Positions 1-64,000 of a stretch of 64,000 nt of DNA are shown here, piece by piece (within the stretch, counting starts at the first letter, position 1; each line of letters begins with the position of its first letter). A program made the position numbers and the translations under genes. The notes below the pieces were generated by a model. It made no database searches and was not told the origin of the DNA. It saw only the letters and a program-made list of their open reading frames with translations. The stretch is taken from NCBI GenBank assembly GCA_963713975.1, contig OY970218.1, forward strand, positions 3,424,001-3,488,000. The letters run 5' to 3'. Source of the DNA: an uncultured Chloroflexia bacterium. Its GTDB lineage: Bacteria > Chloroflexota > Limnocylindria > Limnocylindrales > CSP1-4.

Positions 1-843
1 GGCGAGACCATGTGGATGAGCGAGCCCACCTGGCCCAACCACCCCCAGCTGTTCCTCGCCGCCGGCTTCAAGATCCGCACCTACCCCTACACGGATGCGA
101 CCGGCAGGCGGATCGACGAGGCAGCCATGCTCGGTGCCCTCGACGGGGCCTCGCCGGGCGACGTGGTCCTGCTCCACGGCGCCTGTCACAACCCCACCGG
201 CGTCGACCCCTCCCCCGCCCTGTGGAAGCAGATCGGGGACCTGGTCGAGGAGCGGCGGCTGCTGCCGCTCGTGGATCTCGCGTACCAGGGGTTCGGCAAC
301 GGCCTCGAGGAGGACGCCGCCGGCCTTCGCGAGCTGGTCCGGCCGGGCGCGGAGCTCCTCGTCTCGACGTCCTTCTCCAAGACCTTCTCGCTGTACGCGG
401 AGCGCGTCGGCGCCATGATCCTCATCGCCGGCTCGGCCGCCGCGGCCGCCGCGGCCCAGAGCCACGTCAAGATCGCGATCCGCGTGAACTACTCCAACCC
501 GCCCGCGCACGGCGCCGACATCGTCCGGACCATCCTCGCCGACCCGGACCTCCGCGCCCGCTGGGAGATCGAGCTGGCAGGCATGCGGGACCGCATCAAC
601 GACAACCGCACGGCGCTCGTGGCCGCGCTCGAGGCCCGCAGCATCCCGGGCGACTGGAGCGCCATCGCCACGCAGCGGGGCATGTTCGCGCTCCTGGGTC
701 TCACGCTGGGGCAGGTCGCCCGCCTCAAGGATGAGCACGGCGTCTACGTGGTCGGCAAGGGCAGGATCAACGTTGCGGGCTTCACCGCGGCGAACCTGGA
801 CCCGTTCGCGGACGCGCTGGCCGAGGTCCTCGCAACCTCGTAG
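1..843 (+). CDS. aspC: Aspartate/aromatic amino acid aminotransferase, class I (5'-truncated by window)
   Basis: Motifs PTWPNH, LHGACHNPTG, DLAYQGFG, SFSKTFSLYAERVG (PLP lysine), GRINVAG; frame open from base 1. Confidence 0.9.
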   Translation, partial: GETMWMSEPTWPNHPQLFLAAGFKIRTYPYTDATGRRIDEAAMLGALDGASPGDVVLLHGACHNPTGVDPSPALWKQIGDLVEERRLLPLVDLAYQGFGNGLEEDAAGLRELVRPGAELLVSTSFSKTFSLYAERVGAMILIAGSAAAAAAAQSHVKIAIRVNYSNPPAHGADIVRTILADPDLRARWEIELAGMRDRINDNRTALVAALEARSIPGDWSAIATQRGMFALLGLTLGQVARLKDEHGVYVVGKGRINVAGFTAANLDPFADALAEVLATS

Positions 844-873
844 CCGATCTTGGCCCGGCGGACGGCCCCTTGA

Positions 874-1028
874 GCCGCCCACCGGTTCAACCGTCGGGTG
901 CGGCCCGTGTGCGCCGCTGGGCGGCACGCTCGTCGGCCGAGGAGCCTGTCTCGACCCTGTAGGCCCGACAGATGTGCCGCCAGGCGGCGCGTTTTGCGAT
1001 GCGCCCGACCGTTCAACCGGTGAGCGGC
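874..1028. repeat. Long imperfect palindrome, family R146, copy A (155 bp variant)
   Basis: GCCGCCCACCGGTTCAACCGTCGGGTG...GCCCGACCGTTCAACCGGTGAGCGGC arms and inner GCGGCAC/GTGCCGC stem, shared with six other copies; lies between convergent genes. Confidence 0.85.
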
Positions 1029-1076
1029 GGCTGGGTCACGCGCGGCGCGGCCAACCTGTACCCGGTACGCGGCGGT

Positions 1077-1949
1077 TCACGCGCGGCGGGCCAACCCCTT
1101 GACGCGGGTCCACGCCCTCGATCGCTCGTCCCGTGTTGTCAGCGGGATCACGCCCAGCAGCATCGACAGCGAGCCGTACCAGAGCGCCGGCAGGCAGAGC
1201 ATCGTCCCCACCGGCACGACCCAGCGCTGGTTCCGGACCGCGCCCCAGGCGATCAGCGCGATCCCGATCGGGCCGCGGATCACCAGCGGGATGGGCACCG
1301 CCGCCCACGTGCCACCCTTGCCCGTGTTCCCGGCGAGCAGCGAGATCCAGTCCCGCCATGCCTCCGGGATCAGGACGAACGAGACGGCAATGACGGCGGC
1401 CGTGGCACCCAGGGCGATCGCCAGCGCACGCCATTCGCGACGCAGGGCGAACCACAGGAGCCCGACCCCGGGCGTGATCTTGGTCAACAGGACAAACGCC
1501 CAGGTCCACGGGCGCTTGAACCCCGCGACGATCGCGAGGGTGAGCAGCAGCGAGATGTTGCCGCCGGCGAGCTCCATCGCGCCAACGACCAGGCCCAGCA
1601 GGAACAGGTCGGGGCCCGTGATCAGGTAGGTGGCGCCGATCAGGATGGCGGTCCAGGCGGCCACGAACACGGGCCATGGCAGCAGGTCCAGCGGATAGAC
1701 GAGCTGGGCGAACGCCGGCGAGTACGGGTAGGCGCCGATCGTGTTCCAGTTGGTTCGGCCGGTGTACAGGTCCCCCAGCTCCAGGCCGTAGTAGGACCGG
1801 GCGTCCTGCGCGGTGACGACCTGACCGCTGAGCGGGTCCGTGACGTTCACGGTGGGATCGGAACCCAGGATCACCAGCACCCAGATCGCGATGGCCACCA
1901 CGAGTCCCGCGACGTGGCGCGGGTTGCGGCGGTCGAAGGCGCTGGTCAT
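1077..1949 (-). CDS. Glycosyltransferase family 87 (DUF2029)-like membrane protein
   Basis: Y-x-YSPAFAQL, GNISLLL, LLTKITPGVGLLW motifs; multiple TM segments; start at MTSAFD. Confidence 0.75.
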   Translation of the reverse strand: MTSAFDRRNPRHVAGLVVAIAIWVLVILGSDPTVNVTDPLSGQVVTAQDARSYYGLELGDLYTGRTNWNTIGAYPYSPAFAQLVYPLDLLPWPVFVAAWTAILIGATYLITGPDLFLLGLVVGAMELAGGNISLLLTLAIVAGFKRPWTWAFVLLTKITPGVGLLWFALRREWRALAIALGATAAVIAVSFVLIPEAWRDWISLLAGNTGKGGTWAAVPIPLVIRGPIGIALIAWGAVRNQRWVVPVGTMLCLPALWYGSLSMLLGVIPLTTRDERSRAWTRVKGLARRA

Positions 1950-2088
1950 GTCACCCCGGATGGCGGGCGGTTGGTGTCGCGGGCCATTGTCGCGGATGCA
2001 CGCCCGGCTGGAGGTCGCCGCGGGCACCGCCCGCCCGCCCATTGCCCCGGTCCAGCGCCGAGGCTCCGGATCGGGCATCCTCGGGGGC

Positions 2089-2517
2089 ATGAAGCTCTAC
2101 CTTGCCGGTCCCCTGTTCACCACCCCCGAGCGACTCTGGAACGAGGCCCTCGCAACCCGCCTCGAAGCCGCCGGCCATGAGGTCTACGTGCCACACCTCC
2201 ACCCCTCCGGCGAGCACACGGCGTCGGCCATCTTCCGCAAGGACCTGGAGGGCGTGGATTGGGCGGAGGGCGTCGTCGCGATCATGGACGGCGCGGATCC
2301 CGATTCCGGAACGTGCTGGGAGTGCGGGTACGCGTACGGTCGGGGCAAGCCCGTCATCCTGTTCCGGGGCGATTTCCGGGGCACGGGCGACTCGATCGAC
2401 ATGCCCTACAACGCGATGCTGGTCGGTGCAGCGGACGTCCACATCGAGCTGCCGCTGGCCACCGTGGACGAGGCTGCCGACGCGATCATCGAGGCGTTGG
2501 CGAGCCTGGGCAGGTAG
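2089..2517 (+). CDS. Nucleoside 2-deoxyribosyltransferase family protein
   Basis: KLYLAGPLF, DSGTCWECGYAYGRGKPV, YNAM motifs. Confidence 0.85.
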   Translation: MKLYLAGPLFTTPERLWNEALATRLEAAGHEVYVPHLHPSGEHTASAIFRKDLEGVDWAEGVVAIMDGADPDSGTCWECGYAYGRGKPVILFRGDFRGTGDSIDMPYNAMLVGAADVHIELPLATVDEAADAIIEALASLGR

Positions 2518-2582
2518 CGACGAGCCGACGGTGAACCCGGCCCAAGGCCGGGCCGCTGGCGCCGGGCCGTTACCATCGGCCG

Positions 2583-3494
2583 ATGAAGATCGGAATCGTG
2601 CTCCCGATGAACGAGGCGGATGGGCCGGGTGCGGGAACCTGGCCCGCGATCCGCAGGCTTGCGCTGGTGGCGGAGGCGGGTGGTCTCGACAGCCTGTGGG
2701 TGTACGACCACCTCATCTTCCGGATGGAGGGCGAGAAGGAGGACGGCATCCACGAGGCGTGGACCCTGCTGGCCGCCCTCGCGGCGGTCACCGAGCGCGC
2801 CGAGCTGGGCACGATCGTCCTGGGCACGGGGTTCCGGCCGCCGGCGCTGACGGCGAAGATGGCCGCGACGCTCGACGAGGTGGCGGACGGCCGCCTGATC
2901 CTGGGGCTTGGCACGGGCTGGCACGAGCCGGAGTACCGGGCGTTCGGCTACCCGTTCGACCATCGTGCCGGCCGGTTCGAGGAGGCGCTTGCCATCATCG
3001 CCCCTCTCCTCCGTGGCGAGCGGGTGACCCTGCACGGACGCTGGCACGAGGTGGAGGACGCAGTCCTGATCCCGCCGCCGCCTCGCCCGTCGCGCCTGCC
3101 CGGCCGGATCCCCCTGCTCATCGCGGCCAAGGGCGAGCGAGTGCTGCGGCTGGTCGCCCGACACGCGGACGCGTGGAACATGGCCTGGTTCGGCTTCCCC
3201 GACGAGCGGTCCGCAGGCCGCCTGTCGGACCTCATGGCCGCCTGCGATGCAGTGGGCCGCGACCCGGCCTCGATCGAGATCACGGTGGGCCTGACCGTCG
3301 ACAAGGAAGCCGCGGCCGGTGGCCGGCCGGGTGCACCGGCGGCCCTGCCGTCCGACCCCACCACCATCGCCCGGGCGCTGGATGCCTGGCGCGACCTCGG
3401 CGTCGGCCACGTCCAGGTGGACATGCGACCTGCCAACGGGCGGATGGTCGAGGTCCTGCTCGAGGCCCGGGCGTTGCATCTCGGGGTTGCCTGA
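2583..3494 (+). CDS. LLM-class flavin-dependent oxidoreductase
   Basis: AEAGGLDSLWVYDH, AKMAATLDEVADGRLILGLGTGW; TACCAT -10 box 6 nt upstream (leaderless). Confidence 0.9.
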   Translation: MKIGIVLPMNEADGPGAGTWPAIRRLALVAEAGGLDSLWVYDHLIFRMEGEKEDGIHEAWTLLAALAAVTERAELGTIVLGTGFRPPALTAKMAATLDEVADGRLILGLGTGWHEPEYRAFGYPFDHRAGRFEEALAIIAPLLRGERVTLHGRWHEVEDAVLIPPPPRPSRLPGRIPLLIAAKGERVLRLVARHADAWNMAWFGFPDERSAGRLSDLMAACDAVGRDPASIEITVGLTVDKEAAAGGRPGAPAALPSDPTTIARALDAWRDLGVGHVQVDMRPANGRMVEVLLEARALHLGVA

Positions 3495-3495
3495 T

Positions 3496-4290
3496 ATGGC
3501 GGCGGACGACGCGGACGCCCTGCCGGAGCACGTCGCCCTCAACCGTGCGGCGTGGGACGGCTACGCGCCCGACTACGTGGAGGCGGGCGAGCGGGCCTGG
3601 CGACTCGCCCCCGGGTCGGAGACGTGGGGCATCTTCGGCATCCCGGAGGCGGAGGTCCGGCTCCTGCCCGAGGATCTCGACGGCCTCGACGCCATCGAGC
3701 TCGGCTGCGGCACCGGGTACGTGTCCGCATGGTTGACGCGCCGCGGTGCCCACGTCGTCGGCATCGACAACTCACCGCGGCAGCTGGAGACCGCCGCCCG
3801 CCTCCAGCGCGAGCACAGCCTGGACTTCCCGCTCCTCCTGGGCAACGCGGAACGGGTCCCCTACCCCGACGCCTCGTTCGACTTCGCGATCAGCGAGTAC
3901 GGCGCCGCGCTGTGGGCCGATCCCTATGCGTGGGTCCCGGAGGCGGCGCGCCTGCTGCGGCCCGGCGGCAGGCTCGTGCTCCTCACCAACGGCCTGCTCG
4001 CGTACCTCACCGTGCCCGACATCGAGGCGGATGGGCCCGCCGACGAACGCCTCAAGCGCCCGCTGTTCGGGATGCACCGTACCGTCTGGCCGGACGAGCC
4101 CGGCTCCGTCGAGTTCCACCTCGCCCACGGCGACTGGATCCGGCTGTTCCGGGCCAGCGGGCTCGAGGTCGAAGACCTCGTCGAGCTGCGGGCGCCGGAC
4201 GACGCGACCACCAACTACCCGTGGATGGACGGCGAGTGGGCACGCAAGTGGCCGTGCGAGGAGGCGTGGAAGGTCCGCAGGCGCAGCTGA
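3496..4290 (+). CDS. Class I SAM-dependent methyltransferase
   Basis: IELGCGTG motif I, GIDNS, GNAERVPYPDASFD, LLRPGG. Confidence 0.9.
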   Translation: MAADDADALPEHVALNRAAWDGYAPDYVEAGERAWRLAPGSETWGIFGIPEAEVRLLPEDLDGLDAIELGCGTGYVSAWLTRRGAHVVGIDNSPRQLETAARLQREHSLDFPLLLGNAERVPYPDASFDFAISEYGAALWADPYAWVPEAARLLRPGGRLVLLTNGLLAYLTVPDIEADGPADERLKRPLFGMHRTVWPDEPGSVEFHLAHGDWIRLFRASGLEVEDLVELRAPDDATTNYPWMDGEWARKWPCEEAWKVRRRS

Positions 4291-4398
4291 GTCTGGCCCA
4301 ACCCAGCCCGGCTCGACGGCGGCGGTCCGTTCGGCCTTGCGGATCGCAGGGACAAACGGGCACCATGCCCCGGTAGCGAACCGGATGCTGGAGGTCTC

Positions 4399-5427
4399 AT
4401 GGACAGCGAGCCCGAGGCGGTCCCCGCGCCACCGCATTGGCGCGCAGAAACCCGCGCTGACGACCGCCCGGGAGGGCTTCCGGTGATGCTCGCGGTGAGC
4501 GGCCTGCGCAGGAGCTTTGGCCCCATCGACGCCGTGAAGGGCGTCTCGTTCGAGATCCACGCCGGCGAGACCTACGGCCTGCTGGGACCCAACGGCGCCG
4601 GCAAGACCACCACCATCTCGATGATCTGCGGCCTGCTGACCCGCGATGCGGGCACGGTGACGCTCGGAGGTGAGTCGATCGACGTCGGGGCCGTGGCGGC
4701 CAAGGCCGGCATCGGGTACGTGCCCCAGGAGCTCGCGATCTACCCCGACCTGAGCGCGCGGGAGAACCTCGTGTTCTTCGGCCGGCTGTACGGCCTGGGT
4801 GGCACGGAGCTCAAGAGCCGGGTGGAGGAGGTCCTCGCGCTGATCGGGCTCACGGAACGCGGCAACGACCGCACCGACAAGTACAGCGGCGGCATGCAGC
4901 GCCGGCTCAACATCGGTATCGGGCTGCTCCACCAGCCCAAGCTGCTCCTGCTTGACGAGCCGACCGTGGGCGTGGACCCCCAGAGCCGCAACGCGATCCT
5001 CGAGTCCATCGCCAACCTGGGCAAGCAGGGCATGGCGATCCTGTACACGACCCACTACATGGAGGAGGCCGAGCGGTTGTGCGACCGCATCGCCATCATC
5101 GACGGCGGCGAGATCCGCGCGGAGGGCACCCAGCGGGAGCTCGTGGCCCTGATCGGCCAGCGGGACGAGGTCCGCATGACGCTGACGGGTGACCTCAATG
5201 CCGCGGCCCACGCCGCGGCCTCGGTCCGTGGCGTCGCATCGGCCGCCGTCTCGGCCACCGGCGAGGATGTCACGGTCCTCACGCCTGACGCCGGCCGGGT
5301 GCTGCCGCGGCTGCTGGAGGCGGTGGAGGCTTCCGGCGCGCACGTCCGGGGTGTCGAGATCATCCAGCCCGACCTCGAGGCGGTGTTCCTGCACCTCACC
5401 GGCCGCGCCCTCCGCGACGCCGGCTAG
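4399..5427 (+). CDS. ABC-2 type exporter ATP-binding protein
   Basis: GPNGAGKT, YSGGMQRR, LLLDEPT, YTTHYMEEA. Confidence 0.93.
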   Translation: MDSEPEAVPAPPHWRAETRADDRPGGLPVMLAVSGLRRSFGPIDAVKGVSFEIHAGETYGLLGPNGAGKTTTISMICGLLTRDAGTVTLGGESIDVGAVAAKAGIGYVPQELAIYPDLSARENLVFFGRLYGLGGTELKSRVEEVLALIGLTERGNDRTDKYSGGMQRRLNIGIGLLHQPKLLLLDEPTVGVDPQSRNAILESIANLGKQGMAILYTTHYMEEAERLCDRIAIIDGGEIRAEGTQRELVALIGQRDEVRMTLTGDLNAAAHAAASVRGVASAAVSATGEDVTVLTPDAGRVLPRLLEAVEASGAHVRGVEIIQPDLEAVFLHLTGRALRDAG

Positions 5428-5443
5428 CCGGAGACGGCAGCAG

Positions 5444-6631
5444 ATGCGCGTCGCGCTCCTGATCGCCCTCAAGGACCTGCGCCAGCGGTTCCGGGATCGC
5501 ACGGCGCTCCTCGTGTCCGTCGCGGCGCCGCTGGGCCTCGCGGTGATCTTCAGCCAGCTGCTGGCCGGGACGACGGACTTCCACGCCACGTACGTCGTCT
5601 CGGACATGGACGGCGGCCAGCTGGCCCAGGTCCTTCGCCGGGACGTGATCGGCTCGCTCGAGGACGCCGGGGTCGCCGCCATCACCGACGCGCCGACGGA
5701 GACCGCCGCCCGCGCCGCCGTCGAGGACGGCACTGCCGACGCCGCGTTCCTGGTCCCGGCCGGGTTCACCCAGGCAATCCAGGCCGGGCAGGCCGTCACC
5801 CTCGAGGTGGTCGGCGCCCAGGATGCCGGTCTGGCGACCGAGATCGCGCGAGCTGTCGCCCAGCGCTTCGGGGACGGTGTCGTCACGGTGCAGCTGGCCA
5901 TGGCGACGGCGATCGACCTGCGGGGACCGCTGACGCCGGATCCCGCGTTCCAGGCCCGGATCCTGGCGGCCGCCTCGAGCGCGGCAGCGCCGATCGCCCT
6001 GGTGGACGAGACCGCCGAGCTCCGCCAGCTGACCCTGCCCGCCTACTTCTCGGCCTCGATGGCGATCCTGTTCCTGTTCTTCGCCGCCCAGATCGGGCTC
6101 GTGACCCTGTTCGAGGAGCGGCGCCAGGGCACCCTCGCGAGGATCCTGGCCGGACCCGTGCGCCCGTGGACCGTCCTCGCCGGCAAGACCATCGGCAGCT
6201 TCGTGTTGGGCGTCATCTCCATGGCGGTCCTGGTGATCGCGACCTCACTGCTGATCAACGCGGACTGGGGTCCACCGCTGGGCGTGATCCTGATGCTCGT
6301 GGCCGCGGTCGTTGCCGCGGTCGGGATCTCCACCCTGGTGATCTCGTTCACCCGGACGCCCGAAGCCGCCGGCGCCGCCAGCTCGGCGGTTGCGATCACC
6401 CTCGCCGTCCTGGGAGGCTCGTTCACCCCGACCGCGACGGCGCCCGACCTGATGTCGACGATCGCGCTCGCAACGCCGCATGGCTGGTTCATGCGCGGCC
6501 TGGCTGAGATGGCCGGACCGGCGGGTTCGGCTGCCGCGGCGCTGCCCGCGGTGGGAGTGCTGCTCGCGATGGGCCTGGTCACCGGGGGGATCGGCCTTGC
6601 CCGGGCCCGGCGACTGGTGAGCGTCCGATGA
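5444..6631 (+). CDS. ABC-2 type exporter permease
   Basis: N-terminal TM, extracellular domain, EERRQGTLARI motif, C-terminal TMs. Confidence 0.88.
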   Translation: MRVALLIALKDLRQRFRDRTALLVSVAAPLGLAVIFSQLLAGTTDFHATYVVSDMDGGQLAQVLRRDVIGSLEDAGVAAITDAPTETAARAAVEDGTADAAFLVPAGFTQAIQAGQAVTLEVVGAQDAGLATEIARAVAQRFGDGVVTVQLAMATAIDLRGPLTPDPAFQARILAAASSAAAPIALVDETAELRQLTLPAYFSASMAILFLFFAAQIGLVTLFEERRQGTLARILAGPVRPWTVLAGKTIGSFVLGVISMAVLVIATSLLINADWGPPLGVILMLVAAVVAAVGISTLVISFTRTPEAAGAASSAVAITLAVLGGSFTPTATAPDLMSTIALATPHGWFMRGLAEMAGPAGSAAAALPAVGVLLAMGLVTGGIGLARARRLVSVR

Positions 6632-7803
6632 TCCAGGTGCGAAAGGTCGGGGAGATTGGGAGGATCAACCTCGTCCGCCAGCTGCGGGACCGGGGCGACC
6701 TGTTCTTCGTGCTCGTCCTCCCCGTCATCATCATCATGGCCCTCGGGCTGCAATTCGGCGGCATGACGCGGGCGCGCCTGGGCGTCGTCGCGCCCACGGG
6801 CGACGCTGCCGCGGAGACCCTGGTCACGAGCCTTGCGGACGACACGACCCGGTTCGAGATCCGACGCGTCGAGGACCCCGCGACGCTCAAGGACCAGGTG
6901 GAGCGTGGCCAGGTGGAGGCCGGGCTCGTGATCCCGGACGGGTTCTCCGCGGCGCTCGGCGGGTCCACGCCGGTCGAGATCCGGTACCTGGGAACCAGTG
7001 ACGCCCTGACCGCAGGCCTGCAGGCGCCGGTCGAGGCCGCGATCGCACGCCTGGGCGCGATCACCACCGCCACCCGCGTCGTCGTTGCCGAGGGCCTGGG
7101 CGACTGGGACGCGGCTGCAGCCGCTGCCGAGTCCGGTTACGCGACGGTGCCGGGCGTCGAGGTGTCGGTGACCCTGGCCGGCGAGCCCGGCATCTTCGCC
7201 GGCTTCAGCCAGTTCACCTTCGGAGCGTCCACCCAGCTCGTCCTGTTCATGTTCCTGACGTCGATGACGGCCGCCGGCCGTCTCGTCCAGACCAAGCTCC
7301 TTGGCCTGTCACGACGGATGGTCTCGACGCCCACGTCGCCCTGGACGATCGTGACCGGCGAGGCGCTGGGCCGCTACCTCGTCGCGCTGCTCCAGGCCGC
7401 CGTCATCATCGCGGTCACGTCGGTGGTGTTCGGCGTGTCGTGGGGAGATCCACTGGCGGCGGGGGCACTCATCGCCGTGTTCGGGCTCGTGGCGGCGGGG
7501 GCGGCGATGCTCGTCGGCGCGTGGTCCCGGAACGCCGACCAGGCCTCGTCGCTGGGCGTCTTCGTGGGGCTCGCCCTCGGCGCGCTGGGTGGCTGCATGA
7601 TCCCCATCCAGATCATGCCGGACACCATGCAGGCGTTCGCGAAGCTGATCCCTCACTCGTGGGCGCTGCTCGGCCTGCAGTCCCTCGTGCGCGACGGCGG
7701 GGGGATCGACACCGTGACCACAAACCTTCTGGTGCTCGCCGGGTTCGCCGTGGTGCTCATGGGCCTCGCCGCCTGGCGGTTCCGCCGGACCATCGTCGGA
7801 TAG
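6628..7803 (+). CDS. ABC-2 type exporter permease
   Basis: Same architecture as previous gene; ATGA overlap; ALGGCMIP, PHSWA motifs. Confidence 0.88.
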   Translation: MIQVRKVGEIGRINLVRQLRDRGDLFFVLVLPVIIIMALGLQFGGMTRARLGVVAPTGDAAAETLVTSLADDTTRFEIRRVEDPATLKDQVERGQVEAGLVIPDGFSAALGGSTPVEIRYLGTSDALTAGLQAPVEAAIARLGAITTATRVVVAEGLGDWDAAAAAAESGYATVPGVEVSVTLAGEPGIFAGFSQFTFGASTQLVLFMFLTSMTAAGRLVQTKLLGLSRRMVSTPTSPWTIVTGEALGRYLVALLQAAVIIAVTSVVFGVSWGDPLAAGALIAVFGLVAAGAAMLVGAWSRNADQASSLGVFVGLALGALGGCMIPIQIMPDTMQAFAKLIPHSWALLGLQSLVRDGGGIDTVTTNLLVLAGFAVVLMGLAAWRFRRTIVG

Positions 7804-7865
7804 GTTCGCGCCGGCGGGTTCGCGCCGGGCGCCGGCCCCGCGCCGCCGGTCGCGTCGCCCGGAAT

Positions 7866-8011
7866 GCCGCGCAGCGGTTCAACCGTCGGGTGAACTCCCG
7901 GTTCACCCGCCCAGCGGCACATCTGCCGGCTGTTGGGCTGATTCCGCCCAACGGATGTGCCCTCCAGCGGCGCAAACCGGGTCGCACCCGACCGTTCAGC
8001 CGGCCGGCGGC
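7866..8011 (+). repeat. R146 palindromic repeat copy B (146 bp)
   Basis: GCCGCGCAGCGGTTCAACCGTCGGGTGAACT...CAGCGGCACATCTG...GGATGTGCC...GCGGCGCAAACC...CACCCGACCGTT...GGCGGC. Confidence 0.9.
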
Positions 8012-8102
8012 CGGCGGCGGCCCAGCCGGCCGGCGGCAGGCGGCGGCCCGCCGGCCCGGCGGGCTCCTCACGGGCCCGACCCGGACCCACGGGATCGACC
8101 GC

Positions 8103-8131
8103 TTGCGCCCCGACGTCACACCGAATATGCT
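8103..8131 (+). promoter_or_regulatory. Putative sigma70 promoter of the marR-ABC operon
   Basis: TTGCGC-17 nt-TATGCT upstream of GTG at 8180. Confidence 0.4.
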
Positions 8132-8179
8132 TCGTGCCGCATTGACCATCTATCTGAACCTAAGGGCTGCTCCCCGCCT

Positions 8180-8647
8180 GTGAACCGCCAGACCCTCCTC
8201 GCCGAGCTGCTCGACGAGATCACCGCCCACTCACCCGCGACCGCGATGCACGCGATGCGTCATTGGCCGGCCGGCAGGTTGTCGCTGGTGCATCTCAACA
8301 TCCTGTTCCTGCTCGACGTGGAGGGCCCGATGCCGATGCGCTCCCTCGCCGAGGCCATGGACGTCTCCCAGGCCAGCGCCACCGGCATCGTCGACCGGAT
8401 GGAGCAGCGGGACCTGGTCGAGCGCCAGCGCGACGACGAGGACCGGCGGGTCGTCCGTGTCGCCCTGACGGCCGAGGGCAGCCGCCTCATCGCCGGGATG
8501 GCCGCGGAGCGCCGCGACCACCTCGCAGCATTCCTCGACGAGCTCACGGACGACGAGCTGAGTGGCTTCCTCGTCGGGGTCCGCGCCATGCGCCGCGCCC
8601 GCGAGCGCTGGCACGCCACCCTCGAGCACACCGAGCCGGCCCGATGA
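8180..8647 (+). CDS. MarR family transcriptional regulator
   Basis: LAEAMDVSQASATGIVDRMEQRDLVER..DEDRRVVRVALTAEG winged HTH; GTG start. Confidence 0.9.
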   Translation: MNRQTLLAELLDEITAHSPATAMHAMRHWPAGRLSLVHLNILFLLDVEGPMPMRSLAEAMDVSQASATGIVDRMEQRDLVERQRDDEDRRVVRVALTAEGSRLIAGMAAERRDHLAAFLDELTDDELSGFLVGVRAMRRARERWHATLEHTEPAR

Positions 8648-10371
8648 TCCCCATCCTTCGGACGTACCTGCGGCCGTACAGCACGCCGATCGCGTTCGTG
8701 ATCGTCCTGCTGTTCATCCAGGCGATCGCGAACCTGTACCTGCCCGAGCTCAACGCGGACATCATCAACAACGGTGTCGCAAAGGGGGACACCGACTACA
8801 TCATCCAGACCGGCGGCCTGATGCTGGTCGTGACGTTCGCCCTGATGATCGCCGCGATCGTCGCCGTCTACTGGAGCGCCCGGATCTCGATGAGCTTCGG
8901 CCGTGACCTCCGCTCCGCGATCTTCCGCAAGGTCGAGACCTTCAGCCTCGTCGAGGTCAACCATTTCGGTGCCGCGAGCCTGATCACCCGTAACACCAAC
9001 GACGTCCAGCAGGTCCAGACGGTGGTCCTGATGGCGCTCAACATGATGATCATCGCGCCGATCATGATGGTCGGCGGTGTGATCATGGCCGTGCGCCAGG
9101 ACCCGCCACTGACGGCCATCCTGCTGGTCATCATCCCGATCATGGTCGCCCTCATCGCCGTGGTGATGAGGAAGGCCATCCCGCTGTTCCAGGCGATGCA
9201 GAAGAAGATCGACCGGATCAACCTCGTCATGCGGGAGACCCTCGCCGGCGTGCGCGTGATCCGGGCCTTCGTGCGCACGAAGCACGAGGAGGAGCGCTTC
9301 GACGTCGCCAGCCGCGACCTGATGGACACCGGCCTCCGGGTGAACCGCCTGTTCGCGATCACGATGCCGGCGCTGATGCTGATCATGAACCTGAGCACGG
9401 TGGCGGTCCTGTGGCTGGGCGCCTACCGCGTCGACAGCGGCGAGATGCCGATCGGCAACCTGACCGCGTTCCTCCAGTACATCAGCCTGATCCTGTTCTC
9501 GATGATGACCGCGGTGATCATGTTCGTGATGGTCCCGCGTGCCGCGGTCTCCGGCGGCCGCATCGCCGAGGTGCTCGAGACCGAGCCCTCGATCTGGGAC
9601 CCGGACGTACCCGTGTCACCGGCGCGCGGCGGCCGCGTCGAGTTCCGCGACGTCACCTTCGGCTACCCGGGGGCGGAGGAGCCGGTTCTCCGGAACATCT
9701 CCTTCACGGCGAGCCCGGGAGAGACGGTGGCCATCGTCGGGTCCACCGGCAGCGGCAAGTCCACCCTCATCAACCTGCTCCCGCGCTTCTACGACGCGAC
9801 CGGCGGCACGGTGATGGTCGACGGCGTCGACATCCGGACGATGGACCGCCTGGACCTGTGGAAGCGGATCGGCATGGTCCCGCAACGGGCCTTCCTGTTC
9901 GGCGGAACGATCGCCAGCAACCTGCGCTACGGCCACGAGGACGCCACGGACGACGAGATGTGGCGCTACCTGGACATCGCCCAGGGCCGCGAGTTCGTGG
10001 AGGAGATCCCGGAGGGCCTCGAGGCGCCCATCGCCCAGGGCGGCACCAACGTGTCGGGTGGCCAGCGGCAGCGGCTCGCCATCGCCAGGGCGCTCGCCAA
10101 GCGTCCCGAGATCTTCGTCTTCGACGACAGCTTCTCCGCCCTCGACTTCCGGACGGACGCACGCCTCAGGGCCGCGCTGGCCCGGGAGCTGGCGGACGCG
10201 ACGGTGATCATCGTCGCCCAGCGCGTGGGCACGATCCTCCACGCCGACCGGATCGTCGTCCTCGAGGACGGCGTGGTGGCGGGGATCGGCACCCACGACG
10301 AGCTGATGCAGACCTGCGCGACGTACCGCGAGATCGTCCTGTCCCAGGTGACCGAGGAGGAGGTCGCATGA
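8644..10371 (+). CDS. Heterodimeric multidrug ABC exporter subunit 1 (TMD+NBD)
   Basis: TM domain; GSTGSGKS, VSGGQRQR, degenerate FDDSFSALD and VAQR. Confidence 0.93.
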   Translation: MIPILRTYLRPYSTPIAFVIVLLFIQAIANLYLPELNADIINNGVAKGDTDYIIQTGGLMLVVTFALMIAAIVAVYWSARISMSFGRDLRSAIFRKVETFSLVEVNHFGAASLITRNTNDVQQVQTVVLMALNMMIIAPIMMVGGVIMAVRQDPPLTAILLVIIPIMVALIAVVMRKAIPLFQAMQKKIDRINLVMRETLAGVRVIRAFVRTKHEEERFDVASRDLMDTGLRVNRLFAITMPALMLIMNLSTVAVLWLGAYRVDSGEMPIGNLTAFLQYISLILFSMMTAVIMFVMVPRAAVSGGRIAEVLETEPSIWDPDVPVSPARGGRVEFRDVTFGYPGAEEPVLRNISFTASPGETVAIVGSTGSGKSTLINLLPRFYDATGGTVMVDGVDIRTMDRLDLWKRIGMVPQRAFLFGGTIASNLRYGHEDATDDEMWRYLDIAQGREFVEEIPEGLEAPIAQGGTNVSGGQRQRLAIARALAKRPEIFVFDDSFSALDFRTDARLRAALARELADATVIIVAQRVGTILHADRIVVLEDGVVAGIGTHDELMQTCATYREIVLSQVTEEEVA

Positions 10372-12392
10372 GCGGCCCGACCGGTCGGCCTGGCGGTGCT
10401 CCCAGCGGCGCCGGCGGTGGCACGGGCAGGCCCGGCAGTCGTCCGCCGGGCGGGCCGGGGCCCGGGGGCGGGCCGCCCCACATGGGGATGATGATGCCCA
10501 CGGCGAAGGCGCGGAGCTTCCGCGTCTCGTTCGGGCGGCTGATGCGTGAGCTCGGACCCGAGCGGCCCCTGGTGGCGATCGTGGTCGTGCTGGGCGTCAT
10601 CAGCGTCTTCCTCGCGATCATCGGCCCCAAGATCCTGGGCGAGGCCACCAACGTCATCTTCAACGGCGTCGTGGGCGAGCAGCTGGGCGCGATGGGATAC
10701 GCCGGCGTGCCCAAGGACCAGATCGTCGCCGGATTGCAGGCACAGGGGCAGACGAACTTCGCCGACATGCTCGCGAGCATGAACGTGATCCCCGGCGTGG
10801 GCATCGACTTCACGCTCCTCGCCCAGATCCTCCTGCTGGCCGCGGGGGTCTACATCCTGAGCTCGATCTTCTCGTGGGCGCAGGCATGGATCATGGCCGG
10901 CGTCACCCAGCGAACCGTGTACCGGCTCCGGGAGCGCGTCGACCTCAAGCTCGGCCGCCTCCCGCTCGCCTACTTCGACCGGGAGTCCCGCGGCGACATC
11001 CTGTCGCGCGTCACCAACGACATCGACAACATCAGTCAGACGCTCCAGCAGAGCCTGACCCAGCTGATCACGGCGGCGCTCACCGTGGTGGGCGTCCTGA
11101 TCATGATGCTGACGATCAGCCCGCTCCTGGCCGTGATCTCGCTGCTAGCGGTGCCGGCCTCAATCCTCGTGACCGTGCTCATCGCGAAGCGGTCCCAGGT
11201 CCAGTTCGCGGCCCAGTGGGACCGGACCGGAGCCCTCACCGGCCACGTCGAGGAGATGCATACCGGACATTCCATCGTGAAGCTGTTCGGCCGGCAGGAA
11301 GAGGCCATCGCGGACTTCGACGCGCTCAACGAGGAGCTCTACCAGGCGAGCTACCGGGCGCAGTTCCTGTCCGGGATGATCCAGCCGGCCATGAGCTTCA
11401 TCTCGAACCTCAACTATGTGGCCATCGCCGTCATCGGCGGGGTGCAGGTCGCCAACGGGCAGATGAGCCTCGGGGACGTGCAGGCGTTCATCCAGTACTC
11501 GCGCCAGTTCACCTTCCCGATCATCCAGGTCGCCTCGATCATCAACGTGCTCCAGAGCGCGGTCGCCTCCGCGGAGCGCGTGTTCGAGCTGCTCGACGAG
11601 CCGGAGGAGATCCCGGATCCGGTGACGCCGCGGGTGCTCCAGGAGCCGGCCACGGGCCGCGTGACCTTCGAGGGCATCGCCTTCCGCTACCTGCCCGACA
11701 AGCCGCTCATCGACGACCTGTCGCTCGTGGTGGAGCCCGGACAGACGGTGGCGATTGTGGGACCGACCGGTGCCGGCAAGACCACCCTGGTCAACCTGCT
11801 GATGCGGTTCTACGACGTGGATGGTGGGCGGATCACCGTGGATGGCATCGAGACACGGGAGCTGACGCGGGACAACCTGCGCCGGACGTTCGGCATGGTC
11901 CTCCAGGACGCGTGGCTGTTCAACGGCACCATCCGCGAGAACATCGAGTACGGCGCCGAGTCGTCCGTCCCCGAGGCCGCCTTCCACGAGGCGGTCGACG
12001 CGGCCCACGTGGACCACTTCGTCCGTACGCTGCCCGACGGCTACGAGACCGTGCTCGACGACGACGCGACGAACGTCTCCGCGGGCGAGAAGCAGCTGCT
12101 CACCATCGCCCGTGCCTTCCTCGCCGACCCGCCGATCCTGATCCTGGACGAGGCGACCTCTTCCGTGGACACGCGGACCGAGGTGCTCATCCAGCGCGCG
12201 ATGGCCCGGCTGATGCGCGGCCGGACGTCGTTCGTGATCGCGCACCGCCTGTCCACGATCCGCGATGCTGACCTGATCCTCGTCATGGACGAGGGCACGA
12301 TCGTGGAGCAGGGCACGCACGAGGAGCTGCTGGCGGCCAACGGCTTCTACCACGAGCTCTACGCGAGCCAGTTCGAGGAGGCCGTGGCCTAA
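10368..12392 (+). CDS. Heterodimeric multidrug ABC exporter subunit 2 (TMD+NBD)
   Basis: GPTGAGKT, VSAGEKQL, ILDEATSS, IAHRLST; ATGA overlap with subunit 1. Confidence 0.93.
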   Translation: MSGPTGRPGGAPSGAGGGTGRPGSRPPGGPGPGGGPPHMGMMMPTAKARSFRVSFGRLMRELGPERPLVAIVVVLGVISVFLAIIGPKILGEATNVIFNGVVGEQLGAMGYAGVPKDQIVAGLQAQGQTNFADMLASMNVIPGVGIDFTLLAQILLLAAGVYILSSIFSWAQAWIMAGVTQRTVYRLRERVDLKLGRLPLAYFDRESRGDILSRVTNDIDNISQTLQQSLTQLITAALTVVGVLIMMLTISPLLAVISLLAVPASILVTVLIAKRSQVQFAAQWDRTGALTGHVEEMHTGHSIVKLFGRQEEAIADFDALNEELYQASYRAQFLSGMIQPAMSFISNLNYVAIAVIGGVQVANGQMSLGDVQAFIQYSRQFTFPIIQVASIINVLQSAVASAERVFELLDEPEEIPDPVTPRVLQEPATGRVTFEGIAFRYLPDKPLIDDLSLVVEPGQTVAIVGPTGAGKTTLVNLLMRFYDVDGGRITVDGIETRELTRDNLRRTFGMVLQDAWLFNGTIRENIEYGAESSVPEAAFHEAVDAAHVDHFVRTLPDGYETVLDDDATNVSAGEKQLLTIARAFLADPPILILDEATSSVDTRTEVLIQRAMARLMRGRTSFVIAHRLSTIRDADLILVMDEGTIVEQGTHEELLAANGFYHELYASQFEEAVA

Positions 12393-12569
12393 GGTGCGGC
12401 GTTCCCGGTGACCGCCGGTCGGGCCCGGCGACCCGCTCCATCGGGCGCAGCGGCCCTGTCTCGCCCCGCTTGAACGCACGCACGATCGGGACGTCGCGTT
12501 CGACCGGCCGCGAGGCCGGCGCATCGGAATGCCCCGCGGCACCGAACCACGCGACCGCAGGGGACCCGC

Positions 12570-13475
12570 ATGACCAACCTCGTGATCGAGGCCGCCGGCC
12601 TCACCAAGTTCTACGGCTCCCGCAGGGGCGTCGAGGACGTAGCGTTCGATGTCGCGGAGGGCGAGGCCTTCGGCTTCCTGGGTCCCAACGGCGCCGGCAA
12701 GACGACCACGATCCGCCTCCTTCTGGGGTTCCTGCGCGCAACGGGCGGCACGGCGAGGCTCTTCGGCGAGGGTGCGTTCACGAACGCCGCGCGCCTGCAC
12801 CGGAACGTGGCCTACCTGGGCAGCGATCCCGGGTTCCTCGGCGAGCTCACGAGTGCTCAACAGCTGGACTACCTCGCGGAGCTCCGCGGACTTCCCCGCG
12901 GATGCTGGAAGCAGCTCGCGGAGCGCCTGGAGCTGGATCCTGCCGTCCGCATCCGCAAGCTCAGCCGGGGCAATCGCCAGAAGATCGGCGTGGTGGCGGC
13001 GTTCATGGGCCGGGAGCCCCTGATCATCCTGGACGAGCCCACCAGCGGCCTCGATCCCCTCATGCAGCGCGAGTTCCTCGCCCTGCTCGCCGAGGTGCGC
13101 GAGACCGGGCGCACCGTCTTCCTGTCGAGCCACAACCTGGTGGAGGTGGAGCGGGCCTGCGACCGGGTGGCGATCATCCGGGACGGCCGGATCGCGGAGA
13201 TCAGCAACGTCGCCGAGCTCCTCGGTTCGCACTGGCGCTCGATCAACCTGGTCCTCGCCTCACCCGCCACGCCTGCCGATTTCGACCTTCCGAACGTCGA
13301 GGTCGCCGCCCTCACCGGCCGCGAGGTGCACCTCATGGTCCGCGGCGACATCAACCCGCTGCTCACGCGGATCGCCGCCCACCGGGTGACCGACATCGCG
13401 ATCACCACGCCGGACGTGGAGGATCTCTTCCTCCGCCAGTACCGCGCCGATGCCTCCGAGGAGGTGCGGGCATGA
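12570..13475 (+). CDS. ABC-2 type exporter ATP-binding protein
   Basis: GPNGAGKT, LSRGNRQK, ILDEPTSGLD, SSH. Confidence 0.92.
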   Translation: MTNLVIEAAGLTKFYGSRRGVEDVAFDVAEGEAFGFLGPNGAGKTTTIRLLLGFLRATGGTARLFGEGAFTNAARLHRNVAYLGSDPGFLGELTSAQQLDYLAELRGLPRGCWKQLAERLELDPAVRIRKLSRGNRQKIGVVAAFMGREPLIILDEPTSGLDPLMQREFLALLAEVRETGRTVFLSSHNLVEVERACDRVAIIRDGRIAEISNVAELLGSHWRSINLVLASPATPADFDLPNVEVAALTGREVHLMVRGDINPLLTRIAAHRVTDIAITTPDVEDLFLRQYRADASEEVRA

Positions 13476-14266
13476 CCGCGTTCCGGATGGAGCTGCGACG
13501 CAATCGGTCACTCATGCTCTGGCTTGGCGTGACCATGGCGGCATACGGCGCCGTGATGGCCGCCATGTATCCGGTGATGGTCGAGAACGACAAGCTGTTC
13601 ACGGACTACATGGAGACGTTCCCGCAGGAGTTCCTCGCGGCCTTCGGCATGACGGGCTCGCTGTCCGACCCGGGCGTCTTCTACACCACCTACATCTCGT
13701 CCTGGCTGTGGCCGATCATGGCCGCCGTCGTTGCCCTCATGATCGGGACACGGGTGGCGGTTGACCTGGACCGCGGCTTCCTCGACCTGCCGCTGGCCAC
13801 GCCGATCTCGCGCGTCAGCTACCTCGCGGCCTCGATCGCTGGCCAGGCCATCGCGATGGCGGCGCTCGCCGTGGCGACCGTCGGCGGGCTGTGGGTCATG
13901 GGACAGCTCGTGGGAGCCGGGTTCGATGCCGGCCGCTTCGCCCTCGCCGGGGTGCTGTCGTGGCTGTTCGGGTGCGCGATCGCCGGGGTCACCACGCTGC
14001 TGGCAGTGCTGACGCTCAGCCGCGGGCGGGCGTCGGGGATCGTCGCCGGCATCCTGGTCGCGATGTACCTCGTGTTCGTCGTCACGCAGATCAGCACGGA
14101 CCTGGTCTGGCTTGCCCCGCTGTCCGCGTGGGACCACTTCCGGACCACGGAGCTGATCGACCAGGGCACCCTGCCGCTGGGCGACATCGGGCTGTTCATC
14201 GTGGTCGGGTTGGCGGGATGGATCGGGGCAGTGGTGGCGTTCCGCAGGAGGGACCTCGCCGCCTGA
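13472..14266 (+). CDS. ABC-2 type exporter permease
   Basis: About six TMs, DRGFLDLPLATPISR motif, C-terminal FRRRDL. Confidence 0.88.
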   Translation: MTAFRMELRRNRSLMLWLGVTMAAYGAVMAAMYPVMVENDKLFTDYMETFPQEFLAAFGMTGSLSDPGVFYTTYISSWLWPIMAAVVALMIGTRVAVDLDRGFLDLPLATPISRVSYLAASIAGQAIAMAALAVATVGGLWVMGQLVGAGFDAGRFALAGVLSWLFGCAIAGVTTLLAVLTLSRGRASGIVAGILVAMYLVFVVTQISTDLVWLAPLSAWDHFRTTELIDQGTLPLGDIGLFIVVGLAGWIGAVVAFRRRDLAA

Positions 14267-14289
14267 CGGACGGGCGCTACCTGGGGGGC

Positions 14290-16281
14290 TCAGCCGGCGA
14301 GGGCAGCCTCGATCACGGACAGGATCCCGTCGCCGTACTTGTCGAGCTTGGCCGGTCCCATGCCCTTCACACGGCGCAGGCCGGCCATGGTCCGCGGCCG
14401 GGTCTCCGCGATCGCGAGCAGCGTGGCGTCGTGGGCAACGACGTAGGGTGGCACCTGCTCCCTGCGGGCGATCTCCAGCCGCCAGGCCCGGAGCGCCTCG
14501 AACACGGGGTCGTCCGAATCGCTGCGACGACGGACTCGCTCGACCGCGGGCGGGCCCGCGAGGGTCGTGATCGTCGTCCCCGGACGCGGTCGCAGGTCAA
14601 GCAGGAAGCGGCTTGGCTGCCGGCGGCCGTCGCGTCCGCGGTTCTCGCGCCGTTCCGCCCACGACAGGGCGAGATGCTCGCGGGCCCGGGTGATCCCCAC
14701 GTAGAGGAGACGACGCTCCTCGGCCACCGCGGCCTCATCGTCCTTCGCCTGGCGGATGGGCAGGATCCCCTCCTCCAGCGATGGCAGGAAGACCGCATCC
14801 CACTCAAGACCCTTGGCGCGGTGATACGTGAGCAGGTTGACGCCGTCGGCCGAGCCCTCCCGCTCGTGGGCGGCGCGCCTCTCGAGCTCGGCGACGATCG
14901 CCGCGGCATCGACCGTGAGGCCGCCCTCGGATACCGCGTCGACGATCGCGAGCAGCGTTTCCAGCGATGCCTGGCGCTCGCGGGCCTCATCCCCGTCGGG
15001 AGCCCCGTCCTCCTCGTACCCCACCACCTGCGTCCAGCGTTCCCGGACCGCGGCGGGGAGGTCCGGTCCCATGGCCGCGATGGCCGGCCGCCGCAGGCTC
15101 GCGACCGCCGAGCGAACCTCGGGCCGGTCGTAGAACCGCATGCCGCGCACCTGGTAGGCGATGCCGGCGCGCGTCAGCGCCTCCTCGATCGGCGCCAGCT
15201 GGGCGTTCATCCTGACGAGGACGGCGACCTCCGCGGGTGCGGTCCCCCCCGCAATCCGGTCACGGATACCCGCCACCAGGGACTCGAGCTCGGCGGCGGC
15301 CGTCCGGTGCCGCCCGATCGTGGGGACGGGGCCGTCGCCGCGGGTCGGGACCAGGCGTTTGGTGCGGCCGTCGGCGGCGATCAGCCGGTTGGCGAGGTCG
15401 AGCACCTGCGGCGTGGAGCGGTAGTTGCGGACCAGCGAGATGGCGGTTGCACCCGACCAGCGATCCGCGAACGAGGTCAGGAACGCCGACGAGGCACCGG
15501 TGAACGCGTAGATCGTCTGGTCTTCGTCCCCTACCACGCACAGGTCCCGACGGTCCCCCACCCACAGCTCCAGCAGCCGCTCCTGGAGGGGGTTCGTGTC
15601 CTGGTACTCGTCCACGCTGAACCAGCGCTTGCGGGCGCGGATGGTCTCCGCCGCCTCCTCGTCCGTCTCGAGCAGGGCAACCGTCTCGAGCAGGAGGTCA
15701 TCGAAGTCGATCCGGTTGGCCTTGGCCTTCGCGCGCTCGTAGCCGTCGTAGATGTGGACGAAGAGGTCGACCGGGATCGGGGGCTCCCGGTCCGTGGCCT
15801 TGCGTCCGTACTGGCCGGGCAGGATACGCCGGGACTTCGCCCACTCGATCTCGTCCGCCAGGTCCTTCGCTGGGGTGAACCGGTAGTGGCCGGGGAGCTG
15901 GCGGGCGAGCCGGCCGAGGATCGGCGTCTTGGAGTCCAGGAGGACCGGCAGCGGTTCGCCGTCGTGGCGCAGCGGCCAGAAGAAGCGGAGCTGGGAGAGG
16001 GCGTGGGCGTGGAACGTACGCGCCGTGACCCCCCGGAGACCGAGGTCCCTCAGTCGTCCAACCATCTCGCCGGCTGCCTTGTCCGTGAACGTCACGACCA
16101 GCACCTCGTCCGCCGGGACGACGGCGGTGGCGATCGCATACGCCGTCCGGCGGCTGATCACGCGCGTCTTGCCGCTGCCGGCACCCGCGAGGATCGCGAC
16201 CGGGCCGCTCGTCGCGAGCACCGCCTCGCGCTGCTCCGGGTCAAGGTCGGCGAGAAGGGCGTCGGGATCGAGAGATGGCAC
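14290..16281 (-). CDS. uvrD2: UvrD2-like ATP-dependent DNA helicase with C-terminal HRDC domain
   Basis: AGAGSGKT, VDEYQD, VGDEDQTIY, TYHRAKGLEW, ERRLLYVGITRA; HRDC (LRAWR..PPYVV..DATL..KGMGPAKLDKYG). Confidence 0.88.
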   Translation of the reverse strand: MPSLDPDALLADLDPEQREAVLATSGPVAILAGAGSGKTRVISRRTAYAIATAVVPADEVLVVTFTDKAAGEMVGRLRDLGLRGVTARTFHAHALSQLRFFWPLRHDGEPLPVLLDSKTPILGRLARQLPGHYRFTPAKDLADEIEWAKSRRILPGQYGRKATDREPPIPVDLFVHIYDGYERAKAKANRIDFDDLLLETVALLETDEEAAETIRARKRWFSVDEYQDTNPLQERLLELWVGDRRDLCVVGDEDQTIYAFTGASSAFLTSFADRWSGATAISLVRNYRSTPQVLDLANRLIAADGRTKRLVPTRGDGPVPTIGRHRTAAAELESLVAGIRDRIAGGTAPAEVAVLVRMNAQLAPIEEALTRAGIAYQVRGMRFYDRPEVRSAVASLRRPAIAAMGPDLPAAVRERWTQVVGYEEDGAPDGDEARERQASLETLLAIVDAVSEGGLTVDAAAIVAELERRAAHEREGSADGVNLLTYHRAKGLEWDAVFLPSLEEGILPIRQAKDDEAAVAEERRLLYVGITRAREHLALSWAERRENRGRDGRRQPSRFLLDLRPRPGTTITTLAGPPAVERVRRRSDSDDPVFEALRAWRLEIARREQVPPYVVAHDATLLAIAETRPRTMAGLRRVKGMGPAKLDKYGDGILSVIEAALAG

Positions 16282-16315
16282 AAGATGAGGCTAGCAGGGC
16301 CGGCTTGCCCGCGGC

Positions 16316-17533
16316 TCACCCCTCTGCGATCGCCAGGCGCGCCGCCCTCCCGAGCCAGTCGACCACATCGGCGTCGTGATGACGGCGCTCGACGGGCTCG
16401 ATCCCATCCACGAACGCCTGGTAGATCAGGGCCTGGCGGGCAGCGGCGAGGGGGGCAAGGATCACTGCCGCGCGGTCCGGATCCGAACCCGGCACGCGGG
16501 CGCGCCACTCGTCCAGCCAGCGTCCGCGGACCGCCGGCACGGCATCGGCCGGGATGCGGTCCAGGAACGCTTCCAGGTCGAGGAGCGGGTGGCCCACGCC
16601 GCAGTCGCCCCAATCGAGCAGCGTCAGTGACCCGGGACGCCCGCGGACGTTGCCGGGGTGGGCATCGCCGTGGACGAGCGTGTCCGGGATCCCCGTGCCG
16701 GCAAGGGCGGCCAGTCGCGCCGCGAGCCCTTCCACGAGCCGGTCGAGCCCCACCCGATCGCCGTCGGACAGGTCATCGCCACGTCGCCCGGCCAGGGTCC
16801 GGATCGCCTGGGCGAGCGCCGGGCCGCGCCAGTCCGGGAGCCGCATCGCCAGCAGGTCGTCGGCGCGGTCCAGCCACTCCGCCTGGATGGCCACGAGGAG
16901 CGACAGCATCTCGAGCAGCTCGGGGAGTGCCGCGTCGTACCGGTCCTCGCCTGGGATCCCGGCCATCAGGATGCGGTCCCCATCGTGACCCAGCAGGTGC
17001 GGCACGGGACCGTCCTGGAGGCGGCGGAGGATGTCGCCCTCATGGGCAAAGAACGGCGGGACCACCTTGAGCCACGCCGATCCGTCACGAAGCGGCAGCT
17101 CCCAGATGCTCGAGAGGTTCCAGGTGCGCACCTGGCGTGCCGGACCGACTCGCTCGAGTCTCCGACGGCACAGGGTCTCCTCGGCCCAGGCGAGATCCAG
17201 TCCCGGGCCACCGGGCCGCGCCCACCTGGGGCGGAGCGGCTCATCATGAAGTGCCGGGGGGCCCGGCTGGAGCAGGTCCGCCGTTGCCGGAGCCAGCAGA
17301 CCTTCAACCTCGGCGAGATAGGTCACGCCGCCACCGTGCGGCCGCGGAAGCTCCGAATCCAGCAGCCGGATCAAGGTGATCTCGATGTCGAACGTGGCGC
17401 GGGCGGCCTCGACGACCGGAGCCGCGTCATGCCACCACGGCGTCTCGACCGCGAGCTCCGGGAGGCAGCCCAGGAGGTCCCCGTCGGGCGTCGACAGGAC
17501 GAGGGTGGCGCGGCGGGGCGGGATCGGGGCCAT
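16316..17533 (-). CDS. Aminoglycoside phosphotransferase (APH)-family kinase
   Basis: WLKVV, HGDAHPGN, LLDWGD motifs; start MAPIPP. Confidence 0.8.
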   Translation of the reverse strand: MAPIPPRRATLVLSTPDGDLLGCLPELAVETPWWHDAAPVVEAARATFDIEITLIRLLDSELPRPHGGGVTYLAEVEGLLAPATADLLQPGPPALHDEPLRPRWARPGGPGLDLAWAEETLCRRRLERVGPARQVRTWNLSSIWELPLRDGSAWLKVVPPFFAHEGDILRRLQDGPVPHLLGHDGDRILMAGIPGEDRYDAALPELLEMLSLLVAIQAEWLDRADDLLAMRLPDWRGPALAQAIRTLAGRRGDDLSDGDRVGLDRLVEGLAARLAALAGTGIPDTLVHGDAHPGNVRGRPGSLTLLDWGDCGVGHPLLDLEAFLDRIPADAVPAVRGRWLDEWRARVPGSDPDRAAVILAPLAAARQALIYQAFVDGIEPVERRHHDADVVDWLGRAARLAIAEG

Positions 17534-17606
17534 GGGCGCGAACCGTAGCGGGTCCGGGGGTCCGTTGTCAGGATCCCGGCATGGTGCCCTGTCCGCGGCG
17601 GCGCAA

Positions 17607-17744
17607 GGCGGCGTTCCGCGGCGAGCGTTCGGCGGCGTTCCGCGGCGCACTCCTCGGCGGGCGGTTCGTGCCGCGCAGTCCTCGGCGAGCGTTCGGCGGC
17701 GTTCCGCGGCGAGCGTTCGGCGGGCGGTTCGTGCCGCGCAGTCC
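17607..17744. repeat. Composite GC-rich tandem repeat
   Basis: GGCGGCGTTCCGCGGCG x3 and GGCGGGCGGTTCGTGCCGCGCAGTCC x2. Confidence 0.8.
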
Positions 17745-17992
17745 AAGGGCGACTATTCGTCACCTCATGGGCGCCCTTGGACCGGATTCGGGCGACAAGG
17801 AGTCGTGAACGCGAGGTTTCGTCAGGCAGATGCCCGGTTGCGGCTGTCCAGCGCTGACGAACATCCGTACTTTGACCACCTGACCGGGACCGGCGTAGGC
17901 GCGCGGGCCGCTAGCGAGTGCCCGCAGGTGAAGCAGTCCAACGGGACGCTCCGGCGGCCCCGTCTCCGCTCCGGTGCGCCTGCCCTCGTGCC

Positions 17993-18535
17993 CTACTGCC
18001 CGACGTTCGCCCAGTAGCGCCGAAGCTGGGTGTCGGACTCCTCTTCGGCTCGGGCGAGGTCGTCGCGGCAGGCGTCCAGCCAGGTCGAGCTTGCCAGCGA
18101 CCAGGCCAGCACGAACGGGGGCAGGCCGAAGACCACCCACGCCGCCGCAAGGGCCGGGTTCTGGTCCGTCAGGTGTGGCCAGATGAGGAGGCCAAGCGCG
18201 AGCAACAGGCCCACCGGCACCCAGCCGGCCACGAGCAGGCCCAGCGATGCGTCGTCGCTGTCGATCTCCCTGGCCCGTTCCCAGGCTCGCTCGCGCGCCT
18301 CGAGCGCGGGGCGCCCACCCAGGCGCCGGGAGATCCGCACGACAGCCGCGTAGGCCACCAGCACGACGACCGCCAGACCCCCGATGCCGTCCCTGACAGC
18401 CACCTCGGGCTTCGCGGCCACGGGCCACAGCGCCAGCAGGGCGAGGGCCGCCACCAGCGCAAGGCCCCGGCCCATCACGCCGACGAGGGCCAAGCGCACG
18501 GGTGCCTCAACCTGTGACCGCGGATCCAGGCTCAT
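17993..18535 (-). CDS. Hypothetical membrane protein (about 4 TM)
   Basis: 180 aa ORF with four hydrophobic segments. Confidence 0.6.
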   Translation of the reverse strand: MSLDPRSQVEAPVRLALVGVMGRGLALVAALALLALWPVAAKPEVAVRDGIGGLAVVVLVAYAAVVRISRRLGGRPALEARERAWERAREIDSDDASLGLLVAGWVPVGLLLALGLLIWPHLTDQNPALAAAWVVFGLPPFVLAWSLASSTWLDACRDDLARAEEESDTQLRRYWANVGQ

Positions 18536-18631
18536 GCCGGGAGTGTCGGCCTCCGGACCGTCCGCGGACAGGTGCCGATGGTTGCCCTCGAGATGGGGCC
18601 GTGCGGCCCGAAATGGCCGGGTCGGTCCCTG

Positions 18632-18720
18632 GGCCGGTTGCCCGTGCCGGTGCCGGTGGGCCGTGCCGGTGCCGGTTGCCGGTTGCCGGTGGGCCGTGCC
18701 GGTCCCGGTCGCCGGTCGCC
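18632..18720. repeat. Low-complexity tandem repeat abutting R146 copy C
   Basis: Reiterated GCCGGT/GCCGGTT/GCCGTGCCGGT units. Confidence 0.7.
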
Positions 18721-18723
18721 CGT

Positions 18724-18869
18724 ACCCGCCAGCGGTTCAACCATCGGGTGAACTGCCGATCCACCCGACCAGCGGCACGTCTGTCGGCTGTCAGGGCAAC
18801 TCTGGCCGATGGATGTGCCGCCCCGCGGCGCAAACCGAGAAGGACCCGACCGTAGCACCGCCTGGCGGC
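18724..18869 (+). repeat. R146 palindromic repeat copy C (146 bp), downstream flank of HTH-nuclease gene
   Basis: CAGCGGTTCAACCATCGGGTGAACTGCCGATCCACCCGACCAGCGGCACGT...GGATGTGCCGCC...GGCGCAAACC...GACCCGACCGTAG...GCGGC. Confidence 0.9.
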
Positions 18870-18906
18870 TCCAGGGCACCGCGGGCCAACCCGAGCACCG
18901 GAGACC

Positions 18907-19563
18907 TCACAGCACGATGATCCCGCTCGCAGCCGGGATCCTGCCACGACGCAGCGCCCGGGCGATTGCGGCGCCATCGAGAGGAAACTGGGCACGAAGG
19001 GCTTCGCGATGCTCGGCGAGGATCCGCCGGTTGTGCGAAGTGTCGTTGACAGCGAGGATCACCACCCCTGCGTCGGGGTCGTCGCGGGCCTTGAGATCGA
19101 TGCGCCTGGCGAGAGCCTGTGCATCGTGGATGCGTGACTCCCCCTCGATCGAGGCACTGGCCGTGCCGTCACCTACGCGCCCATCCCAGGCGCGCCGGTC
19201 ACCGACGATAGGCAACGGGACCTCGCGGCGCATCCGAAGGGGTGCGTGGAGGAGCATCTCGACGCGAGCAAGCAATGCGAGTTGCGCCGCATCCCGGATG
19301 GGCTCGCCAGACGGGTAGGCCTTGAACGCCGGCTCCATACCGACGGCTCGACATGCCCGGCAGAGCTGCTCGAGCGATGGGTAACGGAGGCTACCGCGCT
19401 CGATGCGTCCGTACTGCGACGCTGACATGCGGGCGCGTGCGGCTGCCAGCCGCTGGCTGATCCCAATGGCTCGACGGGCTTCGCCGATCTCTCGGCAAAG
19501 AGCCGCGCTCAGACGTCGGGCATCGGCTGCCCCGAGATCCCCTGGTCGCTGTCGAGCCGTCAT
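18907..19563 (-). CDS. XRE-type HTH fused to a PD-(D/E)XK-like (DUF559/Vsr-like) domain
   Basis: N-terminal ARRAIGISQRLAAARARMSASQYGRIERG HTH; C-terminal REVPL..RAWDG..SIEGESR restriction-endonuclease-like motif. Confidence 0.7.
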   Translation of the reverse strand: MTARQRPGDLGAADARRLSAALCREIGEARRAIGISQRLAAARARMSASQYGRIERGSLRYPSLEQLCRACRAVGMEPAFKAYPSGEPIRDAAQLALLARVEMLLHAPLRMRREVPLPIVGDRRAWDGRVGDGTASASIEGESRIHDAQALARRIDLKARDDPDAGVVILAVNDTSHNRRILAEHREALRAQFPLDGAAIARALRRGRIPAASGIIVL

Positions 19564-19681
19564 CGACAGCATCCTGAACCCGCACAATTCGCTGAGGCTT
19601 ATCGCCGGCGTCGCGCGGCCTCACGCAGGTCGCCTCGGCGAGCCGGGCAGCGCCGGCGCGTGCCGCCCAGCGCCGACGCGT

Positions 19682-19827
19682 GCCCCCCAGAGGTTCAACC
19701 ATCGGGTGAACTGCCGATCCAACCGACCAGCGGCACGTGTGTCGGCCGTCAGTGCCCTTCCGGCCGATGGATGTACCGCCCACCGGCGCAAACCACGCTG
19801 GACCCGACCGTAGAGCCGCCCAGCGGC
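19682..19827 (+). repeat. R146 palindromic repeat copy D (146 bp), upstream flank of HTH-nuclease gene
   Basis: GGTTCAACCATCGGGTGAACTGCCGATCCAACCGACCAGCGGCACGT...GGCCGATGGATGT...GGCGCAAACC...GACCCGACCGTAG; closest to copy C. Confidence 0.9.
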
Positions 19828-19873
19828 ACACGGGTGGCACGTGGGCGGCCCGCCCCCGCGCCCGCCGGGACCC

Positions 19874-20800
19874 CTACGAACGCCCGAAGAACGCCACCGA
19901 GAGCGTCGTGAGCCGGGCCAGCTCCTCTTCCGAGAGCTCGAGGTCAGCCGCGGCGGAGTTTGCGTCGAGCTGCTCCAGGGTGCGGGCGCCCGGGATCGCG
20001 ATCGTATTGGGATGCGATAGCACCCAGGCCAGTGCCACCTGCGCCGACGTGGCGTCGTGCGCGGCCGCGATCTCGGACAGGGTGACCCTCAGGGGATCGA
20101 TGCCCGGGTTGCGGCTCGCCATCTTGCCCTGGGGCCGGGCGAACCCTCCGATGCCGGGCCAGGACGTGCGCCCGGCGAGCAGCCCCTGGCCCAGCGGCGA
20201 ATACGCCACCACCGCCCGGCCCGCGGATGCCGCGAACGGCACCAGGTCGGCGGCCGGCGACGGGCTCACGAGGCTGAACTGCACCTGGTTCGCCACGACC
20301 GGCGCCCGGAGCGCCGCCTCGGCATCCTGCCATTGGCGCAGCGAGAAGTTGGAGACGCCCGCGTGTCGTACCAGGCCATCGCTCATGAGCGGCCGAACCG
20401 CCTGCATGACGCGCCGCGCCGAGACGAAGGGGTTCTTCTGGTGAACGTACAGGAGGTCGAGGGTGTCCATGTCAAGCCGGCGTCGCGACCCGGCGACCTG
20501 CCAGGCGACGATGGGCTCGGCCGGGGCGATGGGAATGAACTTGGTCGCGACAACCAGCCCGTTACGGTGCCCGTTCGACAGCCCCGCAAGCGCCCCCCCG
20601 ATGATCCTCTCCGATCGTCCCGGGCCGTAGATCTCGGCCGTGTCGAGCATGGTGATCCCGAGCTCGAGCGCCCGCCGGACGAGCGCCGGCGCGGTCACGT
20701 TCGCGTACTCCGCCCCGTAGCCCCACTCCCGGCTGCCGAACTGCCAGGTGCCCAGACCGATGCGGGAGAGCCGCATCCCTTCGATGTCGATGTACTGCAT
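19874..20800 (-). CDS. Aldo/keto reductase
   Basis: IGLGTWQFG, DTAEIYG, ATK, LYVH, GVSNF, AYSPLGQG, AIPGA. Confidence 0.92.
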   Translation of the reverse strand: MQYIDIEGMRLSRIGLGTWQFGSREWGYGAEYANVTAPALVRRALELGITMLDTAEIYGPGRSERIIGGALAGLSNGHRNGLVVATKFIPIAPAEPIVAWQVAGSRRRLDMDTLDLLYVHQKNPFVSARRVMQAVRPLMSDGLVRHAGVSNFSLRQWQDAEAALRAPVVANQVQFSLVSPSPAADLVPFAASAGRAVVAYSPLGQGLLAGRTSWPGIGGFARPQGKMASRNPGIDPLRVTLSEIAAAHDATSAQVALAWVLSHPNTIAIPGARTLEQLDANSAAADLELSEEELARLTTLSVAFFGRS

Positions 20801-20876
20801 GGCCCTGAGTCTATGTTCGATGCCGCCCGGACCCCCGTGACAGACAGCTGGCACGCCGAGAGCGCACGATGCGGTC

Positions 20877-21110
20877 ATGCACCTCTTTCGACGCGCCAGG
20901 CGTGATCAGCCACGGTCCGCAGCCGCGGTTCCGCCGGTCGCACAGGTCCTGGCCGAGGACGATCTCCTGGCCGACGCACCCTTCACCTGCACCACCTGCG
21001 GCCGGTCGGATCTGCCGGAGGCCGGCGACTGGGACCCGCCCATCTGCGACGAATGCGACGCCGCCATCAACTTCGATGCGCTCACCCTCGAGATGAACGA
21101 GGACCACTGA
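20877..21110 (+). CDS. Small acidic zinc-ribbon protein
   Basis: CTTC...CDEC pairs; occupies an otherwise empty gap. Confidence 0.55.
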   Translation: MHLFRRARRDQPRSAAAVPPVAQVLAEDDLLADAPFTCTTCGRSDLPEAGDWDPPICDECDAAINFDALTLEMNEDH

Positions 21111-21119
21111 CCGCGGGGA

Positions 21120-22091
21120 TCAGTCGGTCGGGTTCCGGACGTACAGGTGCAGGAGCGGCCGGCGCCCGCCCCGGCGCTCCGTCCCACGGCCGAGCCCGAG
21201 TGCGAACGACACGGCGATGACCACCCACGCAAACGCGCCCGCAACGACCACGATGACGCTCAACGTCTGGCCCGGCACGACGGCGCCGAGGACGAGGGCG
21301 CTGCCGTATTCCTCCACGATCAGGCCGATCCCGGCGATCGCGGCTACTGCCCATGCGCGTCGCGGGACGAGCCGGGCCGGATAGCCCGCGACCAGCCGGG
21401 TCGCCACGACGAGCACGAGGAAGATCGAGACCAGCGACATCGCGATGCTCGCGAGGTTGAGCCATCCGAGGGCCTGGCCAAGATCGAGGTTGGACCCGAG
21501 GAACGGCAGGAAGGCTGCCAGCGTGCCGAACGTGCCCACGGCGGCCACGACCGCAATGATCGCCCGCCGCGGTCGCGCCCCCGCATCCCACAGCCCGTCC
21601 GACAGCGACCACTGGCCGCCGATCGTGAACAGCGCGGTGGCCACGGTCAGCATGCCGAAGGTAACTCCCAGGGGCGTCTCGTAGTTGATCTGCGGGTTCG
21701 CGGGGTAGAACGCCGTCACGACGATGTTCTGTACGAACCCGATGGCCGGCCGCGCGAGCTGCGCCAGCGCCAGCAGCACGACACCCCGCATCAGCCATGG
21801 CGTGCGGCGCCGGGCACCCGGCACGCCCAGCTCCAGGGCCGCAGGCAGCAGGAGTGGCGCGGCCCCGCCGATGACGCGAACGGCATACAGCGCCTTTTCG
21901 CCCCAGGTGGACGAGTCCCCGATGCCGGCCTCCACGAGTGGCCACAGCCCGTTGACGAGCCACGCCGCCGTAGCGAGCACCGACAACCAGCCGATCCAGG
22001 TCAACGACGACAACGGCGCCAGGGACGCGCCCGGCCTGCGGACCGTCCGCCGGTGGATGATCGTCGCCAAGTCCGTGCTCCTGCTGGTCAT
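21120..22091 (-). CDS. Hypothetical multi-pass membrane protein
   Basis: 323 aa, about 8-9 hydrophobic segments. Confidence 0.65.
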   Translation of the reverse strand: MTSRSTDLATIIHRRTVRRPGASLAPLSSLTWIGWLSVLATAAWLVNGLWPLVEAGIGDSSTWGEKALYAVRVIGGAAPLLLPAALELGVPGARRRTPWLMRGVVLLALAQLARPAIGFVQNIVVTAFYPANPQINYETPLGVTFGMLTVATALFTIGGQWSLSDGLWDAGARPRRAIIAVVAAVGTFGTLAAFLPFLGSNLDLGQALGWLNLASIAMSLVSIFLVLVVATRLVAGYPARLVPRRAWAVAAIAGIGLIVEEYGSALVLGAVVPGQTLSVIVVVAGAFAWVVIAVSFALGLGRGTERRGGRRPLLHLYVRNPTD

Positions 22092-22154
22092 CCGGTTCGC
22101 CTTCGGCGAGCCCGTGGCTGGTACGAGTATGCCCTCGGGTCACGCTGCGCGGCG

Positions 22155-24209
22155 TCAGTCTCCGCGGAGTGTCGCCACCGCCAGCGCGAAGGGCAGCACC
22201 GGCCCGGAACCCTCGTCGCGGAGCAGCGCCCCCGCCACCGTCAGCGTCCAGCGCGAGTCCACCAGGCCGTCCACCAGGAGCACCGGACCGGATCGGACGC
22301 CCTCGGCCGCGACGGTCAGCTTCGCGCGTGCGTTGGCGGCCTGCTGCGCGCTGTTCTGCATCGATGCCTGGACAGGGAGCCCGCTCGCGGCGATGACGCA
22401 CGGGATGAACGGCAGCCCCAGCATGGCGGCGAGGCGTGACGCCACGTCCTCCACCTGCCCCGGGCGCCCAACCGAGGGCACGCAGGTCACCCACGAAGGC
22501 GACGGCTGCGGACGCCAGCGGCCGCGGATCACCTCCACGGCGGCGCGGACCAGGTGGTCGTCGAATGGCGACCCGTCGGCAATGGAGCGCGCGACGTCCC
22601 TCCCCCACCCCGGGTCGCCCTGGATGCACAGCGCCCGCCCGATCTCGTTGGGCTTCGCGATCCTCGCGCCCTCGGGCCACTGGCGCCGCGGCTCGATTCC
22701 ACGCACGTCCCGCCGCAGGTACGTGACCGCCTCCTGGACCAGTGCCGGCTCAACGTTCCGCGACCAGCGCACCCCGCCGTCGTTCGCGCAGTGCCCGCAG
22801 TCGGCAGCCGCGGGGTCGTTGAGCAGCCGGCCCAGGAACGCCATCCGGCAGCCCGTCGTGTCCACGTACTCGCGCATCGACGCCAGCTCCCGGCGGCGCG
22901 CCTCGAGCACCCCCGCCACCCACGCCTCGTCCTGCTCCCAGGGCATCGCCGTCCGACTGAAGCGCCCGCGCTCTCGAACGACGGCCCCATCCACCTCGAG
23001 CAGCTTGAGCGCCTTCTCGATCTGCCCGTACGGCAAGTTCACCTGCGCCTGGAGGCTCTTGATCGTCGCGGAGTCGACCGCCTCGAGGGCCACCAGGATG
23101 TCGCGCATCCGTGCCGCGGGTGGGAACGCCGTCGAGAGGAAGTACTCGGCGATCGCGTCGTCCTCGCGCCCGGACAGCAGGATCCCGAACGCGTTGTCCA
23201 CCGCGCGGCCCGCCCGGCCCACCTGCTGGTAGTACGCGATCGGCGACCCCGGCCGCTGGTAGTGGACCACGAACCCGAGGTCCGGCTTGTCGAACCCCAT
23301 CCCCAGGGCGACCGTCGCCACCAGCGCCTTGCACCGGTTCGCGAGCAGGTCCTGCTCCAGGACCTCGCGCTCGGCCGGGTCCATGTCCGCGTTGTACGGC
23401 CGCGCGTCGATCCCCCGGCCCGCCAGCCACCCGGCCACCCGCTGCGTGTCCGCGACCGTCAGGCAGTACACGATGCCGGAGCCGGGCATCGCCGGCAGGT
23501 GCTCCGCGAGCCAGGCCAGCCGCTCCGCCTGGTCCCGCAGCGGGATCGCGTCCAGGTGCAGCGTGTCGCGCGCGAGTGGGCCGCGGATCACGGACACCTC
23601 GTGACCCAGCTGGTGCGCCACGTCCTCCACCACGCGGTCGTTCGCCGTCGCCGTCGTCCCCAGCACCGGCACGTCCGGTCCCAGCGTGGGCAGCAGCCGG
23701 CCGATACGCCGGTAGTCCGGCACGAACTCGTGGCCCCAGTCACTGATGCAGTGCGCCTCGTCCACCACGAACATGCCGATGCTGCGCCGGATCCCCGGCA
23801 GGAGGCGCCTGTTGAAGTCCTCGTTGGCGAAGCGCTGCGCCGACACGAACAGGACGTCGATGCGGTTGCCGAGGAGGTCGGCCTCGATCTGCGGCCAGTC
23901 GTCGCGGTTGGCGGAGTTGATCGTCACGGCGCGCAGACCAAGACGGTCCGCGGCCTCGACCTGGTTGCGCATCAGGCTGAGCAAAGGGCTGACGATCACC
24001 GTGGGCCCGTGGCCCTGGTCCCGGCGGACCCGGGTGGCGATCCAGTAGACGAGTGACTTGCCCCAGCCCGTCCGCTGCACGACGAGGGTGCGCGACCCGT
24101 CCGGCGTGACGGCCTCGATCGCCTCGCGCTGGCCCTCGCGGAAGTGAGCCCCGGGCCCGAGCATGGTCTCGAGGTGGGCCTGGAGGGGGTCGGCGGCCGG
24201 GAGCGTCAT
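22155..24209 (-). CDS. RecQ-family helicase with C-terminal phosphoribosyltransferase-like domain (RqlH-like)
   Basis: TGWGKS, VDEAHCISDWGH, TATA, ALGMGFDKPD, YYQQVGRAGR, Zn motif CRM..CGHCANC variant (CGHCAND), C-terminal VLLVDGLVDSRWT. Confidence 0.88.
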   Translation of the reverse strand: MTLPAADPLQAHLETMLGPGAHFREGQREAIEAVTPDGSRTLVVQRTGWGKSLVYWIATRVRRDQGHGPTVIVSPLLSLMRNQVEAADRLGLRAVTINSANRDDWPQIEADLLGNRIDVLFVSAQRFANEDFNRRLLPGIRRSIGMFVVDEAHCISDWGHEFVPDYRRIGRLLPTLGPDVPVLGTTATANDRVVEDVAHQLGHEVSVIRGPLARDTLHLDAIPLRDQAERLAWLAEHLPAMPGSGIVYCLTVADTQRVAGWLAGRGIDARPYNADMDPAEREVLEQDLLANRCKALVATVALGMGFDKPDLGFVVHYQRPGSPIAYYQQVGRAGRAVDNAFGILLSGREDDAIAEYFLSTAFPPAARMRDILVALEAVDSATIKSLQAQVNLPYGQIEKALKLLEVDGAVVRERGRFSRTAMPWEQDEAWVAGVLEARRRELASMREYVDTTGCRMAFLGRLLNDPAAADCGHCANDGGVRWSRNVEPALVQEAVTYLRRDVRGIEPRRQWPEGARIAKPNEIGRALCIQGDPGWGRDVARSIADGSPFDDHLVRAAVEVIRGRWRPQPSPSWVTCVPSVGRPGQVEDVASRLAAMLGLPFIPCVIAASGLPVQASMQNSAQQAANARAKLTVAAEGVRSGPVLLVDGLVDSRWTLTVAGALLRDEGSGPVLPFALAVATLRGD

Positions 24210-24250
24210 GCGGTGAGGCTACCCGGTCCCCGGCTGCTGGCCGCCGCTCT

Positions 24251-24396
24251 GCCGCTCAGCGGTTCTACCATCGGGTCAACCTGTGTTCGAGTCGCCTGGC
24301 GACACGTCTGTCGGCTGGCGGGGCTCCCCCGCCCCACGGATGTCCCGCTGCGCGGCGCAAACCGGCTGGCGCCCGACCGTTGGGTCGCCCGGCGAC
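24251..24396 (+). repeat. R146 palindromic repeat copy E (146 bp)
   Basis: GCCGCTCAGCGGTTCTACCATCGGGTCAACCTG...CGCCTGGCGACACGTCTG...GGCGCAAACC...GCCCGACCGTTGG. Confidence 0.9.
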
Positions 24397-24469
24397 GCAA
24401 GGCAGGAGCGTGGCCGGGGCAACGACGCGACGCAGGACCGGCGGCGCAAACTCGCGGGCGATCCGGCGG

Positions 24470-25408
24470 CTACCCCGGAGGGGCGGCCGCGATGACCGAG
24501 CCGCGCCGATCGCTCAGGGTCACGCCGATGGCGGCGGCGGTGACGCAGGCAATGGCCACCAGCGCACTCGGCGGCAGGGCCTGGCCGAGGATGACGGCGC
24601 CGACCATGGTGGCCACGACCGGCTCCAGCGTCACGATGACTCCGTAGGCTCGCGCGGTCATCCGCCTCAGCGCCTCGAACTCCAGCGACAACGGCAGGGC
24701 CGTCGACAGGATCGCCACCGCCAGCGCGCCGACCAGCAGCGCGGGATCCAGCCGGTCCAGGCCGCCGGCCGCCAGCCCGAAGGGCAGGGTGAACAGCGTG
24801 GCCACAACCATGGCCAGGGCGAGGCCCGCCCCGCCGACATCGCGCGCCACGCGGGGGCTGATCAGGATGAAGCTCGCCCACCCGGCGCCGGCCGCCAGTG
24901 CCAGGACGACGCCGAGCGGGTCGAGGTCGCCGCCGATGTCCGGCGTCAGCAGCACCAGTCCGGCGACGGCGAGGCCGATCCACACGAAATCCCTGGGCCT
25001 CCGCGAGGTGAGGACGGCGACGCCGAGCGGTCCGATGAACTCGATGGCCACCGCGACCCCCAGCGGGATCCTCGCGATGGCTCCGTAGAAGCACATGTTC
25101 ATTGCGCCGATGACGCAGCCATACAGCAGCAGCAGCCCGACATGACGGCGCGCGCCACCACCGAAGTGGCCCCGTGTGGCGACCAGCAGCAGGACCGCCG
25201 AGAAGGCGATGCGCAGGAAGCTCGTGGCGATCGGCCCGAGCGTCTCGAACAGGTGCACCGCGACCGCCGCGCCGAGCTGGATCGCGACGATCGACACCAG
25301 CAGCAGCGCCGGCGGCGGCATCGACGCAGTGGCACGGCCGAAGGGACCCGGATGCCGATGCGGCTCTGGGGCCTCCGGCGCCGTCGGGTCGATGGTGGGG
25401 GGCGTCAT
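24470..25408 (-). CDS. EamA/RhtA-like drug/metabolite transporter
   Basis: SIVAIQLGAAVA, RIPLGVAVAIEFIGPL, LSTALPLSLEFEALRR, LEP. Confidence 0.9.
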   Translation of the reverse strand: MTPPTIDPTAPEAPEPHRHPGPFGRATASMPPPALLLVSIVAIQLGAAVAVHLFETLGPIATSFLRIAFSAVLLLVATRGHFGGGARRHVGLLLLYGCVIGAMNMCFYGAIARIPLGVAVAIEFIGPLGVAVLTSRRPRDFVWIGLAVAGLVLLTPDIGGDLDPLGVVLALAAGAGWASFILISPRVARDVGGAGLALAMVVATLFTLPFGLAAGGLDRLDPALLVGALAVAILSTALPLSLEFEALRRMTARAYGVIVTLEPVVATMVGAVILGQALPPSALVAIACVTAAAIGVTLSDRRGSVIAAAPPG

Positions 25409-25468
25409 CGCGCCATCATGCCCCGCCAGGCCTCAGTCGGGATGCCCTCCCAGTGCACCCGCCGCCGC

Positions 25469-25614
25469 GCCGCCCAGCGGTTCTACCGTTGGGTCAACCT
25501 GCGTTTGACTCGCCTGGCGGCACGTCTATCGGCCGGCGGGGCTCCCTCACCCCACTTGGGTGCCGCCGGGCGGCGCAAACTGGCAGGCACCCGACCGTTG
25601 GGGCGCTCAGCGGC
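25469..25614 (+). repeat. R146 palindromic repeat copy F (146 bp)
   Basis: GCCGCCCAGCGGTTCTACCGTTGGGTCAACCTG...CGCCTGGCGGCACGTCT...GGCGCAAAC...CACCCGACCGTTGG; closest to copy E. Confidence 0.9.
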
Positions 25615-25805
25615 GCATGGCTCGGCGCAGGCGGGGTCGACTCAGACCGTGGGCTGCCTTGTGCGTGTCGAGATTCTCGTTCGCCCAGACGTAGAGACGG
25701 TAGGGCGCCGTCTGGCGCGGGTCGATGACGTTGGGGCTCACGGCGCCTCCGGGCGGCGCGGTCGGCTTCGGGCGGCCGTCGTGGGGCTGCTCGTGCGCGG
25801 ACGGG

Positions 25806-26096
25806 TCAGGCAGGCTGCTGTGGCCGAAGGAAGGCCGCGGGCCGCTCGATCGCCTCCCCCGTCGGGGCCGGCCCATCCCAGATCAGCGTCTCGGGAGCGA
25901 TATCAACATCCCCGGGCCAGACCAGGGTGCCGTACGCGACGGCGACGCTCCGGAACAGGCCTTCATCGGCGGCGATCGGATCGAACAACGGCCCACGGAG
26001 CAGGTCCGCGAGGTCGCGAACGACCATCTCGCCATCCGTCAGGGTGAGGCGGACGGTCCGGTCATGCATCGGTGCGACGGCAGCAATCTCAAGCAT
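25806..26096 (-). CDS. DUF2442 family protein (putative antitoxin)
   Basis: VRLTLTDG..GPLFDPI..FRSVAV..GTLVWPGDVDIAPETL signature; follows DUF4160 gene. Confidence 0.85.
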   Translation of the reverse strand: MLEIAAVAPMHDRTVRLTLTDGEMVVRDLADLLRGPLFDPIAADEGLFRSVAVAYGTLVWPGDVDIAPETLIWDGPAPTGEAIERPAAFLRPQQPA

Positions 26097-26106
26097 CGCG
26101 CCGATC

Positions 26107-26364
26107 CTAGTCGATGGGTTCCATGGGCACCAGCGGCAGCTGTTGCCGCGCCAGCTCCCAGTCGACGAGCAGCTCCTGGGTTCGGGTGGCCGCCCACTCG
26201 GACACCAGCGCGAGCGCTCGCGGCGGGAGCGATCCGGCCAGCAGTTGGCCGTCCGTCGTGACCGTCGCTGACGCGCTGCCGCAGCGAGCGTGAAAGTGCG
26301 GTGGCGCGTGGTCGTTGTCGTTGAGGGTGATGACGATCCCGTAGAAGCGGCTGGCCTCGGGCAT
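26107..26364 (-). CDS. DUF4160 family protein (putative toxin)
   Basis: MPEASRFYGIVI..NDHAPPHFHA..GSLP..LVSEWA..ELLVDW signature. Confidence 0.88.
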   Translation of the reverse strand: MPEASRFYGIVITLNDNDHAPPHFHARCGSASATVTTDGQLLAGSLPPRALALVSEWAATRTQELLVDWELARQQLPLVPMEPID

Positions 26365-26686
26365 TCCAAGAGCCTACGAAGTCGGAGTTCGCGGCCGCTT
26401 GTGCCGTGGCGTGAATGTCGCCAGCCCTGGCCGATCTCAGCCCGCGACGCCCGCCCGGCGTGGCTGCTCGACGATCCGGAAGCCGACGGAATGGAGGACC
26501 CGGGTGATGTCGCCGGGATGCGGCAGGCCCTCGAGGATGACCCCATTCCGACGCGGCGACAGGATCTCGATCCGATGGCCGAGCCATTGGCTCCGTAGTT
26601 GATCCCGCGGGCATCGCCGTGACGGTCCTGGCAGTCCCCGAACGGGGCGCCCGTGACGGCCGCAGGGACTTGTCCGTCACCCCAAC

Positions 26687-27260
26687 CTACGGGTCACCGA
26701 GGTCCAGCGTTGCCTGCTCATACGAGGCCCGCGCCTCGGCCGCACGCCGCTTCTTGGGCCGCCTGCGACCCAGTGTCCCCTCCCTGGCCGCCAACCACCC
26801 AGTGGGGACCTCCGGGACCTGCGCCGTCTCCAGCGGGATCCCGCCCCGGTCGATCAGCCTCCGGTTCCCGTCCGGCATGTCATCGGCGTGGCGGACGAAG
26901 ACCGGGACCCAGCGTCCGGCCAGCGCCTCGACCGCGCCGGCCCACGTCCCGCCACTCTCGGCAGCGCTGGCGATGACCACCCCCACGTCGGACAGGGCGT
27001 AGACGACCTCGTTGCGGCCCATCGCCGCCCCGGCGGTGAGCCTGCGCCCGGGTGGTAGGGCGACGCGATGAGGGCCTGCCCGTCTGCCAACGCGACCCTT
27101 GTGGATGCCTCGCGGGTGCGCCGGTCGATGCCCTCCGGGAGGATCCCGATGACGCGACCGCCCGCCTGGAACGCAGCCTGCATCGCCTGCTGGTTCACGC
27201 CGCCGTACGGTAGCCGCAGGGCGGCCGCCAGTCGCTCTGCGAACGCACGACGAGCGTCTT
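26687..27260 (-). pseudogene. dprA: DprA/Smf-like remnant, N-terminally truncated and frameshifted
   Basis: GVNQQAM..GGRVIGIL..SPYHPGAG in one frame and MGRNEVVYALSD..SGGTWAGAVEAL in another; adding one T near 27040 restores GFTAGAAMGRN. Confidence 0.8.
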
Positions 27261-27296
27261 GCGGTTGCGCGATGGTGTCGCCGTCACCCAGCTGGG

Positions 27297-27581
27297 TCAG
27301 GATCGGGGCGCGCCGGCCTCTCGCGCGTCCTCGAACGAGACGATGATGACGAGATCCGCAGCCTCGTCATAGGCGTAGACGATCAGCATCCAGGGCCACG
27401 GGCCGAGAAGGAATCGGAAACCGTCCCATCGCCCTCCGAGCGCAGGACCAACCAGCGGGTGCTCCGCGAGGTGCGCGACAGCCCACTTGACCCGGTCTCG
27501 TGTCGATGCCGGAAGGCCGCGGGAACGGATGAGACCATCGAGATCGTCGCGCGCCGGCAGGGCGACGACGATGCGTGCCAT
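27297..27581 (-). CDS. RelE/ParE family toxin
   Basis: 94 aa; ARDDL..LAEHPLVG..FRFL..LIVY pattern; downstream of antitoxin. Confidence 0.75.
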   Translation of the reverse strand: MARIVVALPARDDLDGLIRSRGLPASTRDRVKWAVAHLAEHPLVGPALGGRWDGFRFLLGPWPWMLIVYAYDEAADLVIIVSFEDAREAGAPRS

Positions 27582-27587
27582 TGCGCG

Positions 27588-27848
27588 TCAGAGCTCCTCG
27601 AGGGGGATCGCCTGGCCAGCCTTGGCGGCCGCGAGACCGGCCTGTGCCCGACCGAGAGCGCCGGAGATCGAATCCAGGACGGCGGTAATGGTCACGGCAT
27701 CCGGGTCCGCGTGGTCGAGCGCCGTGGACAGCAAGGATCGCGCGATCGTCCCCGGCTGGACATAGGTGCGCTCGGCGATGGCGATGAGCTTGGCCGCGTG
27801 CTCCTCGTCCAGCTGGACGTTGAATCTGGTCGTCGGGTCCTGTGCCAT
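27588..27848 (-). CDS. Putative antitoxin (RHH-like)
   Basis: RFNVQLDEE N-terminus, GQAIPLEEL C-terminus, AAAGGGA RBS; upstream of toxin. Confidence 0.7.
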   Translation of the reverse strand: MAQDPTTRFNVQLDEEHAAKLIAIAERTYVQPGTIARSLLSTALDHADPDAVTITAVLDSISGALGRAQAGLAAAKAGQAIPLEEL

Positions 27849-27863
27849 GGGTGTCCCTTTGTA

Positions 27864-27884
27864 CACGATTCTACACGTTTCGTG
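27864..27884 (-). promoter_or_regulatory. TA promoter -10 (TAGAAT) embedded in inverted repeat CACGA-N11-TCGTG (likely autoregulatory operator)
   Basis: Read directly from sequence upstream of the antitoxin ATG. Confidence 0.55.
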
Positions 27885-28089
27885 CATCTTAGGGTCACCC
27901 ACACCCGTCGTCAACAACCTCGTCTCCGTCGCCCTGGTCGATGCCGGCCCCCATCAACCGGGAGGTAGTCAACCGCGACGGTACGCGCCAGCGCTTATCG
28001 CACGCTTTGGTCCGTACTCCGCGGCGATCATCGCGACATGCCGATGGCGGCCGCGCGCAGCGGCCTCGGGGACCCCGGGGCTCCGCCCG

Positions 28090-28446
28090 TCAGCTGCCGA
28101 CGGGCCGCCGAACCAACCCTGTCAAGGACACGCCGGCGCCGATGATGACGAGCACGGCCCCAGCGACCAGGTACGGCGTGACGTCGGGCGCGACGCACTC
28201 GGTGAAGGAGTTGGGCCCCGATCCGTTCGACGCGGCGCATCGGGCGTTCGCGAGGACGAGCAGCCCGGCCATGCCTGCTCCCAGGCCGATGATCAGGCCA
28301 CCAAGCCCGAGGGGACGCGCCTTCTCACGCGCCGCCCACACCACGGCAGGAACCAGCACGAGGAGTGCGAGCACGCCCACCACGAGGGCCGCGCCACCCG
28401 CGATCAGCCCGAGGGCGATCCCGAAGACCCAGGACACAACCCGCAT
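28090..28446 (-). CDS. Small membrane protein with a Cys pair
   Basis: MRVVSWVFG..., 4 hydrophobic segments, RC..EC loop; GGAG RBS. Confidence 0.6.
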   Translation of the reverse strand: MRVVSWVFGIALGLIAGGAALVVGVLALLVLVPAVVWAAREKARPLGLGGLIIGLGAGMAGLLVLANARCAASNGSGPNSFTECVAPDVTPYLVAGAVLVIIGAGVSLTGLVRRPVGS

Positions 28447-28459
28447 CTGTCGTCTCCCG

Positions 28460-28654
28460 TCATGCGACAGGCGCACTGTCCGCTTCGGGGTCCAACTGGT
28501 CAAGGGCCGGGTGATCGCGATCGGTGCTAGCACCTTGTGCGCGCGGTGGCCTTGAGGCGATCTGCGCGATCCGCTGGTGGGACACCTTGAGCAGGCGGCC
28601 GGCATCGCGATTGGTGAGCCCGACCTGTGCGAGCGCGCCGACCGCTCGGCGCAT
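28460..28654 (-). pseudogene. HTH fragment resembling the C-terminus of HicB-type antitoxins
   Basis: LAQVGLTNRDAGRLLKVSHQRIAQI; no N-terminal domain or toxin partner. Confidence 0.45.
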
Positions 28655-28764
28655 TTCCTCGAGGGCCGGCTGCCGCCTGCCACGAGAGCCCGGCCCCGGG
28701 GCGATACTGGGCTTGCGTCCACGGGCGGTTCGGCATGTCCAGGGCGCCGCATGGAGGACAGCCG

Positions 28765-29328
28765 ATGCGCCCCGTGACCTACTCGATGGGCATCTCGCTC
28801 GACGGCTACATCTTGGGTCCGGACGGCCGCTTCGAGTGGGCCGATCCCGACCCCGACATCTTCCGCCTCCACCTCGACGAGCTCCGCGGGGTGGGCGTCC
28901 ACCTCATGGCCCGGCGCCTGTACGAGACGATGCTGTACTGGGAGACCGCCGACCAGGACCCCTCCCTCAGCGACGACGAGCGCACCTGGACCGCGCTCTG
29001 GAACGCGCTCCCGAAGGTCGTGTTCTCGACCACGCTCGCGACGGTCGAGGGGAACGCCCGACTGGCCACGGGCGGCCTCGTTGACGAGATCGCGCGCCTC
29101 CGCGCGGAGTCCGACGAGGGCGACATCGCGATCGGCGGGGCGACGCTCGCCGCCGCGGTGGCCGCCCTGGACCTGACCGACGAGTACCGGCCCGTGGTTT
29201 GCCCCGTGCTCCTCGGCGGCGGCATCCCCTACTTCCCGCAGGCCGAGCGCCGGGTGAACCTGGAGCTCGTGGACCAGCGCACGTTCACCTCGCGGGCGAT
29301 GCACCTGCGGTACCGGGTGGTGCGATAG
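28765..29328 (+). CDS. Dihydrofolate reductase/RibD C-terminal family protein
   Basis: SLDGYI.GPDG, RRLYE, PKVVFS, IAIGGATLA, PVLLGGG. Confidence 0.9.
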   Translation: MRPVTYSMGISLDGYILGPDGRFEWADPDPDIFRLHLDELRGVGVHLMARRLYETMLYWETADQDPSLSDDERTWTALWNALPKVVFSTTLATVEGNARLATGGLVDEIARLRAESDEGDIAIGGATLAAAVAALDLTDEYRPVVCPVLLGGGIPYFPQAERRVNLELVDQRTFTSRAMHLRYRVVR

Positions 29329-29432
29329 GTCGAACAGCGGGCGGGGCGCCGAGATCCTGGCAGCACGGTGCAAGCCCGGGCGTGGTTCGCCTACGATGTC
29401 CGCGCTGACACCAGATCGTCCCGGAGGCCACC

Positions 29433-29987
29433 GTGTCCACGCTGCCCGATCGTCCCCACACCGCCCTGCTCGTGATCGACGTCCAGAATGCCGTCGTCGC
29501 CGACTGCTACCACCGCGACGAGGTGGTCGCGAACATCCGCACCCTCGTGGACCGGGCGCGTGCCGAGGGCACCCCCGTCATCTGGGTCGCCGACGACGAC
29601 GAGGGCCACGAGATCGGCAGCGAGCCCTGGCAGATCGTCCCCGAGCTCCCGCGCGACGACGCCGAGCCCCGGATCGACAAGCACTACGGCGACGCCTTCG
29701 AGGAGACCGACCTCGAGCAGGTCCTGGCTCGCGCCGGCGTCGGGCGGCTCGTGGTGGCGGGCGCCCAGACCGACGCCTGCATCAGGTCCACGATTCACGG
29801 CGCCTTCACGCGCGGCTACGACGTGACCCTGGTCGGCGATGCGCACACGACCGAGGACGCCACCCAGTGGGGCATGCCGGCTCCCGACGCGGTGATCGCG
29901 ATGACCAACATCTCGTGGAAGTACCACACGGCCCCGGGCCGGACGGCGGACACGGTGGACACGGCGGAGGTCCGCTTCGGGGGCTGA
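29433..29987 (+). CDS. Isochorismatase-family cysteine hydrolase
   Basis: ALLVIDVQN, DKHYGDAF, GAQTDACIRST, DAHTT. Confidence 0.9.
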   Translation: MSTLPDRPHTALLVIDVQNAVVADCYHRDEVVANIRTLVDRARAEGTPVIWVADDDEGHEIGSEPWQIVPELPRDDAEPRIDKHYGDAFEETDLEQVLARAGVGRLVVAGAQTDACIRSTIHGAFTRGYDVTLVGDAHTTEDATQWGMPAPDAVIAMTNISWKYHTAPGRTADTVDTAEVRFGG

Positions 29988-30307
29988 ACCATTCAGCCCG
30001 CCGGCGACGGTGAGGCACATCGGGCGTCCGTGAGTATTGCGCGGCACCGTTGCGGCGAGCTCGCCGTCCAGCCACGCGAGCGCTCAGGGGGCGAATGAGG
30101 GCCCGCCGCGCGCCGCGTACGCGATGATCGCCTGCCGCTGCTCGGGGGTGGCCGCTGCGGGATCGAACGCGGCCATCAGTCGAACACCGGTCGCGAGATC
30201 GACCGCGCCAAGCCCAGCGCCCTTGACGGGAGCGCCCAAGATCAGGGCAGACGCAGCATCCGCTCCGCAGCCGCACCACCAGGGCAGGAGGACCCGCGAT
30301 GCACCCG

Positions 30308-30634
30308 ATGACAAGCACCGAGATCGACGCGATGTTCGATGTGCTGGTCGAGACCTGTGGCGCCGCTCCGGAGACGAGGTATGCGTTCGTCCAGAGCTTC
30401 GAGCGGCAGTTCGCGGCGGCAGCCGCGGGCTCGAGCGAGCCCGCCACCTTCATGATCGGCGGCTACCTGGGGTCCGGGGGCGCGGTCGTCATCCACGACG
30501 ACGGGATCACGGTCACCGCGATCGACGACACCCCGCGGGTGCACGCGGTGGTCAAGCGCGCCAACGCATCGCTCGCCCGACTGTACGCGAGCCTGGGGAC
30601 GACACCGGCCGAGGCACCGGGAACGGGCGGCTGA
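30308..30634 (+). CDS. Hypothetical protein
   Basis: 108 aa ORF with GC3-rich codon usage. Confidence 0.5.
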   Translation: MTSTEIDAMFDVLVETCGAAPETRYAFVQSFERQFAAAAAGSSEPATFMIGGYLGSGGAVVIHDDGITVTAIDDTPRVHAVVKRANASLARLYASLGTTPAEAPGTGG

Positions 30635-30722
30635 CCCAGGCGGCCCACGAGCCAGCGGGCGGCGAGCCCTCAAGGCGGACTCCGTGGCGCCGACGTGGCA
30701 GGATCGAGGGCGCTGCCCAGTC

Positions 30723-31028
30723 CTACGAGCGGTGCCCTCGAGAGCCCCGGCCGGCGGCGGGGTCGGGCGCGTAGGTCTCGAGCAGGCCCCGCAGGACCTC
30801 GCTGACCGTGCGACCCTCCTGCGCCGCCTTCGCGACCACGCGATCACGCAGTGGAGCCGGGACCCGTACGGTGACCCGTGGCGAGTGCTCCGTGCTGCCG
30901 CCGTCCAGAAAGGGCCTCCCTGTGCGCGGTCGCCACGCGGAGATGTCGTATCCCTGCTCCGCTTCGTCGGCCAGGCGATCGAGGTCCTCGTCCGTCAGGC
31001 GTCGTCCGCTCTTCGTTGTCACTGGCAT
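30723..31028 (-). CDS. Ribbon-helix-helix (CopG-like) antitoxin
   Basis: LADEAEQGYD..GRP..SPRVTVRVP..GRTVSEVLR; overlaps upstream toxin. Confidence 0.8.
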   Translation of the reverse strand: MPVTTKSGRRLTDEDLDRLADEAEQGYDISAWRPRTGRPFLDGGSTEHSPRVTVRVPAPLRDRVVAKAAQEGRTVSEVLRGLLETYAPDPAAGRGSRGHRS

Positions 31029-31291
31029 CGCATCACCTGCGCATAAGCAGCCTTGAAACGGGATCGCATGCGCATCGCATGAATGACGACCAGGTCCCCG
31101 TTCTCGAGCTCGATGCCAGCGACCTCCAGAGGGACGCCGTCGGCGTCAGGACCGAGGAACATCACGTGATCGCGTCGGCCCAAGTCCTCGTCTGGCGCGT
31201 ACAGCGGACATGGACAGGTCCCAATCACGAACGTCGCTCGCTCCAGGCTGATGCCGTGCCTCCCGGCTGAGCGTCGGAAGTGGATCGCCAC
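31019..31291 (-). CDS. Putative toxin (BrnT/RelE-like fold)
   Basis: SAGRHGIS..LGPDADGVPLEV..VVIHAMRMR pattern; toxin-first order. Confidence 0.7.
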   Translation of the reverse strand: MAIHFRRSAGRHGISLERATFVIGTCPCPLYAPDEDLGRRDHVMFLGPDADGVPLEVAGIELENGDLVVIHAMRMRSRFKAAYAQVMRCQ

Positions 31292-31300
31292 TTGTTGGCT

Positions 31301-31330
31301 ACCTTATGTCGGACACAATGCCCTTGTCAA
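31301..31330 (-). promoter_or_regulatory. sigma70 promoter of TA operon with palindromic operator TGTCGGACA
   Basis: TTGACA-18 nt-TAAGGT, 9 nt upstream of GTG; palindrome at 31307-31315. Confidence 0.65.
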
Positions 31331-31784
31331 TCGGCACCAACCATCCGGCTACGCGTGCCAACCAGTGCGGCGTTCCACAGGATGCGGGTCCCCACTCTCC
31401 TGCTGCTTACGTCCCAGCGGCGGCACGCCCTCCAGGCCACACCGTGTCCAAGTACACCTTCGCGAGATCCACCAGCACCGGTGCGACGTCGCGGAGCGCG
31501 TACGGCTGCCCCATCGCGATCGCCTCCTCGGCCGGCCACTCGCGCCAGATGTGGCCGCCCACACCCCAAGGTTGAGGGGACCGATCTGGGGCCAGTCGTC
31601 GACTGTCTCGACGCACCGGCCGGTGGCGACGTAGGCAGGGCCTCGACCGGTTCGTAGTCGACCGTTCGCGCAGGCGGCGAGCTCGAGGCGCGCCGGCCCC
31701 TCACACGCCAGCGAACCAGAGGGCCGTCCGGGAGGAACGTTAGGCAGGCTGAAATCAAGGTCAGCGGCGCGCTAACCTGACCGG

Positions 31785-33110
31785 ATGCGGGTGTTCGAAC
31801 TCTACCGCTACATGAAGCCCAGTCCGGGCCCGGACGTCGAGTTCATCGACGGGTACCGGAACATCTTCCACGCGACGCGGTGGCCCGCATGGCCCGGATT
31901 GGCTGACGCCGGGCGAGTCCAGCTCGACCACGGCATCGACTCGGTCAAGCAGATCAAGGCTGTCGACGGCGTCCGGCGGCCGGCAATCCTGATCGCATCG
32001 AAACCACACCGGGCGGGCTCGGACTGGACGCCGTGGCACGACGAGCTCGACCCTGAGCGCGGCTATGTTCGCTACTACGGCGACAACAAGGCGGATCTCG
32101 GACCTGACCCCTTGGCGCCGGCTGGAAACCGATCAGTGCTGAGTCAGTTCCCGCTCCATCAGGGAGCGTCGAGGTTGGATCGACTTCGGGCTGCCCCACT
32201 CCTCTTCTTCGAGAGCCTGATCCACGATGGAAAGGCCAAGGGATATTGGCGGTTCCTCGGAGTGGGCCTGGTCGAGCGCGCCGAGCTTGTCACTCAGATC
32301 GACCGGCGCCATCGACCATTCGTCAACTACGTGTTCGACTGCATGCTCGTCGATCTAAGCGCGGAAGATCTGGGCATCGCGTGGGAATGGATCGCAGCTC
32401 GCCGAGATCCATCCAAATCGCTGGAGGAATGCCTGGCATTGGCGCCCGCAAGCTGGCGACAGTGGGTCGAGAACGGCGCAGCCGTCAAGGAGCGAATCCG
32501 CCAGCACATGTCGCGGAGCAGCACGCTGAGCGCGCAGGACCAGCGACCCGATGCGGGAACTCCCGCTGAGGATGCACTGAGGCACGTGGTCGCTCACTAC
32601 AAGAGCCTCGGTGGCTTCCATGGCGTCGGCGAACACCAATTCGAAGGATTGGCATCCGAGATCACGGGTGGCGTCCTTCGCGAGAGTGGGCACTACACCC
32701 CGGGCTGGATAACGAAGCGAGCTGGCGACGGCGGGATCGACTTCGTGAGTCGACTCGACGTGGGCTCCGGCTCAGGCGCGCTCAAGCTGGTGGTGCTCGG
32801 CCAGGCCAAGTGCGTTGCTGGCGCAGCGCCGGTGACCAGCGGCCTTGACCTGGCTCGAACGGTTGCTCGTCTCGATCGCGGGTGGGTCGGAGCCTTTGTT
32901 ACCACGGGCTACTTCAGCGAGCAGGCCCAGCGTGAGGTCGTCACCGATCGATTCCCGCTGCTCATGCTAAATGGCCGGCATGTCGGAGAGGCCGTGGTAA
33001 GAGAGTCGGAGCTCCGCGGAGTCTCGGTGCCGGAATACATTCAGTCGATCGACGCCGACTACGAGTCGCGCCTGTCGAGCCGCTTGCCGGCGGAGATCCT
33101 CACCGATTGA
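31785..33110 (+). CDS. Modification-dependent (type IV/IIM) restriction endonuclease, AspBHI-like SRA-type N-terminus + Mrr-cat nuclease
   Basis: RPAILIAS..PWHDELD..VRYYGDNK..FLGVGLVERAE; C-terminal QFEGLA..GDGGIDF..GQAKC (Mrr D-x-QAK); more A/T-ending codons than neighbours. Confidence 0.8.
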   Translation: MRVFELYRYMKPSPGPDVEFIDGYRNIFHATRWPAWPGLADAGRVQLDHGIDSVKQIKAVDGVRRPAILIASKPHRAGSDWTPWHDELDPERGYVRYYGDNKADLGPDPLAPAGNRSVLSQFPLHQGASRLDRLRAAPLLFFESLIHDGKAKGYWRFLGVGLVERAELVTQIDRRHRPFVNYVFDCMLVDLSAEDLGIAWEWIAARRDPSKSLEECLALAPASWRQWVENGAAVKERIRQHMSRSSTLSAQDQRPDAGTPAEDALRHVVAHYKSLGGFHGVGEHQFEGLASEITGGVLRESGHYTPGWITKRAGDGGIDFVSRLDVGSGSGALKLVVLGQAKCVAGAAPVTSGLDLARTVARLDRGWVGAFVTTGYFSEQAQREVVTDRFPLLMLNGRHVGEAVVRESELRGVSVPEYIQSIDADYESRLSSRLPAEILTD

Positions 33111-33122
33111 GGCATCGGGGAG

Positions 33123-36100
33123 TTACGCCCGCTCCGGGCACATTGCCCGATAGTCGCAGTACTCGCACGTCTTGAAGCCCGGCGAGGCCGTGAACTCGCC
33201 GGCGCGGATCCGCCCCACGATCCCGGTGATCACCTCGCGGGCCGCATCCAGCTCCTCCTCGGAGCGCACCGTGGACCGCCGCTGGGCGCTCTCGGTGAAG
33301 TACAGGGTGACGAGCTCGGGCGTGCCCAAGCCCAGGGCATCGCGGCAGGCGAGCGCATAGATGGTGAGCTGGAGGTTCTCGGCAACGTCCTTCTGGGACT
33401 TGGTGGAGCCGGTCTTGTAGTCCAGGACCTCGATACCGCCGGACGGCAGCCGGTCGATGCGGTCGATGCTGCCGTAGATGCGAACGGGGGCGGGGCCGTC
33501 ATCGGGCACCAGGACAAGCTCGAAGTCGAGCTCCTCGTGGAGGGCCTCCCCCACCGTGCTGAGCTCGGCATTCCAGAAGTTGTCGAGCAGGCCCTCGGCG
33601 CGGCGCTTGTAGCCGGCCTCGGTGGCGACATCGCCGAAGTCGGCGGGCTTCCACTGGGCCGCGAACAGGGCCCCGAGCTCCTCGCGGGTGGGCGGCGCCT
33701 CACCGCGCGCGATCCGCTCCCGACGCATCCGCGTGAACTCCTCGAACGCCGCATGCGCCGTGTTGCCGAAGGAGAAGAACGCCTTGGGCTTGTCCGGCCC
33801 AGGGACCTTGTAGACGTACCGCAGCGCGAACTGGAGCGGGCACCTGGTGTAGGTGCTGAGGCTGGTGTACGAGAACCCGGACGGGGCGGGGGCGACGAGC
33901 AGGAGGTTGGCCCCGGCACCAGTGTCCAGGGCGACGCTGCGGAAGGTGAGCGGGTCCAAGCCTGCCGCTCGAGCCTCGTCGGCGGACATGGCGGCAGCCC
34001 GGCCCGTCGCGAGGAGGCGCGCCTCGTAGGCGACCCGGGCATCGGCGGCTTCGGGATCCGTGGCTGCCGAAGCCTCCATGAGGCCCACGATCTCCGCGGC
34101 CCGCAGGCGGAGGACGAGACGGCGCTCCCGCGTGGTGGGCAGCGGCATGACTCGGCGGGCGGCGGCGAGTGCGGCGCTGGTGGCGCAAGCCTCGGCGTCA
34201 TCGTCCTCATCCATGTCGTCGGGGTCTTCGGCCGCCTCGCCGGCCTCGGCCGCACCTTGGAGCGCCTCGGCCTCGGCCACCGTCCGATCGGTCACCACCA
34301 GCTCGGCCCCGTGCTCCTCGAGCAGCTCCCCGATGAAGACGGACTGGCCCTTCTTGGCCGCGGCACCCGCGTGCGTGGAGAGCAGCAGGCGGTCCTGCGC
34401 ACGGGTCATCGCCACGTACAGGAGCCGGCGCTCTTCGTCGGTGTGGAGGTTGCCGCCAGGGACCTGCTCGCGCAGGAGCTCGCGCGGGAACCAGCCTGAG
34501 CCCATCTCCCTGGTGGGCCACTCGCCCTCGAGCAGGTTGGGCACCACGACCACCGGGAACTCGAGGCCCTTGGCCTGGTAGAGGGTCATGAGGCGCACGC
34601 CCTCGACGTCCTCGGACAGCTCCACCGAGGTGGGCAGCTCGCCGCCGGCGGCGGTGTAGGCATCGAGGTAGTCCACGAAGTCAGCGAGCGTCCCAACCGG
34701 GTTGGCCCCCTGCCAGTCCGCGGCGAAGCGCAGGAAGCTCGCGACGTTGACGACCGAGCGCTTGGCCTCGAGCGTGCCCGCCGCCAGCAGCGAGAGCACG
34801 GTGGCCGTCAGCTCCACGTACCGCTCCAGGACGGTGTACGGGCCCTCGCGCCAGGTGAGCGGGTTGAGCTCCTCGATGGCGGCGAGCAGCTGGCGCAGCC
34901 TCGCTCGCGTCTCCGCCGGGACGGTGGTGGTTCGGGTGCGCCGGTCCTTGTCGTCGCCCGCCTCCGTCTCGGTCCGCTCCCCTCGCTCCACGATCCGCTT
35001 GATGGCGGCGATCGCGTGGCTGCGGTCCGTGCGCGCGTCGCGCATGACGGCGAGGACCTCGAGGGCGTCCAGGCGCCAGGGGCCGGCGGTCATCATGCGC
35101 ACGAGGGCCGGGTCGTTGGTGGGATCGGCGATGGCGCGCAGGGCCTGGTCCAGGTCCCGGATCTCGGGGGTCTCGAACAGGGAGAGGCCACCCACGACGG
35201 TGTACGGGATGTCCTCGGCGCGGAGGCGCTCCACGATCGCGTCGCGGTGCTTGTGCTTGCGGTACAGGATGGCGACGCTGCTCCAGGGTCTCGCGGTGCC
35301 GTTGTCGGTGGCGGCGCGGATGGCGTCCACGATGGCGACGGCCTCGTCCTCCGGGCCCGCGCAGATATGCAGTTCGATGGGGGCGCCGGCCTCCCGGTCG
35401 GTTCGCAGGACCTTGTCCGGCGCGAAGCGGGTGTTGTTGCACGCGATCAGCCGGTTGGCGCCGTCGAGGACATTGCGGACGGAGCGGAAGTTCTGCTCGA
35501 TGGCGAGGTGGCGGAGTGCACCGGGCGCGGAGCCGCCCGGGTCGTGCGCGGGCGGGCGCGAGAAGCGGGCGTCGAACTCGGCGAAGGCGGCGAAGCTGGC
35601 GCCGCGGAAGCGGTAGATGGACTGGTCGTCGTCCCCCACCACCATGACGTTGTCGGGGCGATCCGGCGTACGCCCCAAGAGCTCGATGAGCTCGATCTGG
35701 GCGACGTTCGCGTCCTGGAACTCGTCAACCAGGATGTAGCGGTAGCGTCGCTGCCAGCTGCACAGGACGTTGGGGCGCTCCTTGAAGAGGCGCGTGACGA
35801 GAGCGATCTGCTCCCCGAAGTCGAGGGCGCCGCGCGAGGCGAGGGCCTCCTCGTAGGCGCGATAGACCTGGGCGAGCTCGTCGAGGCGGAGGATCTCGAA
35901 GCCGGCGCCGTCGCGCTCGTAGTCCGCGGCAAGCTCCGCGATCCGGGCGTGCTGGTCTGCGTCGAAGTCCTTCGGGCGATGGGCGTAGCCGTCGCCGGCT
36001 GTCACGCGGCGGGCCTCCCGGTCCGCGATGGCCGCCGGGCGGGGGGCCTTCACGGGCTTCTTGCCGGGCGGTGTTGGCGCCAGCGTGCCGTTGTCGCGGG

Positions 36101-36803
36101 CCCTCTCCCAGGAGCGAAGTCCGGCGTACGCAGAGCGCGTGTCCCTGGTGCCGCGGACGGTGCCGGTCATCCGGAGTCGTTCCTCAATCGCCTCGTAGGA
36201 GCCGTAGCGTTCCTCGAAGATGACGCGCTCGGTGTCCACCCAGGCCTCGAAATCGTCCGGGGTCACCAGCTCGTCCTTGGCGCGGTTGATGAACTTGACG
36301 AAGTCCGCGTGCGAGTACTCCGAGTGGTAGCGCAGGTCCAGCGCCTCGTGCATGCCGCGCAGGAGGAGGAGCTGGCCGACACCATCGAGCACCTCGGGCC
36401 GGGGTGGCAGACCGGCGTCGGCGCTGCTCTCGGTGAGGATCGTCTGGCAGAAGCTGTGGAAGTTGCTGACGGCCATCCGGGCGCGCGCGGCCGGCCCCAC
36501 GGCCTGGTCCAGCCGCTCCTGGAGCTCGCGTGCAGCCTTGACGTTGTAGGTCAGGACCAGGAGCTGCTCGGGTGAGAGCGGGCCGTCGAAGGGACTGCCG
36601 TGGCGCGGCGTGGGCTCCGCGGGGATGGCGGTCCCGGCGGCGGTCCGCTTGCCCTTGGTCTCGAGGAGCCAGCGCACCCGCTCCACGATGACCCGCGTCT
36701 TGCCGGTGCCGGCGCCGGCGATGACCACGACCGGGCCGTCATCCGTCTCGACGATGGCGCGCTGCTCAGGCGTCAGCGCGAACGGGTCTCCCGCGGCGGT
36801 CAC
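33123..36803 (-). CDS. UvrD-family helicase fused to Fe-S PD-(D/E)XK nuclease (AdnB/AddA-like)
   Basis: AGAGTGKT, VDEFQD, VGDDDQSIYRFRGA, YQAKGLEF, EERRLLYVAMTRA; RCP..GSIDRID..LDYKTG..QL.IY..CEYCDYRAMC. Confidence 0.9.
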   Translation of the reverse strand: MTAAGDPFALTPEQRAIVETDDGPVVVIAGAGTGKTRVIVERVRWLLETKGKRTAAGTAIPAEPTPRHGSPFDGPLSPEQLLVLTYNVKAARELQERLDQAVGPAARARMAVSNFHSFCQTILTESSADAGLPPRPEVLDGVGQLLLLRGMHEALDLRYHSEYSHADFVKFINRAKDELVTPDDFEAWVDTERVIFEERYGSYEAIEERLRMTGTVRGTRDTRSAYAGLRSWERARDNGTLAPTPPGKKPVKAPRPAAIADREARRVTAGDGYAHRPKDFDADQHARIAELAADYERDGAGFEILRLDELAQVYRAYEEALASRGALDFGEQIALVTRLFKERPNVLCSWQRRYRYILVDEFQDANVAQIELIELLGRTPDRPDNVMVVGDDDQSIYRFRGASFAAFAEFDARFSRPPAHDPGGSAPGALRHLAIEQNFRSVRNVLDGANRLIACNNTRFAPDKVLRTDREAGAPIELHICAGPEDEAVAIVDAIRAATDNGTARPWSSVAILYRKHKHRDAIVERLRAEDIPYTVVGGLSLFETPEIRDLDQALRAIADPTNDPALVRMMTAGPWRLDALEVLAVMRDARTDRSHAIAAIKRIVERGERTETEAGDDKDRRTRTTTVPAETRARLRQLLAAIEELNPLTWREGPYTVLERYVELTATVLSLLAAGTLEAKRSVVNVASFLRFAADWQGANPVGTLADFVDYLDAYTAAGGELPTSVELSEDVEGVRLMTLYQAKGLEFPVVVVPNLLEGEWPTREMGSGWFPRELLREQVPGGNLHTDEERRLLYVAMTRAQDRLLLSTHAGAAAKKGQSVFIGELLEEHGAELVVTDRTVAEAEALQGAAEAGEAAEDPDDMDEDDDAEACATSAALAAARRVMPLPTTRERRLVLRLRAAEIVGLMEASAATDPEAADARVAYEARLLATGRAAAMSADEARAAGLDPLTFRSVALDTGAGANLLLVAPAPSGFSYTSLSTYTRCPLQFALRYVYKVPGPDKPKAFFSFGNTAHAAFEEFTRMRRERIARGEAPPTREELGALFAAQWKPADFGDVATEAGYKRRAEGLLDNFWNAELSTVGEALHEELDFELVLVPDDGPAPVRIYGSIDRIDRLPSGGIEVLDYKTGSTKSQKDVAENLQLTIYALACRDALGLGTPELVTLYFTESAQRRSTVRSEEELDAAREVITGIVGRIRAGEFTASPGFKTCEYCDYRAMCPERA

Positions 36804-36816
36804 CTGCTTCGGCCCC

Positions 36817-37317
36817 CTAGTAGCGGTAGAGGGACGCCACGAAGGGCACCCGGTTGTAGAGCATCAGCCCCAGGGGGAGCGTGATGATCAGCACGATGAG
36901 GGCGAAGCCGATGGACATCGCGAGAGCCGACGCCCACCACCCCACGACGATGAACCACAGGCCGCGGATCCACCACGGCTGCTGGGTGATCGGCACGGAC
37001 TGGCCGATGCCGCCGCGGGTGCCGTCGCTCCACGTGGCGTAGGTCTCCGTCCGAGGACGCAGCGTCAGGACCGTGGGGATCCGGTTCACCAGCCAGATCC
37101 CCAGGGGCAGGCCGATGATCGTGATCATGGCCAGCCAGGCGACGGCCGACGTGATGCCGGTCAGCCACCAGCCGACGAGCACGAACCACAGCGCCCGCAC
37201 GAGCATGCCGGGACCGCGCTTCGCCTCGTGGAAGGTCACGGTCAGCGGGGGCGGCGGCACCATCGGCACGCCGGGCGGAGGGACCTGGCCCATGGGCGGC
37301 TCAGCGGGTCCCGTCAC
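36817..37317 (-). CDS. YccF-domain membrane protein
   Basis: Duplicated RALWFVLVGWW..ITIIGLPLG / RGLWFIVVGWW..IITLPLG. Confidence 0.8.
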   Translation of the reverse strand: MTGPAEPPMGQVPPPGVPMVPPPPLTVTFHEAKRGPGMLVRALWFVLVGWWLTGITSAVAWLAMITIIGLPLGIWLVNRIPTVLTLRPRTETYATWSDGTRGGIGQSVPITQQPWWIRGLWFIVVGWWASALAMSIGFALIVLIITLPLGLMLYNRVPFVASLYRY

Positions 37318-37415
37318 GCGAGCTCTCCGCGCGGTTCGATCTGGGTCATGGCCTCATCATCCTCCACGGTGGCGTGACAGGTTGGGTGTCACGGGCGGGC
37401 GACCCAACGGTGCAG

Positions 37416-37598
37416 GGATCACCGGCAGTGCTATTCCGCGGCATTCCTGCCCGATTGCCCGCGGTCCTCTCGCGCCGTGCCGCCCTGGACGCCGGGCGCA
37501 TCACCACCGGTGATCGCCATGGCGAGATCCAGCTTCTGGAGCGCCGGGTACCACCGCCGGGTTGCGCGGCAGTGCCCGGATAGCACGGCTGGTGATCC
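37416..37598. repeat. Element with about 28 bp imperfect terminal inverted repeats (MITE-like)
   Basis: GGATCACCGGCAGTGCTATTCCGCGGCA vs reverse complement of right end GGATCACCAGCCGTGCTATCCGGGCA. Confidence 0.6.
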
Positions 37599-37627
37599 GC
37601 CGGGCCACAGACAGCCAAGGACGCCGC

Positions 37628-39343
37628 TCACGAGAGCATCGCCGCGACGCTGCCGGGCGCCACGACCACCAGGTGGTGCTTCGCGCGAGTGGCGCCAACG
37701 TACAGGAGCCGTTCGAGCCGGTTGTCGTCCGGTCGCAGCTCGGCGATCACCACGACGTCGCGATCCAGGCCCTTGAAGCGGTGGATGGTGTCGCACAGGA
37801 TCGTGCCCGCGGGCTGGTCCGGTACGTCATCGGCCGACAGGCCCATCGAGCGTCCCGCGTCATCGACGTTCCCGTTCCAGAGCACGAGATCGCCCCGGAA
37901 TCGACGCTGCTTCCAGGTAGCGCTGTGCTCGAGCGAGACGCCGGTGAGGACGACGATCTGCGCGCGGTCCACCTTCTCCACGTGGACCAGCTCGTGGAGG
38001 GCGGCGCGGACGGCATCCACGGTCGCCTCGGGCCCGTCGGCCTCGATCACCACGGGCGCCCGACCGTCCTCGCGCACCGGCTCGGCGGCCAGGTCACCGT
38101 CGTAGAAGCGGTAGGCCAGGTCGTGGATGGGTCGCGAGTTGCGGCAGTTGTCCGGGAGCGGGTACTCGTCGAGGCCGAGAGTGGACACGGCGTCGGTCCG
38201 GTAGATGGCCTGCGCCGGGTCGTGGAAGACGTACAGGACACCCCGCTTGGGATCCACCAGGAGCTGTTCCAGGAGCATGAGCCAGAGCTCCTCGAAGTCC
38301 TGGCCCTCGTCGATGACCAGCGCCTGGACCCGTCCGCCCACCTTGGGGAGGGCGCGCTCAAGGGCGCCCGGAAGCTGGGTGTCGAACCAGTCGCGGCCGG
38401 GGTTCGCGGGCTGGGGTGGAAGCGTTCCGGCCTCGGTCCCCAGGCGCCGGCACAGCTCGTGGAAGGTGCCCACCGAGAGGCGGCCCGACGCGATGTGCGG
38501 GGCGAGCTCGGGGTCGCGGGCGAGGGCGCGCGCGAGCGGCTGGTTGAAGCAGGCGAGGATCGTGTCGAAGCCGTCCGCCGCCAGCTGGCGGGCCTTCTCC
38601 GCCGCGAGGAGGCTCTTGCCGGCTCCCGCACAGCCCACCACCGATGCCCGGGGCTTGGCGCGCAGCGTGCGCAGGACGGACAGCTGCATGCGGGTGGGGG
38701 CCCGGAGCTCGTGCTCGCCCTCCTCGATGTCGCCGCGGAGCAGGGCACGCAGGACCACCTCGGGCTCGATGACATCGCAGATGACCTCGACCTGGCTCTC
38801 GGTCAATGCGGCTTTGCGCGCGCTGTTGCCCTTCCAGAAGGCCACCACGCGGGCGAGGGCTCGGGTTGCTGCTTCGTCGGTGGCCAGGTCCGCGCGGTCG
38901 AGGATCAGCTCGGCCGGCGCATCGGGACCGAGGGTCGGGTGAAGGCGAGTGAGGCTGGCGCGGTCCGTGTCGGGGAAGGCGACGGCGTGGAAGGTCAGGA
39001 CCTCGCCGACCCAGCGAGGGTCCGCCTTGACCTTCCCGCCCATCGTGCGCGCCGACGTCTCGGCCTGCTTGAAGGGCGGGGGCCTCAGGAGCCGATCAGC
39101 GGCGTGCCAGTCTCCGGAGCGGTCGCGGACGATCGGGCCGCCCTTGGTCTCGATGACGAGCAGCCCGATCTCGGGGAGGACGAGCAGCAGGTCGATCTCG
39201 CCGTTGCGCGCGGCGCCGCCATCCTCGGTGGGCGCGAGCCAGCGCACGTTGGCGAAGCAGACGGCACCCTCGGGCAGGACGGCACGAATCCGCTCCTCGA
39301 CGAGGCGCTCCGCTCGCCGTCCGAGCTCGCCGCGCTCCCCCAT
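37628..39343 (-). CDS. NERD nuclease domain fused to SF1 helicase/AAA domain
   Basis: GEIDLL..GLLVIETKGG..PFKQA (NERD); GCAGAGKS, VIDEGQDF, NCRNS, TIHRFKGLD, LYVGATRA. Confidence 0.88.
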   Translation of the reverse strand: MGERGELGRRAERLVEERIRAVLPEGAVCFANVRWLAPTEDGGAARNGEIDLLLVLPEIGLLVIETKGGPIVRDRSGDWHAADRLLRPPPFKQAETSARTMGGKVKADPRWVGEVLTFHAVAFPDTDRASLTRLHPTLGPDAPAELILDRADLATDEAATRALARVVAFWKGNSARKAALTESQVEVICDVIEPEVVLRALLRGDIEEGEHELRAPTRMQLSVLRTLRAKPRASVVGCAGAGKSLLAAEKARQLAADGFDTILACFNQPLARALARDPELAPHIASGRLSVGTFHELCRRLGTEAGTLPPQPANPGRDWFDTQLPGALERALPKVGGRVQALVIDEGQDFEELWLMLLEQLLVDPKRGVLYVFHDPAQAIYRTDAVSTLGLDEYPLPDNCRNSRPIHDLAYRFYDGDLAAEPVREDGRAPVVIEADGPEATVDAVRAALHELVHVEKVDRAQIVVLTGVSLEHSATWKQRRFRGDLVLWNGNVDDAGRSMGLSADDVPDQPAGTILCDTIHRFKGLDRDVVVIAELRPDDNRLERLLYVGATRAKHHLVVVAPGSVAAMLS

Positions 39344-39603
39344 GCCGTGCCTCCCGTGGTCCGGTGCGGGCCGGGGTCCGGGACGTAGCGGTCCGGTCCG
39401 GGACGTCGCAGTCCGGGCCTGGGTCCGACGTGGTCCTGGCCGTCGCTGCGAGCCCCGCTGGCGACCGTAGCAGAGCGATCGCGCGTGCGCTCTGGTCCGT
39501 CCGGCCTCTGCCAGGGCGCCGTCCGGCCCATGTCTCCCCCCCCCACAACCGCACCGCGGGCGCGCGAGAACGGGCGCTCGGCACGGTTACGGGGTGAGGC
39601 CGA

Positions 39604-40167
39604 TCAGCGAGTCAGGCCAGCGTTGATCCGGACGAGATGGTTCTGGGCGTCGAACTGGAGCTCGAGCGACCCATACCGCTCTCCCGTGAACATGTAGACG
39701 AACGTCGGAGGGCCGTACAGGTCGGAGATCCGGCTCGGCTTGCCGAGGGCCTTGATCACGGCTCGGGGTGTCGCGCCCCAGTGGAGGGACTGCGGGAGGG
39801 TCCCCGCGTACTCCGTCAGGACCGGGTTCTCAGGTCCGTACACGGAGACGACACGTGCGACCCCCGTCCGGGACGTGTTCGCGGTGAAGTCCTCGCAGAC
39901 GACGAAGAAGCCGTCACCAACCGTGAGCGGGGTTCGAGCACAGCCCGTCACGTCGAGCTCGGAGCCGAGGTAGGACAGCGGATCGATGCCGCCGTTCGCA
40001 GCCGAGATGATCCTGGCGCCCGCCCCTCCCCCGACATGCATCCACGCCGCGCCGAACGCGACCAGCGCGATGCCGGCAGTGGCGATGCCCAGCCATCGCA
40101 GGCGACCCGGCGGCGGTCGCCGCACGGCGTCGGGTCCGCGGGTGGGATGCTGCTGCGGCGTGGTCAT
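39604..40167 (-). CDS. Hypothetical exported/membrane-anchored protein
   Basis: One TM helix after MTTPQQ; C-terminal WGATPRAVIKALGKP..YMF BamE/SmpA-like pattern. Confidence 0.55.
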   Translation of the reverse strand: MTTPQQHPTRGPDAVRRPPPGRLRWLGIATAGIALVAFGAAWMHVGGGAGARIISAANGGIDPLSYLGSELDVTGCARTPLTVGDGFFVVCEDFTANTSRTGVARVVSVYGPENPVLTEYAGTLPQSLHWGATPRAVIKALGKPSRISDLYGPPTFVYMFTGERYGSLELQFDAQNHLVRINAGLTR

Positions 40168-40374
40168 CGGTGGGCCCTCAGGAACCTTCCTATGTTTGTC
40201 ACTCCACATTATGAACAACGGCGGCGATACGGTGAAGTGCCGAGCGACGCCTAGTCCCGGGCGGTTGTTCGTGCAGCAGATGGCAACCGAAACGCCCTCG
40301 CCGGCGTCAGGGGCGCGCAGAACCGGCACTTGCGCCGGCGGCCCAACCGACACGAGACCCGAGAGGCGACCTCC

Positions 40375-41163
40375 ATGAGCAGCACGGAAACCATGAACGA
40401 CACCACCCACCGCTGGCGCTTGGCCATCGTGCTCGGGTCCGGAGCCCTCCTCGTGGGCCTGGTCGCCGGACCAGTCCTCGCCGGCGCCATGGCCCCCCGG
40501 ACCTATGCGCCCGTCAACGGCGCCGTGGACCAGCCGCCCGAGCACACGATCTCGGTCGCGGGCTCCGGCAAGGTCGTGGTGGTCCCGGACATGGCCACGA
40601 TCAGCCTCGGCGTTGTGGTCGAACGCAACACCGCCAAGGCGGCCCGTGAGGCGGCCGCGGCATCCATGACGAAGGTGGTCGCGGCGATCCGTGCGCTCGG
40701 CATCGACGACAAGGACATCGCCACCTCGAACGTGTCCCTCAATCCCGTCTACGACTACCCCAACAACCAGGCGCCGAAGATCCGCGGCTACCAGCTCCAG
40801 AACACCGTCACCGTCACCGTGCGTGACCTCGACAAGGTGTCCGACGTCATCGATGACGGCGTCCAGGCCGGGGCCACGTCGGTCGACGGGATCAGCTTCG
40901 ATGTCGCCGACCGGGCGGGCGCAGAGGCGAAGGCCCGTGAGGCCGCGGTGGCGGACGCAAAGGCCAAGGCCGACACGCTGGCCAGCGGGCTGGGCGTCCG
41001 GATCCAGGGCGTTGCCAGCGTCTCCGAGTCCGTCTCCACCCCCATCTGGTACGAGCGGATGGCAGCCCCCATGGCCGCAGCCGACGGGGGCTCCGAGACG
41101 CCGGTCCTCCCGGGCACAACGGACGTGGTGATCACGGTTCAGGTGTCGTTCCTGATCCCGTAG
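40375..41163 (+). CDS. SIMPL domain (DUF541) protein
   Basis: TISVAGSGKV.VVPDMATISLGV, IATSNVSLNPVYDY, AVADAKAKADTLA. Confidence 0.9.
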   Translation: MSSTETMNDTTHRWRLAIVLGSGALLVGLVAGPVLAGAMAPRTYAPVNGAVDQPPEHTISVAGSGKVVVVPDMATISLGVVVERNTAKAAREAAAASMTKVVAAIRALGIDDKDIATSNVSLNPVYDYPNNQAPKIRGYQLQNTVTVTVRDLDKVSDVIDDGVQAGATSVDGISFDVADRAGAEAKAREAAVADAKAKADTLASGLGVRIQGVASVSESVSTPIWYERMAAPMAAADGGSETPVLPGTTDVVITVQVSFLIP

Positions 41164-41192
41164 CCGGATACCGCTCGCCACAACGGCAGCTG

Positions 41193-41225
41193 GACGGCCC
41201 CGGGGGCGAACCCTCCGGGGCCGTT
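41193..41225. terminator. GC-rich stem-loop after SIMPL gene
   Basis: ACGGCCCCGGGGG-CGAA-CCCTCCGGGGCCGT. Confidence 0.6.
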
Positions 41226-41330
41226 CCGCGTCCGGAGCGGGCCGCGGACGACGCCCGGTGCCGTCGTCTCTTGGCAGGCGGGGCGCCGTGGGGCAGGATG
41301 TCTCCTGCACCTTCGTCCATTCGGGAGCCC

Positions 41331-43649
41331 ATGCACCGGTCCTTCGCCACCATCGTCGTCGCCATCGTGGGCGCTGTCGCGCTCCTCGGGATCCAGCCGC
41401 CGCCCGCCTCCGCGGCCGAGGGCTACTCGGACAGCGCGACCACCGTCTACACGCTCGACCCGGCCAAGGGCGTCCTCCGTGTCACAGTGACGATCAAGGT
41501 GAAGAACACCACGCCTGACACGAGCCAGCCCTACTCGTGCGTCAAGTACAGCAACGACTGGTTCCCCGTCCCCTACCTCGACACCTGCTACGAGACGACG
41601 AGCTACTACATCACCACGGCCTCGGCGGTGGTCGAGAGCGAGGCCAAGTCGATCAAGGCGGTCTCCGGCGGCAAGCCGCTCGAGGTGAGCGCCGGCAACG
41701 GGGACGCCTGGTACCGCTCGGTCACGGTCCGGTTCCCGGAGCTGTTCTACGGCGAGAGCCGCACGATCAAGCTGACCTACACGGTCAAGGGCGGGGCCCC
41801 GCGCAGCGACACCGCCACCCGGACGCTGCGCGCCTATGCCAGCTTCTGCGCCATCGCCAACGGCACCGATGCGAGCACGGTCACCGTGCGGATCCCCAAG
41901 GGGTACGACGTTGCGACGACCGGCAGGAAGCTGAAGGTGGCCACGGCCGGCAAGGAGCGCGTCTTCACCAGCGGCGCGATCAAGAACCCTGCGACCTGGT
42001 CGGCCTGCTTCAGCGGCACCAACAAGGCCGGCTACCGGACGCAGAAGCTCGCGACGCCGGACGGCCAGACGATCCGCCTGCGCTCGTGGCCCGAGGACGA
42101 GGCCTGGGCGACGAGCGTGAGCGCGGACGTGCAATCCAGCCTTCCCCTGCTGCAGCGATTGACCGGCACCGGGATGAGCGCCACCGCGAACCTCAACGTG
42201 CAGGAGTCGGCGACGGGCAACGAGTACGCGGGCTTCTACAACGCGGATACCAACACGGTGACGGTCGGCGAGGACTTCGGGCAGCCTGCGATCGTCGAGC
42301 ACGAGCTCGCCCACGTCTGGTTCAACGGCGGCAACCTCAAGGAGACCTGGCTCAGCGAGGGGTTCGCCGAGTGGGCCGCCCGCGCCGTCAGCGAGGAGGA
42401 TCCGGCCTGCGTGCAGCCCGATGCGGCGCCGGGCAGCATCACCCTGGCCACCTGGCGGTACCTCGAGCCCCGCGCCGATGCTGCCGAGCGGGTGGCCGTC
42501 GCCACCCAGTACCAGGCCGCCTGCCACGTCATGACCTCGGTCGCGACGGCAGCCGGCGAGGAGCGGATGACGCAGGCCGTGACCGCGCTGCTCCAGCGCC
42601 GGGACCCGTACGCTGCCGATCCCGAGTCGAAGCGGGCGGCGCGCCTCGCGACCTGGAAGGACTGGCTGGACGCCGTCGACGAGCTGGCCCTGGCGCCCGT
42701 CGGCGTGCCGGAGACCATGGCCTCGGACCTGCTGGTGGCCTACGGCGTCACCACCGACACGGGCCTGCTCGCCCAGCGGGCGGCGGCTCGGACCGCCTAC
42801 CGGGACCTGGTGGCGACGGTCGATGGCTGGACGGTTCCCGCGGCCGTGCGCACGCCGCTGTCGACCTGGAGCTTCGGCGCCGCGGAGACGGCGATCGAGA
42901 GCGCCACGCTGACCTGGGCGCTGACCGGCGAGACGGACCAGGCGCTCCCGGGCGTGGACGCGCGGCACGGGCCCGCGGCGGAGGCTTGGGAAGGCGCGAC
43001 CACGATCAACGACCTCGAGGCCGCGGCAGATCTCGCCGCCCGGCAGCTCGCGGCCGCGCGTGACGTGGCCGATGCCCTGGCCCTGGTGGACCAGCCGCTC
43101 GACATCGTCCAGCAGGTGGGCCTGTTCGGGATGCAGGTCCAGAGCCCGGACGCGGCCATCCCGGCCGTCAGGGCGGGTGACGGTGACGCCGTCGCCGGGA
43201 TCACGGCCCAGATCCGGGCATCGGTCGCGGGGTTGCGGGCCACCGGCCAGCAGCGGATCGCGGCGGGCGGCGCGATGCTCGCGCTCCTGGTGACGATGCT
43301 CGCAGTGTTCACCGTCCGGCGTGCGCGCCTGGCGTCGCGCCGTCGGGCCGTCGCGCGGGCGGCCGCGTTCGTGGCCCAGTCCCCTGCCCCGGTGTGGACG
43401 TCACCGCCGATCACCTCTCCCCGGACGTCATGGCCTGTGGGCTCATCGGACGACGCACCGACGCAGGTCTGGGACGTCCCGATCCTCAGCTCGGGCGCGG
43501 ATCCGGACCTCGGGTCGCTCGTGCACAAGCCGGGTCAGGCCCCGGAACCGTGGGTCCCGACCGCGTCGGTGGCGATGGACGTGCCGGCGGACGTTGCTGC
43601 GGCGCCGGCGGACGACGAGCCCGCAATGGAGCCTGGTCCAGATCGCTAG
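41331..43649 (+). CDS. Secreted, C-terminally anchored zinc metallopeptidase (gluzincin, M1/MA-like)
   Basis: Signal peptide, YAGFY, HELAHVW..WLSEGFAEW (HExxH + E), C-terminal TM and acidic tail. Confidence 0.75.
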   Translation: MHRSFATIVVAIVGAVALLGIQPPPASAAEGYSDSATTVYTLDPAKGVLRVTVTIKVKNTTPDTSQPYSCVKYSNDWFPVPYLDTCYETTSYYITTASAVVESEAKSIKAVSGGKPLEVSAGNGDAWYRSVTVRFPELFYGESRTIKLTYTVKGGAPRSDTATRTLRAYASFCAIANGTDASTVTVRIPKGYDVATTGRKLKVATAGKERVFTSGAIKNPATWSACFSGTNKAGYRTQKLATPDGQTIRLRSWPEDEAWATSVSADVQSSLPLLQRLTGTGMSATANLNVQESATGNEYAGFYNADTNTVTVGEDFGQPAIVEHELAHVWFNGGNLKETWLSEGFAEWAARAVSEEDPACVQPDAAPGSITLATWRYLEPRADAAERVAVATQYQAACHVMTSVATAAGEERMTQAVTALLQRRDPYAADPESKRAARLATWKDWLDAVDELALAPVGVPETMASDLLVAYGVTTDTGLLAQRAAARTAYRDLVATVDGWTVPAAVRTPLSTWSFGAAETAIESATLTWALTGETDQALPGVDARHGPAAEAWEGATTINDLEAAADLAARQLAAARDVADALALVDQPLDIVQQVGLFGMQVQSPDAAIPAVRAGDGDAVAGITAQIRASVAGLRATGQQRIAAGGAMLALLVTMLAVFTVRRARLASRRRAVARAAAFVAQSPAPVWTSPPITSPRTSWPVGSSDDAPTQVWDVPILSSGADPDLGSLVHKPGQAPEPWVPTASVAMDVPADVAAAPADDEPAMEPGPDR

Positions 43650-43657
43650 CGTGTCGT

Positions 43658-43803
43658 GCCGCTGGGCGGTTGTACCGTTGGTTGTCGTGCAGTTTGGGCC
43701 GCCAGGAGGCACACCTGTCGGTTGAACCGGGCCCTGGAGGCGGCAGACGTGCCTCCCGGCGGCTGGATCATGCCTTCACCCGACCGTACGGCCGCTGGGC
43801 GGC
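43658..43803 (-). repeat. R146 palindromic repeat copy G (146 bp, reverse orientation)
   Basis: Reverse complement GCCGCCCAGCGG..TCGGGTGAA..GAGGCACGTCTG..GTGTGCCTCC..GCGGCCCAAACT..CCGCCCAGCGGC. Confidence 0.85.
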
Positions 43804-43888
43804 GCAGGTGGCGGCGCAGGTGGGCGGCGCAGGTGGCGGCGCAGGTGGGGCGGGCGCAGGTGGCGGCGCAGGTGGCGGCGCAGGTGGG
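43798..43888. repeat. 12-15 bp tandem repeat abutting R146 copy G
   Basis: Seven GCGCAGGTG cores (unit approximately GGCGGCGCAGGT). Confidence 0.9.
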
Positions 43889-44000
43889 GCTCGAGTGGGA
43901 GCCCGATGGGCGACCCGGGCAGCGAGACGGCCGCCTCGGGCAGGCGCGTGGCCACGGCGCCCGCCGCCGAGCCCGCCACCGAAGACCCCGAGCCGGATCG

Positions 44001-45293
44001 CTAGCCGCGGGTCATCCGCTCCGCGATGTCGGCCCACTCCCAGAGGCGTCGCGGGTCTGACCGGCAGGTACTGATGTCCTTGAGCGTGAACTCGACCGGG
44101 CAGCCGTTGGCCTTCGTGGCCGCCAGCACGTCCCGGAAGTCCTTCACGGCCATCTCGGGCACCCACTCGTCCATCGCGACCATGGCCGGGTTCGGCTTGC
44201 GGCTGAACACGAAGTCGTGCCCGATCGCCTCGGCGCCCTTGTCGAGCTTCGCCCACGGGCTCATGGAGATCTTGCGCACGTTGGGGATCTTGCGGACGGA
44301 GTCGATCCGGTTGTGGAGCGGGTCACAGCAGCCGAAGTACCCGAGTCCGAAGCGCGCATACCAGCGGGCGTAGTACGGCGGCACGAACTCGTCGAACGCA
44401 GCGTCCGACACGGACACGAACAGCTGCGAGCGCCCAACGGTCCAGTTGTCGACGGCTCGGGCCCTGGCCGGGTCGAACCCGGGCTTCGGCAGCTCGGTCG
44501 TCTGGGCACCGGTGCAGTGGATCCGGTCGGCGCCGTAGCCCAGGAGGCCCCTCTCCTCCAGGATGTCGAGCTCCGCCAGGCGGACCTCGGTCAGGCGGTC
44601 CGCGATGGCGTGCAGGTGCTCCGGCCGGTCCACGAAGTCGTACAGGATCGGCTCGGTGCCGCGGTACTGCTCGATGTCGTCCCACAGCGGGAAGGCGAGC
44701 TCGTCGCCGTTGAAGCCGGTCAGGCCCTGCATCCGGACCTCGAGCAGGCCGTGGAGGCACTCGTTCGCCCATGCCTCCTCCCGGGCCGTCGCCGCCTCAT
44801 CCAGGCTGGGCACGAGGACCCGGAGCTTCGCCACGTCCTCGGGGTTCGCGAGCTGGTCCTCGTAATGGTGGCTCTGGACCACGTTGCCGGCGCCCTGATC
44901 GATGGTGTCCTCGGCGATCCGGATCCCCCAGCCGGGCCGGTCGATGACCTTCTTGATGTCGACGTACGGCTCGACCACCATGTCCACGCGCAGGTGGTTC
45001 CAGCGGTACAGCTCGCGACGGAGGCGCGTCTCGAGGTCAAAGGCAAAGGGGTGCGTGGACGTGACGACGAGATCGTCGCCGCCGGGGACGTCGCCGGCCA
45101 GCTCGTGCCAGGGGATCTCGTCGATCATCGCCATGGGCCGCTCGGGCCGGAGCCCGTTGAGCGCCTCCCACTCCCGGATCCGCTCCTGTTGAACGGGCAG
45201 GGCGGCGAGCTCCGCGACCCGGGCAGCCAGCTCGCGGACGGTCCGGACGTCTGCGATGGGCAGGCCCGTGCTGGTCGTGGCGGCGATGTCCAT
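44001..45293 (-). CDS. Uroporphyrinogen decarboxylase/cobalamin methyltransferase (URO-D/MtaA-like TIM barrel) superfamily protein
   Basis: RGTEPILYDFVDRPEHLH, VSDAAFDEFV, YFGCCDPLH, RKISMSPW, SRKPNP; adjacent to corrinoid protein. Confidence 0.6.
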   Translation of the reverse strand: MDIAATTSTGLPIADVRTVRELAARVAELAALPVQQERIREWEALNGLRPERPMAMIDEIPWHELAGDVPGGDDLVVTSTHPFAFDLETRLRRELYRWNHLRVDMVVEPYVDIKKVIDRPGWGIRIAEDTIDQGAGNVVQSHHYEDQLANPEDVAKLRVLVPSLDEAATAREEAWANECLHGLLEVRMQGLTGFNGDELAFPLWDDIEQYRGTEPILYDFVDRPEHLHAIADRLTEVRLAELDILEERGLLGYGADRIHCTGAQTTELPKPGFDPARARAVDNWTVGRSQLFVSVSDAAFDEFVPPYYARWYARFGLGYFGCCDPLHNRIDSVRKIPNVRKISMSPWAKLDKGAEAIGHDFVFSRKPNPAMVAMDEWVPEMAVKDFRDVLAATKANGCPVEFTLKDISTCRSDPRRLWEWADIAERMTRG

Positions 45294-45319
45294 CTCGAGG
45301 TCCCTCTCTGGATGCCCGG

Positions 45320-45946
45320 CTACGTCGCCAGCAGGCCGCGGGCGAGGTCCACGGCGGAGCCCGCGTCGGGGGCATAGCCGTCGGCACCGATCTGGGCGGC
45401 GAACTCAGGCGTGACCGGGGCGCCACCGATGACCACCCTGGTCGAGAGGTCTGCCGCGCGGACGGCCTCGACCACGGCGCGCATGTTGGGCATGGTCGTG
45501 GTCAGCAGCGCGGACACGCCGATCAGGTGCGCGTCGTGCTCCCGCGCGGCCTCGACGAAGGCGGCCGGGGCCACGTTGACCCCGAGGTCGATGACCTCGA
45601 TCCCGCCGCCCTTCCACATCATGCCCACGAGGTTCTTGCCGATGTCGTGGAGGTCCCCCTCGACGGTGCCCACGACCGCGCGGAACTCGGGCACCACGCC
45701 CGCGGCCGCGAGGACGGGCTCCAGGATCTCGGTGCCGGCCTTCATCGCCCGGGCGGCGATCAGCATCTCCGGGACGTATAGCTCGCCCTCCTGGAACTTG
45801 CGGCCCACCACGTCCATGGCGGCGGTCATGGCGTCGAGCACCGTCTTGGGGTCGGTTCCCTCGTCCAGGGCGGCCTGGGTCAGAGCTGCGGCATCCTTGC
45901 GGTTGCCGGCCTCGACGGCGGCGGTGAGGGCGGTCAGGTCGGCCAT
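45320..45946 (-). CDS. Corrinoid (B12-binding) methyltransferase protein, MttC/MtbC-like
   Basis: Cap domain (MDVVG.KF..YVPEML.AARAM), GTVEGDLHDIGKNLV (DxHxxG), SALLTTTM, GGAP. Confidence 0.92.
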   Translation of the reverse strand: MADLTALTAAVEAGNRKDAAALTQAALDEGTDPKTVLDAMTAAMDVVGRKFQEGELYVPEMLIAARAMKAGTEILEPVLAAAGVVPEFRAVVGTVEGDLHDIGKNLVGMMWKGGGIEVIDLGVNVAPAAFVEAAREHDAHLIGVSALLTTTMPNMRAVVEAVRAADLSTRVVIGGAPVTPEFAAQIGADGYAPDAGSAVDLARGLLAT

Positions 45947-46022
45947 GGCGGGGATCTCCTCAGGGTGGGGCGGCGGGCGGGGACGGCGGCGGGTGCGCCG
46001 GACGGGGCGCTGGACGGGGGCG

Positions 46023-46889
46023 CTATCCCAGGTGGGACCAGCCCGTGGTGTGGCGCTTGATCTCCTCGAGATTGTGCAGGCTCGACTCCCGGGCCCGCTC
46101 CTCCCAGGCGAACACGCAGACGGTCATGATCCCATCGAACCGCATGTCCCCGAGCGTCGCGAAGAAGGTATCCCAGGGCACCTCGCCCTGGCCGATATCC
46201 AGGTGCTGGTGGACGCGCACGGCGTTGCCGGGCGGGTTGGTGATGTAGCGCAGGCCGGACGATGCCCGGTGGTCGAAACAGTCCGCGACGTGGACCTGGG
46301 TCAGCAGGTCGCCCGCGTAGCGCATGATCCCGGCCATGTCGCCGCCCTGGTGGAAGGTGTGCGGAGCGCAGTACAGGAAGCTCACGTTCGGGGAGTTGAT
46401 GCCCCGGACCATGTCGACCGCCGTGAACCCGTTCTCCACGAAGTCGTCCGGGTGGGGCTCCAGGCGCAGCTGGATCCCCTCCCGCTCGAAGACCGGGAGC
46501 AGCTCCTCCATGGACTTCCAGAACATCGCCTCGGACAGGGAGGCCTTCTCCGGGCGCCCGTTGAACTCGGAGTTCATGACCGGGACGCCCAGCTCCACCG
46601 CGATCTCGATCGCCCGCTTCCAGTAGCGGACCGCGGCCTGTCGCTCGTCCTCGTCCGGCCCGGACCAGCGGAAGAGCGGCAGCAGCGAGCTGACCTGTAC
46701 CCCAGCCCCCGACAGGGCTGCCTTGAACGACCGGATCGTCGCCGTGTCCACGCGCGGGTGCAGGAAGAACGGGATGAAGTCCTCGCGCGGCGACAGCTCG
46801 AGGTACTCGTAGCCCAGGTCGGCGACCAGTCCCGGCAGCTCCACCAGGGGCGTGGTCCGGAACATGTACGGATCGAGCGCGATCTTCAT
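46023..46889 (-). CDS. iolH: IolH-like sugar phosphate isomerase/epimerase
   Basis: MKIALDPYM, ELSPREDFIPFF.HPR, EPHPDDF, LYCAPH, HQHLDIGQGE. Confidence 0.8.
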   Translation of the reverse strand: MKIALDPYMFRTTPLVELPGLVADLGYEYLELSPREDFIPFFLHPRVDTATIRSFKAALSGAGVQVSSLLPLFRWSGPDEDERQAAVRYWKRAIEIAVELGVPVMNSEFNGRPEKASLSEAMFWKSMEELLPVFEREGIQLRLEPHPDDFVENGFTAVDMVRGINSPNVSFLYCAPHTFHQGGDMAGIMRYAGDLLTQVHVADCFDHRASSGLRYITNPPGNAVRVHQHLDIGQGEVPWDTFFATLGDMRFDGIMTVCVFAWEERARESSLHNLEEIKRHTTGWSHLG

Positions 46890-46942
46890 CGTGTCTCCTC
46901 GTGGGCCGCCGGCCCGGGCCGGGACCCGTGGGCCACGGGACG

Positions 46943-47950
46943 CTATCGGTAGAGGTCGGGCTTGGCGATGTAGTCGATGGACATGCGCTCGCCGGTCTTG
47001 ACCGCCTCCACGCCGACCTCCACGACCTTGGTCGCCGCGTAACCCTCCCAGGCGCTGGGCCCCACGCACTCGCCGTCCGCGAGGCCGGTGATCCATGCCT
47101 GAAGCTCCGCCGTGTAGGCCGCGCCAAACCGTGCCCGCCAGTCGGGCGGGATGGTCGTCGCATCGGTGCCGGCGGCGATGGTCGACGAGACCACCGGGTT
47201 GGCCAGGGACGAGGTGCCCAACGAACCGACGAGCTCGCAGCGGACGTCGTAGCCGTACTGGCAGTTGGCGAAGAACTCGACCGTGGACAGGATCCCGGAC
47301 TCCGTGGTGAACACCGCGAACTGCGGGTCCTGGAGGTGCGGGAACGCCTTGGGCGTGCGCTTGGGCGGGATGACCTGGACGGCGGTGATCTCCTCGCCCA
47401 GCAGCCAGCGGCTCGTGTCCACCTCGTGGATCATCGAGTCGGTCATCGTCATGAAGCTGGTGTACGCCTCGCCCACGGTCGCGTTGCGGTGGACGTTGTG
47501 GAGGATCAGCGCGTCGCCGATCGCACCGCTCTCGAGCGACGCCTTGACCGCCCGGTAGCCCGAGTCGTAGCGACGCATGTAGCCGACGATGACGAGCCGC
47601 TTGCCGAAGGCCACCTCGGCCGCCACGATCTGCTCGCACTCGGGAACCGTGGGCGCCAGCGGCTTCTCGCACATGACCGGCTTGCCGGCCGCGATACAGG
47701 CGAGCACGTACTCGGCGTGGGTCGGGCCGATGGAGGTGACGAGGACGGCGTCCACCTCGTCCGAGGCAATCAGGTCCAGGCCGGTATCGAAGACCGCGAC
47801 GCCTCCGAGCTCCGCTGCCACCTCCGCGGCGCGTGCCCGGTTGACGTCGGTCACGGCGCTGACAGTGGAACCGTTGATGACGTTGACGAGCTTGCGGCCG
47901 TGGTCCTCGCCGATGAGCCCGGTGCCGATGATGCCGACCCTGATGGTCAT
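46943..47950 (-). CDS. iolG: Inositol 2-dehydrogenase (Gfo/Idh/MocA, Bacillus-type)
   Basis: GIIGTGLIG, CEKP, GYMRRYD, HRN, IHEVD, YGYDVRCE. Confidence 0.85.
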   Translation of the reverse strand: MTIRVGIIGTGLIGEDHGRKLVNVINGSTVSAVTDVNRARAAEVAAELGGVAVFDTGLDLIASDEVDAVLVTSIGPTHAEYVLACIAAGKPVMCEKPLAPTVPECEQIVAAEVAFGKRLVIVGYMRRYDSGYRAVKASLESGAIGDALILHNVHRNATVGEAYTSFMTMTDSMIHEVDTSRWLLGEEITAVQVIPPKRTPKAFPHLQDPQFAVFTTESGILSTVEFFANCQYGYDVRCELVGSLGTSSLANPVVSSTIAAGTDATTIPPDWRARFGAAYTAELQAWITGLADGECVGPSAWEGYAATKVVEVGVEAVKTGERMSIDYIAKPDLYR

Positions 47951-47979
47951 GGTGCGCTCCTCTCTCCCGGTCGTCGGGT

Positions 47980-48909
47980 TCAGCCCAGCGGCCGGCCGGC
48001 CCCCAGGCCACAGGTCTTGAAGTACTGCTGCGTCCGGATGGCGATCGGCAGCGGGCGCTCGAAGTCGCAGGGGTACATGTCCTGCTCCACGATGCAGAAC
48101 AGCTCGCGATCCAGCCCGGCGAGGGCATCGATCAGCGAGGGCATGTCCGGCTCGCCCAGCGGCGGCTCCACCATGGCCCCCAGCCGGACCGCGGGGGCGA
48201 AGCCCATCTTCTCGTCCATCGCGCGGGCGCGGATGGCCGTGTCGACCTGCTTGAGGTGGACGTACTGCACCCGGTCCGGGTAGTCCGCGATGAGCTTGAG
48301 GTTGTCGGCGCCGCAGTAGGCCACGTGCCCCGTGTCCAGGCACAGCTGGACGGTCTCGGGATCGGTGCCATCGAGGAAGCGCTCGATCTGCTCCTGCGTG
48401 CCGACGTGGCTGTCCGCGTGGGTGTGGAACACGAGCACGGCACCGTGCTTGTCCGTGACGTAGCGGCCCAGTGCCGACATGCCGGAGTTGAGGGCGTCCC
48501 ACTCATCGTCGGTGAGCGTGGGGCTCGCGGTCAGGTTGCCGTCGAAGTCCGTGTACCCCTCGGGCAGGATGACCAGGTGCTTCGCGCCGTTGGGCCCGAT
48601 GACCGCCATCTCGGCATCGCAGTCGGCCTTCGCCTGCTCCAGCGCTGCCCGGCCCTTGTGGAGCGCCACGAACACCGTTCCGCCGGTGAGTGTCAGGCCG
48701 CGCTTGGCGTACTCCTCGCGGATGATGCCGGGGTCCGTGGGCAGGTACCCGAAGGGCCCGAGCTCGCTGTACCTGTAGCCCGCGGCCTGGACCTCGTCGA
48801 GGTACCGCTGCCACGGTGTCTGCAGGGGGTCGATGCCAGGGTTCCAGACGCCCCAGGAATCCGGAGCTGTTCCCAGGTGAAGCTGGGGATAGTCGACGGC
48901 GAGGTTCAC
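47980..48909 (-). CDS. iolE: 2-keto-myo-inositol dehydratase-like TIM barrel
   Basis: GTAPDSWGV, ELGPFGYLP, FHTHADSHV, LCLDTGH, YVHLKQ, IVEQD. Confidence 0.75.
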   Translation of the reverse strand: MNLAVDYPQLHLGTAPDSWGVWNPGIDPLQTPWQRYLDEVQAAGYRYSELGPFGYLPTDPGIIREEYAKRGLTLTGGTVFVALHKGRAALEQAKADCDAEMAVIGPNGAKHLVILPEGYTDFDGNLTASPTLTDDEWDALNSGMSALGRYVTDKHGAVLVFHTHADSHVGTQEQIERFLDGTDPETVQLCLDTGHVAYCGADNLKLIADYPDRVQYVHLKQVDTAIRARAMDEKMGFAPAVRLGAMVEPPLGEPDMPSLIDALAGLDRELFCIVEQDMYPCDFERPLPIAIRTQQYFKTCGLGAGRPLG

Positions 48910-48972
48910 GACACGGACTCCCTGCGGCTGTACGAGCGGTGTTCACGACGACGGGTGGCTGTTCCCCACTAA

Positions 48973-48986
48973 TGTAATCGATTGCG
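48973..48986. promoter_or_regulatory. LacI-family (IolR) operator
   Basis: TGTAATCGATTGCG upstream of iolE-iolG-iolH operon. Confidence 0.8.
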
Positions 48987-49125
48987 TCAAGTCCTTGCGA
49001 CCGCCGCTGCGGCCGCCCGGCGGCCGCCGTTGACGCCCCGCGCAGAATGAAGCGGCGTCGGAGGCGCGGGGGGAGCCACCGGTGCTGCGAGCAGCAACCG
49101 TCCCGTTGCGGAGCCCGTCAAGCCG

Positions 49126-51912
49126 ATGGATGCCCTGGATCGCTCGGACGCGACCCTGACGTTCCTGTTCTCCGACATCGAGGGTTCGACGCGCCTCGAG
49201 CAGCAGGTGGGGACGACCGCCTATGCGACCCTCCGTGAGCGCCACCGGGCGCTGCTGCGGGCGGCCTTCGACGCCTGCGGCGGCGAGGAGCAGGGCACCG
49301 AGGGTGACTCGTTCTTCGTGGTCTTCGGGACTGCCCGCGCAGCCCTGACCGCCGCCGCCGCCGCGCAGCGCGCGGTGGGTGCGGAACCGTGGCCCGTGGA
49401 GTCGCCGATCCGCGTCCGCATGGGCGTGCACTCCGGCGAAGCGCGGTCGGCCGGCGGCTCGCTGGTGGGGATCGACATCAACCGCGCCGCCCGGATTGCG
49501 GCCGCGGCCCACGGCGGTCAGGTGCTGGTGTCGGACACGACCCGGGCGCTGGTGCGCGACGAGGCCCTCGGCGCAATGGCCTTCCACGACCTCGGCGTCC
49601 ACCGGCTCAAGGACCTGGTGCAGCCCGAACACCTGCACCAGCTGCTGGCGGACGGGCTGCGGACGGAGTTCCCGGTCCCGCGGTCGCTGGACGCCCGTGT
49701 CGTGAAGCTGCCCGCCCAGCTCACCTCCTTCGTGGGCCGAGAGGTGGACCTCGGGGCGGCGGGCCGACTGCTGGCGGAGCACCGGCTGGTGACGCTCACC
49801 GGGCCGGGCGGGACCGGGAAGACCCGGCTGGCGATCCAGCTCGCGGCCCAGGGCGCCGACGCATTCAGCGATGGTGTCTACTTCTCTGCACTGGACGCTG
49901 TCCGCGACCCAGGCCTCGTGGCGTCCCAGATCGCCGCCTGCGTCGGACTCGTGGAGACGGGCAACCGACCATCACGTGACCTGCTGGTCGAGTGGCTCGG
50001 CAGCAAGTCCGTCCTGATCGTGCTCGACAACTTCGAGCAGATCATCGAGGCTGCGCCGCTTGCGGCGGACCTCCTCCGGTCCGCCCCAGGGCTCAAGCTG
50101 CTCGTCACCTCGAGAGCGCCGCTCCGGATCTCCGGGGAGCACGAGTACCCGGTCATGGGCCTGCCGGCTCCGCTCGATCCCACGCGACTGACGGCCCTCG
50201 AGCGCGCGCAGCTGCCCAGCGGCGAGAGGAACCTCGGTGCGGATGCCCTGGAGGCCTACGAGTCCGTCCGGCTGTTCATCGCCCGGGCCACGGCGGTCCG
50301 CCCGGGCTTCGCGGTCACCAACGACAACGCTGCGGCCGTCGCCGCCATCTGTGCGCGGCTGCGGGGCATGCCGCTCGCGATCGAGCTGGCCGCAGCGCGG
50401 GTCCGCCTGCTTGGGCCGGAGGCGATCCTCGCCCGCCTGTCGGACCAGCTCGCCACCCTCGCCGGCGGTTCGCGCGACCTGCCGGAGCGGCAGCAGACGC
50501 TGCGCGGCGCGATCGCCTGGAGCTACGACCTGCTCGACGAGCCGGACCGCCGGCTGCTGGAACGTCTCTCCGTGTTCCGGGGAGGCATCGACGTCGCGGC
50601 GGCCGAGGACGTGTGCGGGCCTGCCTCCGCACTGGGCCGCGACGTCATCGATGGCCTCTCCGAGCTGGCCGACCACAGCCTGCTGCGGGTGCTGGACGGG
50701 CCGGACCTGCGGTTCGCGATGCTCGAGACGATCCGCGAGTATGCGGGCGAGATGCTGGACGGGAGACCGGAGGCAGCCGACATCCGCGCGCGGTTCCGCG
50801 CCTGGTTCCTGGACCTTGCCCGGAGTGCCCAGCCGGAGCTGTCAGGCGACGGGCAACGGGCATGGCTGGACCGGCTGGACCTCGAGCATGACAACCTGCG
50901 GGCGGCCATGGACCGGGCGGCGGCGGACGCCGATGCCTCCACCGCGATCGGGTTGGGCTTCCAGCTCTGGCGGTTCTGGCAGAAGCGGGGCCACCTCATG
51001 GAGGCGCGCCTGCGCCTCGACGCGATGGCGGCAGCGCCGTGGTCATCTGCAGCGCCCGAGCTGCGGGCGCGCCTGATGGAGGCCCTCGGTGGCGTCATGT
51101 GGTGGCAGGGCGAGATCGGGGCGATGCGGGGGCCATATGGCGACGCGGTTGAGCTGTGGCGTGCCGCTGGCGACCGGCGGGAGCTGGCGAACGCGCTCTA
51201 CAACTACTCCTTCTGCTACTCGTTCCAGGCGGGCATGGGGCCCGTCGCCGAGACGGACCCCGACGGCGTGGGCTGGGCATCGCTCGAGGAGGCGCTCGCC
51301 CTGTACCGGGAGCTGGGCGATGATCGCGGCGAGGCGAATGTCCTGTGGGGCATGGGCAACCACGAGTACTTCGGCGCCGCCCCCGGGTTCGGCTACGAGG
51401 CCCTCGAGGCCGCGCGGCAGATCCATCGCCGCACCGGGGACAGGACGATGGAGGCGTGGTCCCTCCACATGCTCGGTCTCGCCTTGATCCAGGAGGGCGA
51501 CCTGGGCGGTGCGCGCGACCTCCTCGGACAGTCGCTGGCGCACTTCCAGCGCTCGGGCGACATCGCGGGCATGACGCTCGTCCTCGGCGACTTCGCATCG
51601 CTCGCCGCCGCCCGCGGCGACGCCCATCGCGCAGCCCGGATCTGGGGTGCCGCCCGGAGCCTGACAACGACGACGGGCACCGGGCTCGCGAGCTTCGTGG
51701 ACCAGTCGTTCGACCATCTCCAGCGTCCGACGGTCCACGGGATGCTCGAGGCAGCGGAGGTCGAACGGCTCGCCGTGGAGGGCGCCGCCATGACCGTCGA
51801 CGAGGCCGTTGCCTACGCGCTCGCCGACGACGGTTCCGCCGCCACGGGCGGATCCGCCTCGGTCCGGGGCCGGCGTTCCAGACCCGGGCCCGGCGCCCCG
51901 GCCGGACCCTGA
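49126..51912 (+). CDS. Class III adenylate/guanylate cyclase - STAND (NB-ARC-like) ATPase - TPR protein
   Basis: TFLFSDIEGST, EGDSF, RMGVHSG, NRAARI; GPGGTGKT, VLDNFEQ, VTSR, GMPLAIELAA; helical repeats. Confidence 0.88.
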   Translation: MDALDRSDATLTFLFSDIEGSTRLEQQVGTTAYATLRERHRALLRAAFDACGGEEQGTEGDSFFVVFGTARAALTAAAAAQRAVGAEPWPVESPIRVRMGVHSGEARSAGGSLVGIDINRAARIAAAAHGGQVLVSDTTRALVRDEALGAMAFHDLGVHRLKDLVQPEHLHQLLADGLRTEFPVPRSLDARVVKLPAQLTSFVGREVDLGAAGRLLAEHRLVTLTGPGGTGKTRLAIQLAAQGADAFSDGVYFSALDAVRDPGLVASQIAACVGLVETGNRPSRDLLVEWLGSKSVLIVLDNFEQIIEAAPLAADLLRSAPGLKLLVTSRAPLRISGEHEYPVMGLPAPLDPTRLTALERAQLPSGERNLGADALEAYESVRLFIARATAVRPGFAVTNDNAAAVAAICARLRGMPLAIELAAARVRLLGPEAILARLSDQLATLAGGSRDLPERQQTLRGAIAWSYDLLDEPDRRLLERLSVFRGGIDVAAAEDVCGPASALGRDVIDGLSELADHSLLRVLDGPDLRFAMLETIREYAGEMLDGRPEAADIRARFRAWFLDLARSAQPELSGDGQRAWLDRLDLEHDNLRAAMDRAAADADASTAIGLGFQLWRFWQKRGHLMEARLRLDAMAAAPWSSAAPELRARLMEALGGVMWWQGEIGAMRGPYGDAVELWRAAGDRRELANALYNYSFCYSFQAGMGPVAETDPDGVGWASLEEALALYRELGDDRGEANVLWGMGNHEYFGAAPGFGYEALEAARQIHRRTGDRTMEAWSLHMLGLALIQEGDLGGARDLLGQSLAHFQRSGDIAGMTLVLGDFASLAAARGDAHRAARIWGAARSLTTTTGTGLASFVDQSFDHLQRPTVHGMLEAAEVERLAVEGAAMTVDEAVAYALADDGSAATGGSASVRGRRSRPGPGAPAGP

Positions 51913-51939
51913 CGGCCGGGTCCGGACCCTGCGCCGCCC

Positions 51940-52947
<1,008 letters not shown>

Positions 52948-52961
52948 TGGTCCCTCCTCTC

Positions 52962-54464
52962 TCAGGCCGCCGGGGCGACGAGCGTCGCCGCCTCGAGAAC
53001 CTTCTCCTGGGTCGCCTCGGCGCGACTCAGCTCCGCGGTGATCCTGCCTCCCGCCATCACCAGGATGCGGTCGCTCATTCCGAGGATCTCGGGCATCTCG
53101 GACGAGACCATCAGGATCGCCTTACCCTCTTTCGCCAGGCCGGACATGAGCCGGTGGATCTCGGACTTGGCGCCGACGTCGATCCCACGCGTCGGTTCGT
53201 CGATCATCAGGACGTCGGGCAGCGTCATGAGCCAGCGCGAGACCAGCACCTTCTGCTGGTTGCCACCCGAGAGATTCCTGATCAGCTGCGCGAGCGACGG
53301 CGTCTTGATGGCGAGTGCCTCGCGCTGGCTGGTGCAGGCGGCCTCCATGGCGCTCTTGCGCAGGATCCAGCCGGGGCTGAACCGGTTGAGGTTCGCAATC
53401 GTCATGTTGTCGCGGACCGAGAGCGCGCCCATGATCCCCGTCAGCTTGCGGTCCTCGGTGAGCAGGCCCATCCCGGCCTCGATCGCGTCGGCCGGCGACT
53501 TGATGTCGACGGTCTTGCCGTTGATCACGACCTCGCCGGCGTCCACCTTCGTCACCCCGAAGATCGCCTCGAGCACCTCAGTCCGGCCGGCGCCCATCAG
53601 GCCTGCGAGACCCAGGATCTCGCCCCTGCGCAGGTCGAAGGAGATGTCCTCGATCACGCCGCGGCGGGTGAGGCCGCGCACGCTCATGACCACCTCGCCG
53701 GGCTCCACGTCCTCCTTCGGGAACAGGTGCGTGAGCTCGCGGCCGACCATCAGCGTGATCAGCTTCTGACGATCGAGCTCGGAGGCGGGCAGGGTGGCGA
53801 CGTGCTTCCCGTCGCGGAACACCGTGACGAAGTCCGCGATCTTGAACACCTCGTCCATCTTGTGCGTGATGTAGATGATGGCCACGCCGGTCTCGCGCAG
53901 GGAGCGAATCATCCGGTGGAGGTGGGCCACCTCGCGCTCGGTGATCGCGGAGGTGGGCTCGTCCATGATGATCAGGCGGGCGTCCGTCGAGATCGCCTTG
54001 GCAATCTCGACCATCTGGGTCTGCGCGACGCTCAGCGTCTTCATCACGCGGCCGGGGTCGATGTCGATCTGCCAGCGCTCGAAGACCGCCTTGGCATTGG
54101 CGACCATCGCCCGCTTGTCGACCAGCCTGAACCTGTTGAGCGGCTCACGGCCGAGGAAGATGTTCTCGGCGACGGTCATCGCCGGTACCGGCGACAGCTC
54201 CTGGTGGATCATCGCGATCCCCTGCCCCAGGGCGTGCACGGGGTCCGGGATGTGGACCTCCCGGCCGTTGAGCTCGATCCGCCCGGCATCGGCGTGGTAG
54301 ATGCCCGCGAGCACTTTCATCAGCGTCGACTTGCCCGCACCGTTCTCGCCCATCAGTGCGTGCACCGTGCCCGCCTCGACGTCGAGGTGGACGTCATCGA
54401 GCGCCTGGACGCCGGGGAACGCCTTGGAGATCCCCGTCATCCGGAGGAGAAGCTCGTCACCCAT
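52962..54464 (-). CDS. Sugar ABC transporter ATP-binding protein (tandem NBD)
   Basis: [38 protein letters not shown]; GGAGGG RBS before MGDEL. Confidence 0.93.
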
Positions 54465-54539
54465 CCGCTGCCCTCCCGCTGCTCCCATGCGACCGGTCGT
54501 GGGTCTTCCCCGGTGCGGGGCGTGCCCGCCCTGAAAGCA

Positions 54540-54571
54540 GTTCGGAGGCCCAGTGAACCGGGCCTCCGAAC
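54540..54571 (-). terminator. Stem-loop between binding protein and ATPase genes
   Basis: GTTCGGAGGCCC-AGTGAACC-GGGCCTCCGAAC perfect 12 bp stem, followed on the minus strand by TGCTTT. Confidence 0.7.
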
Positions 54572-54620
54572 CGTACCACTCGGGGTGGTGTGTCGGCCGA
54601 CGGAGTCGGCCAGCTAGTTC

Positions 54621-55604
54621 CTAGTTGGCGCCCAGGTAGTCCGCGATGTTCGCGGGCGTCACGAGCACGTAGGGGATGTCCACGTAATCGGGGACGGCCG
54701 TGCCATTGATCAGGTCAACGGCCGCGTCGACGCCGCCCTTGCCCTGGCCCTTTGCATCCTGGAAGACGGTGACCTCGAGATCGCCCGCCTGCATGGCGGC
54801 GAGGGCTTCGGAGGTGGCATCGACGCCGCCGACGAAGACGCTGTCGAGGAGGTTGCCGGCCTTGAGCGCGTTGATCGCGCCAAGTGCCATCTCGTCGTTG
54901 TTCGCACAGACGACCATGCCGGCCTTGAGGGCACCGGACTGGATCCAGTTCTCGGTGATCGACTGGGCCTTCGCGCGGTCCCACTCGCCGGACTGGGTGG
55001 CGACGACCGACATGTCGGGGTTCTTGGCCACGACGTCGTTGCAGCCCTGCGTCCGGAGGACGGCGGCTTCGTTGGAGACCTGACCCTGGAGGATCACGAC
55101 CTCACCCTTGGCGCCCGCGAGCTTGGCGAGCTCTTCCATCTCCACGGTTCCCGCGTAGAGGGAGTCGGAGCCGACGTACGGGACGCCGGCGATTGCCGGG
55201 TTGCGGTTGACGAAGACGATGGGGATGTTCGCGGCCTTGGCGGCGTCCGCCATCGGCTGCGCCGCGCTGGTGTCCACCGGCACGACGAGGATCGCCGAGA
55301 CGCCCTGCGAGACGAAGTTCTCGACCTGGGCGAGCTGCGCGGCCGTGTCGTCCTTGGCGTCGGTGATGGTGATGGCGACGCCCTTCGCCTCTGCCTCGGC
55401 CTTCATGCCGTCCTGGACGCGGCTCAGGAACGTGTCGCTGTTCGGGAACGCGACACCCAGGGTGATGTCGCTCGCCGGGGCCATGCTCTCGGGAGCCATG
55501 CTCTCGGCCGGGGCCGTGGTGGCAGTGCTGCCGCCGCAGGCGCTCAGGATGACGGCGCCGGCGACCATGAGGCCAGCCAACCGTCCCGTGGTCTTGAAGT
55601 CCAT
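54621..55604 (-). CDS. Inositol ABC transporter substrate-binding lipoprotein
   Basis: Lipobox ILSAC, RbsB-like fold (QLAQVENF, IPIVFVNR, ANNDEMALGA, GVDA, TVFQD). Confidence 0.9.
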   Translation of the reverse strand: MDFKTTGRLAGLMVAGAVILSACGGSTATTAPAESMAPESMAPASDITLGVAFPNSDTFLSRVQDGMKAEAEAKGVAITITDAKDDTAAQLAQVENFVSQGVSAILVVPVDTSAAQPMADAAKAANIPIVFVNRNPAIAGVPYVGSDSLYAGTVEMEELAKLAGAKGEVVILQGQVSNEAAVLRTQGCNDVVAKNPDMSVVATQSGEWDRAKAQSITENWIQSGALKAGMVVCANNDEMALGAINALKAGNLLDSVFVGGVDATSEALAAMQAGDLEVTVFQDAKGQGKGGVDAAVDLINGTAVPDYVDIPYVLVTPANIADYLGAN

Positions 55605-55703
55605 GTTTCCTCTTCTCCTCCGCCGATGTGGTGGGTTCGAAAACGCGACACGTGCCGCTCGGGACGGTCCCGCGGGATGCCCATGGCGTGGCGATCGACG
55701 CCG

Positions 55704-55745
55704 CGTAATCGATTGCAAGGTAGCGACTGCGAGCGGGCCCGTCAA
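55704..55745 (-). promoter_or_regulatory. sigma70 promoter and IolR operator for the ABC operon
   Basis: TTGACG-17 nt-TACCTT followed by operator CGTAATCGATTGCA (55704-55717). Confidence 0.8.
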
Positions 55746-55870
55746 CCCCGAAACAGCATCTTGTCGCCACCTCGCCGAAATCCGATGCTCGAGCGTGAGT
55801 CCGCGCTCCGGAGCGTCGCCCTCGCCGCCTGCAGACGCCCGACCCTCCAGCGACGCACCTGCCGACGGAC

Positions 55871-55889
55871 TAGGATGTAATCGGTTACC
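55871..55889 (+). promoter_or_regulatory. -10 box and IolR operator upstream of second iolG
   Basis: TAGGAT overlapping TGTAATCGGTTACC. Confidence 0.7.
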
Positions 55890-55966
55890 GGGACAGCGTG
55901 TCCCCTGCCTCAACGACGTCACGGAGACCGGGGGCCATTTCGCACCACTCCGCCAGGAGGCCTCAC

Positions 55967-56965
55967 ATGCTTCGCGTAGCACTCCTCGGGGCCGGCCGCA
56001 TCGGCCAGGTCCACGCACGCTCCATCATCGAGAGCGGCGAGGCCGAGCTCACCTGGGTCTGTGACCCCGTCGACACCGCCGCCAGCGCCCTCGCCGGCCG
56101 GTACGGCGCCCGGTGGAGCCCCGAACCAGGCGACGCGATCGCCGACCCGAACGTCGACGCGGTCCTGATCGCCTCGGCGACCCCGACCCATACCGACCTG
56201 ATGCGCGAGTCGGTGCTGGCCGGCAAGAAGGTCCTGTGCGAGAAGCCGATCGACCTCGACATTGCCAGGATCGATGCGACCTGGGCCGCGATCAAGGACC
56301 ACGCACCGTTCGTGATGCTCGGGTTCAACCGCCGCTTCGACCCCACCTTCGGCGAGATCAAGGCACGGGTCACGGCGGGCGAGATCGGGCCCATCCGGGC
56401 CCTGCGCGTGACGAGCCGGGATCCGCAGCCGCCGCCCGCGGCCTACCTGTCCGTGTCGGGTGGCATGTTCCGCGACATGACGATCCACGACTTCGACATG
56501 GCCCGCTTCTTCCTGGGTGAGATCGTGGAAGTCTCGGCCGTCGCCAGCCACAACAACGACCCTGTCTTTGTCGAAGCCGGGGACCATGCCCAGGCCATGG
56601 TCACGATGCGCAACCGTGACAACGCGCTGTGCACGATCGTCAACAGCCGCATCTGTGCCTACGGCTACGACCAGCGGCTCGAGGCGTTCGGCGACCTGGG
56701 CTCGCTCGAGGCGGGCAACATGACGGCGACCACGGTCCGGGCGAGCAGTGCAACCACCACCGGGGCGGGCGGGCCCGTCCTCAACTTCTTCCTCGAGCGC
56801 TACGTGCCGGCCTACCGGGCTGAGTTCGCGGAGTTCGTCGCCGCGATCAAGGAGGACCGTGAGCCGTCGGTGGGCTTCGCCGACGGCCGGGCGGCCCTGG
56901 TCCTCGCGGAGGCGGCCGTCGAGAGCGTGGCCACCGGCAGGGTCGTGAGCGTCACGGGCGGCTGA
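55967..56965 (+). CDS. iolG: Inositol 2-dehydrogenase (IdhA-type)
   Basis: LGAGRIG, CEKPID, GFNRRFDP, TSRDP, SGGMFRDMTIHDFD, YGYDQRLE, FFLERY. Confidence 0.9.
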   Translation: MLRVALLGAGRIGQVHARSIIESGEAELTWVCDPVDTAASALAGRYGARWSPEPGDAIADPNVDAVLIASATPTHTDLMRESVLAGKKVLCEKPIDLDIARIDATWAAIKDHAPFVMLGFNRRFDPTFGEIKARVTAGEIGPIRALRVTSRDPQPPPAAYLSVSGGMFRDMTIHDFDMARFFLGEIVEVSAVASHNNDPVFVEAGDHAQAMVTMRNRDNALCTIVNSRICAYGYDQRLEAFGDLGSLEAGNMTATTVRASSATTTGAGGPVLNFFLERYVPAYRAEFAEFVAAIKEDREPSVGFADGRAALVLAEAAVESVATGRVVSVTGG

Positions 56966-56999
56966 CCCTGGGGGGCTGCCGGGGGGCGCTCGGACACCG

Positions 57000-57881
57000 T
57001 CAGCTCCTCGCGGCTGCCGCCAGGAGCGCCTCGAGGTACACGCGGTTCGCGCGGGCCGTCGCCGTGGGGTCGGGTGCGGTGTCCTGCTCGATCACGTACC
57101 AGGCGTCGTAGCCGACGCCGTGCAGCGCGCGCACCACCTCCGGGATCCGGGCGATCCCCTCGCCGAGCGGCGGGAAGATGTAGTGCTCGAGCGCCTTGCC
57201 GAAGCTCCAGCTCTCGGCCTTCGCACGGCCGAGGATCGCGCCGTCCACATCCTTGACATGGACGTGCTTCACGCGGTCCGCGTACCGGGGCAGCAGCTCC
57301 ATGGCATCACCGCCGCCGAACGCCAGGTGCCCGATGTCGAGGCACCAGCCCACGAGCGCCGGATCGGTCTCGTCCAGGAGCCGGGTGGTCTCCGCGGGCG
57401 TCTCGACATAGGTGCCGACATGATTGTGGAACACGAGCTCCATGCCCATCGGCTCGATACGCCGAGCCAGCTCCTCCAGGCCGCGGGCGAGGTTGCGCCA
57501 TTGCTCGTCGGAGAGGCCGCGGGATTCGTCCACATGCCCCGCCTCGCCGCGCCGTCGCTCGTCGCCGGCCTCGGCGGCGATCAGCCGGGTACCTCCGTTG
57601 ACCGCGAGGAACCGGGCGATCCCGAGCGCCCGCTCGATCTCGCTCTCCAGCTTGTCCGCATCGCGGAAGCCCAGCCCCACGAACGCGCCGACGAGGTCCA
57701 GGCCGCGCGCCTGGAGGTCCACTCGCAGGACCTCGGGATCTGTCGGCATCGACGGGCCCCACTCGGTGGCGTCATAGCCCGCCTCGACGAAGTGGTCCAT
57801 CGCCTCGCCGTACGGAATCCACGGGAAGACATCAGGGATGTCGGGGCTGTTCCAGTTGACGATGGCGGTCGCGATCCTCAC
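57000..57881 (-). CDS. IolE-like TIM-barrel dehydratase/isomerase
   Basis: GYDATEWG, FHNHVGTYVET, CLDIGH, HVHVKD, PLGEG, VIEQD; GTG overlaps iolD stop. Confidence 0.8.
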   Translation of the reverse strand: MRIATAIVNWNSPDIPDVFPWIPYGEAMDHFVEAGYDATEWGPSMPTDPEVLRVDLQARGLDLVGAFVGLGFRDADKLESEIERALGIARFLAVNGGTRLIAAEAGDERRRGEAGHVDESRGLSDEQWRNLARGLEELARRIEPMGMELVFHNHVGTYVETPAETTRLLDETDPALVGWCLDIGHLAFGGGDAMELLPRYADRVKHVHVKDVDGAILGRAKAESWSFGKALEHYIFPPLGEGIARIPEVVRALHGVGYDAWYVIEQDTAPDPTATARANRVYLEALLAAAARS

Positions 57882-59764
57882 AGGAGCTCCCTCCGCTGGC
57901 TCTCCACCGCCGTCTCGTAGCGCTCGCGCGCCTCGGTGACGGTGTCCCTGGCACTGACCTCCGCGGGCGGCACGTCCCACCATCCCTCGTAGCCGGGAGC
58001 CCGCTTGTCCGGCGAGACGGCGACATGGATGACGGTGATCCGATCGGCTCCACGGGCCGCTGCCAGCGCGGCCCGGATCTCCTCCTCGGTCCGGGCGTAG
58101 AACGCGAGCGCGCCCATGGCCTCGGCATGCTTCTTGAAGTCGACCGGCACGTAGCCGCCGGTCAGCCGGTTGCGCTCGGGGTCCCGGAACCGCAGTTCGT
58201 TGCCGAACTGCGCGATGCCGACGCTTGCCGCGAGGTCCTTGATGCACTGGTAGCCGTGGTTGTCGAAGACGACGACCGTGATCCGGATGCCCTCCGCGAC
58301 CGCGGTCACGATCTCCGAGTTGAGCATCAGGTAGGTGCCGTCGCCGATTGCGACCACCACCTCGCGCTCCGGCTCGGCGAGCTTGACTCCGAGACCGGCC
58401 GGGATCTCGTAGCCCATGCAGGAGTAGCCGTACTCGAGGTGGTACGCCTTGGAGTCCTCGGGCCGCCACAGCTTGAGCAGGTCGCCCGGGAGGCTGCCGG
58501 CGGCACACACGACCGTGGCATGACCGCCGACGGCGTCGTTCACGATCCCGATGACCTCGGGCTGGGCCAGCTCCTCCGTCTCGCCGTTGGGCGTGCGGTG
58601 GTAGTCGACGCGCGCATCCCACTCGGCCTTGAGGTCGGCGATCCGCTGCCGGTACTCGGGCGAGGTGCCCAGGTGTCCGGCCTCGGCCAGCCCGCTCGCG
58701 ATGGCGGCCAGCGCCTCGCGCGCATCCGCGACGACCGGGACGGAGCGCAGCTTGGCCGCGTCGAAGCCGTTCACGTTGATCCCGACGAATTTGGCGTTCG
58801 GGTCCTGGAACTGGGTCTTGGAGGCCGTGACGAAGTCGCCCAGCCGCGTGCCGACCGCGATCACCAGATCCGCCTCGCGGGCCAGCCGGTTGGCCGCCAG
58901 GCCACCTGCCGCGCCGATCGGACCGGCGTTGAGGGCATGGTTCCAGGGCAGGACGCCCTTGCCGGCCTGCGACTCCGTGACCGGGATCCCGAAGCGGGTG
59001 GCCAGGTCGTCGAGCACCGCCTCGGCACCCGAGTAGATCGCCCCGCCGCCGGCGATGATGATCGGCCGCTTGGCCGACCGGATCAGGTCCACCACCTCCG
59101 CCACGACCTCACCATCCGGGCGGGGCCGGCGGACGCGCCAGACGCGGCGCTCGAAGAAGCGCTCCGGCCACTCGTAGACCTCGGACTGCACGTCCTCCGG
59201 CAGGGAGATCGTGACGGCGCCGGTCTCGGCCGGGTCGGTGAGGACCCGGAAGGCTTCGGGAAGGCTGGACAGCAGCTGCTCGGGGCGGGAGATCCGGTCG
59301 AAGTAGCGGGAGACCGGGCGGAAGGCGTCCGATGCGGAGACGTCGCGCTCCACCGGGTGCTCGACCTGCTGGAGCACCGGATCCGGCAGGCGGTTGGCGA
59401 AGTAGTCGCTCGGAAACAGCAGGACGGGCAGCCGGTTGATCGTGGCGCCCGCGGCGCCCGTGATCATGTTGGTGGCGCCCGGGCCGATGGACGACATGCA
59501 GGCGAACGTCTGGAGCCGGTTCTTGTGCTTCGCGTACGCCGCCGCCAGGTGCACCTGCGCCTGCTCGTTCTGCGGCCGGTAGTACGGCATCGCGCACTCG
59601 TCGCCCAGCTCCTCGAGGGCCTGCCCAAGGCCGGCCACGTTGCCATGCCCGAAGATCCCCCACACGCCCGCGATGAAGCGGGTCTGTTCGCCGTCGCGCT
59701 CGATGTACTGCTCCGCAAGGAAGCGGACGATGGCCTGCCCCACCGTCAGCCGGACCGTGCTCAA
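57878..59764 (-). CDS. iolD: 3D-(3,5/4)-trihydroxycyclohexane-1,2-dione acylhydrolase (ThDP-dependent)
   Basis: VRLTVGQA, GIFGHGNVAGLGQAL, NEQ, SIGPGATN, AAGSLPGDL, YHLEYGYSCMGYEI, GDGTYLM; TTG start with GGAGAGGAG RBS. Confidence 0.95.
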   Translation of the reverse strand: MSTVRLTVGQAIVRFLAEQYIERDGEQTRFIAGVWGIFGHGNVAGLGQALEELGDECAMPYYRPQNEQAQVHLAAAYAKHKNRLQTFACMSSIGPGATNMITGAAGATINRLPVLLFPSDYFANRLPDPVLQQVEHPVERDVSASDAFRPVSRYFDRISRPEQLLSSLPEAFRVLTDPAETGAVTISLPEDVQSEVYEWPERFFERRVWRVRRPRPDGEVVAEVVDLIRSAKRPIIIAGGGAIYSGAEAVLDDLATRFGIPVTESQAGKGVLPWNHALNAGPIGAAGGLAANRLAREADLVIAVGTRLGDFVTASKTQFQDPNAKFVGINVNGFDAAKLRSVPVVADAREALAAIASGLAEAGHLGTSPEYRQRIADLKAEWDARVDYHRTPNGETEELAQPEVIGIVNDAVGGHATVVCAAGSLPGDLLKLWRPEDSKAYHLEYGYSCMGYEIPAGLGVKLAEPEREVVVAIGDGTYLMLNSEIVTAVAEGIRITVVVFDNHGYQCIKDLAASVGIAQFGNELRFRDPERNRLTGGYVPVDFKKHAEAMGALAFYARTEEEIRAALAAARGADRITVIHVAVSPDKRAPGYEGWWDVPPAEVSARDTVTEARERYETAVESQRRELL

Positions 59765-59834
59765 GTGAACGCTCCTCTCCACTGGCAGGGCTCCCGGAGC
59801 GTGCTGCTCCCGCCGTGCCGCCCGCGCACCGTGG

Positions 59835-59876
59835 TGCAATCGATTACAAGTGTAGCGTCCCGGGCGCCTCGGTCAA
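59835..59876 (-). promoter_or_regulatory. sigma70 promoter and IolR operator for iolD
   Basis: TTGACC-16 nt-TACACT immediately followed by operator TGCAATCGATTACA (59835-59848). Confidence 0.82.
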
Positions 59877-59982
59877 CCCCCCGGGGTGCGGAGGCCGACC
59901 GTCACGACGCCTTGCAACCGGGCCGGGCCCGTGGGACGCGACCCACCACGGCCGGGAACCATCTGCCGTCCGCAGGAGCCGA

Positions 59983-60081
59983 GGGCCCGCGGAGCGACGG
60001 CTTGATTGCCCAGGGGCATCGCTGGCGGCGCTGGCACGCCGGGCGATGCCCGGCACGTGTCAACCCGGCGCCGCGGACCCC
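59983..60081. repeat. Intergenic imperfect palindrome
   Basis: CCGCGG..TTGA..GGGCATCGC / GCGATGCCC..TCAA..CCGCGG nested arms. Confidence 0.55.
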
Positions 60082-60252
60082 TTCGCAGCCAGACAACCGG
60101 TCGTCCTGATAACGGTGTGGCATCAGCTAAGGCGGTGGGTACGCAGCTCCACCACGGATGCCACGGGAACGGCGGTGGCTCGCCCGCGCGTCCCCATCAC
60201 GACGTGCGGAGCCCGCGTCCATGGACCCCGGCCGCCGGGCGGCCCGTGGATC

Positions 60253-60357
60253 GCTCGTGGCCTCTGTCTTGCTCGCTGTGGCGAGCATCGGGCCGGCCTC
60301 ATCGCCGAATCCGGGCCCCCCTGCTCGCCATATGCGAGCGAAACAGCGGTTGTGGGC
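60253..60357. repeat. Intergenic imperfect palindrome
   Basis: CTGT..GCTCGCTGTGGCGAGCA..GGGCC / GGCCC..TGCTCGCCATATGCGAGC..ACAG. Confidence 0.6.
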
Positions 60358-60489
60358 CGTTCCTCGCTCGCCCCGCGGCCTGGGGGCAGCGGCCCGCGGC
60401 CGGGGGCTCGCGCCGCGGGTCACTGCCTTACCGGCGGGCGATGTGGTCCGGCCGAGTCGGCCCCGACGAGGCGACCGTGCTTCCCCATC

Positions 60490-60534
60490 TTGACGACCGA
60501 CCGTGCGTACCCTTAGGCTGAGAAATCGATTACG
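60490..60534 (+). promoter_or_regulatory. sigma70 promoter and operator of the LacI gene (autoregulation)
   Basis: TTGACG-18 nt-TAGGCT followed by AGAAATCGATTACG (60521-60534). Confidence 0.75.
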
Positions 60535-60655
60535 CGTACTCAGCGCGTGGTCCACCGTCAGGCCAGGCCAGCTGGAGGCAGAGGCAGATGGAGGCAGGTC
60601 CGAACCGCGTCGCCGCAGCCTCAGACGGGATCGCCCTCCCCGCGTGGTGCCGGTG

Positions 60656-61693
60656 ATGGAGCGAGCCGTCCCGGCCACGATCAGCGATGTCGCCCACCGG
60701 GCGGGCGTGAGCACCGCCACCGTGAGCCGGGTCCTGGCGGGCATCGGCAATCCCAAGCCCGACACGGCGGCCGCGGTGCTGGCCGCGGTGGGCGAGCTGG
60801 GCTACCGTCCCTCGGGTGTTGCGCGATCGCTCCGTATGCGGCGGACACGCACCCTGGGGCTGATCGTCACCGACATCCAGAACCCCTTCTTCCCGGAGCT
60901 CGTGCAGGCCGCAGACCTCGCCGCCCGCAGCCTCGACTACTCGATCATCCTGGGCAGCGCCGCCTACGACGAGCATCGCGCGATGCACTACCTGGACCTG
61001 ATGGTGGACCGTCGCGTGGATGGCCTGATCATCGCCTCGAGCCAGCTGTCCGACGAGAGCTGGCAGTGGCTGGCCCGCTCACCCGTACCGGTGGTCGTCG
61101 TAAACGCGGAGCCTACCGGCGTACCCGTGTCCGTGATCACCAGCGACAACGCGGGCGGCACCCGGATCGCCGTCGAGCACCTGGTCGGCCTGGGCCATCG
61201 CAGGATCGCCTACATCCGCGGCTACGAGGGATTCACGGCCGACGTGCCCCGCGTCGAAGGGTACCGGCAGGCTTGCGCCGCGGCGGGCATCCCGGCTGCG
61301 GACATGGTGGAGATCCGGGGCGACGGACAGTTCGAGGGCGGCGAGAGCGCCATGGCGGAGCTGCTCGCGAGGGGCTCGGACGTGACCGCAGTGATGTGCC
61401 ACAACGACGTGACCGCGATCGGGGCTATGCGCGCCCTGCGGTCGGCCCAACGCCGTGTGCCGGCGGAGGTCAGCGTCCTGGGCTGCGACGACATCGCCGC
61501 CGCATCCTGGGTCGTGCCCGCGCTGACGACGGTTGCCCAGCAGAAGGCGGAGATGGGCCGGATGGCGGTGGAGCGGATGGCCGCCGCGCTCGACGACCCG
61601 GACGCGCTTGCACCGGCGGAGACGACCCGGATCCCCATGGTGCTCCAGGTCCGAGAATCCACGGGGCCCGCCCCGGCTGCCGGAGCGACCTGA
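60656..61693 (+). CDS. LacI family transcriptional repressor (IolR-like)
   Basis: TISDVAHRAGVSTATVSRVL, LGYRPS..ARSL, NPFF, CHNDVTAIG, GCDD, LTTV. Confidence 0.92.
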   Translation: MERAVPATISDVAHRAGVSTATVSRVLAGIGNPKPDTAAAVLAAVGELGYRPSGVARSLRMRRTRTLGLIVTDIQNPFFPELVQAADLAARSLDYSIILGSAAYDEHRAMHYLDLMVDRRVDGLIIASSQLSDESWQWLARSPVPVVVVNAEPTGVPVSVITSDNAGGTRIAVEHLVGLGHRRIAYIRGYEGFTADVPRVEGYRQACAAAGIPAADMVEIRGDGQFEGGESAMAELLARGSDVTAVMCHNDVTAIGAMRALRSAQRRVPAEVSVLGCDDIAAASWVVPALTTVAQQKAEMGRMAVERMAAALDDPDALAPAETTRIPMVLQVRESTGPAPAAGAT

Positions 61694-61821
61694 TCGTGAC
61701 CAAGGTGCCGGAGGTGCCCCTCGCGTTCCCGTGGCCTCCGTTCGGCCCACGGTACTGAGCCAATCGGCGTCCCATCCCTGTGCCCGGACGGGGCACCGAT
61801 CGCGACGTGGAGAGCAACCAC

Positions 61822-62721
61822 ATGATCCGCATTGCCAACGCCCCCTGTTCCTGGGGCGTCATCGAGAACGTTGCCGGCGAGACCGGTGGGTATCGCCAGG
61901 TCCTCGACGAGATGGCCGAGACAGGGTACGCCGGCACCGAGCTGGGCGACTGGGGCTTCATGCCCACCGACCCTGGGGCGCTGCAGGCCGAGATCGACTC
62001 CAGGGGCCTCGCCATGCTGGCGTCGTTCGCGACGCCCTGGCTCCAGGACCCTGCGCGCCACCGCCAGGGCGAGGAGGACGCGGTCCGGATCGGGAAGCTC
62101 CTGGCGGCGGTGGGCGGCCCTGACACCATGATCGTTGTGGGCAACGACCCGTACGGCGACCTGGTGCGCGGCCAGAACGCAGGCCGGATCACACCGGAGA
62201 TGGGCCTCTCTGACGACGGATGGGAGACCTATGCGGCCGCCGCGAACCGCCTGGCGAAGCGGGTCAAGGAGGAGGCCGGCGTGCGGACCGTCGTCCACCA
62301 GCACCTCGGCACGCTGATCGAGACCGGCGCCGAGCTCCGTCGGCTGATGGACATGACCGACCCGGACCTGCTCGGGATCTGCCTCGACACCGGCCACTGG
62401 ACGTTCGGGACGGGCGAGAGCCCCGTCGACGCCGTTCGGGAGTTCGGCGACCGGATCTGGCACGTCCACTTCAAGGACTGCGACCCGGCCGTCATGGCGG
62501 AGTCGCGTGCAAAGAAGTGGGACGGCCTGACCTCCACCGGCCACGGCGTGTTCTGCGAGCTGGGCAAGGGCTGCGTGGACTTCCCCGGCGTCCTCGCCGC
62601 GCTCGAGGAGACCGGCTACGACGGCTGGATCGTCGTGGAACAGGACATCCTGCCGGGGATGGGCAACCCTCGCGAGAGCGCTCGGCGCAATCGCGAGTAC
62701 CTCCGCTCCATCGGCGCCTGA
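61822..62721 (+). CDS. iolE: IolE-like inosose dehydratase TIM barrel
   Basis: IANAPCSWG, GYAGTELG, HQHLGT.IET, CLDTGH, HVHFKD, ELGKG, GWIVVEQD. Confidence 0.78.
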   Translation: MIRIANAPCSWGVIENVAGETGGYRQVLDEMAETGYAGTELGDWGFMPTDPGALQAEIDSRGLAMLASFATPWLQDPARHRQGEEDAVRIGKLLAAVGGPDTMIVVGNDPYGDLVRGQNAGRITPEMGLSDDGWETYAAAANRLAKRVKEEAGVRTVVHQHLGTLIETGAELRRLMDMTDPDLLGICLDTGHWTFGTGESPVDAVREFGDRIWHVHFKDCDPAVMAESRAKKWDGLTSTGHGVFCELGKGCVDFPGVLAALEETGYDGWIVVEQDILPGMGNPRESARRNREYLRSIGA

Positions 62722-62869
62722 CCCCGCGGCCAGGGCTACCCCCCGCTCCGGCGGCGGCTCACCAGGGCGTCGCGCATCGACAGATACGTGCCAGAAGGCT
62801 ACTATTAGGCGACGCGCCAGTCCCGCCGCGCCTCGCGGCACTCCCGGGCCCGGCCCCAGGGAGGACGCC

Positions 62870-64000
62870 ATGTCCCGACAGCAGATGACCATGCCTCCAG
62901 GGCGACAGCGGTCGGCAGCGACGCCGAAGGCCGAGCGACTCGTCGTCGTCGCCAACCGGCTGCCGATCACCGTCCGCCGGACCGGAGGCCGCTGGCACGG
63001 CGAGCGGAGCGGCGGCGGTCTCGTCGCGGCACTGGCGCCGATCATGGAGCGCGCGGGTGGCCTGTGGGTCGGCTGGCCGGGTGATGCACCCACGGCCAAC
63101 GCCGAGGGCCGGGCAGAGGTGCTCCGCGAGCTGGAGCGGGAGCATTCCCTCGCCGCCGTGGAACTGCCCCCGAAGATCAGCCGAGCCTTCTACGAGGGGT
63201 ACAGCAACAACACCCTCTGGCCGCTGCTCCACGGGTTCCCGTCGCGAGTCACCCTGGACCGTGAGACCTTCCACGCGTACCGCGACGCGAACCAGCGGTT
63301 CGCCGACGCCGTGCTCGACCGGCTCCTCCCGGACGATCTGGTCTGGGTCCACGACTACCAGCTGCTGCTGGTGCCCCGCCTCCTCCGCGAGCAGCGGCCG
63401 GGGGTGCGGGTCGCGTTCTTCCTGCATGTCCCGTTCCCGCCGCCGGAGGTCTTCCGGATCCTGCCCCAGCGCGAGGAGATCCTGACCGGTCTGCTGGGCG
63501 CGGACGTGATCGGCTTCCAGACCCACGAGCACCTCGGGGCCTTCCGGCGGACGCTCCTCCAGGTGCTCGGCATCGAGAGCCGGATGGACAGGGTCGAGAT
63601 CGACGGTCGAACCGTCAAGCTCGAGGCGCAGCCGATCGGGATCGTGCCCGACGAGTGGGAGCACCTCGTCGCCGCCGACGCGGGCGTCGCCCGGCGCATC
63701 CGCGAGATCCAGGGCCGCCACGCCGGGCGCCGGCTCGTGCTCGCTGTCGACCGCCTCGACTACACGAAGGGCATCCCGGAGCGGCTCCGAGCATTCCACC
63801 ACTTCCTGGTCTCGCGACCCTCCTGGCGGGGCAAGGTGACGCTCCTCCAGGTGGCCGTGCCGTCACGGGAGCGGGTTGCGAGGTATGCGGCCCTCAGCCG
63901 CGACGTCAACGAGCTGGTCGGGGAAGTCAATGGGGAGCTCGGGACGGCCGAGTGGAACCCCGTCATCTACCTACGCCGGTCGATCTCCCGGGCGGAGCTC
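62870..64000 (+). CDS. otsA: Trehalose-6-phosphate synthase (3'-truncated by window)
   Basis: Own translation: LVVVANRLP, GGLVAAL, WVGWPG, FYEGYSNNTLWPLLH, VWVHDYQL, FFLHVPFP, AVDRLDYTKGI, QVAVPSRE; GGAGG RBS. Confidence 0.93.
   Translation, partial: MSRQQMTMPPGRQRSAATPKAERLVVVANRLPITVRRTGGRWHGERSGGGLVAALAPIMERAGGLWVGWPGDAPTANAEGRAEVLRELEREHSLAAVELPPKISRAFYEGYSNNTLWPLLHGFPSRVTLDRETFHAYRDANQRFADAVLDRLLPDDLVWVHDYQLLLVPRLLREQRPGVRVAFFLHVPFPPPEVFRILPQREEILTGLLGADVIGFQTHEHLGAFRRTLLQVLGIESRMDRVEIDGRTVKLEAQPIGIVPDEWEHLVAADAGVARRIREIQGRHAGRRLVLAVDRLDYTKGIPERLRAFHHFLVSRPSWRGKVTLLQVAVPSRERVARYAALSRDVNELVGEVNGELGTAEWNPVIYLRRSISRAEL

Follow-up and report, generated by a model that had tools for sequence, protein, structure and literature searches.

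A genus-restricted family of palindromic 146-base intergenic repeats in uncultured soil Chloroflexota

Introduction

In REPIN-RAYT systems the RAYT gene is typically flanked by repeats, single REPs occur as decay products, and copies number in the hundreds. MITEs, ERIC, and Correia elements are non-coding repeats of 100 to 160 bp that have terminal inverted repeats and are variably present or absent between relatives, while attC sites conserve a structure and leave the sequence free, with the core sites RYYYAAC and GTTRRRY. REPINs are described from Pseudomonas and Enterobacteria as REP doublets that form hairpins and are associated with RAYT transposases (PMC3116915). BIMEs of Escherichia coli are described as REPs in alternating orientation joined by linker motifs, with gyrase binding reported; the gyrase motif is given as a 130-bp stretch whose G/C content is phased, and an enrichment of gyrase cleavage sites is noted for BIME-2 elements (PMC6379681). 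A superfamily of CGTC-tagged REPs, single hairpins of 20 to 40 bp that end in an unpaired tag, is said to be without a dedicated transposase (PMC3733652).

Here we characterize a family of palindromic 146-base intergenic repeats found in a 64,000-nucleotide stretch of genome from an uncultured Chloroflexia bacterium (the window) and in other members of its genus. The family is real and previously undescribed; in the parts of the literature on Limnocylindria, Chloroflexi, and Chloroflexota available to us, no such repeats were found.

Results

Census, lengths, and architecture

The original prediction placed seven copies in the window, and all seven are present at the positions given in Table 1 (six of 146 nt and one of 155 nt). 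As it had claimed, 7/7 lie between called genes and share common sequence blocks, with a mean column identity of 71% in the seven-copy alignment. A profile search of the 3.62-Mb source genome (G000) recovered 32 full-length copies scattered genome-wide, 15 on the plus and 17 on the minus strand; were these evenly spread, the window would be expected to hold about 0.57 copies rather than 7. When orientations are solved consistently, copy G is opposite to copies B to F and copy A is ambiguous. Copies C and D bracket one gene, as do copies E and F.

Table 1. Copies of the repeat in the window, with the modules of copy B and selected neighboring features
Feature	Coordinates	Strand	Remarks
Aminotransferase gene	1-843	+	Neighbor of copy A; convergent with GT87 gene
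Copy A	874..1028	+ (orientation ambiguous)	155-nt class, ~10 extra nt at apex
GT87 gene	1077-2090	-	Neighbor of copy A; convergent with aminotransferase gene
Copy B	7866..8011	+	146 nt
Copy B, unit 1	7866-7878		
Copy B, left box	7879-7891		
Copy B, unit 2	7906-7918		
Copy B, apex	about 7919-7958		
Copy B, unit 3	7959-7971		
Copy B, right box	7986-7998		
Copy B, unit 4	7999-8011		
Copy C	18724..18869	+	146 nt; same site occupied in G013
Copy D	19682..19827	+	146 nt; closest relative is copy C (85%)
Copy E	24251..24396	+	146 nt; closest relative is the copy at genome position 2549071 (86%)
Copy F	25469..25614	+	146 nt; closest relative is copy E (83%)
ORF	41271-43649	+	Neighbor of copy G; convergent with next ORF
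Copy G	43658..43803	-	146 nt, subfamily A
Short tandem repeats	43804..43850	.	Element end word plus flank, adjoining copy G; from alignment with flanks
ORF	44001-45293	-	Neighbor of copy G; convergent with preceding ORF

The element is a module of 146 bp, less often ~156 bp, with two-fold symmetry, in which four 13-bp mini-palindromes (GCCGC-N3-GCGGC) and two conserved inner boxes surround a variable apex. Units 1 and 4 lie in mirror positions, as do units 2 and 3, so that two inverted units plus a spacer, the arrangement typical of REPINs, are present. Pairing of the two arms in register occurs in 81% of 1,663 cells, compared with 31 to 44% when the arms are slid, and the terminal inverted repeats form an outer helix (columns 7 to 32 with 137 to 162; 24 pairs, 81% paired cells).

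Length is kept unusually strict. The 32 copies in G000 comprise 26 of 146 nt, 2 of 145 nt, 3 of 156 nt, and 1 of 155 nt, with about 1,028 differences from the consensus versus 6 length changes (two of 1 nt and four of ~10 nt). We found no truncated copy or fragment in G000, nor any partial match even at an E value of <10 apart from one dubious 85-nt match (E = 2.1). With many substitutions, few indels, and no truncation, this decay looks unlike that of ordinary dead transposon copies. When 14 genomes are taken together, the lengths of their 105 copies fall at 144 to 147 nt (90 copies), 155 to 157 nt (13), and 150 to 151 nt (2), and none elsewhere. The extra ~10 nt always lie at the apex, the inserted sequences are unlike one another, and two copies at shared sites differ by the same step (156 versus 145 or 146 nt).

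Pairing and covariation

The original prediction invoked selection on a folded single-stranded DNA or RNA hairpin in each copy and named a lack of significant covariation as evidence against it. All seven window copies do fold into a long hairpin as RNA (z-scores of -2.2 to -6.3), and as DNA both strands fold about equally well. Within the genome, however, significant covariation is absent, and so is any wobble bias, and such selection is not supported. Over 52 mirror pairs in 32 copies, standard pairs make up 80.8% of cells, compared with 81.4 ± 0.4% after random reassignment of the 3' partners across copies (in 478 of 500 shuffles the value was at least as high as that observed). The 156 G·T cells and 170 A·C cells in these copies are similar in number, so neither strand is favored. 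The compensatory change reported in copy G is real and is the sole such cell at its pair of columns (A-U in 1/32 copies at columns 56/113). One position that cannot pair is itself conserved, as C/C in 14/32 copies and G/G in 14/32. Two candidate structures were rejected: an RNAalifold consensus of the 32 copies, which is weak (15 pairs, -8.8 kcal/mol), and the local 13-mer hairpins as independently selected structures, for which 83.8% of cells are paired versus 84.2% when shuffled, with no covariation.

Comparison of the species-level sequence types gives a different picture, with 9 to 18 mirror pairs per comparison changed on both sides yet still Watson-Crick, versus 1 to 3 broken; 49 to 58 of 73 mirror pairs are kept in every type. 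Because covariation appears between types but not within the genome, symmetry matters to the propagating lineage and not to each copy. Judged from these alignments, the propagating lineage must keep either its two-fold symmetry or its ability to fold.

Placement relative to genes

Copies favor the 3' ends of genes. The gene context of the 32 copies is convergent at 19 sites, tandem at 12, and divergent at 1, against a baseline of 21% convergent, 58% tandem, and 21% divergent (P = 3.6e-6), and where both neighboring genes are no more than 200 nt away (19 sites), the counts are 13 convergent, 6 tandem, and 0 divergent. That copies lie 4 to 100 nt behind stop codons would suit a structured RNA read from gene 3' ends, such as a terminator, an mRNA-stabilizing hairpin, or a small RNA, as would the long RNA hairpins of the window copies. 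We nevertheless consider a structured RNA very unlikely, given the missing covariation within the genome, the near equality of G·T and A·C cells, and the similar DNA folding of both strands. Further, element orientation is unrelated to transcription (3/12 tandem sites are co-oriented), and no U-tract was noticed after the hairpins in a reading of the aligned flanks. In the Rfam comparison proposed for the original prediction, the window gave 0 matches at the gathering score; at E values of ≤1, the sole match for 10 copies with flanks was mir-1202, at 21.8 bits versus a gathering score of 80, which we attribute to chance.

Distribution and turnover across relatives

The family is confined to one genus of uncultured soil Chloroflexota, being present in 13/24 other species of the genus and in 0/16 genomes of the sister family; 11/24 congeners have no match. 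When 185,579 species genomes were scanned for the pattern, 16 loci were returned, of which only one is a true copy (L070, in an uncultured Chloroflexia MAG, 99 bits); a Rubrivirga locus scored 19.4 bits (E = 0.012), and the rest are chance matches. The plasmids and phages searched had no match to the element. Copy numbers are about 36, 15, 11, 12, and 10 in G013, G006, G012, G016, and G024, respectively, and the family divides into five sequence types with species-specific modal lengths: 146 nt in G000, G013, and G016, 147 nt in G012, and 145 nt in G006.

Insertion is polymorphic between relatives, and sites turn over between sister species. Of the 36 copies in G013, we placed 32 on G000 through BLAST searches with the flanking sequence and read the other 4 in a syntenic stretch (L071); 10/36 sites are shared (7 of the BLAST-placed 32 and 3 of the 4 in L071), while for at least 13 of the 36 the counterpart gap in G000 is 51 nt or less. 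In the window, sites A and B are empty in relatives (site B in G013, G024, and G005), the G013 stretch syntenic with copy E contains no model match, and the site of copy D holds a tandem pair in G013, a duplication of a whole copy. At another place, two elements flank a permease gene in G000, whereas G013 has a lone element there and lacks the gene. The genome scan proposed for the original prediction yielded 32 copies, but the empty orthologous sites also sought include no clean one: exact boundaries were unreadable at the 13 G013-filled sites aligned to G000, because the flanking spacers are unalignable beyond the element, at site B as well.

Nearest relatives point to spread within genomes. 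For 29/32 G000 copies the closest relative is inside G000 (orientation-free identity table), and copies found only in G000 have a higher nearest-relative identity (median 0.81, n = 21) than those at shared sites (median 0.75, n = 11; P = 0.03). Repeats of the end word beside copies occur in both G000 and G013; in G000, 5/32 copies have their own end 11-mer repeated within the adjoining 120 nt, with 9 occurrences versus 0.8 expected in random windows. Shared-site copies align between G000 and G013 without indels amid flanks that cannot be aligned, which hints at a constraint on resident copies.

Search for a partner enzyme

We found no Y1/HUH transposase of the RAYT family (PF01797) in G000 or in any of 61 genomes of the genus, 22 of which are at least 90% complete; the control search was positive in 6/14 reference genomes. 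G000 also has no autonomous insertion sequence with the ends of the element (its two rve-type families have unrelated ends) and no solo arm or arm-gene-arm structure. Three other candidates for a partner gene were rejected: Y2_Tnp occurs in G013 only, DDE_Tnp_1 is absent from both G000 and G013, and the gene between two copies encodes an FtsX/MacB permease. The proposed check for target-site duplications found none, with no excess of duplicated 2- to 8-nt words outside the element at boundary offsets of -6 to +19; the best such signal lies inside the element, in the loop triplets of units 1 and 4 (10 versus 5.4 expected).

In its size, its imperfect palindrome, and its conserved non-pairing position, the element recalls the attC sites of an integron that is decayed or lacks an integrase (CALIN), one per gene cassette. 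The single genes bracketed by copies C-D and E-F would fit such sites as well, as would the permease gene that is flanked by elements in G000 and absent beside the lone element in G013. Several lines of evidence make this reading extremely improbable. Using the consensus cores, 19 of the 32 copies have the left core, 10 the right, and only 4 both (17/105 across species), and conserved sequence reaches 17 nt past the would-be core sites. The best score for an integron integrase (TIGR02249) in G000 is 82.9 bits versus a cutoff of 265, the only 3 tyrosine recombinase genes are all >490 kb from the window, and the copies are scattered over the genome on both strands. Whereas attC sites conserve structure, the Chloroflexota element conserves sequence blocks, and its pairing is uncompensated.

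Discussion

The original analogy with REPIN- and BIME-type elements, which held that the repeat matches neither these nor attC, stands. Like REPINs as described in PMC3116915, the element is intergenic, combines inverted short palindromes with a spacer into a long hairpin-capable unit, and forms evolving within-genome populations that persist in a lineage, with occasional tandem clusters that include flanks. It differs in lacking both a RAYT and a population of single units outside the element, in having only 32 copies and four units instead of two, and in having no GTAG (GT[AG]G) head in its consensus, although some copies have units flanked by GT...AC. GCCGC-N3-GCGGC occurs 81 times outside elements, compared with 99 to 202 for comparable control palindromes, so single units are not in excess there; the tagged form of the unit is nearly confined to elements (10/12 and 12/14 occurrences). 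With BIMEs the element shares a mosaic of alternately oriented short palindromes and conserved linkers at gene ends, but this mosaic is copied whole as a fixed-length unit, whereas BIMEs vary in REP number. MITEs, ERIC, and Correia elements are similar in size, inverted ends, lack of coding capacity, and presence variation; the Chloroflexota element, however, has no detected target-site duplication, parent insertion sequence with matching ends, or truncated copies, and its palindrome spans the entire element. Compared by their description in PMC3733652, CGTC-tagged REPs are likewise palindromic repeats without a transposase, and CGTC occurs in subfamily B of the Chloroflexota element, within the inner left box, but these REPs are short single hairpins with an end tag, unlike the 146-bp element.

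The family is probably a REPIN/BIME/MITE-like, genus-restricted, non-autonomous palindromic repeat that propagates by copying, and we infer that its spread is enzymatic. A few active lineages per genome would give rise to new copies, which would insert into short spacers behind gene 3' ends and sometimes duplicate locally. Propagation would require matching sequence in both arms, with recognition through a symmetric protein or in the form of a transient hairpin; such a requirement would keep the palindrome and its length intact while sequence drifts between species, and a resident copy would gain substitutions left uncompensated in the other arm.

It is also conceivable, though unlikely, that the host uses the element as an architectural site in duplex DNA, with the 146-bp module bound and bent or wrapped by a symmetric multimeric protein; it might be a strong DNA gyrase site, like those reported for E. 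coli BIME-2, or the site of a nucleoid protein, lying where supercoils from convergent transcription pile up. Such a site would account for lengths of only ~146 or ~156 nt with dissimilar ~10-nt inserts at the apex, for shared-site copies one such step apart, for arms that are each conserved alone without compensation or wobble preference, and for the few indels and the enrichment between convergent genes. The phased 130-bp gyrase motif and the gyrase cleavage enrichment of BIME-2 described in PMC6379681 are consistent with it as well. The A/T positions of type T1 have a period peak at 10.5 bp, and the 10- to 11-bp band gives P values of 0.018 (G000) and 0.014 (G013) under palindrome-preserving permutation, but the family-wise values under the mirror null are 0.14 and 0.10, and types T2 and T5 show no phasing, T3 and T4 a weak one. 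Further, occupied sites differ greatly between sister species, nearly half of the congeners (11/24) have no match, tandem duplication and species-specific types resemble selfish spread, and the binding protein is at candidate level only.

A bolder and rather doubtful proposal joins spread to architecture, in that the element may be more than a selfish hairpin repeat, namely a module for wrapping duplex DNA that is propagated and maintained in the absence of RAYT and whose four 13-bp palindromes and A/T patches, one helical turn apart, would seat a two-fold symmetric protein assembly. Under this proposal, the sole length step allowed would be one full turn of the helix (146 or 156 bp), arms would be conserved without compensation, and they would coevolve with the protein between species. 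Candidates for the assembly are gyrase and a recombinase or nucleoid protein yet to be named.

RAYT is, to our knowledge, the only enzyme family known to propagate REP/BIME/REPIN-like repeats, and the family described here extends such repeats to an uncultured class of Chloroflexota without RAYT. Its joint signature, with covariation that is strong among types but missing among copies and with length steps of about one helical turn, provides a way to distinguish constraint acting on propagation from a function in the individual resident copies. If the element is a plain mobile repeat, it would be ordinary, yet usable for strain typing and for finding the transposase. If the length rule instead reflects a protein wrapping duplex DNA, the copies would be natural positioned sites for the study of genome topology in an uncultured lineage.

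A dispersed repeat family in the genus

The seven intergenic repeats described in the original prediction were recovered at exactly the positions reported, and all seven could be aligned end to end. A profile built from these window copies identified 32 copies in the organism's own genome (G000; one contig of 3.62 Mb, 70.8% G+C), and relaxing the search to E<10 added only a dubious 85-nt match (E=2.1). With boundaries placed in register, 26 copies are 146 nt long, 2 are 145 nt, 3 are 156 nt, and 1 is 155 nt. An all-against-all comparison in both orientations assigned 15 copies to plus and 17 to minus; window copies B to F are plus and copy G is minus, while the orientation of copy A is ambiguous. 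The copies are clumped along the genome (see table).

Of 24 other species in the genus, 13 gave covariance-model matches to the family; 16 sister-family genomes gave none. The resulting cross-species set holds 105 full-length copies from 14 genomes, with a partial match (locus L092) and a copy cut by a contig end (L110) excluded. Neither the window nor the 10 copies searched with their flanks gave an Rfam match at gathering score, and plasmids and phages gave no match. A pattern scan returned a weak 19.4-bit match (E=0.012) spanning the full model length in a Rubrivirga MAG (Rhodothermales; L059), which is probably due to chance, although it could be a distant palindromic relative.

Each element consists, in order, of unit 1 (GCCGC-N3-GCGG, the first of four 13-bp mini-palindromes), a conserved box (TTCAAC-C/G-GTCGGGT), a variable spacer, unit 2, a semiconserved stem, a variable apex, unit 3, a GCAAACC-type spacer, a mirror box, and unit 4. 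The 13-mer occurs 81 times outside the elements in G000, compared to 99 to 202 occurrences of comparable control palindromes; lacking any excess, it is not a free-standing repeat. Element ends do recur locally: 5 of the 32 copies have their own end word again within the adjoining 120 nt (9 occurrences versus 0.8 expected), and the sister species G013 carries arrays of 4 to 5 tandem repeats, made up of the right end of the element plus ∼40 nt of flank, as well as a whole copy duplicated in tandem almost without change, at a period of ∼231 nt. Short GCCGGT-type tandem repeats fill the spacer immediately upstream of copy C, whose counterpart in G013 contains a longer tandem repeat of another kind.

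Symmetry within and between sequence types

All window copies fold as RNA into a long hairpin (z-scores of −2.2 to −6.3), and for copies B and G, which were also folded as DNA, the two strands were about equal. The original prediction had proposed that selection acts on a folded single-stranded DNA or RNA hairpin in each copy, but the copies of G000 do not support this. Across the 32 copies, 52 mirror pairs were paired in 80.8% of cells, compared to 81.4 ± 0.4% when the 3' partners were redistributed at random among copies, with 478 of 500 such shuffles reaching or exceeding the observed pairing; the covariation score was likewise 0.134 observed versus 0.143 shuffled. An alternative alignment with one subfamily reversed gave 81.7% versus 82.8%. 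Sliding the partners by 1 to 3 columns reduced pairing to 31 to 44%. The palindrome is therefore real, but it belongs to the consensus of the family. The compensatory change reported in copy G does exist, as an isolated single instance. There is also no excess of G.T over A.C cells (156 versus 170), indicating that neither strand is favored as a folded molecule.

Several positions of the element have no complementarity between the arms. At the center of the inner box, 14 copies have C/C and 14 have G/G, and just 2 of 32 have a pairable combination. In the loop triplets of units 1 and 4, 59 of 96 positions agree when compared directly and 17 of 96 when one triplet is inverted, most of which reflects the presence of two subfamilies.

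Clustering of the 105 copies yielded five sequence types: T1 (64 copies, G000 and G013), T2 (12 copies, G016 and part of G006), T3 (7 copies, mainly G012), T4 (6 copies, G006), and T5 (3 copies, G017 and G010), all from species of the same genus. Their consensuses share just 49 to 76% identity, yet each is still 145 to 147 nt long and retains 49 to 58 of the 73 mirror pairs. In pairwise comparisons of types, 9 to 18 doubly changed mirror pairs are still Watson-Crick and 1 to 3 are broken, the exception being T1 versus T3 (3 and 1, respectively). Such double changes that retain pairing between types argue that the lineages giving rise to new copies preserve both two-fold symmetry and length.

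Length classes and A/T phasing

Lengths across the cross-species set fall into narrow classes: 90 of the 105 copies are 144 to 147 nt, 13 are 155 to 157 nt, 2 are 150 to 151 nt, and none lie elsewhere. The extra ∼10 nt of the long copies is always apical, the inserts are dissimilar to each other, and, one pair aside, no long copy is the nearest relative of another. The same ∼10-nt step separates the G000 and G013 copies at two shared sites. Relative to the consensus, G000 copies show ∼1,028 differences and only 6 length changes, with no truncations. The strongest A/T period in T1 is 10.5 bp; by palindrome-preserving permutation, the 10- to 11-bp band has P values of 0.018 in G000 and 0.014 in G013, though family-wise only 0.14 and 0.10. 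Phasing is weak in T3 (0.10) and T4 (0.06) and absent in T2 and T5. Together, the length classes, the scarcity of indels, and the A/T phasing hint that the element might be recognized as phased duplex DNA, a rival reading that is only suggestive.

Genomic placement

By a crude GC3-based gene call that covers 85% of G000 and includes some wrong calls (site B is tandem by Pfam), 19 copies lie at convergent sites (baseline 21%), 12 at tandem sites (58%), and 1 at a divergent site (21%), giving a convergent enrichment (P = 3.6e-6) and a divergent depletion (P = 0.005). Where both neighbors are ≤200 nt away, 13 of 19 sites are convergent, 6 are tandem, and none are divergent. Copies at tandem sites are co-oriented with transcription in 3 of 12 cases, a bias that is not significant. 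All seven window copies are intergenic, with neighbors of ordinary function (aminotransferase, GT87, ABC-2 permease, MarR, HTH protein, aldo-keto reductase, DEAD helicase, EamA, and DUF2442/DUF4160). The DUF2442/DUF4160 gene pair adjoins copy F and could be a small toxin-antitoxin-like module; the window also contains a defense-like cluster.

Coordinates of features in the window and in the G000 and G013 genomes
Feature	Coordinates	Remark
Tandem-repeat-filled spacer	window 18560-18720	upstream of copy C
DUF2442/DUF4160 gene pair	window 25806-26546	adjoins copy F
Defense-like cluster	window 31785-39343	
Protein with AspBHI-type restriction endonuclease N-domain	window 31785-33110	
UvrD-helicase/PD-(D/E)XK nuclease	window 33123-36803	1,226 aa
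NERD-UvrD_C protein	window 37628-39343	
Clump of repeat copies	G000 3.347-3.468 Mb	10 of 32 copies
Clump of repeat copies	G000 0.743-0.973 Mb	8 copies
Clump of repeat copies	G000 2.457-2.553 Mb	6 copies
Two copies flanking a permease gene (L101)	G000 2549071-2552675	
rve-type IS family	G000 1755598-1756967 and about 3178500-3179870	copies 99.3% identical
rve-type IS family	G000 1270320-1273066 and about 3341430-3344175	copies 99.9% identical
Repeat copy	G000 3346892	∼3 kb from one rve-type IS copy
Tandem arrays of element right end	G013, L071 10300-10800	also in L070

Turnover of sites

We compared site occupancy with G013, using BLAST searches with flanking sequence to place 32 of its 36 copies on G000; the other 4 were read in a syntenic stretch (L071). 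Ten of the 36 lie at sites where G000 has a copy too, and at least 13 at sites where the gap in G000 is ≤51 nt. Window sites A and B have no copy in relatives, sites C and D are also occupied in G013, and the G013 stretch syntenic with copies E and F gave no model match. At four-fold degenerate sites, G000 and G013 share 57% identity (1,445 sites), which is near saturation, and empty sites in relatives are not clean because spacers are unalignable at such divergence. Copies at shared sites are 0.676 identical, compared to 0.653 for unrelated cross-species pairs (P = 0.04). The nearest relative lies within G000 for 29 of its 32 copies, and the median identity to it is 0.81 for G000-only copies versus 0.75 for shared-site copies (P = 0.03). 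This pattern is consistent with copying that went on after the two species diverged, over an older layer of copies. At L101, two G000 copies flank a gene for a 787-aa FtsX/MacB-type permease, whereas G013 has one element and no permease gene, suggesting that the repeats may also act as recombination points.

Relation to known repeat families

The family works like REPIN/BIME elements or a MITE, yet it lacks defining features of each. It differs from REPINs in lacking a RAYT, singlets, and the GTAG head; from MITEs in having no parent IS and no target-site duplication, a search for the latter having given none; and from integron attC sites in having neither attC cores nor IntI. The window encodes no transposase or integrase, and Y1/RAYT genes are absent from G000 and from all 61 genomes of the genus. 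No integron integrase was found, only three tyrosine recombinase genes, all distant; a Y2 transposase occurs in G013 only, and DDE_Tnp_1 was detected in neither G000 nor G013. G000 does carry two rve-type IS families with two near-identical copies each, but the ends of both are unlike the element. In the parts of the Limnocylindria and Chloroflexota literature available to us, we found no paper on such repeats.

Overall, the repeat first noticed in the window is real, and the mechanism originally proposed for it is right only in part. The value of the finding lies chiefly in the length rule and in the contrast between covariation at the level of copies and at the level of types.

What the first reader, a model, noticed from the sequence alone, without database searches (positions are those of the whole stretch)
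18724..19827. HTH + PD-(D/E)XK-like gene enclosed by two direct R146 copies: candidate cognate enzyme of a new repeat-associated mobile system
Seen: the 218 aa XRE-HTH/nuclease-like ORF (E..AWDG..IEGESR) is the only gene between copies C and D. These two copies share long identical tracts (GGTTCAACCATCGGGTGAACTGCCGATCCA; CCGACCAGCGGCACGT; GGCCGATGGATGT) that differ in the other copies. Established: REP-associated tyrosine transposases (RAYTs) are flanked by their cognate palindromes. Inference: an analogous system using a restriction-endonuclease-like fold instead of an HUH Y1 domain, with the other copies as non-autonomous derivatives.
Basis: partly seen in the sequence, partly recalled or inferred. 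Interest (0 to 1): 0.85.

Follow-up and report, generated by a model that had tools for sequence, protein, structure and literature searches.

The report
Nuclease gene bracketed by hairpin repeats
A small gene for a DNA-binding, nuclease-like protein in an uncultured Chloroflexota bacterium sits between two copies of a 150-base hairpin-forming repeat that is also scattered through the genome, a pairing that resembles known repeat-plus-enzyme systems but is built on a different kind of enzyme.

Summary
A 218-aa gene (18907-19563, minus strand) lies between two direct copies of a ~150-nt imperfect palindrome (R146) that has 32 copies in this 3.62-Mb genome. The protein is an XRE-type HTH fused to a domain that folds as a PD-(D/E)XK nuclease. 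The link is not a local accident. Across Limnocylindria genomes, 35 of 59 homologous loci carry a long palindrome within 350 nt, against 3 of 58 for control segments. Diverged protein subfamilies carry diverged palindromes. The gene-plus-repeats unit is present or absent as a block at one syntenic site. Solo repeats differ between sister species and are densest around the gene. No Y1 transposase, TnpB or IS110 was found in the genome. The best reading is a REPIN-RAYT-like two-part system built on an unrelated enzyme. That the protein binds, cuts or moves the repeat is inferred only. The repeat copies are old (mean 66% identity), and the canonical catalytic lysine is missing. Four literature searches found no description. 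This scan reached the same reading at least six times before, on other Limnocylindria genomes; those AI notes are not independent evidence.

The parts
18907..19563 (-). Gene for a 218-aa protein (stop codon included). It has an N-terminal XRE-type HTH and a C-terminal PD-(D/E)XK-fold domain (about residues 88-218).
   Evidence: ORF. HTH_3/HTH_31. Whole-protein model has pLDDT 87.6. C-terminal model has pLDDT 93 and pTM 0.88 with alpha-beta-beta-beta-alpha-beta topology. Top structural matches are 1y88 (Z 9.6), 2okf (Z 9.5), 2vld NucS (Z 8.3) and Card1 (Z 8.1).
18723..18871 (+). R146 copy C (core by covariance model; 18714-18876 by the repeat finder), a ~150-nt imperfect palindrome. It ends about 35 nt (30 nt by the repeat finder extent) beyond the gene's stop codon.
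   Evidence: G000:3442723-3442871.
19681..19829 (+). R146 copy D (core; 19672-19834 by the repeat finder). It lies about 110 nt upstream of the start codon, is a direct repeat of C, and is 84% identical to it.
19564..19671 (-). Spacer between copy D and the start codon, presumed to be the promoter/leader. A short TAAG...TAA..TG stretch is partly conserved in the orthologous loci of 5 genomes.
   Evidence: No sigma-70-type consensus match was found.
18633..18716 (.). G+C-rich tandem array (units of 7, 13, 19 and 26 nt) that abuts the outer end of copy C.
   Evidence: TRF; sequence.
873..1030 (+). Solo R146 copy. No R146 is detected in the corresponding intergenic gap of G013.
7865..8011 (+). 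Solo R146 copy. The G013 orthologous intergenic region is 13 nt, against about 290 nt here.
24250..24398 (+). Solo R146 copy. With the next copy it brackets an unrelated 312-aa hydrophobic ORF.
25468..25616 (+). Solo R146 copy.
43657..43805 (+). Solo R146 copy with a 12-nt-unit tandem array at its 3' end.
19874..20878 (-). Neighbour gene A. It looks like an oxidoreductase of the aldo-keto-reductase type by my reading; its family was not tested. It marks one side of the insertion site.
17993..18535 (-). Neighbour gene B, a 180-aa hydrophobic ORF whose family was not tested. It marks the other side of the insertion site. In G024, G001 and G005 it lies 100-207 nt from neighbour A with nothing between.

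Best explanation
This is a two-part repeat-plus-enzyme system analogous to REPIN-RAYT but built on an unrelated protein. One part is a chromosomal gene that is mostly vertically inherited. It encodes a dimeric XRE-HTH protein fused to a PD-(D/E)XK-fold nuclease domain, and it is bracketed by copies of its own ~150-nt hairpin- or cruciform-forming repeat. The other part is a population of solo copies of that repeat (30 more in this genome), which sit in intergenic DNA, mostly just after gene 3' ends.

Shown here: the fold; the physical linkage across many genomes; the co-divergence of protein subfamily and repeat family; gain and loss of the whole unit at one syntenic site; turnover of solo copies between sister species; and selection that keeps the repeat self-complementary.

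Inferred: the protein recognises the repeat, through the HTH dimer on the symmetric sequence and/or the nuclease domain on the extruded hairpin or cruciform, and nicks or cuts it. This would start the rare copying of repeats to nearby intergenic sites. The tandem arrays at repeat ends would be by-products of repair synthesis primed at such nicks.
For: FOLD. HTH_3/HTH_31 match. In the whole-protein search, the four rows that cover the C-terminal half are all PD-(D/E)XK-fold proteins. The C-terminal model has pLDDT 93. Nearly all of its 50 listed structural matches are PD-(D/E)XK proteins, led by 1y88 at Z 9.6 (101 aa aligned, rmsd 2.9) and 2okf at Z 9.5 (104 aa, rmsd 3.1), with NucS, Card1, Can2, Bax1, SdaI, Hjc and FokI below. 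Foldseek agrees only weakly (best E 4.6e-3). E114, D127, E140 and K158 (numbering of the 218-aa protein) are invariant or nearly so across subfamilies down to about 40% identity.

LINKAGE. A palindrome of >=90 nt lies in the 350 nt next to the gene in 19 of 53 left and 20 of 57 right segments, which is 35 of 59 loci. Segments 1100-1450 nt away score 1 of 50 and 2 of 53, which is 3 of 58 loci. Left and right flanks resemble each other in 15 of 51 loci, against 1 of 45 for the far segments. A second set gives 24 of 59 upstream and 12 of 63 downstream, against 1 of 56 and 0 of 59. The genome background is 9 of 400 and 3 of 300.

CO-DIVERGENCE. The R146 profile hits next to 19 of 26 loci with >=55% protein identity and next to 2 of 33 others. 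By the sequence-blind test, 15 of those 33 still have a palindrome. The paralogue in this genome (45-47% identical) has its own ~160-nt palindrome, with 3 more copies elsewhere in the genome.

CO-OCCURRENCE. All 18 genomes with a protein match at E <= 1e-60 have repeat-model matches, against 7 of the other 18.

UNIT INDEL. The layout repeat-gene-repeat sits between the same two neighbours in 6 genomes. The site is empty, with 100-207 nt between the neighbours, in G024, G001 and G005. In the neighbour-gene tree the filled sites form one clade (support 86/93) with empty G024 nested inside it (98/97).

TURNOVER. Of the 6 window copies compared with G013, only C and D are shared, and G013 has one copy that is absent here. 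For 31 of 32 copies in this genome the nearest relative is in the same genome.

LOCAL CLUSTERING. Five solo copies lie within +-25 kb of the gene, where 0.41 are expected. Only 0.2% of genome positions reach that count.

STRUCTURE KEPT. In 31 copies from this genome and 15 relatives, 34 of 43 pairs change on both sides. There are 129 such cells against 66.8 +- 6.8 in shuffles, and 0 of 500 shuffles reach the observed value.

NO OTHER MOBILISER FOUND. There is no Y1_Tnp, TnpB-type or IS110-type match in this single-contig genome.

DIMER. The homodimer model scores 0.74 against a best control of 0.20. That mark was reached by 20 of 30 proteins solved as pairs of one chain and by 1 of 23 solved as single chains. 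Runs agree in at least 84% of contacts and the partner's pLDDT is at least 84. The interface lies in the N-terminal domain, so the pass may reflect likeness to solved XRE dimers.
Against: There is no biochemical or expression evidence.

The canonical lysine two residues after the beta-3 acid is absent. That position is E, or I in distant subfamilies, and the basic residue after it varies among R, K and H. Catalysis is therefore not assured.

The repeat population is old. Mean pairwise identity is 66% and nearest neighbours are 71-91% identical, with no identical copies. Nothing shows current activity.

Bracketing is not specific within this window, because another pair of copies flanks an unrelated ORF.

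Some genomes break the co-occurrence. G003 has 10 repeat-model matches but only distant or fragmentary protein matches, and G011 has 2 matches and no protein match. Five of the 26 genomes that hold a family member had no repeat-model match.

In 24 of 59 loci my test found no palindrome.

No target-site duplication was seen, except one 34-bp direct repeat in G015.

The genomes are related MAGs, so the counts are not independent.

The pairing scheme tested was chosen on the same alignment, and the profile was built iteratively on the same loci it was then scored against.
Confidence: 0.55

Rival explanations
1. The unit is an autonomous selfish cassette: a new kind of insertion sequence whose transposase is the HTH-PD-(D/E)XK protein and whose ends are the two palindromes. 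The solo R146 copies would be MITE-like derivatives. On this reading the gene moves itself rather than being a resident partner.
For: The whole unit is present or absent as a block at one syntenic site, with at least two events implied. Genomes hold 1-10 matches to the protein, some of them fragments or with in-frame stops. Many copies lie at contig ends. The G015 unit is bracketed by a perfect 34-bp direct repeat that lies outside both palindromes. In G001 the gene sits between 322-nt direct repeats that are 95% identical.
Against: None of the 53 within-genome protein pairs exceeds 68% identity, so no recent self-copying is visible. At the syntenic locus the protein's identity tracks that of its neighbour (85/83, 72/67, 74/65, 73/69 and 71/64%), as expected for vertical descent. 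No duplication of >=10 nt flanks the unit in G000, G028 or G030. Solo copies are single palindromes, not two ends joined.
Confidence: 0.17
2. The protein is a transcription factor or nucleoid-type DNA-binding protein with a catalytically inactive nuclease-fold domain, and R146 copies are its binding sites. On this reading the repeats spread by some other route, such as recombination or replication slippage.
For: The XRE HTH is well supported and a dimer through the HTH domain is predicted. The repeat is symmetric and carries short invariant stretches. The canonical lysine is missing. The copies are old, which fits sites that are maintained rather than a replicating population.
Against: Several acidic residues sit at the canonical nuclease positions and are invariant down to about 40% identity. 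Repeats sit after gene 3' ends, often between convergent genes, which is a poor place for operators. Solo copies come and go between sister species. Compensatory changes preserve intra-strand pairing over 43 pairs, which is more than a dimer's operator would need.
Confidence: 0.12
3. The gene is a solitary sequence- or structure-specific nuclease with another job, such as a restriction-like, homing, defence or toxin-antitoxin function, or resolution of cruciforms for the host. On this reading the palindromes collect beside it for reasons of their own.
For: Structural neighbours include SdaI, FokI, Hjc, NucS, Bax1 and CRISPR-ancillary nucleases. Presence is patchy and multi-copy across the genus.
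Against: There is no defence-family match beyond the HTH. I saw no methyltransferase or partner gene: the same two unrelated neighbours flank the unit in 6 genomes. A chance pile-up of repeats does not explain why diverged subfamilies carry diverged palindromes at the same distances. The background rate after 3' ends is 9 of 400.
Confidence: 0.1

Closest known systems
REPIN-RAYT systems (REP doublets forming hairpins plus a REP-associated tyrosine transposase)
   Same: An enzyme gene is flanked by its own palindromic repeats. The repeats are dispersed in extragenic space. The gene stays at the same site in related species and tracks its neighbour's divergence. Several diverged enzyme lineages occur per genome, each with its own repeat family. 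Enzyme and repeat population co-occur. Turnover is very slow. For REPIN-RAYT these features are taken from passages of 10.1101/2021.07.10.451892 and abstracts listed.
   Different: The enzyme is not an HUH/Y1 transposase; it is an XRE-HTH plus PD-(D/E)XK-fold protein. The repeat is longer (about 150 nt against about 100), has fewer copies (32) and its copies are far more diverged (mean 66% identity). The flanking copies are direct, not inverted. Tandem arrays abut the repeat ends.
IS200/IS605 and their hairpin-ended derivatives (Y1 TnpA acting on subterminal hairpins)
   Same: A small element with hairpin-forming ends and non-autonomous hairpin derivatives.
   Different: There is no Y1_Tnp or TnpB-type match in the genome. 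No near-identical copies of the gene exist within a genome.
Structure-specific PD-(D/E)XK nucleases and small PD-(D/E)XK proteins: AF1548 (1y88), XisH-like fdxN excision factor (2okf/2inb), NucS/EndoMS (2vld), Hjc (1gef), Bax1
   Same: The same core fold, at Z 6.1-9.6 over 94-104 aligned residues. Several of these enzymes act on branched or distorted DNA. That they would suit a hairpin or cruciform substrate is my inference.
   Different: Sequence identity is only 10-17% and there is no Pfam match. The XRE-HTH fusion and the repeat association were not found described for these proteins in my literature searches.
HTH-plus-PD-(D/E)XK restriction endonucleases such as SdaI (2ixs)
   Same: A DNA-binding domain is fused N-terminally to a PD-(D/E)XK catalytic domain (rank 12, Z 6.5). 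The domain layout of SdaI is recalled, not tested.
   Different: No methyltransferase partner was seen beside the gene. The gene is linked to a dispersed repeat family.

Membership tests
REPIN-RAYT system | The enzyme is an HUH/Y1 tyrosine transposase (Pfam Y1_Tnp, PF01797). | tested here: not met
   Pfam finds only HTH families in the protein. There is no PF01797 match anywhere in the genome, while the control genomes ring.
REPIN-RAYT system | The enzyme gene is flanked by members of its own repeat family. | tested here: met
   Copies C and D flank the gene. The enrichment holds at 35 of 59 loci against 3 of 58, and at 34 of 66 loci against far segments of 1 of 56 and 0 of 59.
REPIN-RAYT system | The repeats are hairpin-forming palindromic elements dispersed in extragenic space. 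| tested here: met
   There are 32 copies. The fold z-score is -4.15. Covariation is seen in 34 of 43 pairs. Of the 32 copies, 29 lie outside strictly called ORFs, mostly after 3' ends.
REPIN-RAYT system | The enzyme gene is inherited vertically at a fixed site and does not copy itself. | tested here: inconclusive
   The same site is filled in 6 genomes and the protein's identity tracks its neighbour's. Within-genome copies are <=68% identical. Against this, the whole unit shows gain and loss, and up to 10 matches to the protein occur per genome.
REPIN-RAYT system | The repeat population depends on presence of the enzyme. | tested here: inconclusive
   The counts are 18 of 18 against 7 of 18 genomes. 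The genomes are related and incomplete MAGs. G003 is an exception.
PD-(D/E)XK nuclease superfamily | A core fold of alpha-beta-beta-beta-alpha-beta. | tested here: met
   The model has that topology, with pLDDT 93. Nearly all of the 50 listed structural matches are PD-(D/E)XK proteins, with a top Z of 9.6.
PD-(D/E)XK nuclease superfamily | The catalytic motif D ... (D/E)-x-K. | tested here: inconclusive
   D127 lies in beta-2 and E140 in beta-3, and both are conserved. The +2 position is E or I, not K. A nearly invariant K158 lies in the following helix.
PD-(D/E)XK nuclease superfamily | Metal-dependent nuclease activity. | not testable with these tools
   This needs a biochemical assay.
XRE-family HTH DNA-binding proteins | A Cro/C1-type helix-turn-helix domain. 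| tested here: met
   HTH_3 scores 32.6 bits (cut-off 23) and HTH_31 scores 32.8 bits (cut-off 27). Structural matches reach Z 8-9.5.
Autonomous insertion sequence | Several near-identical copies per genome and target-site duplications. | tested here: not met
   The highest within-genome identity is 68% over 53 pairs. No duplication of >=10 nt flanks the unit in G000, G028 or G030, and one 34-bp repeat flanks it in G015.
XisH family (fdxN excision controlling factor) | Sequence membership in the family. | tested here: inconclusive
   Structural likeness is Z 9.5. No Pfam match to any nuclease family appears at E <= 1 in 28 C-terminal domains.
Known anti-phage defence systems (PADLOC) | A match to a defence-system protein model beyond a generic HTH. 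| tested here: not met
   The only matches are to the HTH region: capH at E 0.0028 and HTH_VI at E 0.017.

The most novel reading that the evidence does not exclude
A second, independently evolved class of vertically inherited intragenomic replicators. In it, an HTH-guided, structure-specific PD-(D/E)XK nuclease, not an HUH transposase, nicks long cruciform- or hairpin-forming repeats and so drives their rare, mostly local copying. The tandem arrays at repeat ends would be scars of nick-primed synthesis. This would be a DNA-mobilisation chemistry that I did not find described for any prokaryotic repeat family, and it would be confined to Limnocylindria.
Probability: 0.35. Interest if true: 0.9.

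Novelty: new variant of a known kind. Interest (0 to 1): 0.78.

Why it matters
In the passages I read, REPIN-RAYT is presented as the case of a persistent, vertically inherited replicator population inside bacterial genomes. All known examples rest on HUH/Y1 chemistry. A look-alike system built on an unrelated nuclease fold, in a deep and uncultured lineage, would show that this way of life evolved more than once. It would also provide a second model for asking how such populations persist. The protein family itself is large and unnamed: 300 representatives of 50%-identity clusters match at E <= 1e-30, and its C-terminal domain has no Pfam family. A protein that recognises a defined 150-nt hairpin or cruciform would be a useful subject for work on structure-specific DNA recognition. 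The claim can be tested directly with standard binding and cleavage assays.

Tried and rejected
Rfam (gathering thresholds) over the whole window gave no match, so R146 is not a described RNA family.

NCBIfam, PHROGs and PADLOC matched only the HTH region.

Sequence searches of PDB chains, with the single protein and with the profile, matched only HTH proteins.

Foldseek on the whole model was dominated by HTH hits. That is why I folded the C-terminal domain alone.

An ungapped palindrome scanner of my own was too insensitive and missed copies C and D. I replaced it with a BLAST self-complement test on 350-nt segments.

The sigma-70 promoter and intrinsic terminator scans found nothing in 18400-20000.

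Public sequencing runs: one DNA holder carried a 0.07 share of the sampled words and no RNA holder was listed. I did not lay it, so there is no evidence on expression or on excised forms.

The ESM Atlas returned only unnamed Chloroflexota clusters.

Weak DUF7350 matches appeared in 7 of 28 C-terminal domains (best E 0.0019), but not in the 8 full-length proteins rescanned. I treat this as a lead only.

The short CCGC...GCGG motif is not an independent high-copy REP: 51 exact sites, 25 of them inside R146.

The search for target-site duplications was negative except in G015.

Orientation of diverged repeat copies relative to the gene could not be called reliably, because both strands score nearly alike.

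Four literature searches and term look-ups in one paper found no repeat-associated PD-(D/E)XK system and nothing on Limnocylindria repeats. Subscription journals and supplementary files were not searched.
Full report
WHAT IS THERE. The window is part of a single-contig 3,624,741-bp genome with 70.8% G+C. Sources of the closest protein homologues name it Candidatus Limnocylindrales, phylum Chloroflexota. All but one of the 66 related loci found among species representatives carry Chloroflexota-type titles.

On the minus strand, 18907-19563 encodes a 218-aa protein. It lies between two direct copies of a repeat: C at 18714-18876 and D at 19672-19834. These are 84% identical over 156 nt.

The repeat, R146, is an imperfect palindrome of about 150 nt. 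A profile built from the seven window copies finds 32 loci in the genome, each matching on both strands. Rfam has no match.

THE PROTEIN. Pfam sees only an XRE-type HTH, at residues 32-86 of the 226-aa reading. NCBIfam, PHROGs, PADLOC and PDB sequence searches see only that HTH as well.

An AlphaFold model built from 31 homologues has pLDDT 87.6. The four structural matches that cover its C-terminal half are all PD-(D/E)XK-fold proteins. Folded alone from 28 diverse homologues, the C-terminal 131 residues give pLDDT 93 and pTM 0.88, with the classical alpha-beta-beta-beta-alpha-beta order.

Nearly all of the 50 listed matches of that domain model are PD-(D/E)XK proteins. The best are AF1548 (Z 9.6), an XisH-like protein (Z 9.5), NucS (Z 8.3) and Card1 (Z 8.1), followed by Can2, Bax1, SdaI, Hjc and FokI. 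Foldseek agrees only weakly, with a best E of 4.6e-3.

E114, D127, E140 and K158 are invariant or nearly so, even among subfamilies about 40% identical. The residue two positions after E140 is E or I rather than the canonical K. The fold is therefore shown, but catalysis is not.

A homodimer model passes its controls, with a score of 0.74 against a best control of 0.20. That mark was reached by 20 of 30 proteins solved as pairs of one chain and by 1 of 23 solved as single chains. Runs agree in at least 84% of contacts and the partner's pLDDT is at least 84. The interface lies in the N-terminal domain, so the pass may only reflect likeness to solved XRE dimers.

The family is large. In a library of 1.84 billion proteins, 300 representatives of 50%-identity clusters match at E <= 1e-30 and 1061 match at E <= 1e-10.

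IS THE LINK TO THE REPEAT REAL? Within this window alone it would not be convincing, because the copies at 24241 and 25459 also bracket a single, unrelated ORF. The comparative evidence is what carries the claim.

In 59 loci from 27 genomes of the genus, a sequence-blind test finds a palindrome of at least 90 nt in the 350 nt next to the gene in 19 of 53 left and 20 of 57 right segments. That is 35 of 59 loci. Segments 1100-1450 nt away give 1 of 50 and 2 of 53, which is 3 of 58 loci. Left and right flanks resemble each other in 15 of 51 loci, against 1 of 45 for the far segments.

A second, partly overlapping set of 66 loci gives 24 of 59 upstream and 12 of 63 downstream, against 1 of 56 and 0 of 59. 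Upstream palindromes end 39-248 nt before the start codon. Downstream ones most often begin 30-48 nt after the end of the gene.

In this genome the same test is positive for 9 of 400 tiles placed just after gene 3' ends and for 3 of 300 random tiles. The test is conservative. It misses copy C and the G013 copies, which the family profile does find.

CO-DIVERGENCE. An R146 profile, refined iteratively on these same loci, hits next to 19 of the 26 loci whose protein is at least 55% identical to the query. It hits next to only 2 of the other 33. Yet 15 of those 33 do have a palindrome by the sequence-blind test.

In this genome, the paralogue at 2459586-2460227 is 45-47% identical to the query. 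It has a different ~160-nt palindrome starting 64 nt downstream, and that palindrome has three further copies elsewhere in the genome.

At genome level, all 18 genus genomes with a protein match at E <= 1e-60 also match a covariance model of R146, against 7 of the other 18. G003 is the clearest exception. It has 10 model matches but only distant or fragmentary matches to the nuclease domain.

These genomes are kin and mostly incomplete MAGs. The numbers describe a pattern and are not a test.

HISTORY OF THE LOCUS. The same two neighbour genes flank the repeat-gene-repeat unit in G000, G013, G028, G015, G030 and G012. In G024, G001 and G005 the two neighbours lie 100-207 nt apart, with no gene and no repeat between them.

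In a tree of the neighbour gene, the filled sites fall in one clade (support 86/93). The empty G024 site is nested inside that clade (98/97), and the empty G001 and G005 sites lie outside it. This implies a gain followed by a clean loss of the whole unit, or more than one gain. It is a gene tree, not a species tree.

Within the filled clade, the protein's identity to the query tracks that of the neighbour: 83/85, 67/72, 65/74, 69/73 and 64/71%. Genomes hold 1-10 matches to the protein, but none of the 53 within-genome pairs is more than 68% identical. The gene behaves like a set of old, vertically inherited lineages, not like a jumping insertion sequence.

THE SOLO REPEATS. Of the 32 copies, 29 lie outside strictly called ORFs. 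Most sit within about 100 nt of a gene's 3' end, often between convergent genes.

They turn over between sister species. Of six window copies compared with syntenic G013 DNA (72-90% identical), only C and D are shared, and G013 has one copy that this genome lacks. At the 7865 copy, the G013 intergenic region is 13 nt, against about 290 nt here.

The copies are nevertheless old. Mean pairwise identity is 66% and nearest neighbours are 71-91% identical. For 31 of 32 copies the nearest relative lies in the same genome.

The gene sits in the densest repeat neighbourhood of the chromosome. Five solo copies lie within 25 kb either side, where 0.41 are expected, and only 0.2% of genome positions reach that count.

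Self-complementarity is maintained by compensatory change. In 31 copies from this genome and 15 relatives, 34 of 43 pairs change on both sides. There are 129 such cells against 66.8 +- 6.8 in shuffles, and 0 of 500 shuffles reach the observed value. I picked the pairing scheme on the same alignment, so the slid-partner control is biased in its favour.

Ten of the 32 copies have a tandem array abutting one end, against 2.4 expected at random positions. The units of several arrays repeat the terminal motif of the element.

WHAT COULD MOVE THEM. The genome has no match to Y1_Tnp, to the TnpB-type zinc-ribbon domain or to the IS110 transposase domain, although the control genomes ring for each of these. 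The only protein consistently linked to the repeats is this one.

INTERPRETATION. The layout matches the defining layout of REPIN-RAYT systems. For those systems I read passages of 10.1101/2021.07.10.451892 and the abstracts listed. The enzyme class does not match.

I therefore read this as something that works like a REPIN-RAYT system but is not a member of that family. Binding, cutting and copying are inferred.

There are three rivals. One is a self-mobile cassette, supported by the indel of the whole unit, by one 34-bp flanking duplication in G015 and by nearly identical 322-nt flanks in G001. Another is a regulator with dispersed binding sites. The third is a solitary nuclease with another role.

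PRIOR KNOWLEDGE. Four full-text searches found no repeat-associated PD-(D/E)XK system and nothing on repeats in Limnocylindria. Subscription journals and supplementary files were not covered.

This scan's own notes hold at least six earlier reports of the same kind of cassette on other Limnocylindria genomes, all with the same reading. They are AI notes and not independent support. One of them prompted my check of tandem arrays.

Noticed in passing
window 24241-25621: Two R146 copies bracket a single unrelated 312-aa hydrophobic ORF at 24470-25408 (minus strand). It looks like a membrane transporter, but its family was not tested. The whole 1.6-kb interval does not align with the syntenic G013 DNA, which has 3.6 kb of other sequence there.
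   Followed up: partly
window 18633-18716, 19648-19690, 7998-8062, 43795-43887; also L091/L092 (G013) around its solo copy: G+C-rich tandem arrays (units of 7-39 nt) start at or within a few tens of nt of the ends of R146 copies. Ten of 32 copies in the genome have one, against 2.4 expected at random positions. In G013, one solo copy has roughly a dozen 15-nt units on one side and about six 20-nt units on the other. Several units repeat the element's terminal motif.
   Followed up: partly
L067 / L032 (G015), outside both flanking repeats: A perfect 34-bp direct repeat brackets the whole repeat-gene-repeat unit, 59 and 113 nt beyond the two palindromes. One copy supplies the stop codon of the neighbour gene. 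It is a candidate target duplication or a recent rearrangement. It is absent in G000, G028 and G030.
   Followed up: partly
L022 (G001) 1036-1356 and 2247-2567: A homologue from a distant subfamily (49% identity) is flanked by 322-nt direct repeats that are 95% identical, including 235 nt of exact match, with palindromic ends. This is a much fresher left-right pair than C and D.
   Followed up: no
L002 (G013) 830-1055 and 1059-1286: In G013, the repeat copy upstream of the orthologous gene is duplicated in tandem as a ~229-nt unit. The two R146 cores are 99% identical.
   Followed up: no
genome G000:C1 2460291-2460450, with copies near 1443275, 3069369 and 768390 (outside the window): A second, unrelated ~160-nt palindrome family of 4 copies. 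One copy lies 64 nt downstream of the paralogous HTH-nuclease gene.
   Followed up: partly
C-terminal domains of 7 of 28 homologues (alignment A4): Weak matches to Pfam DUF7350 (best E 0.0019). They were not seen in the 8 full-length proteins rescanned. This may point to a distant related family.
   Followed up: partly
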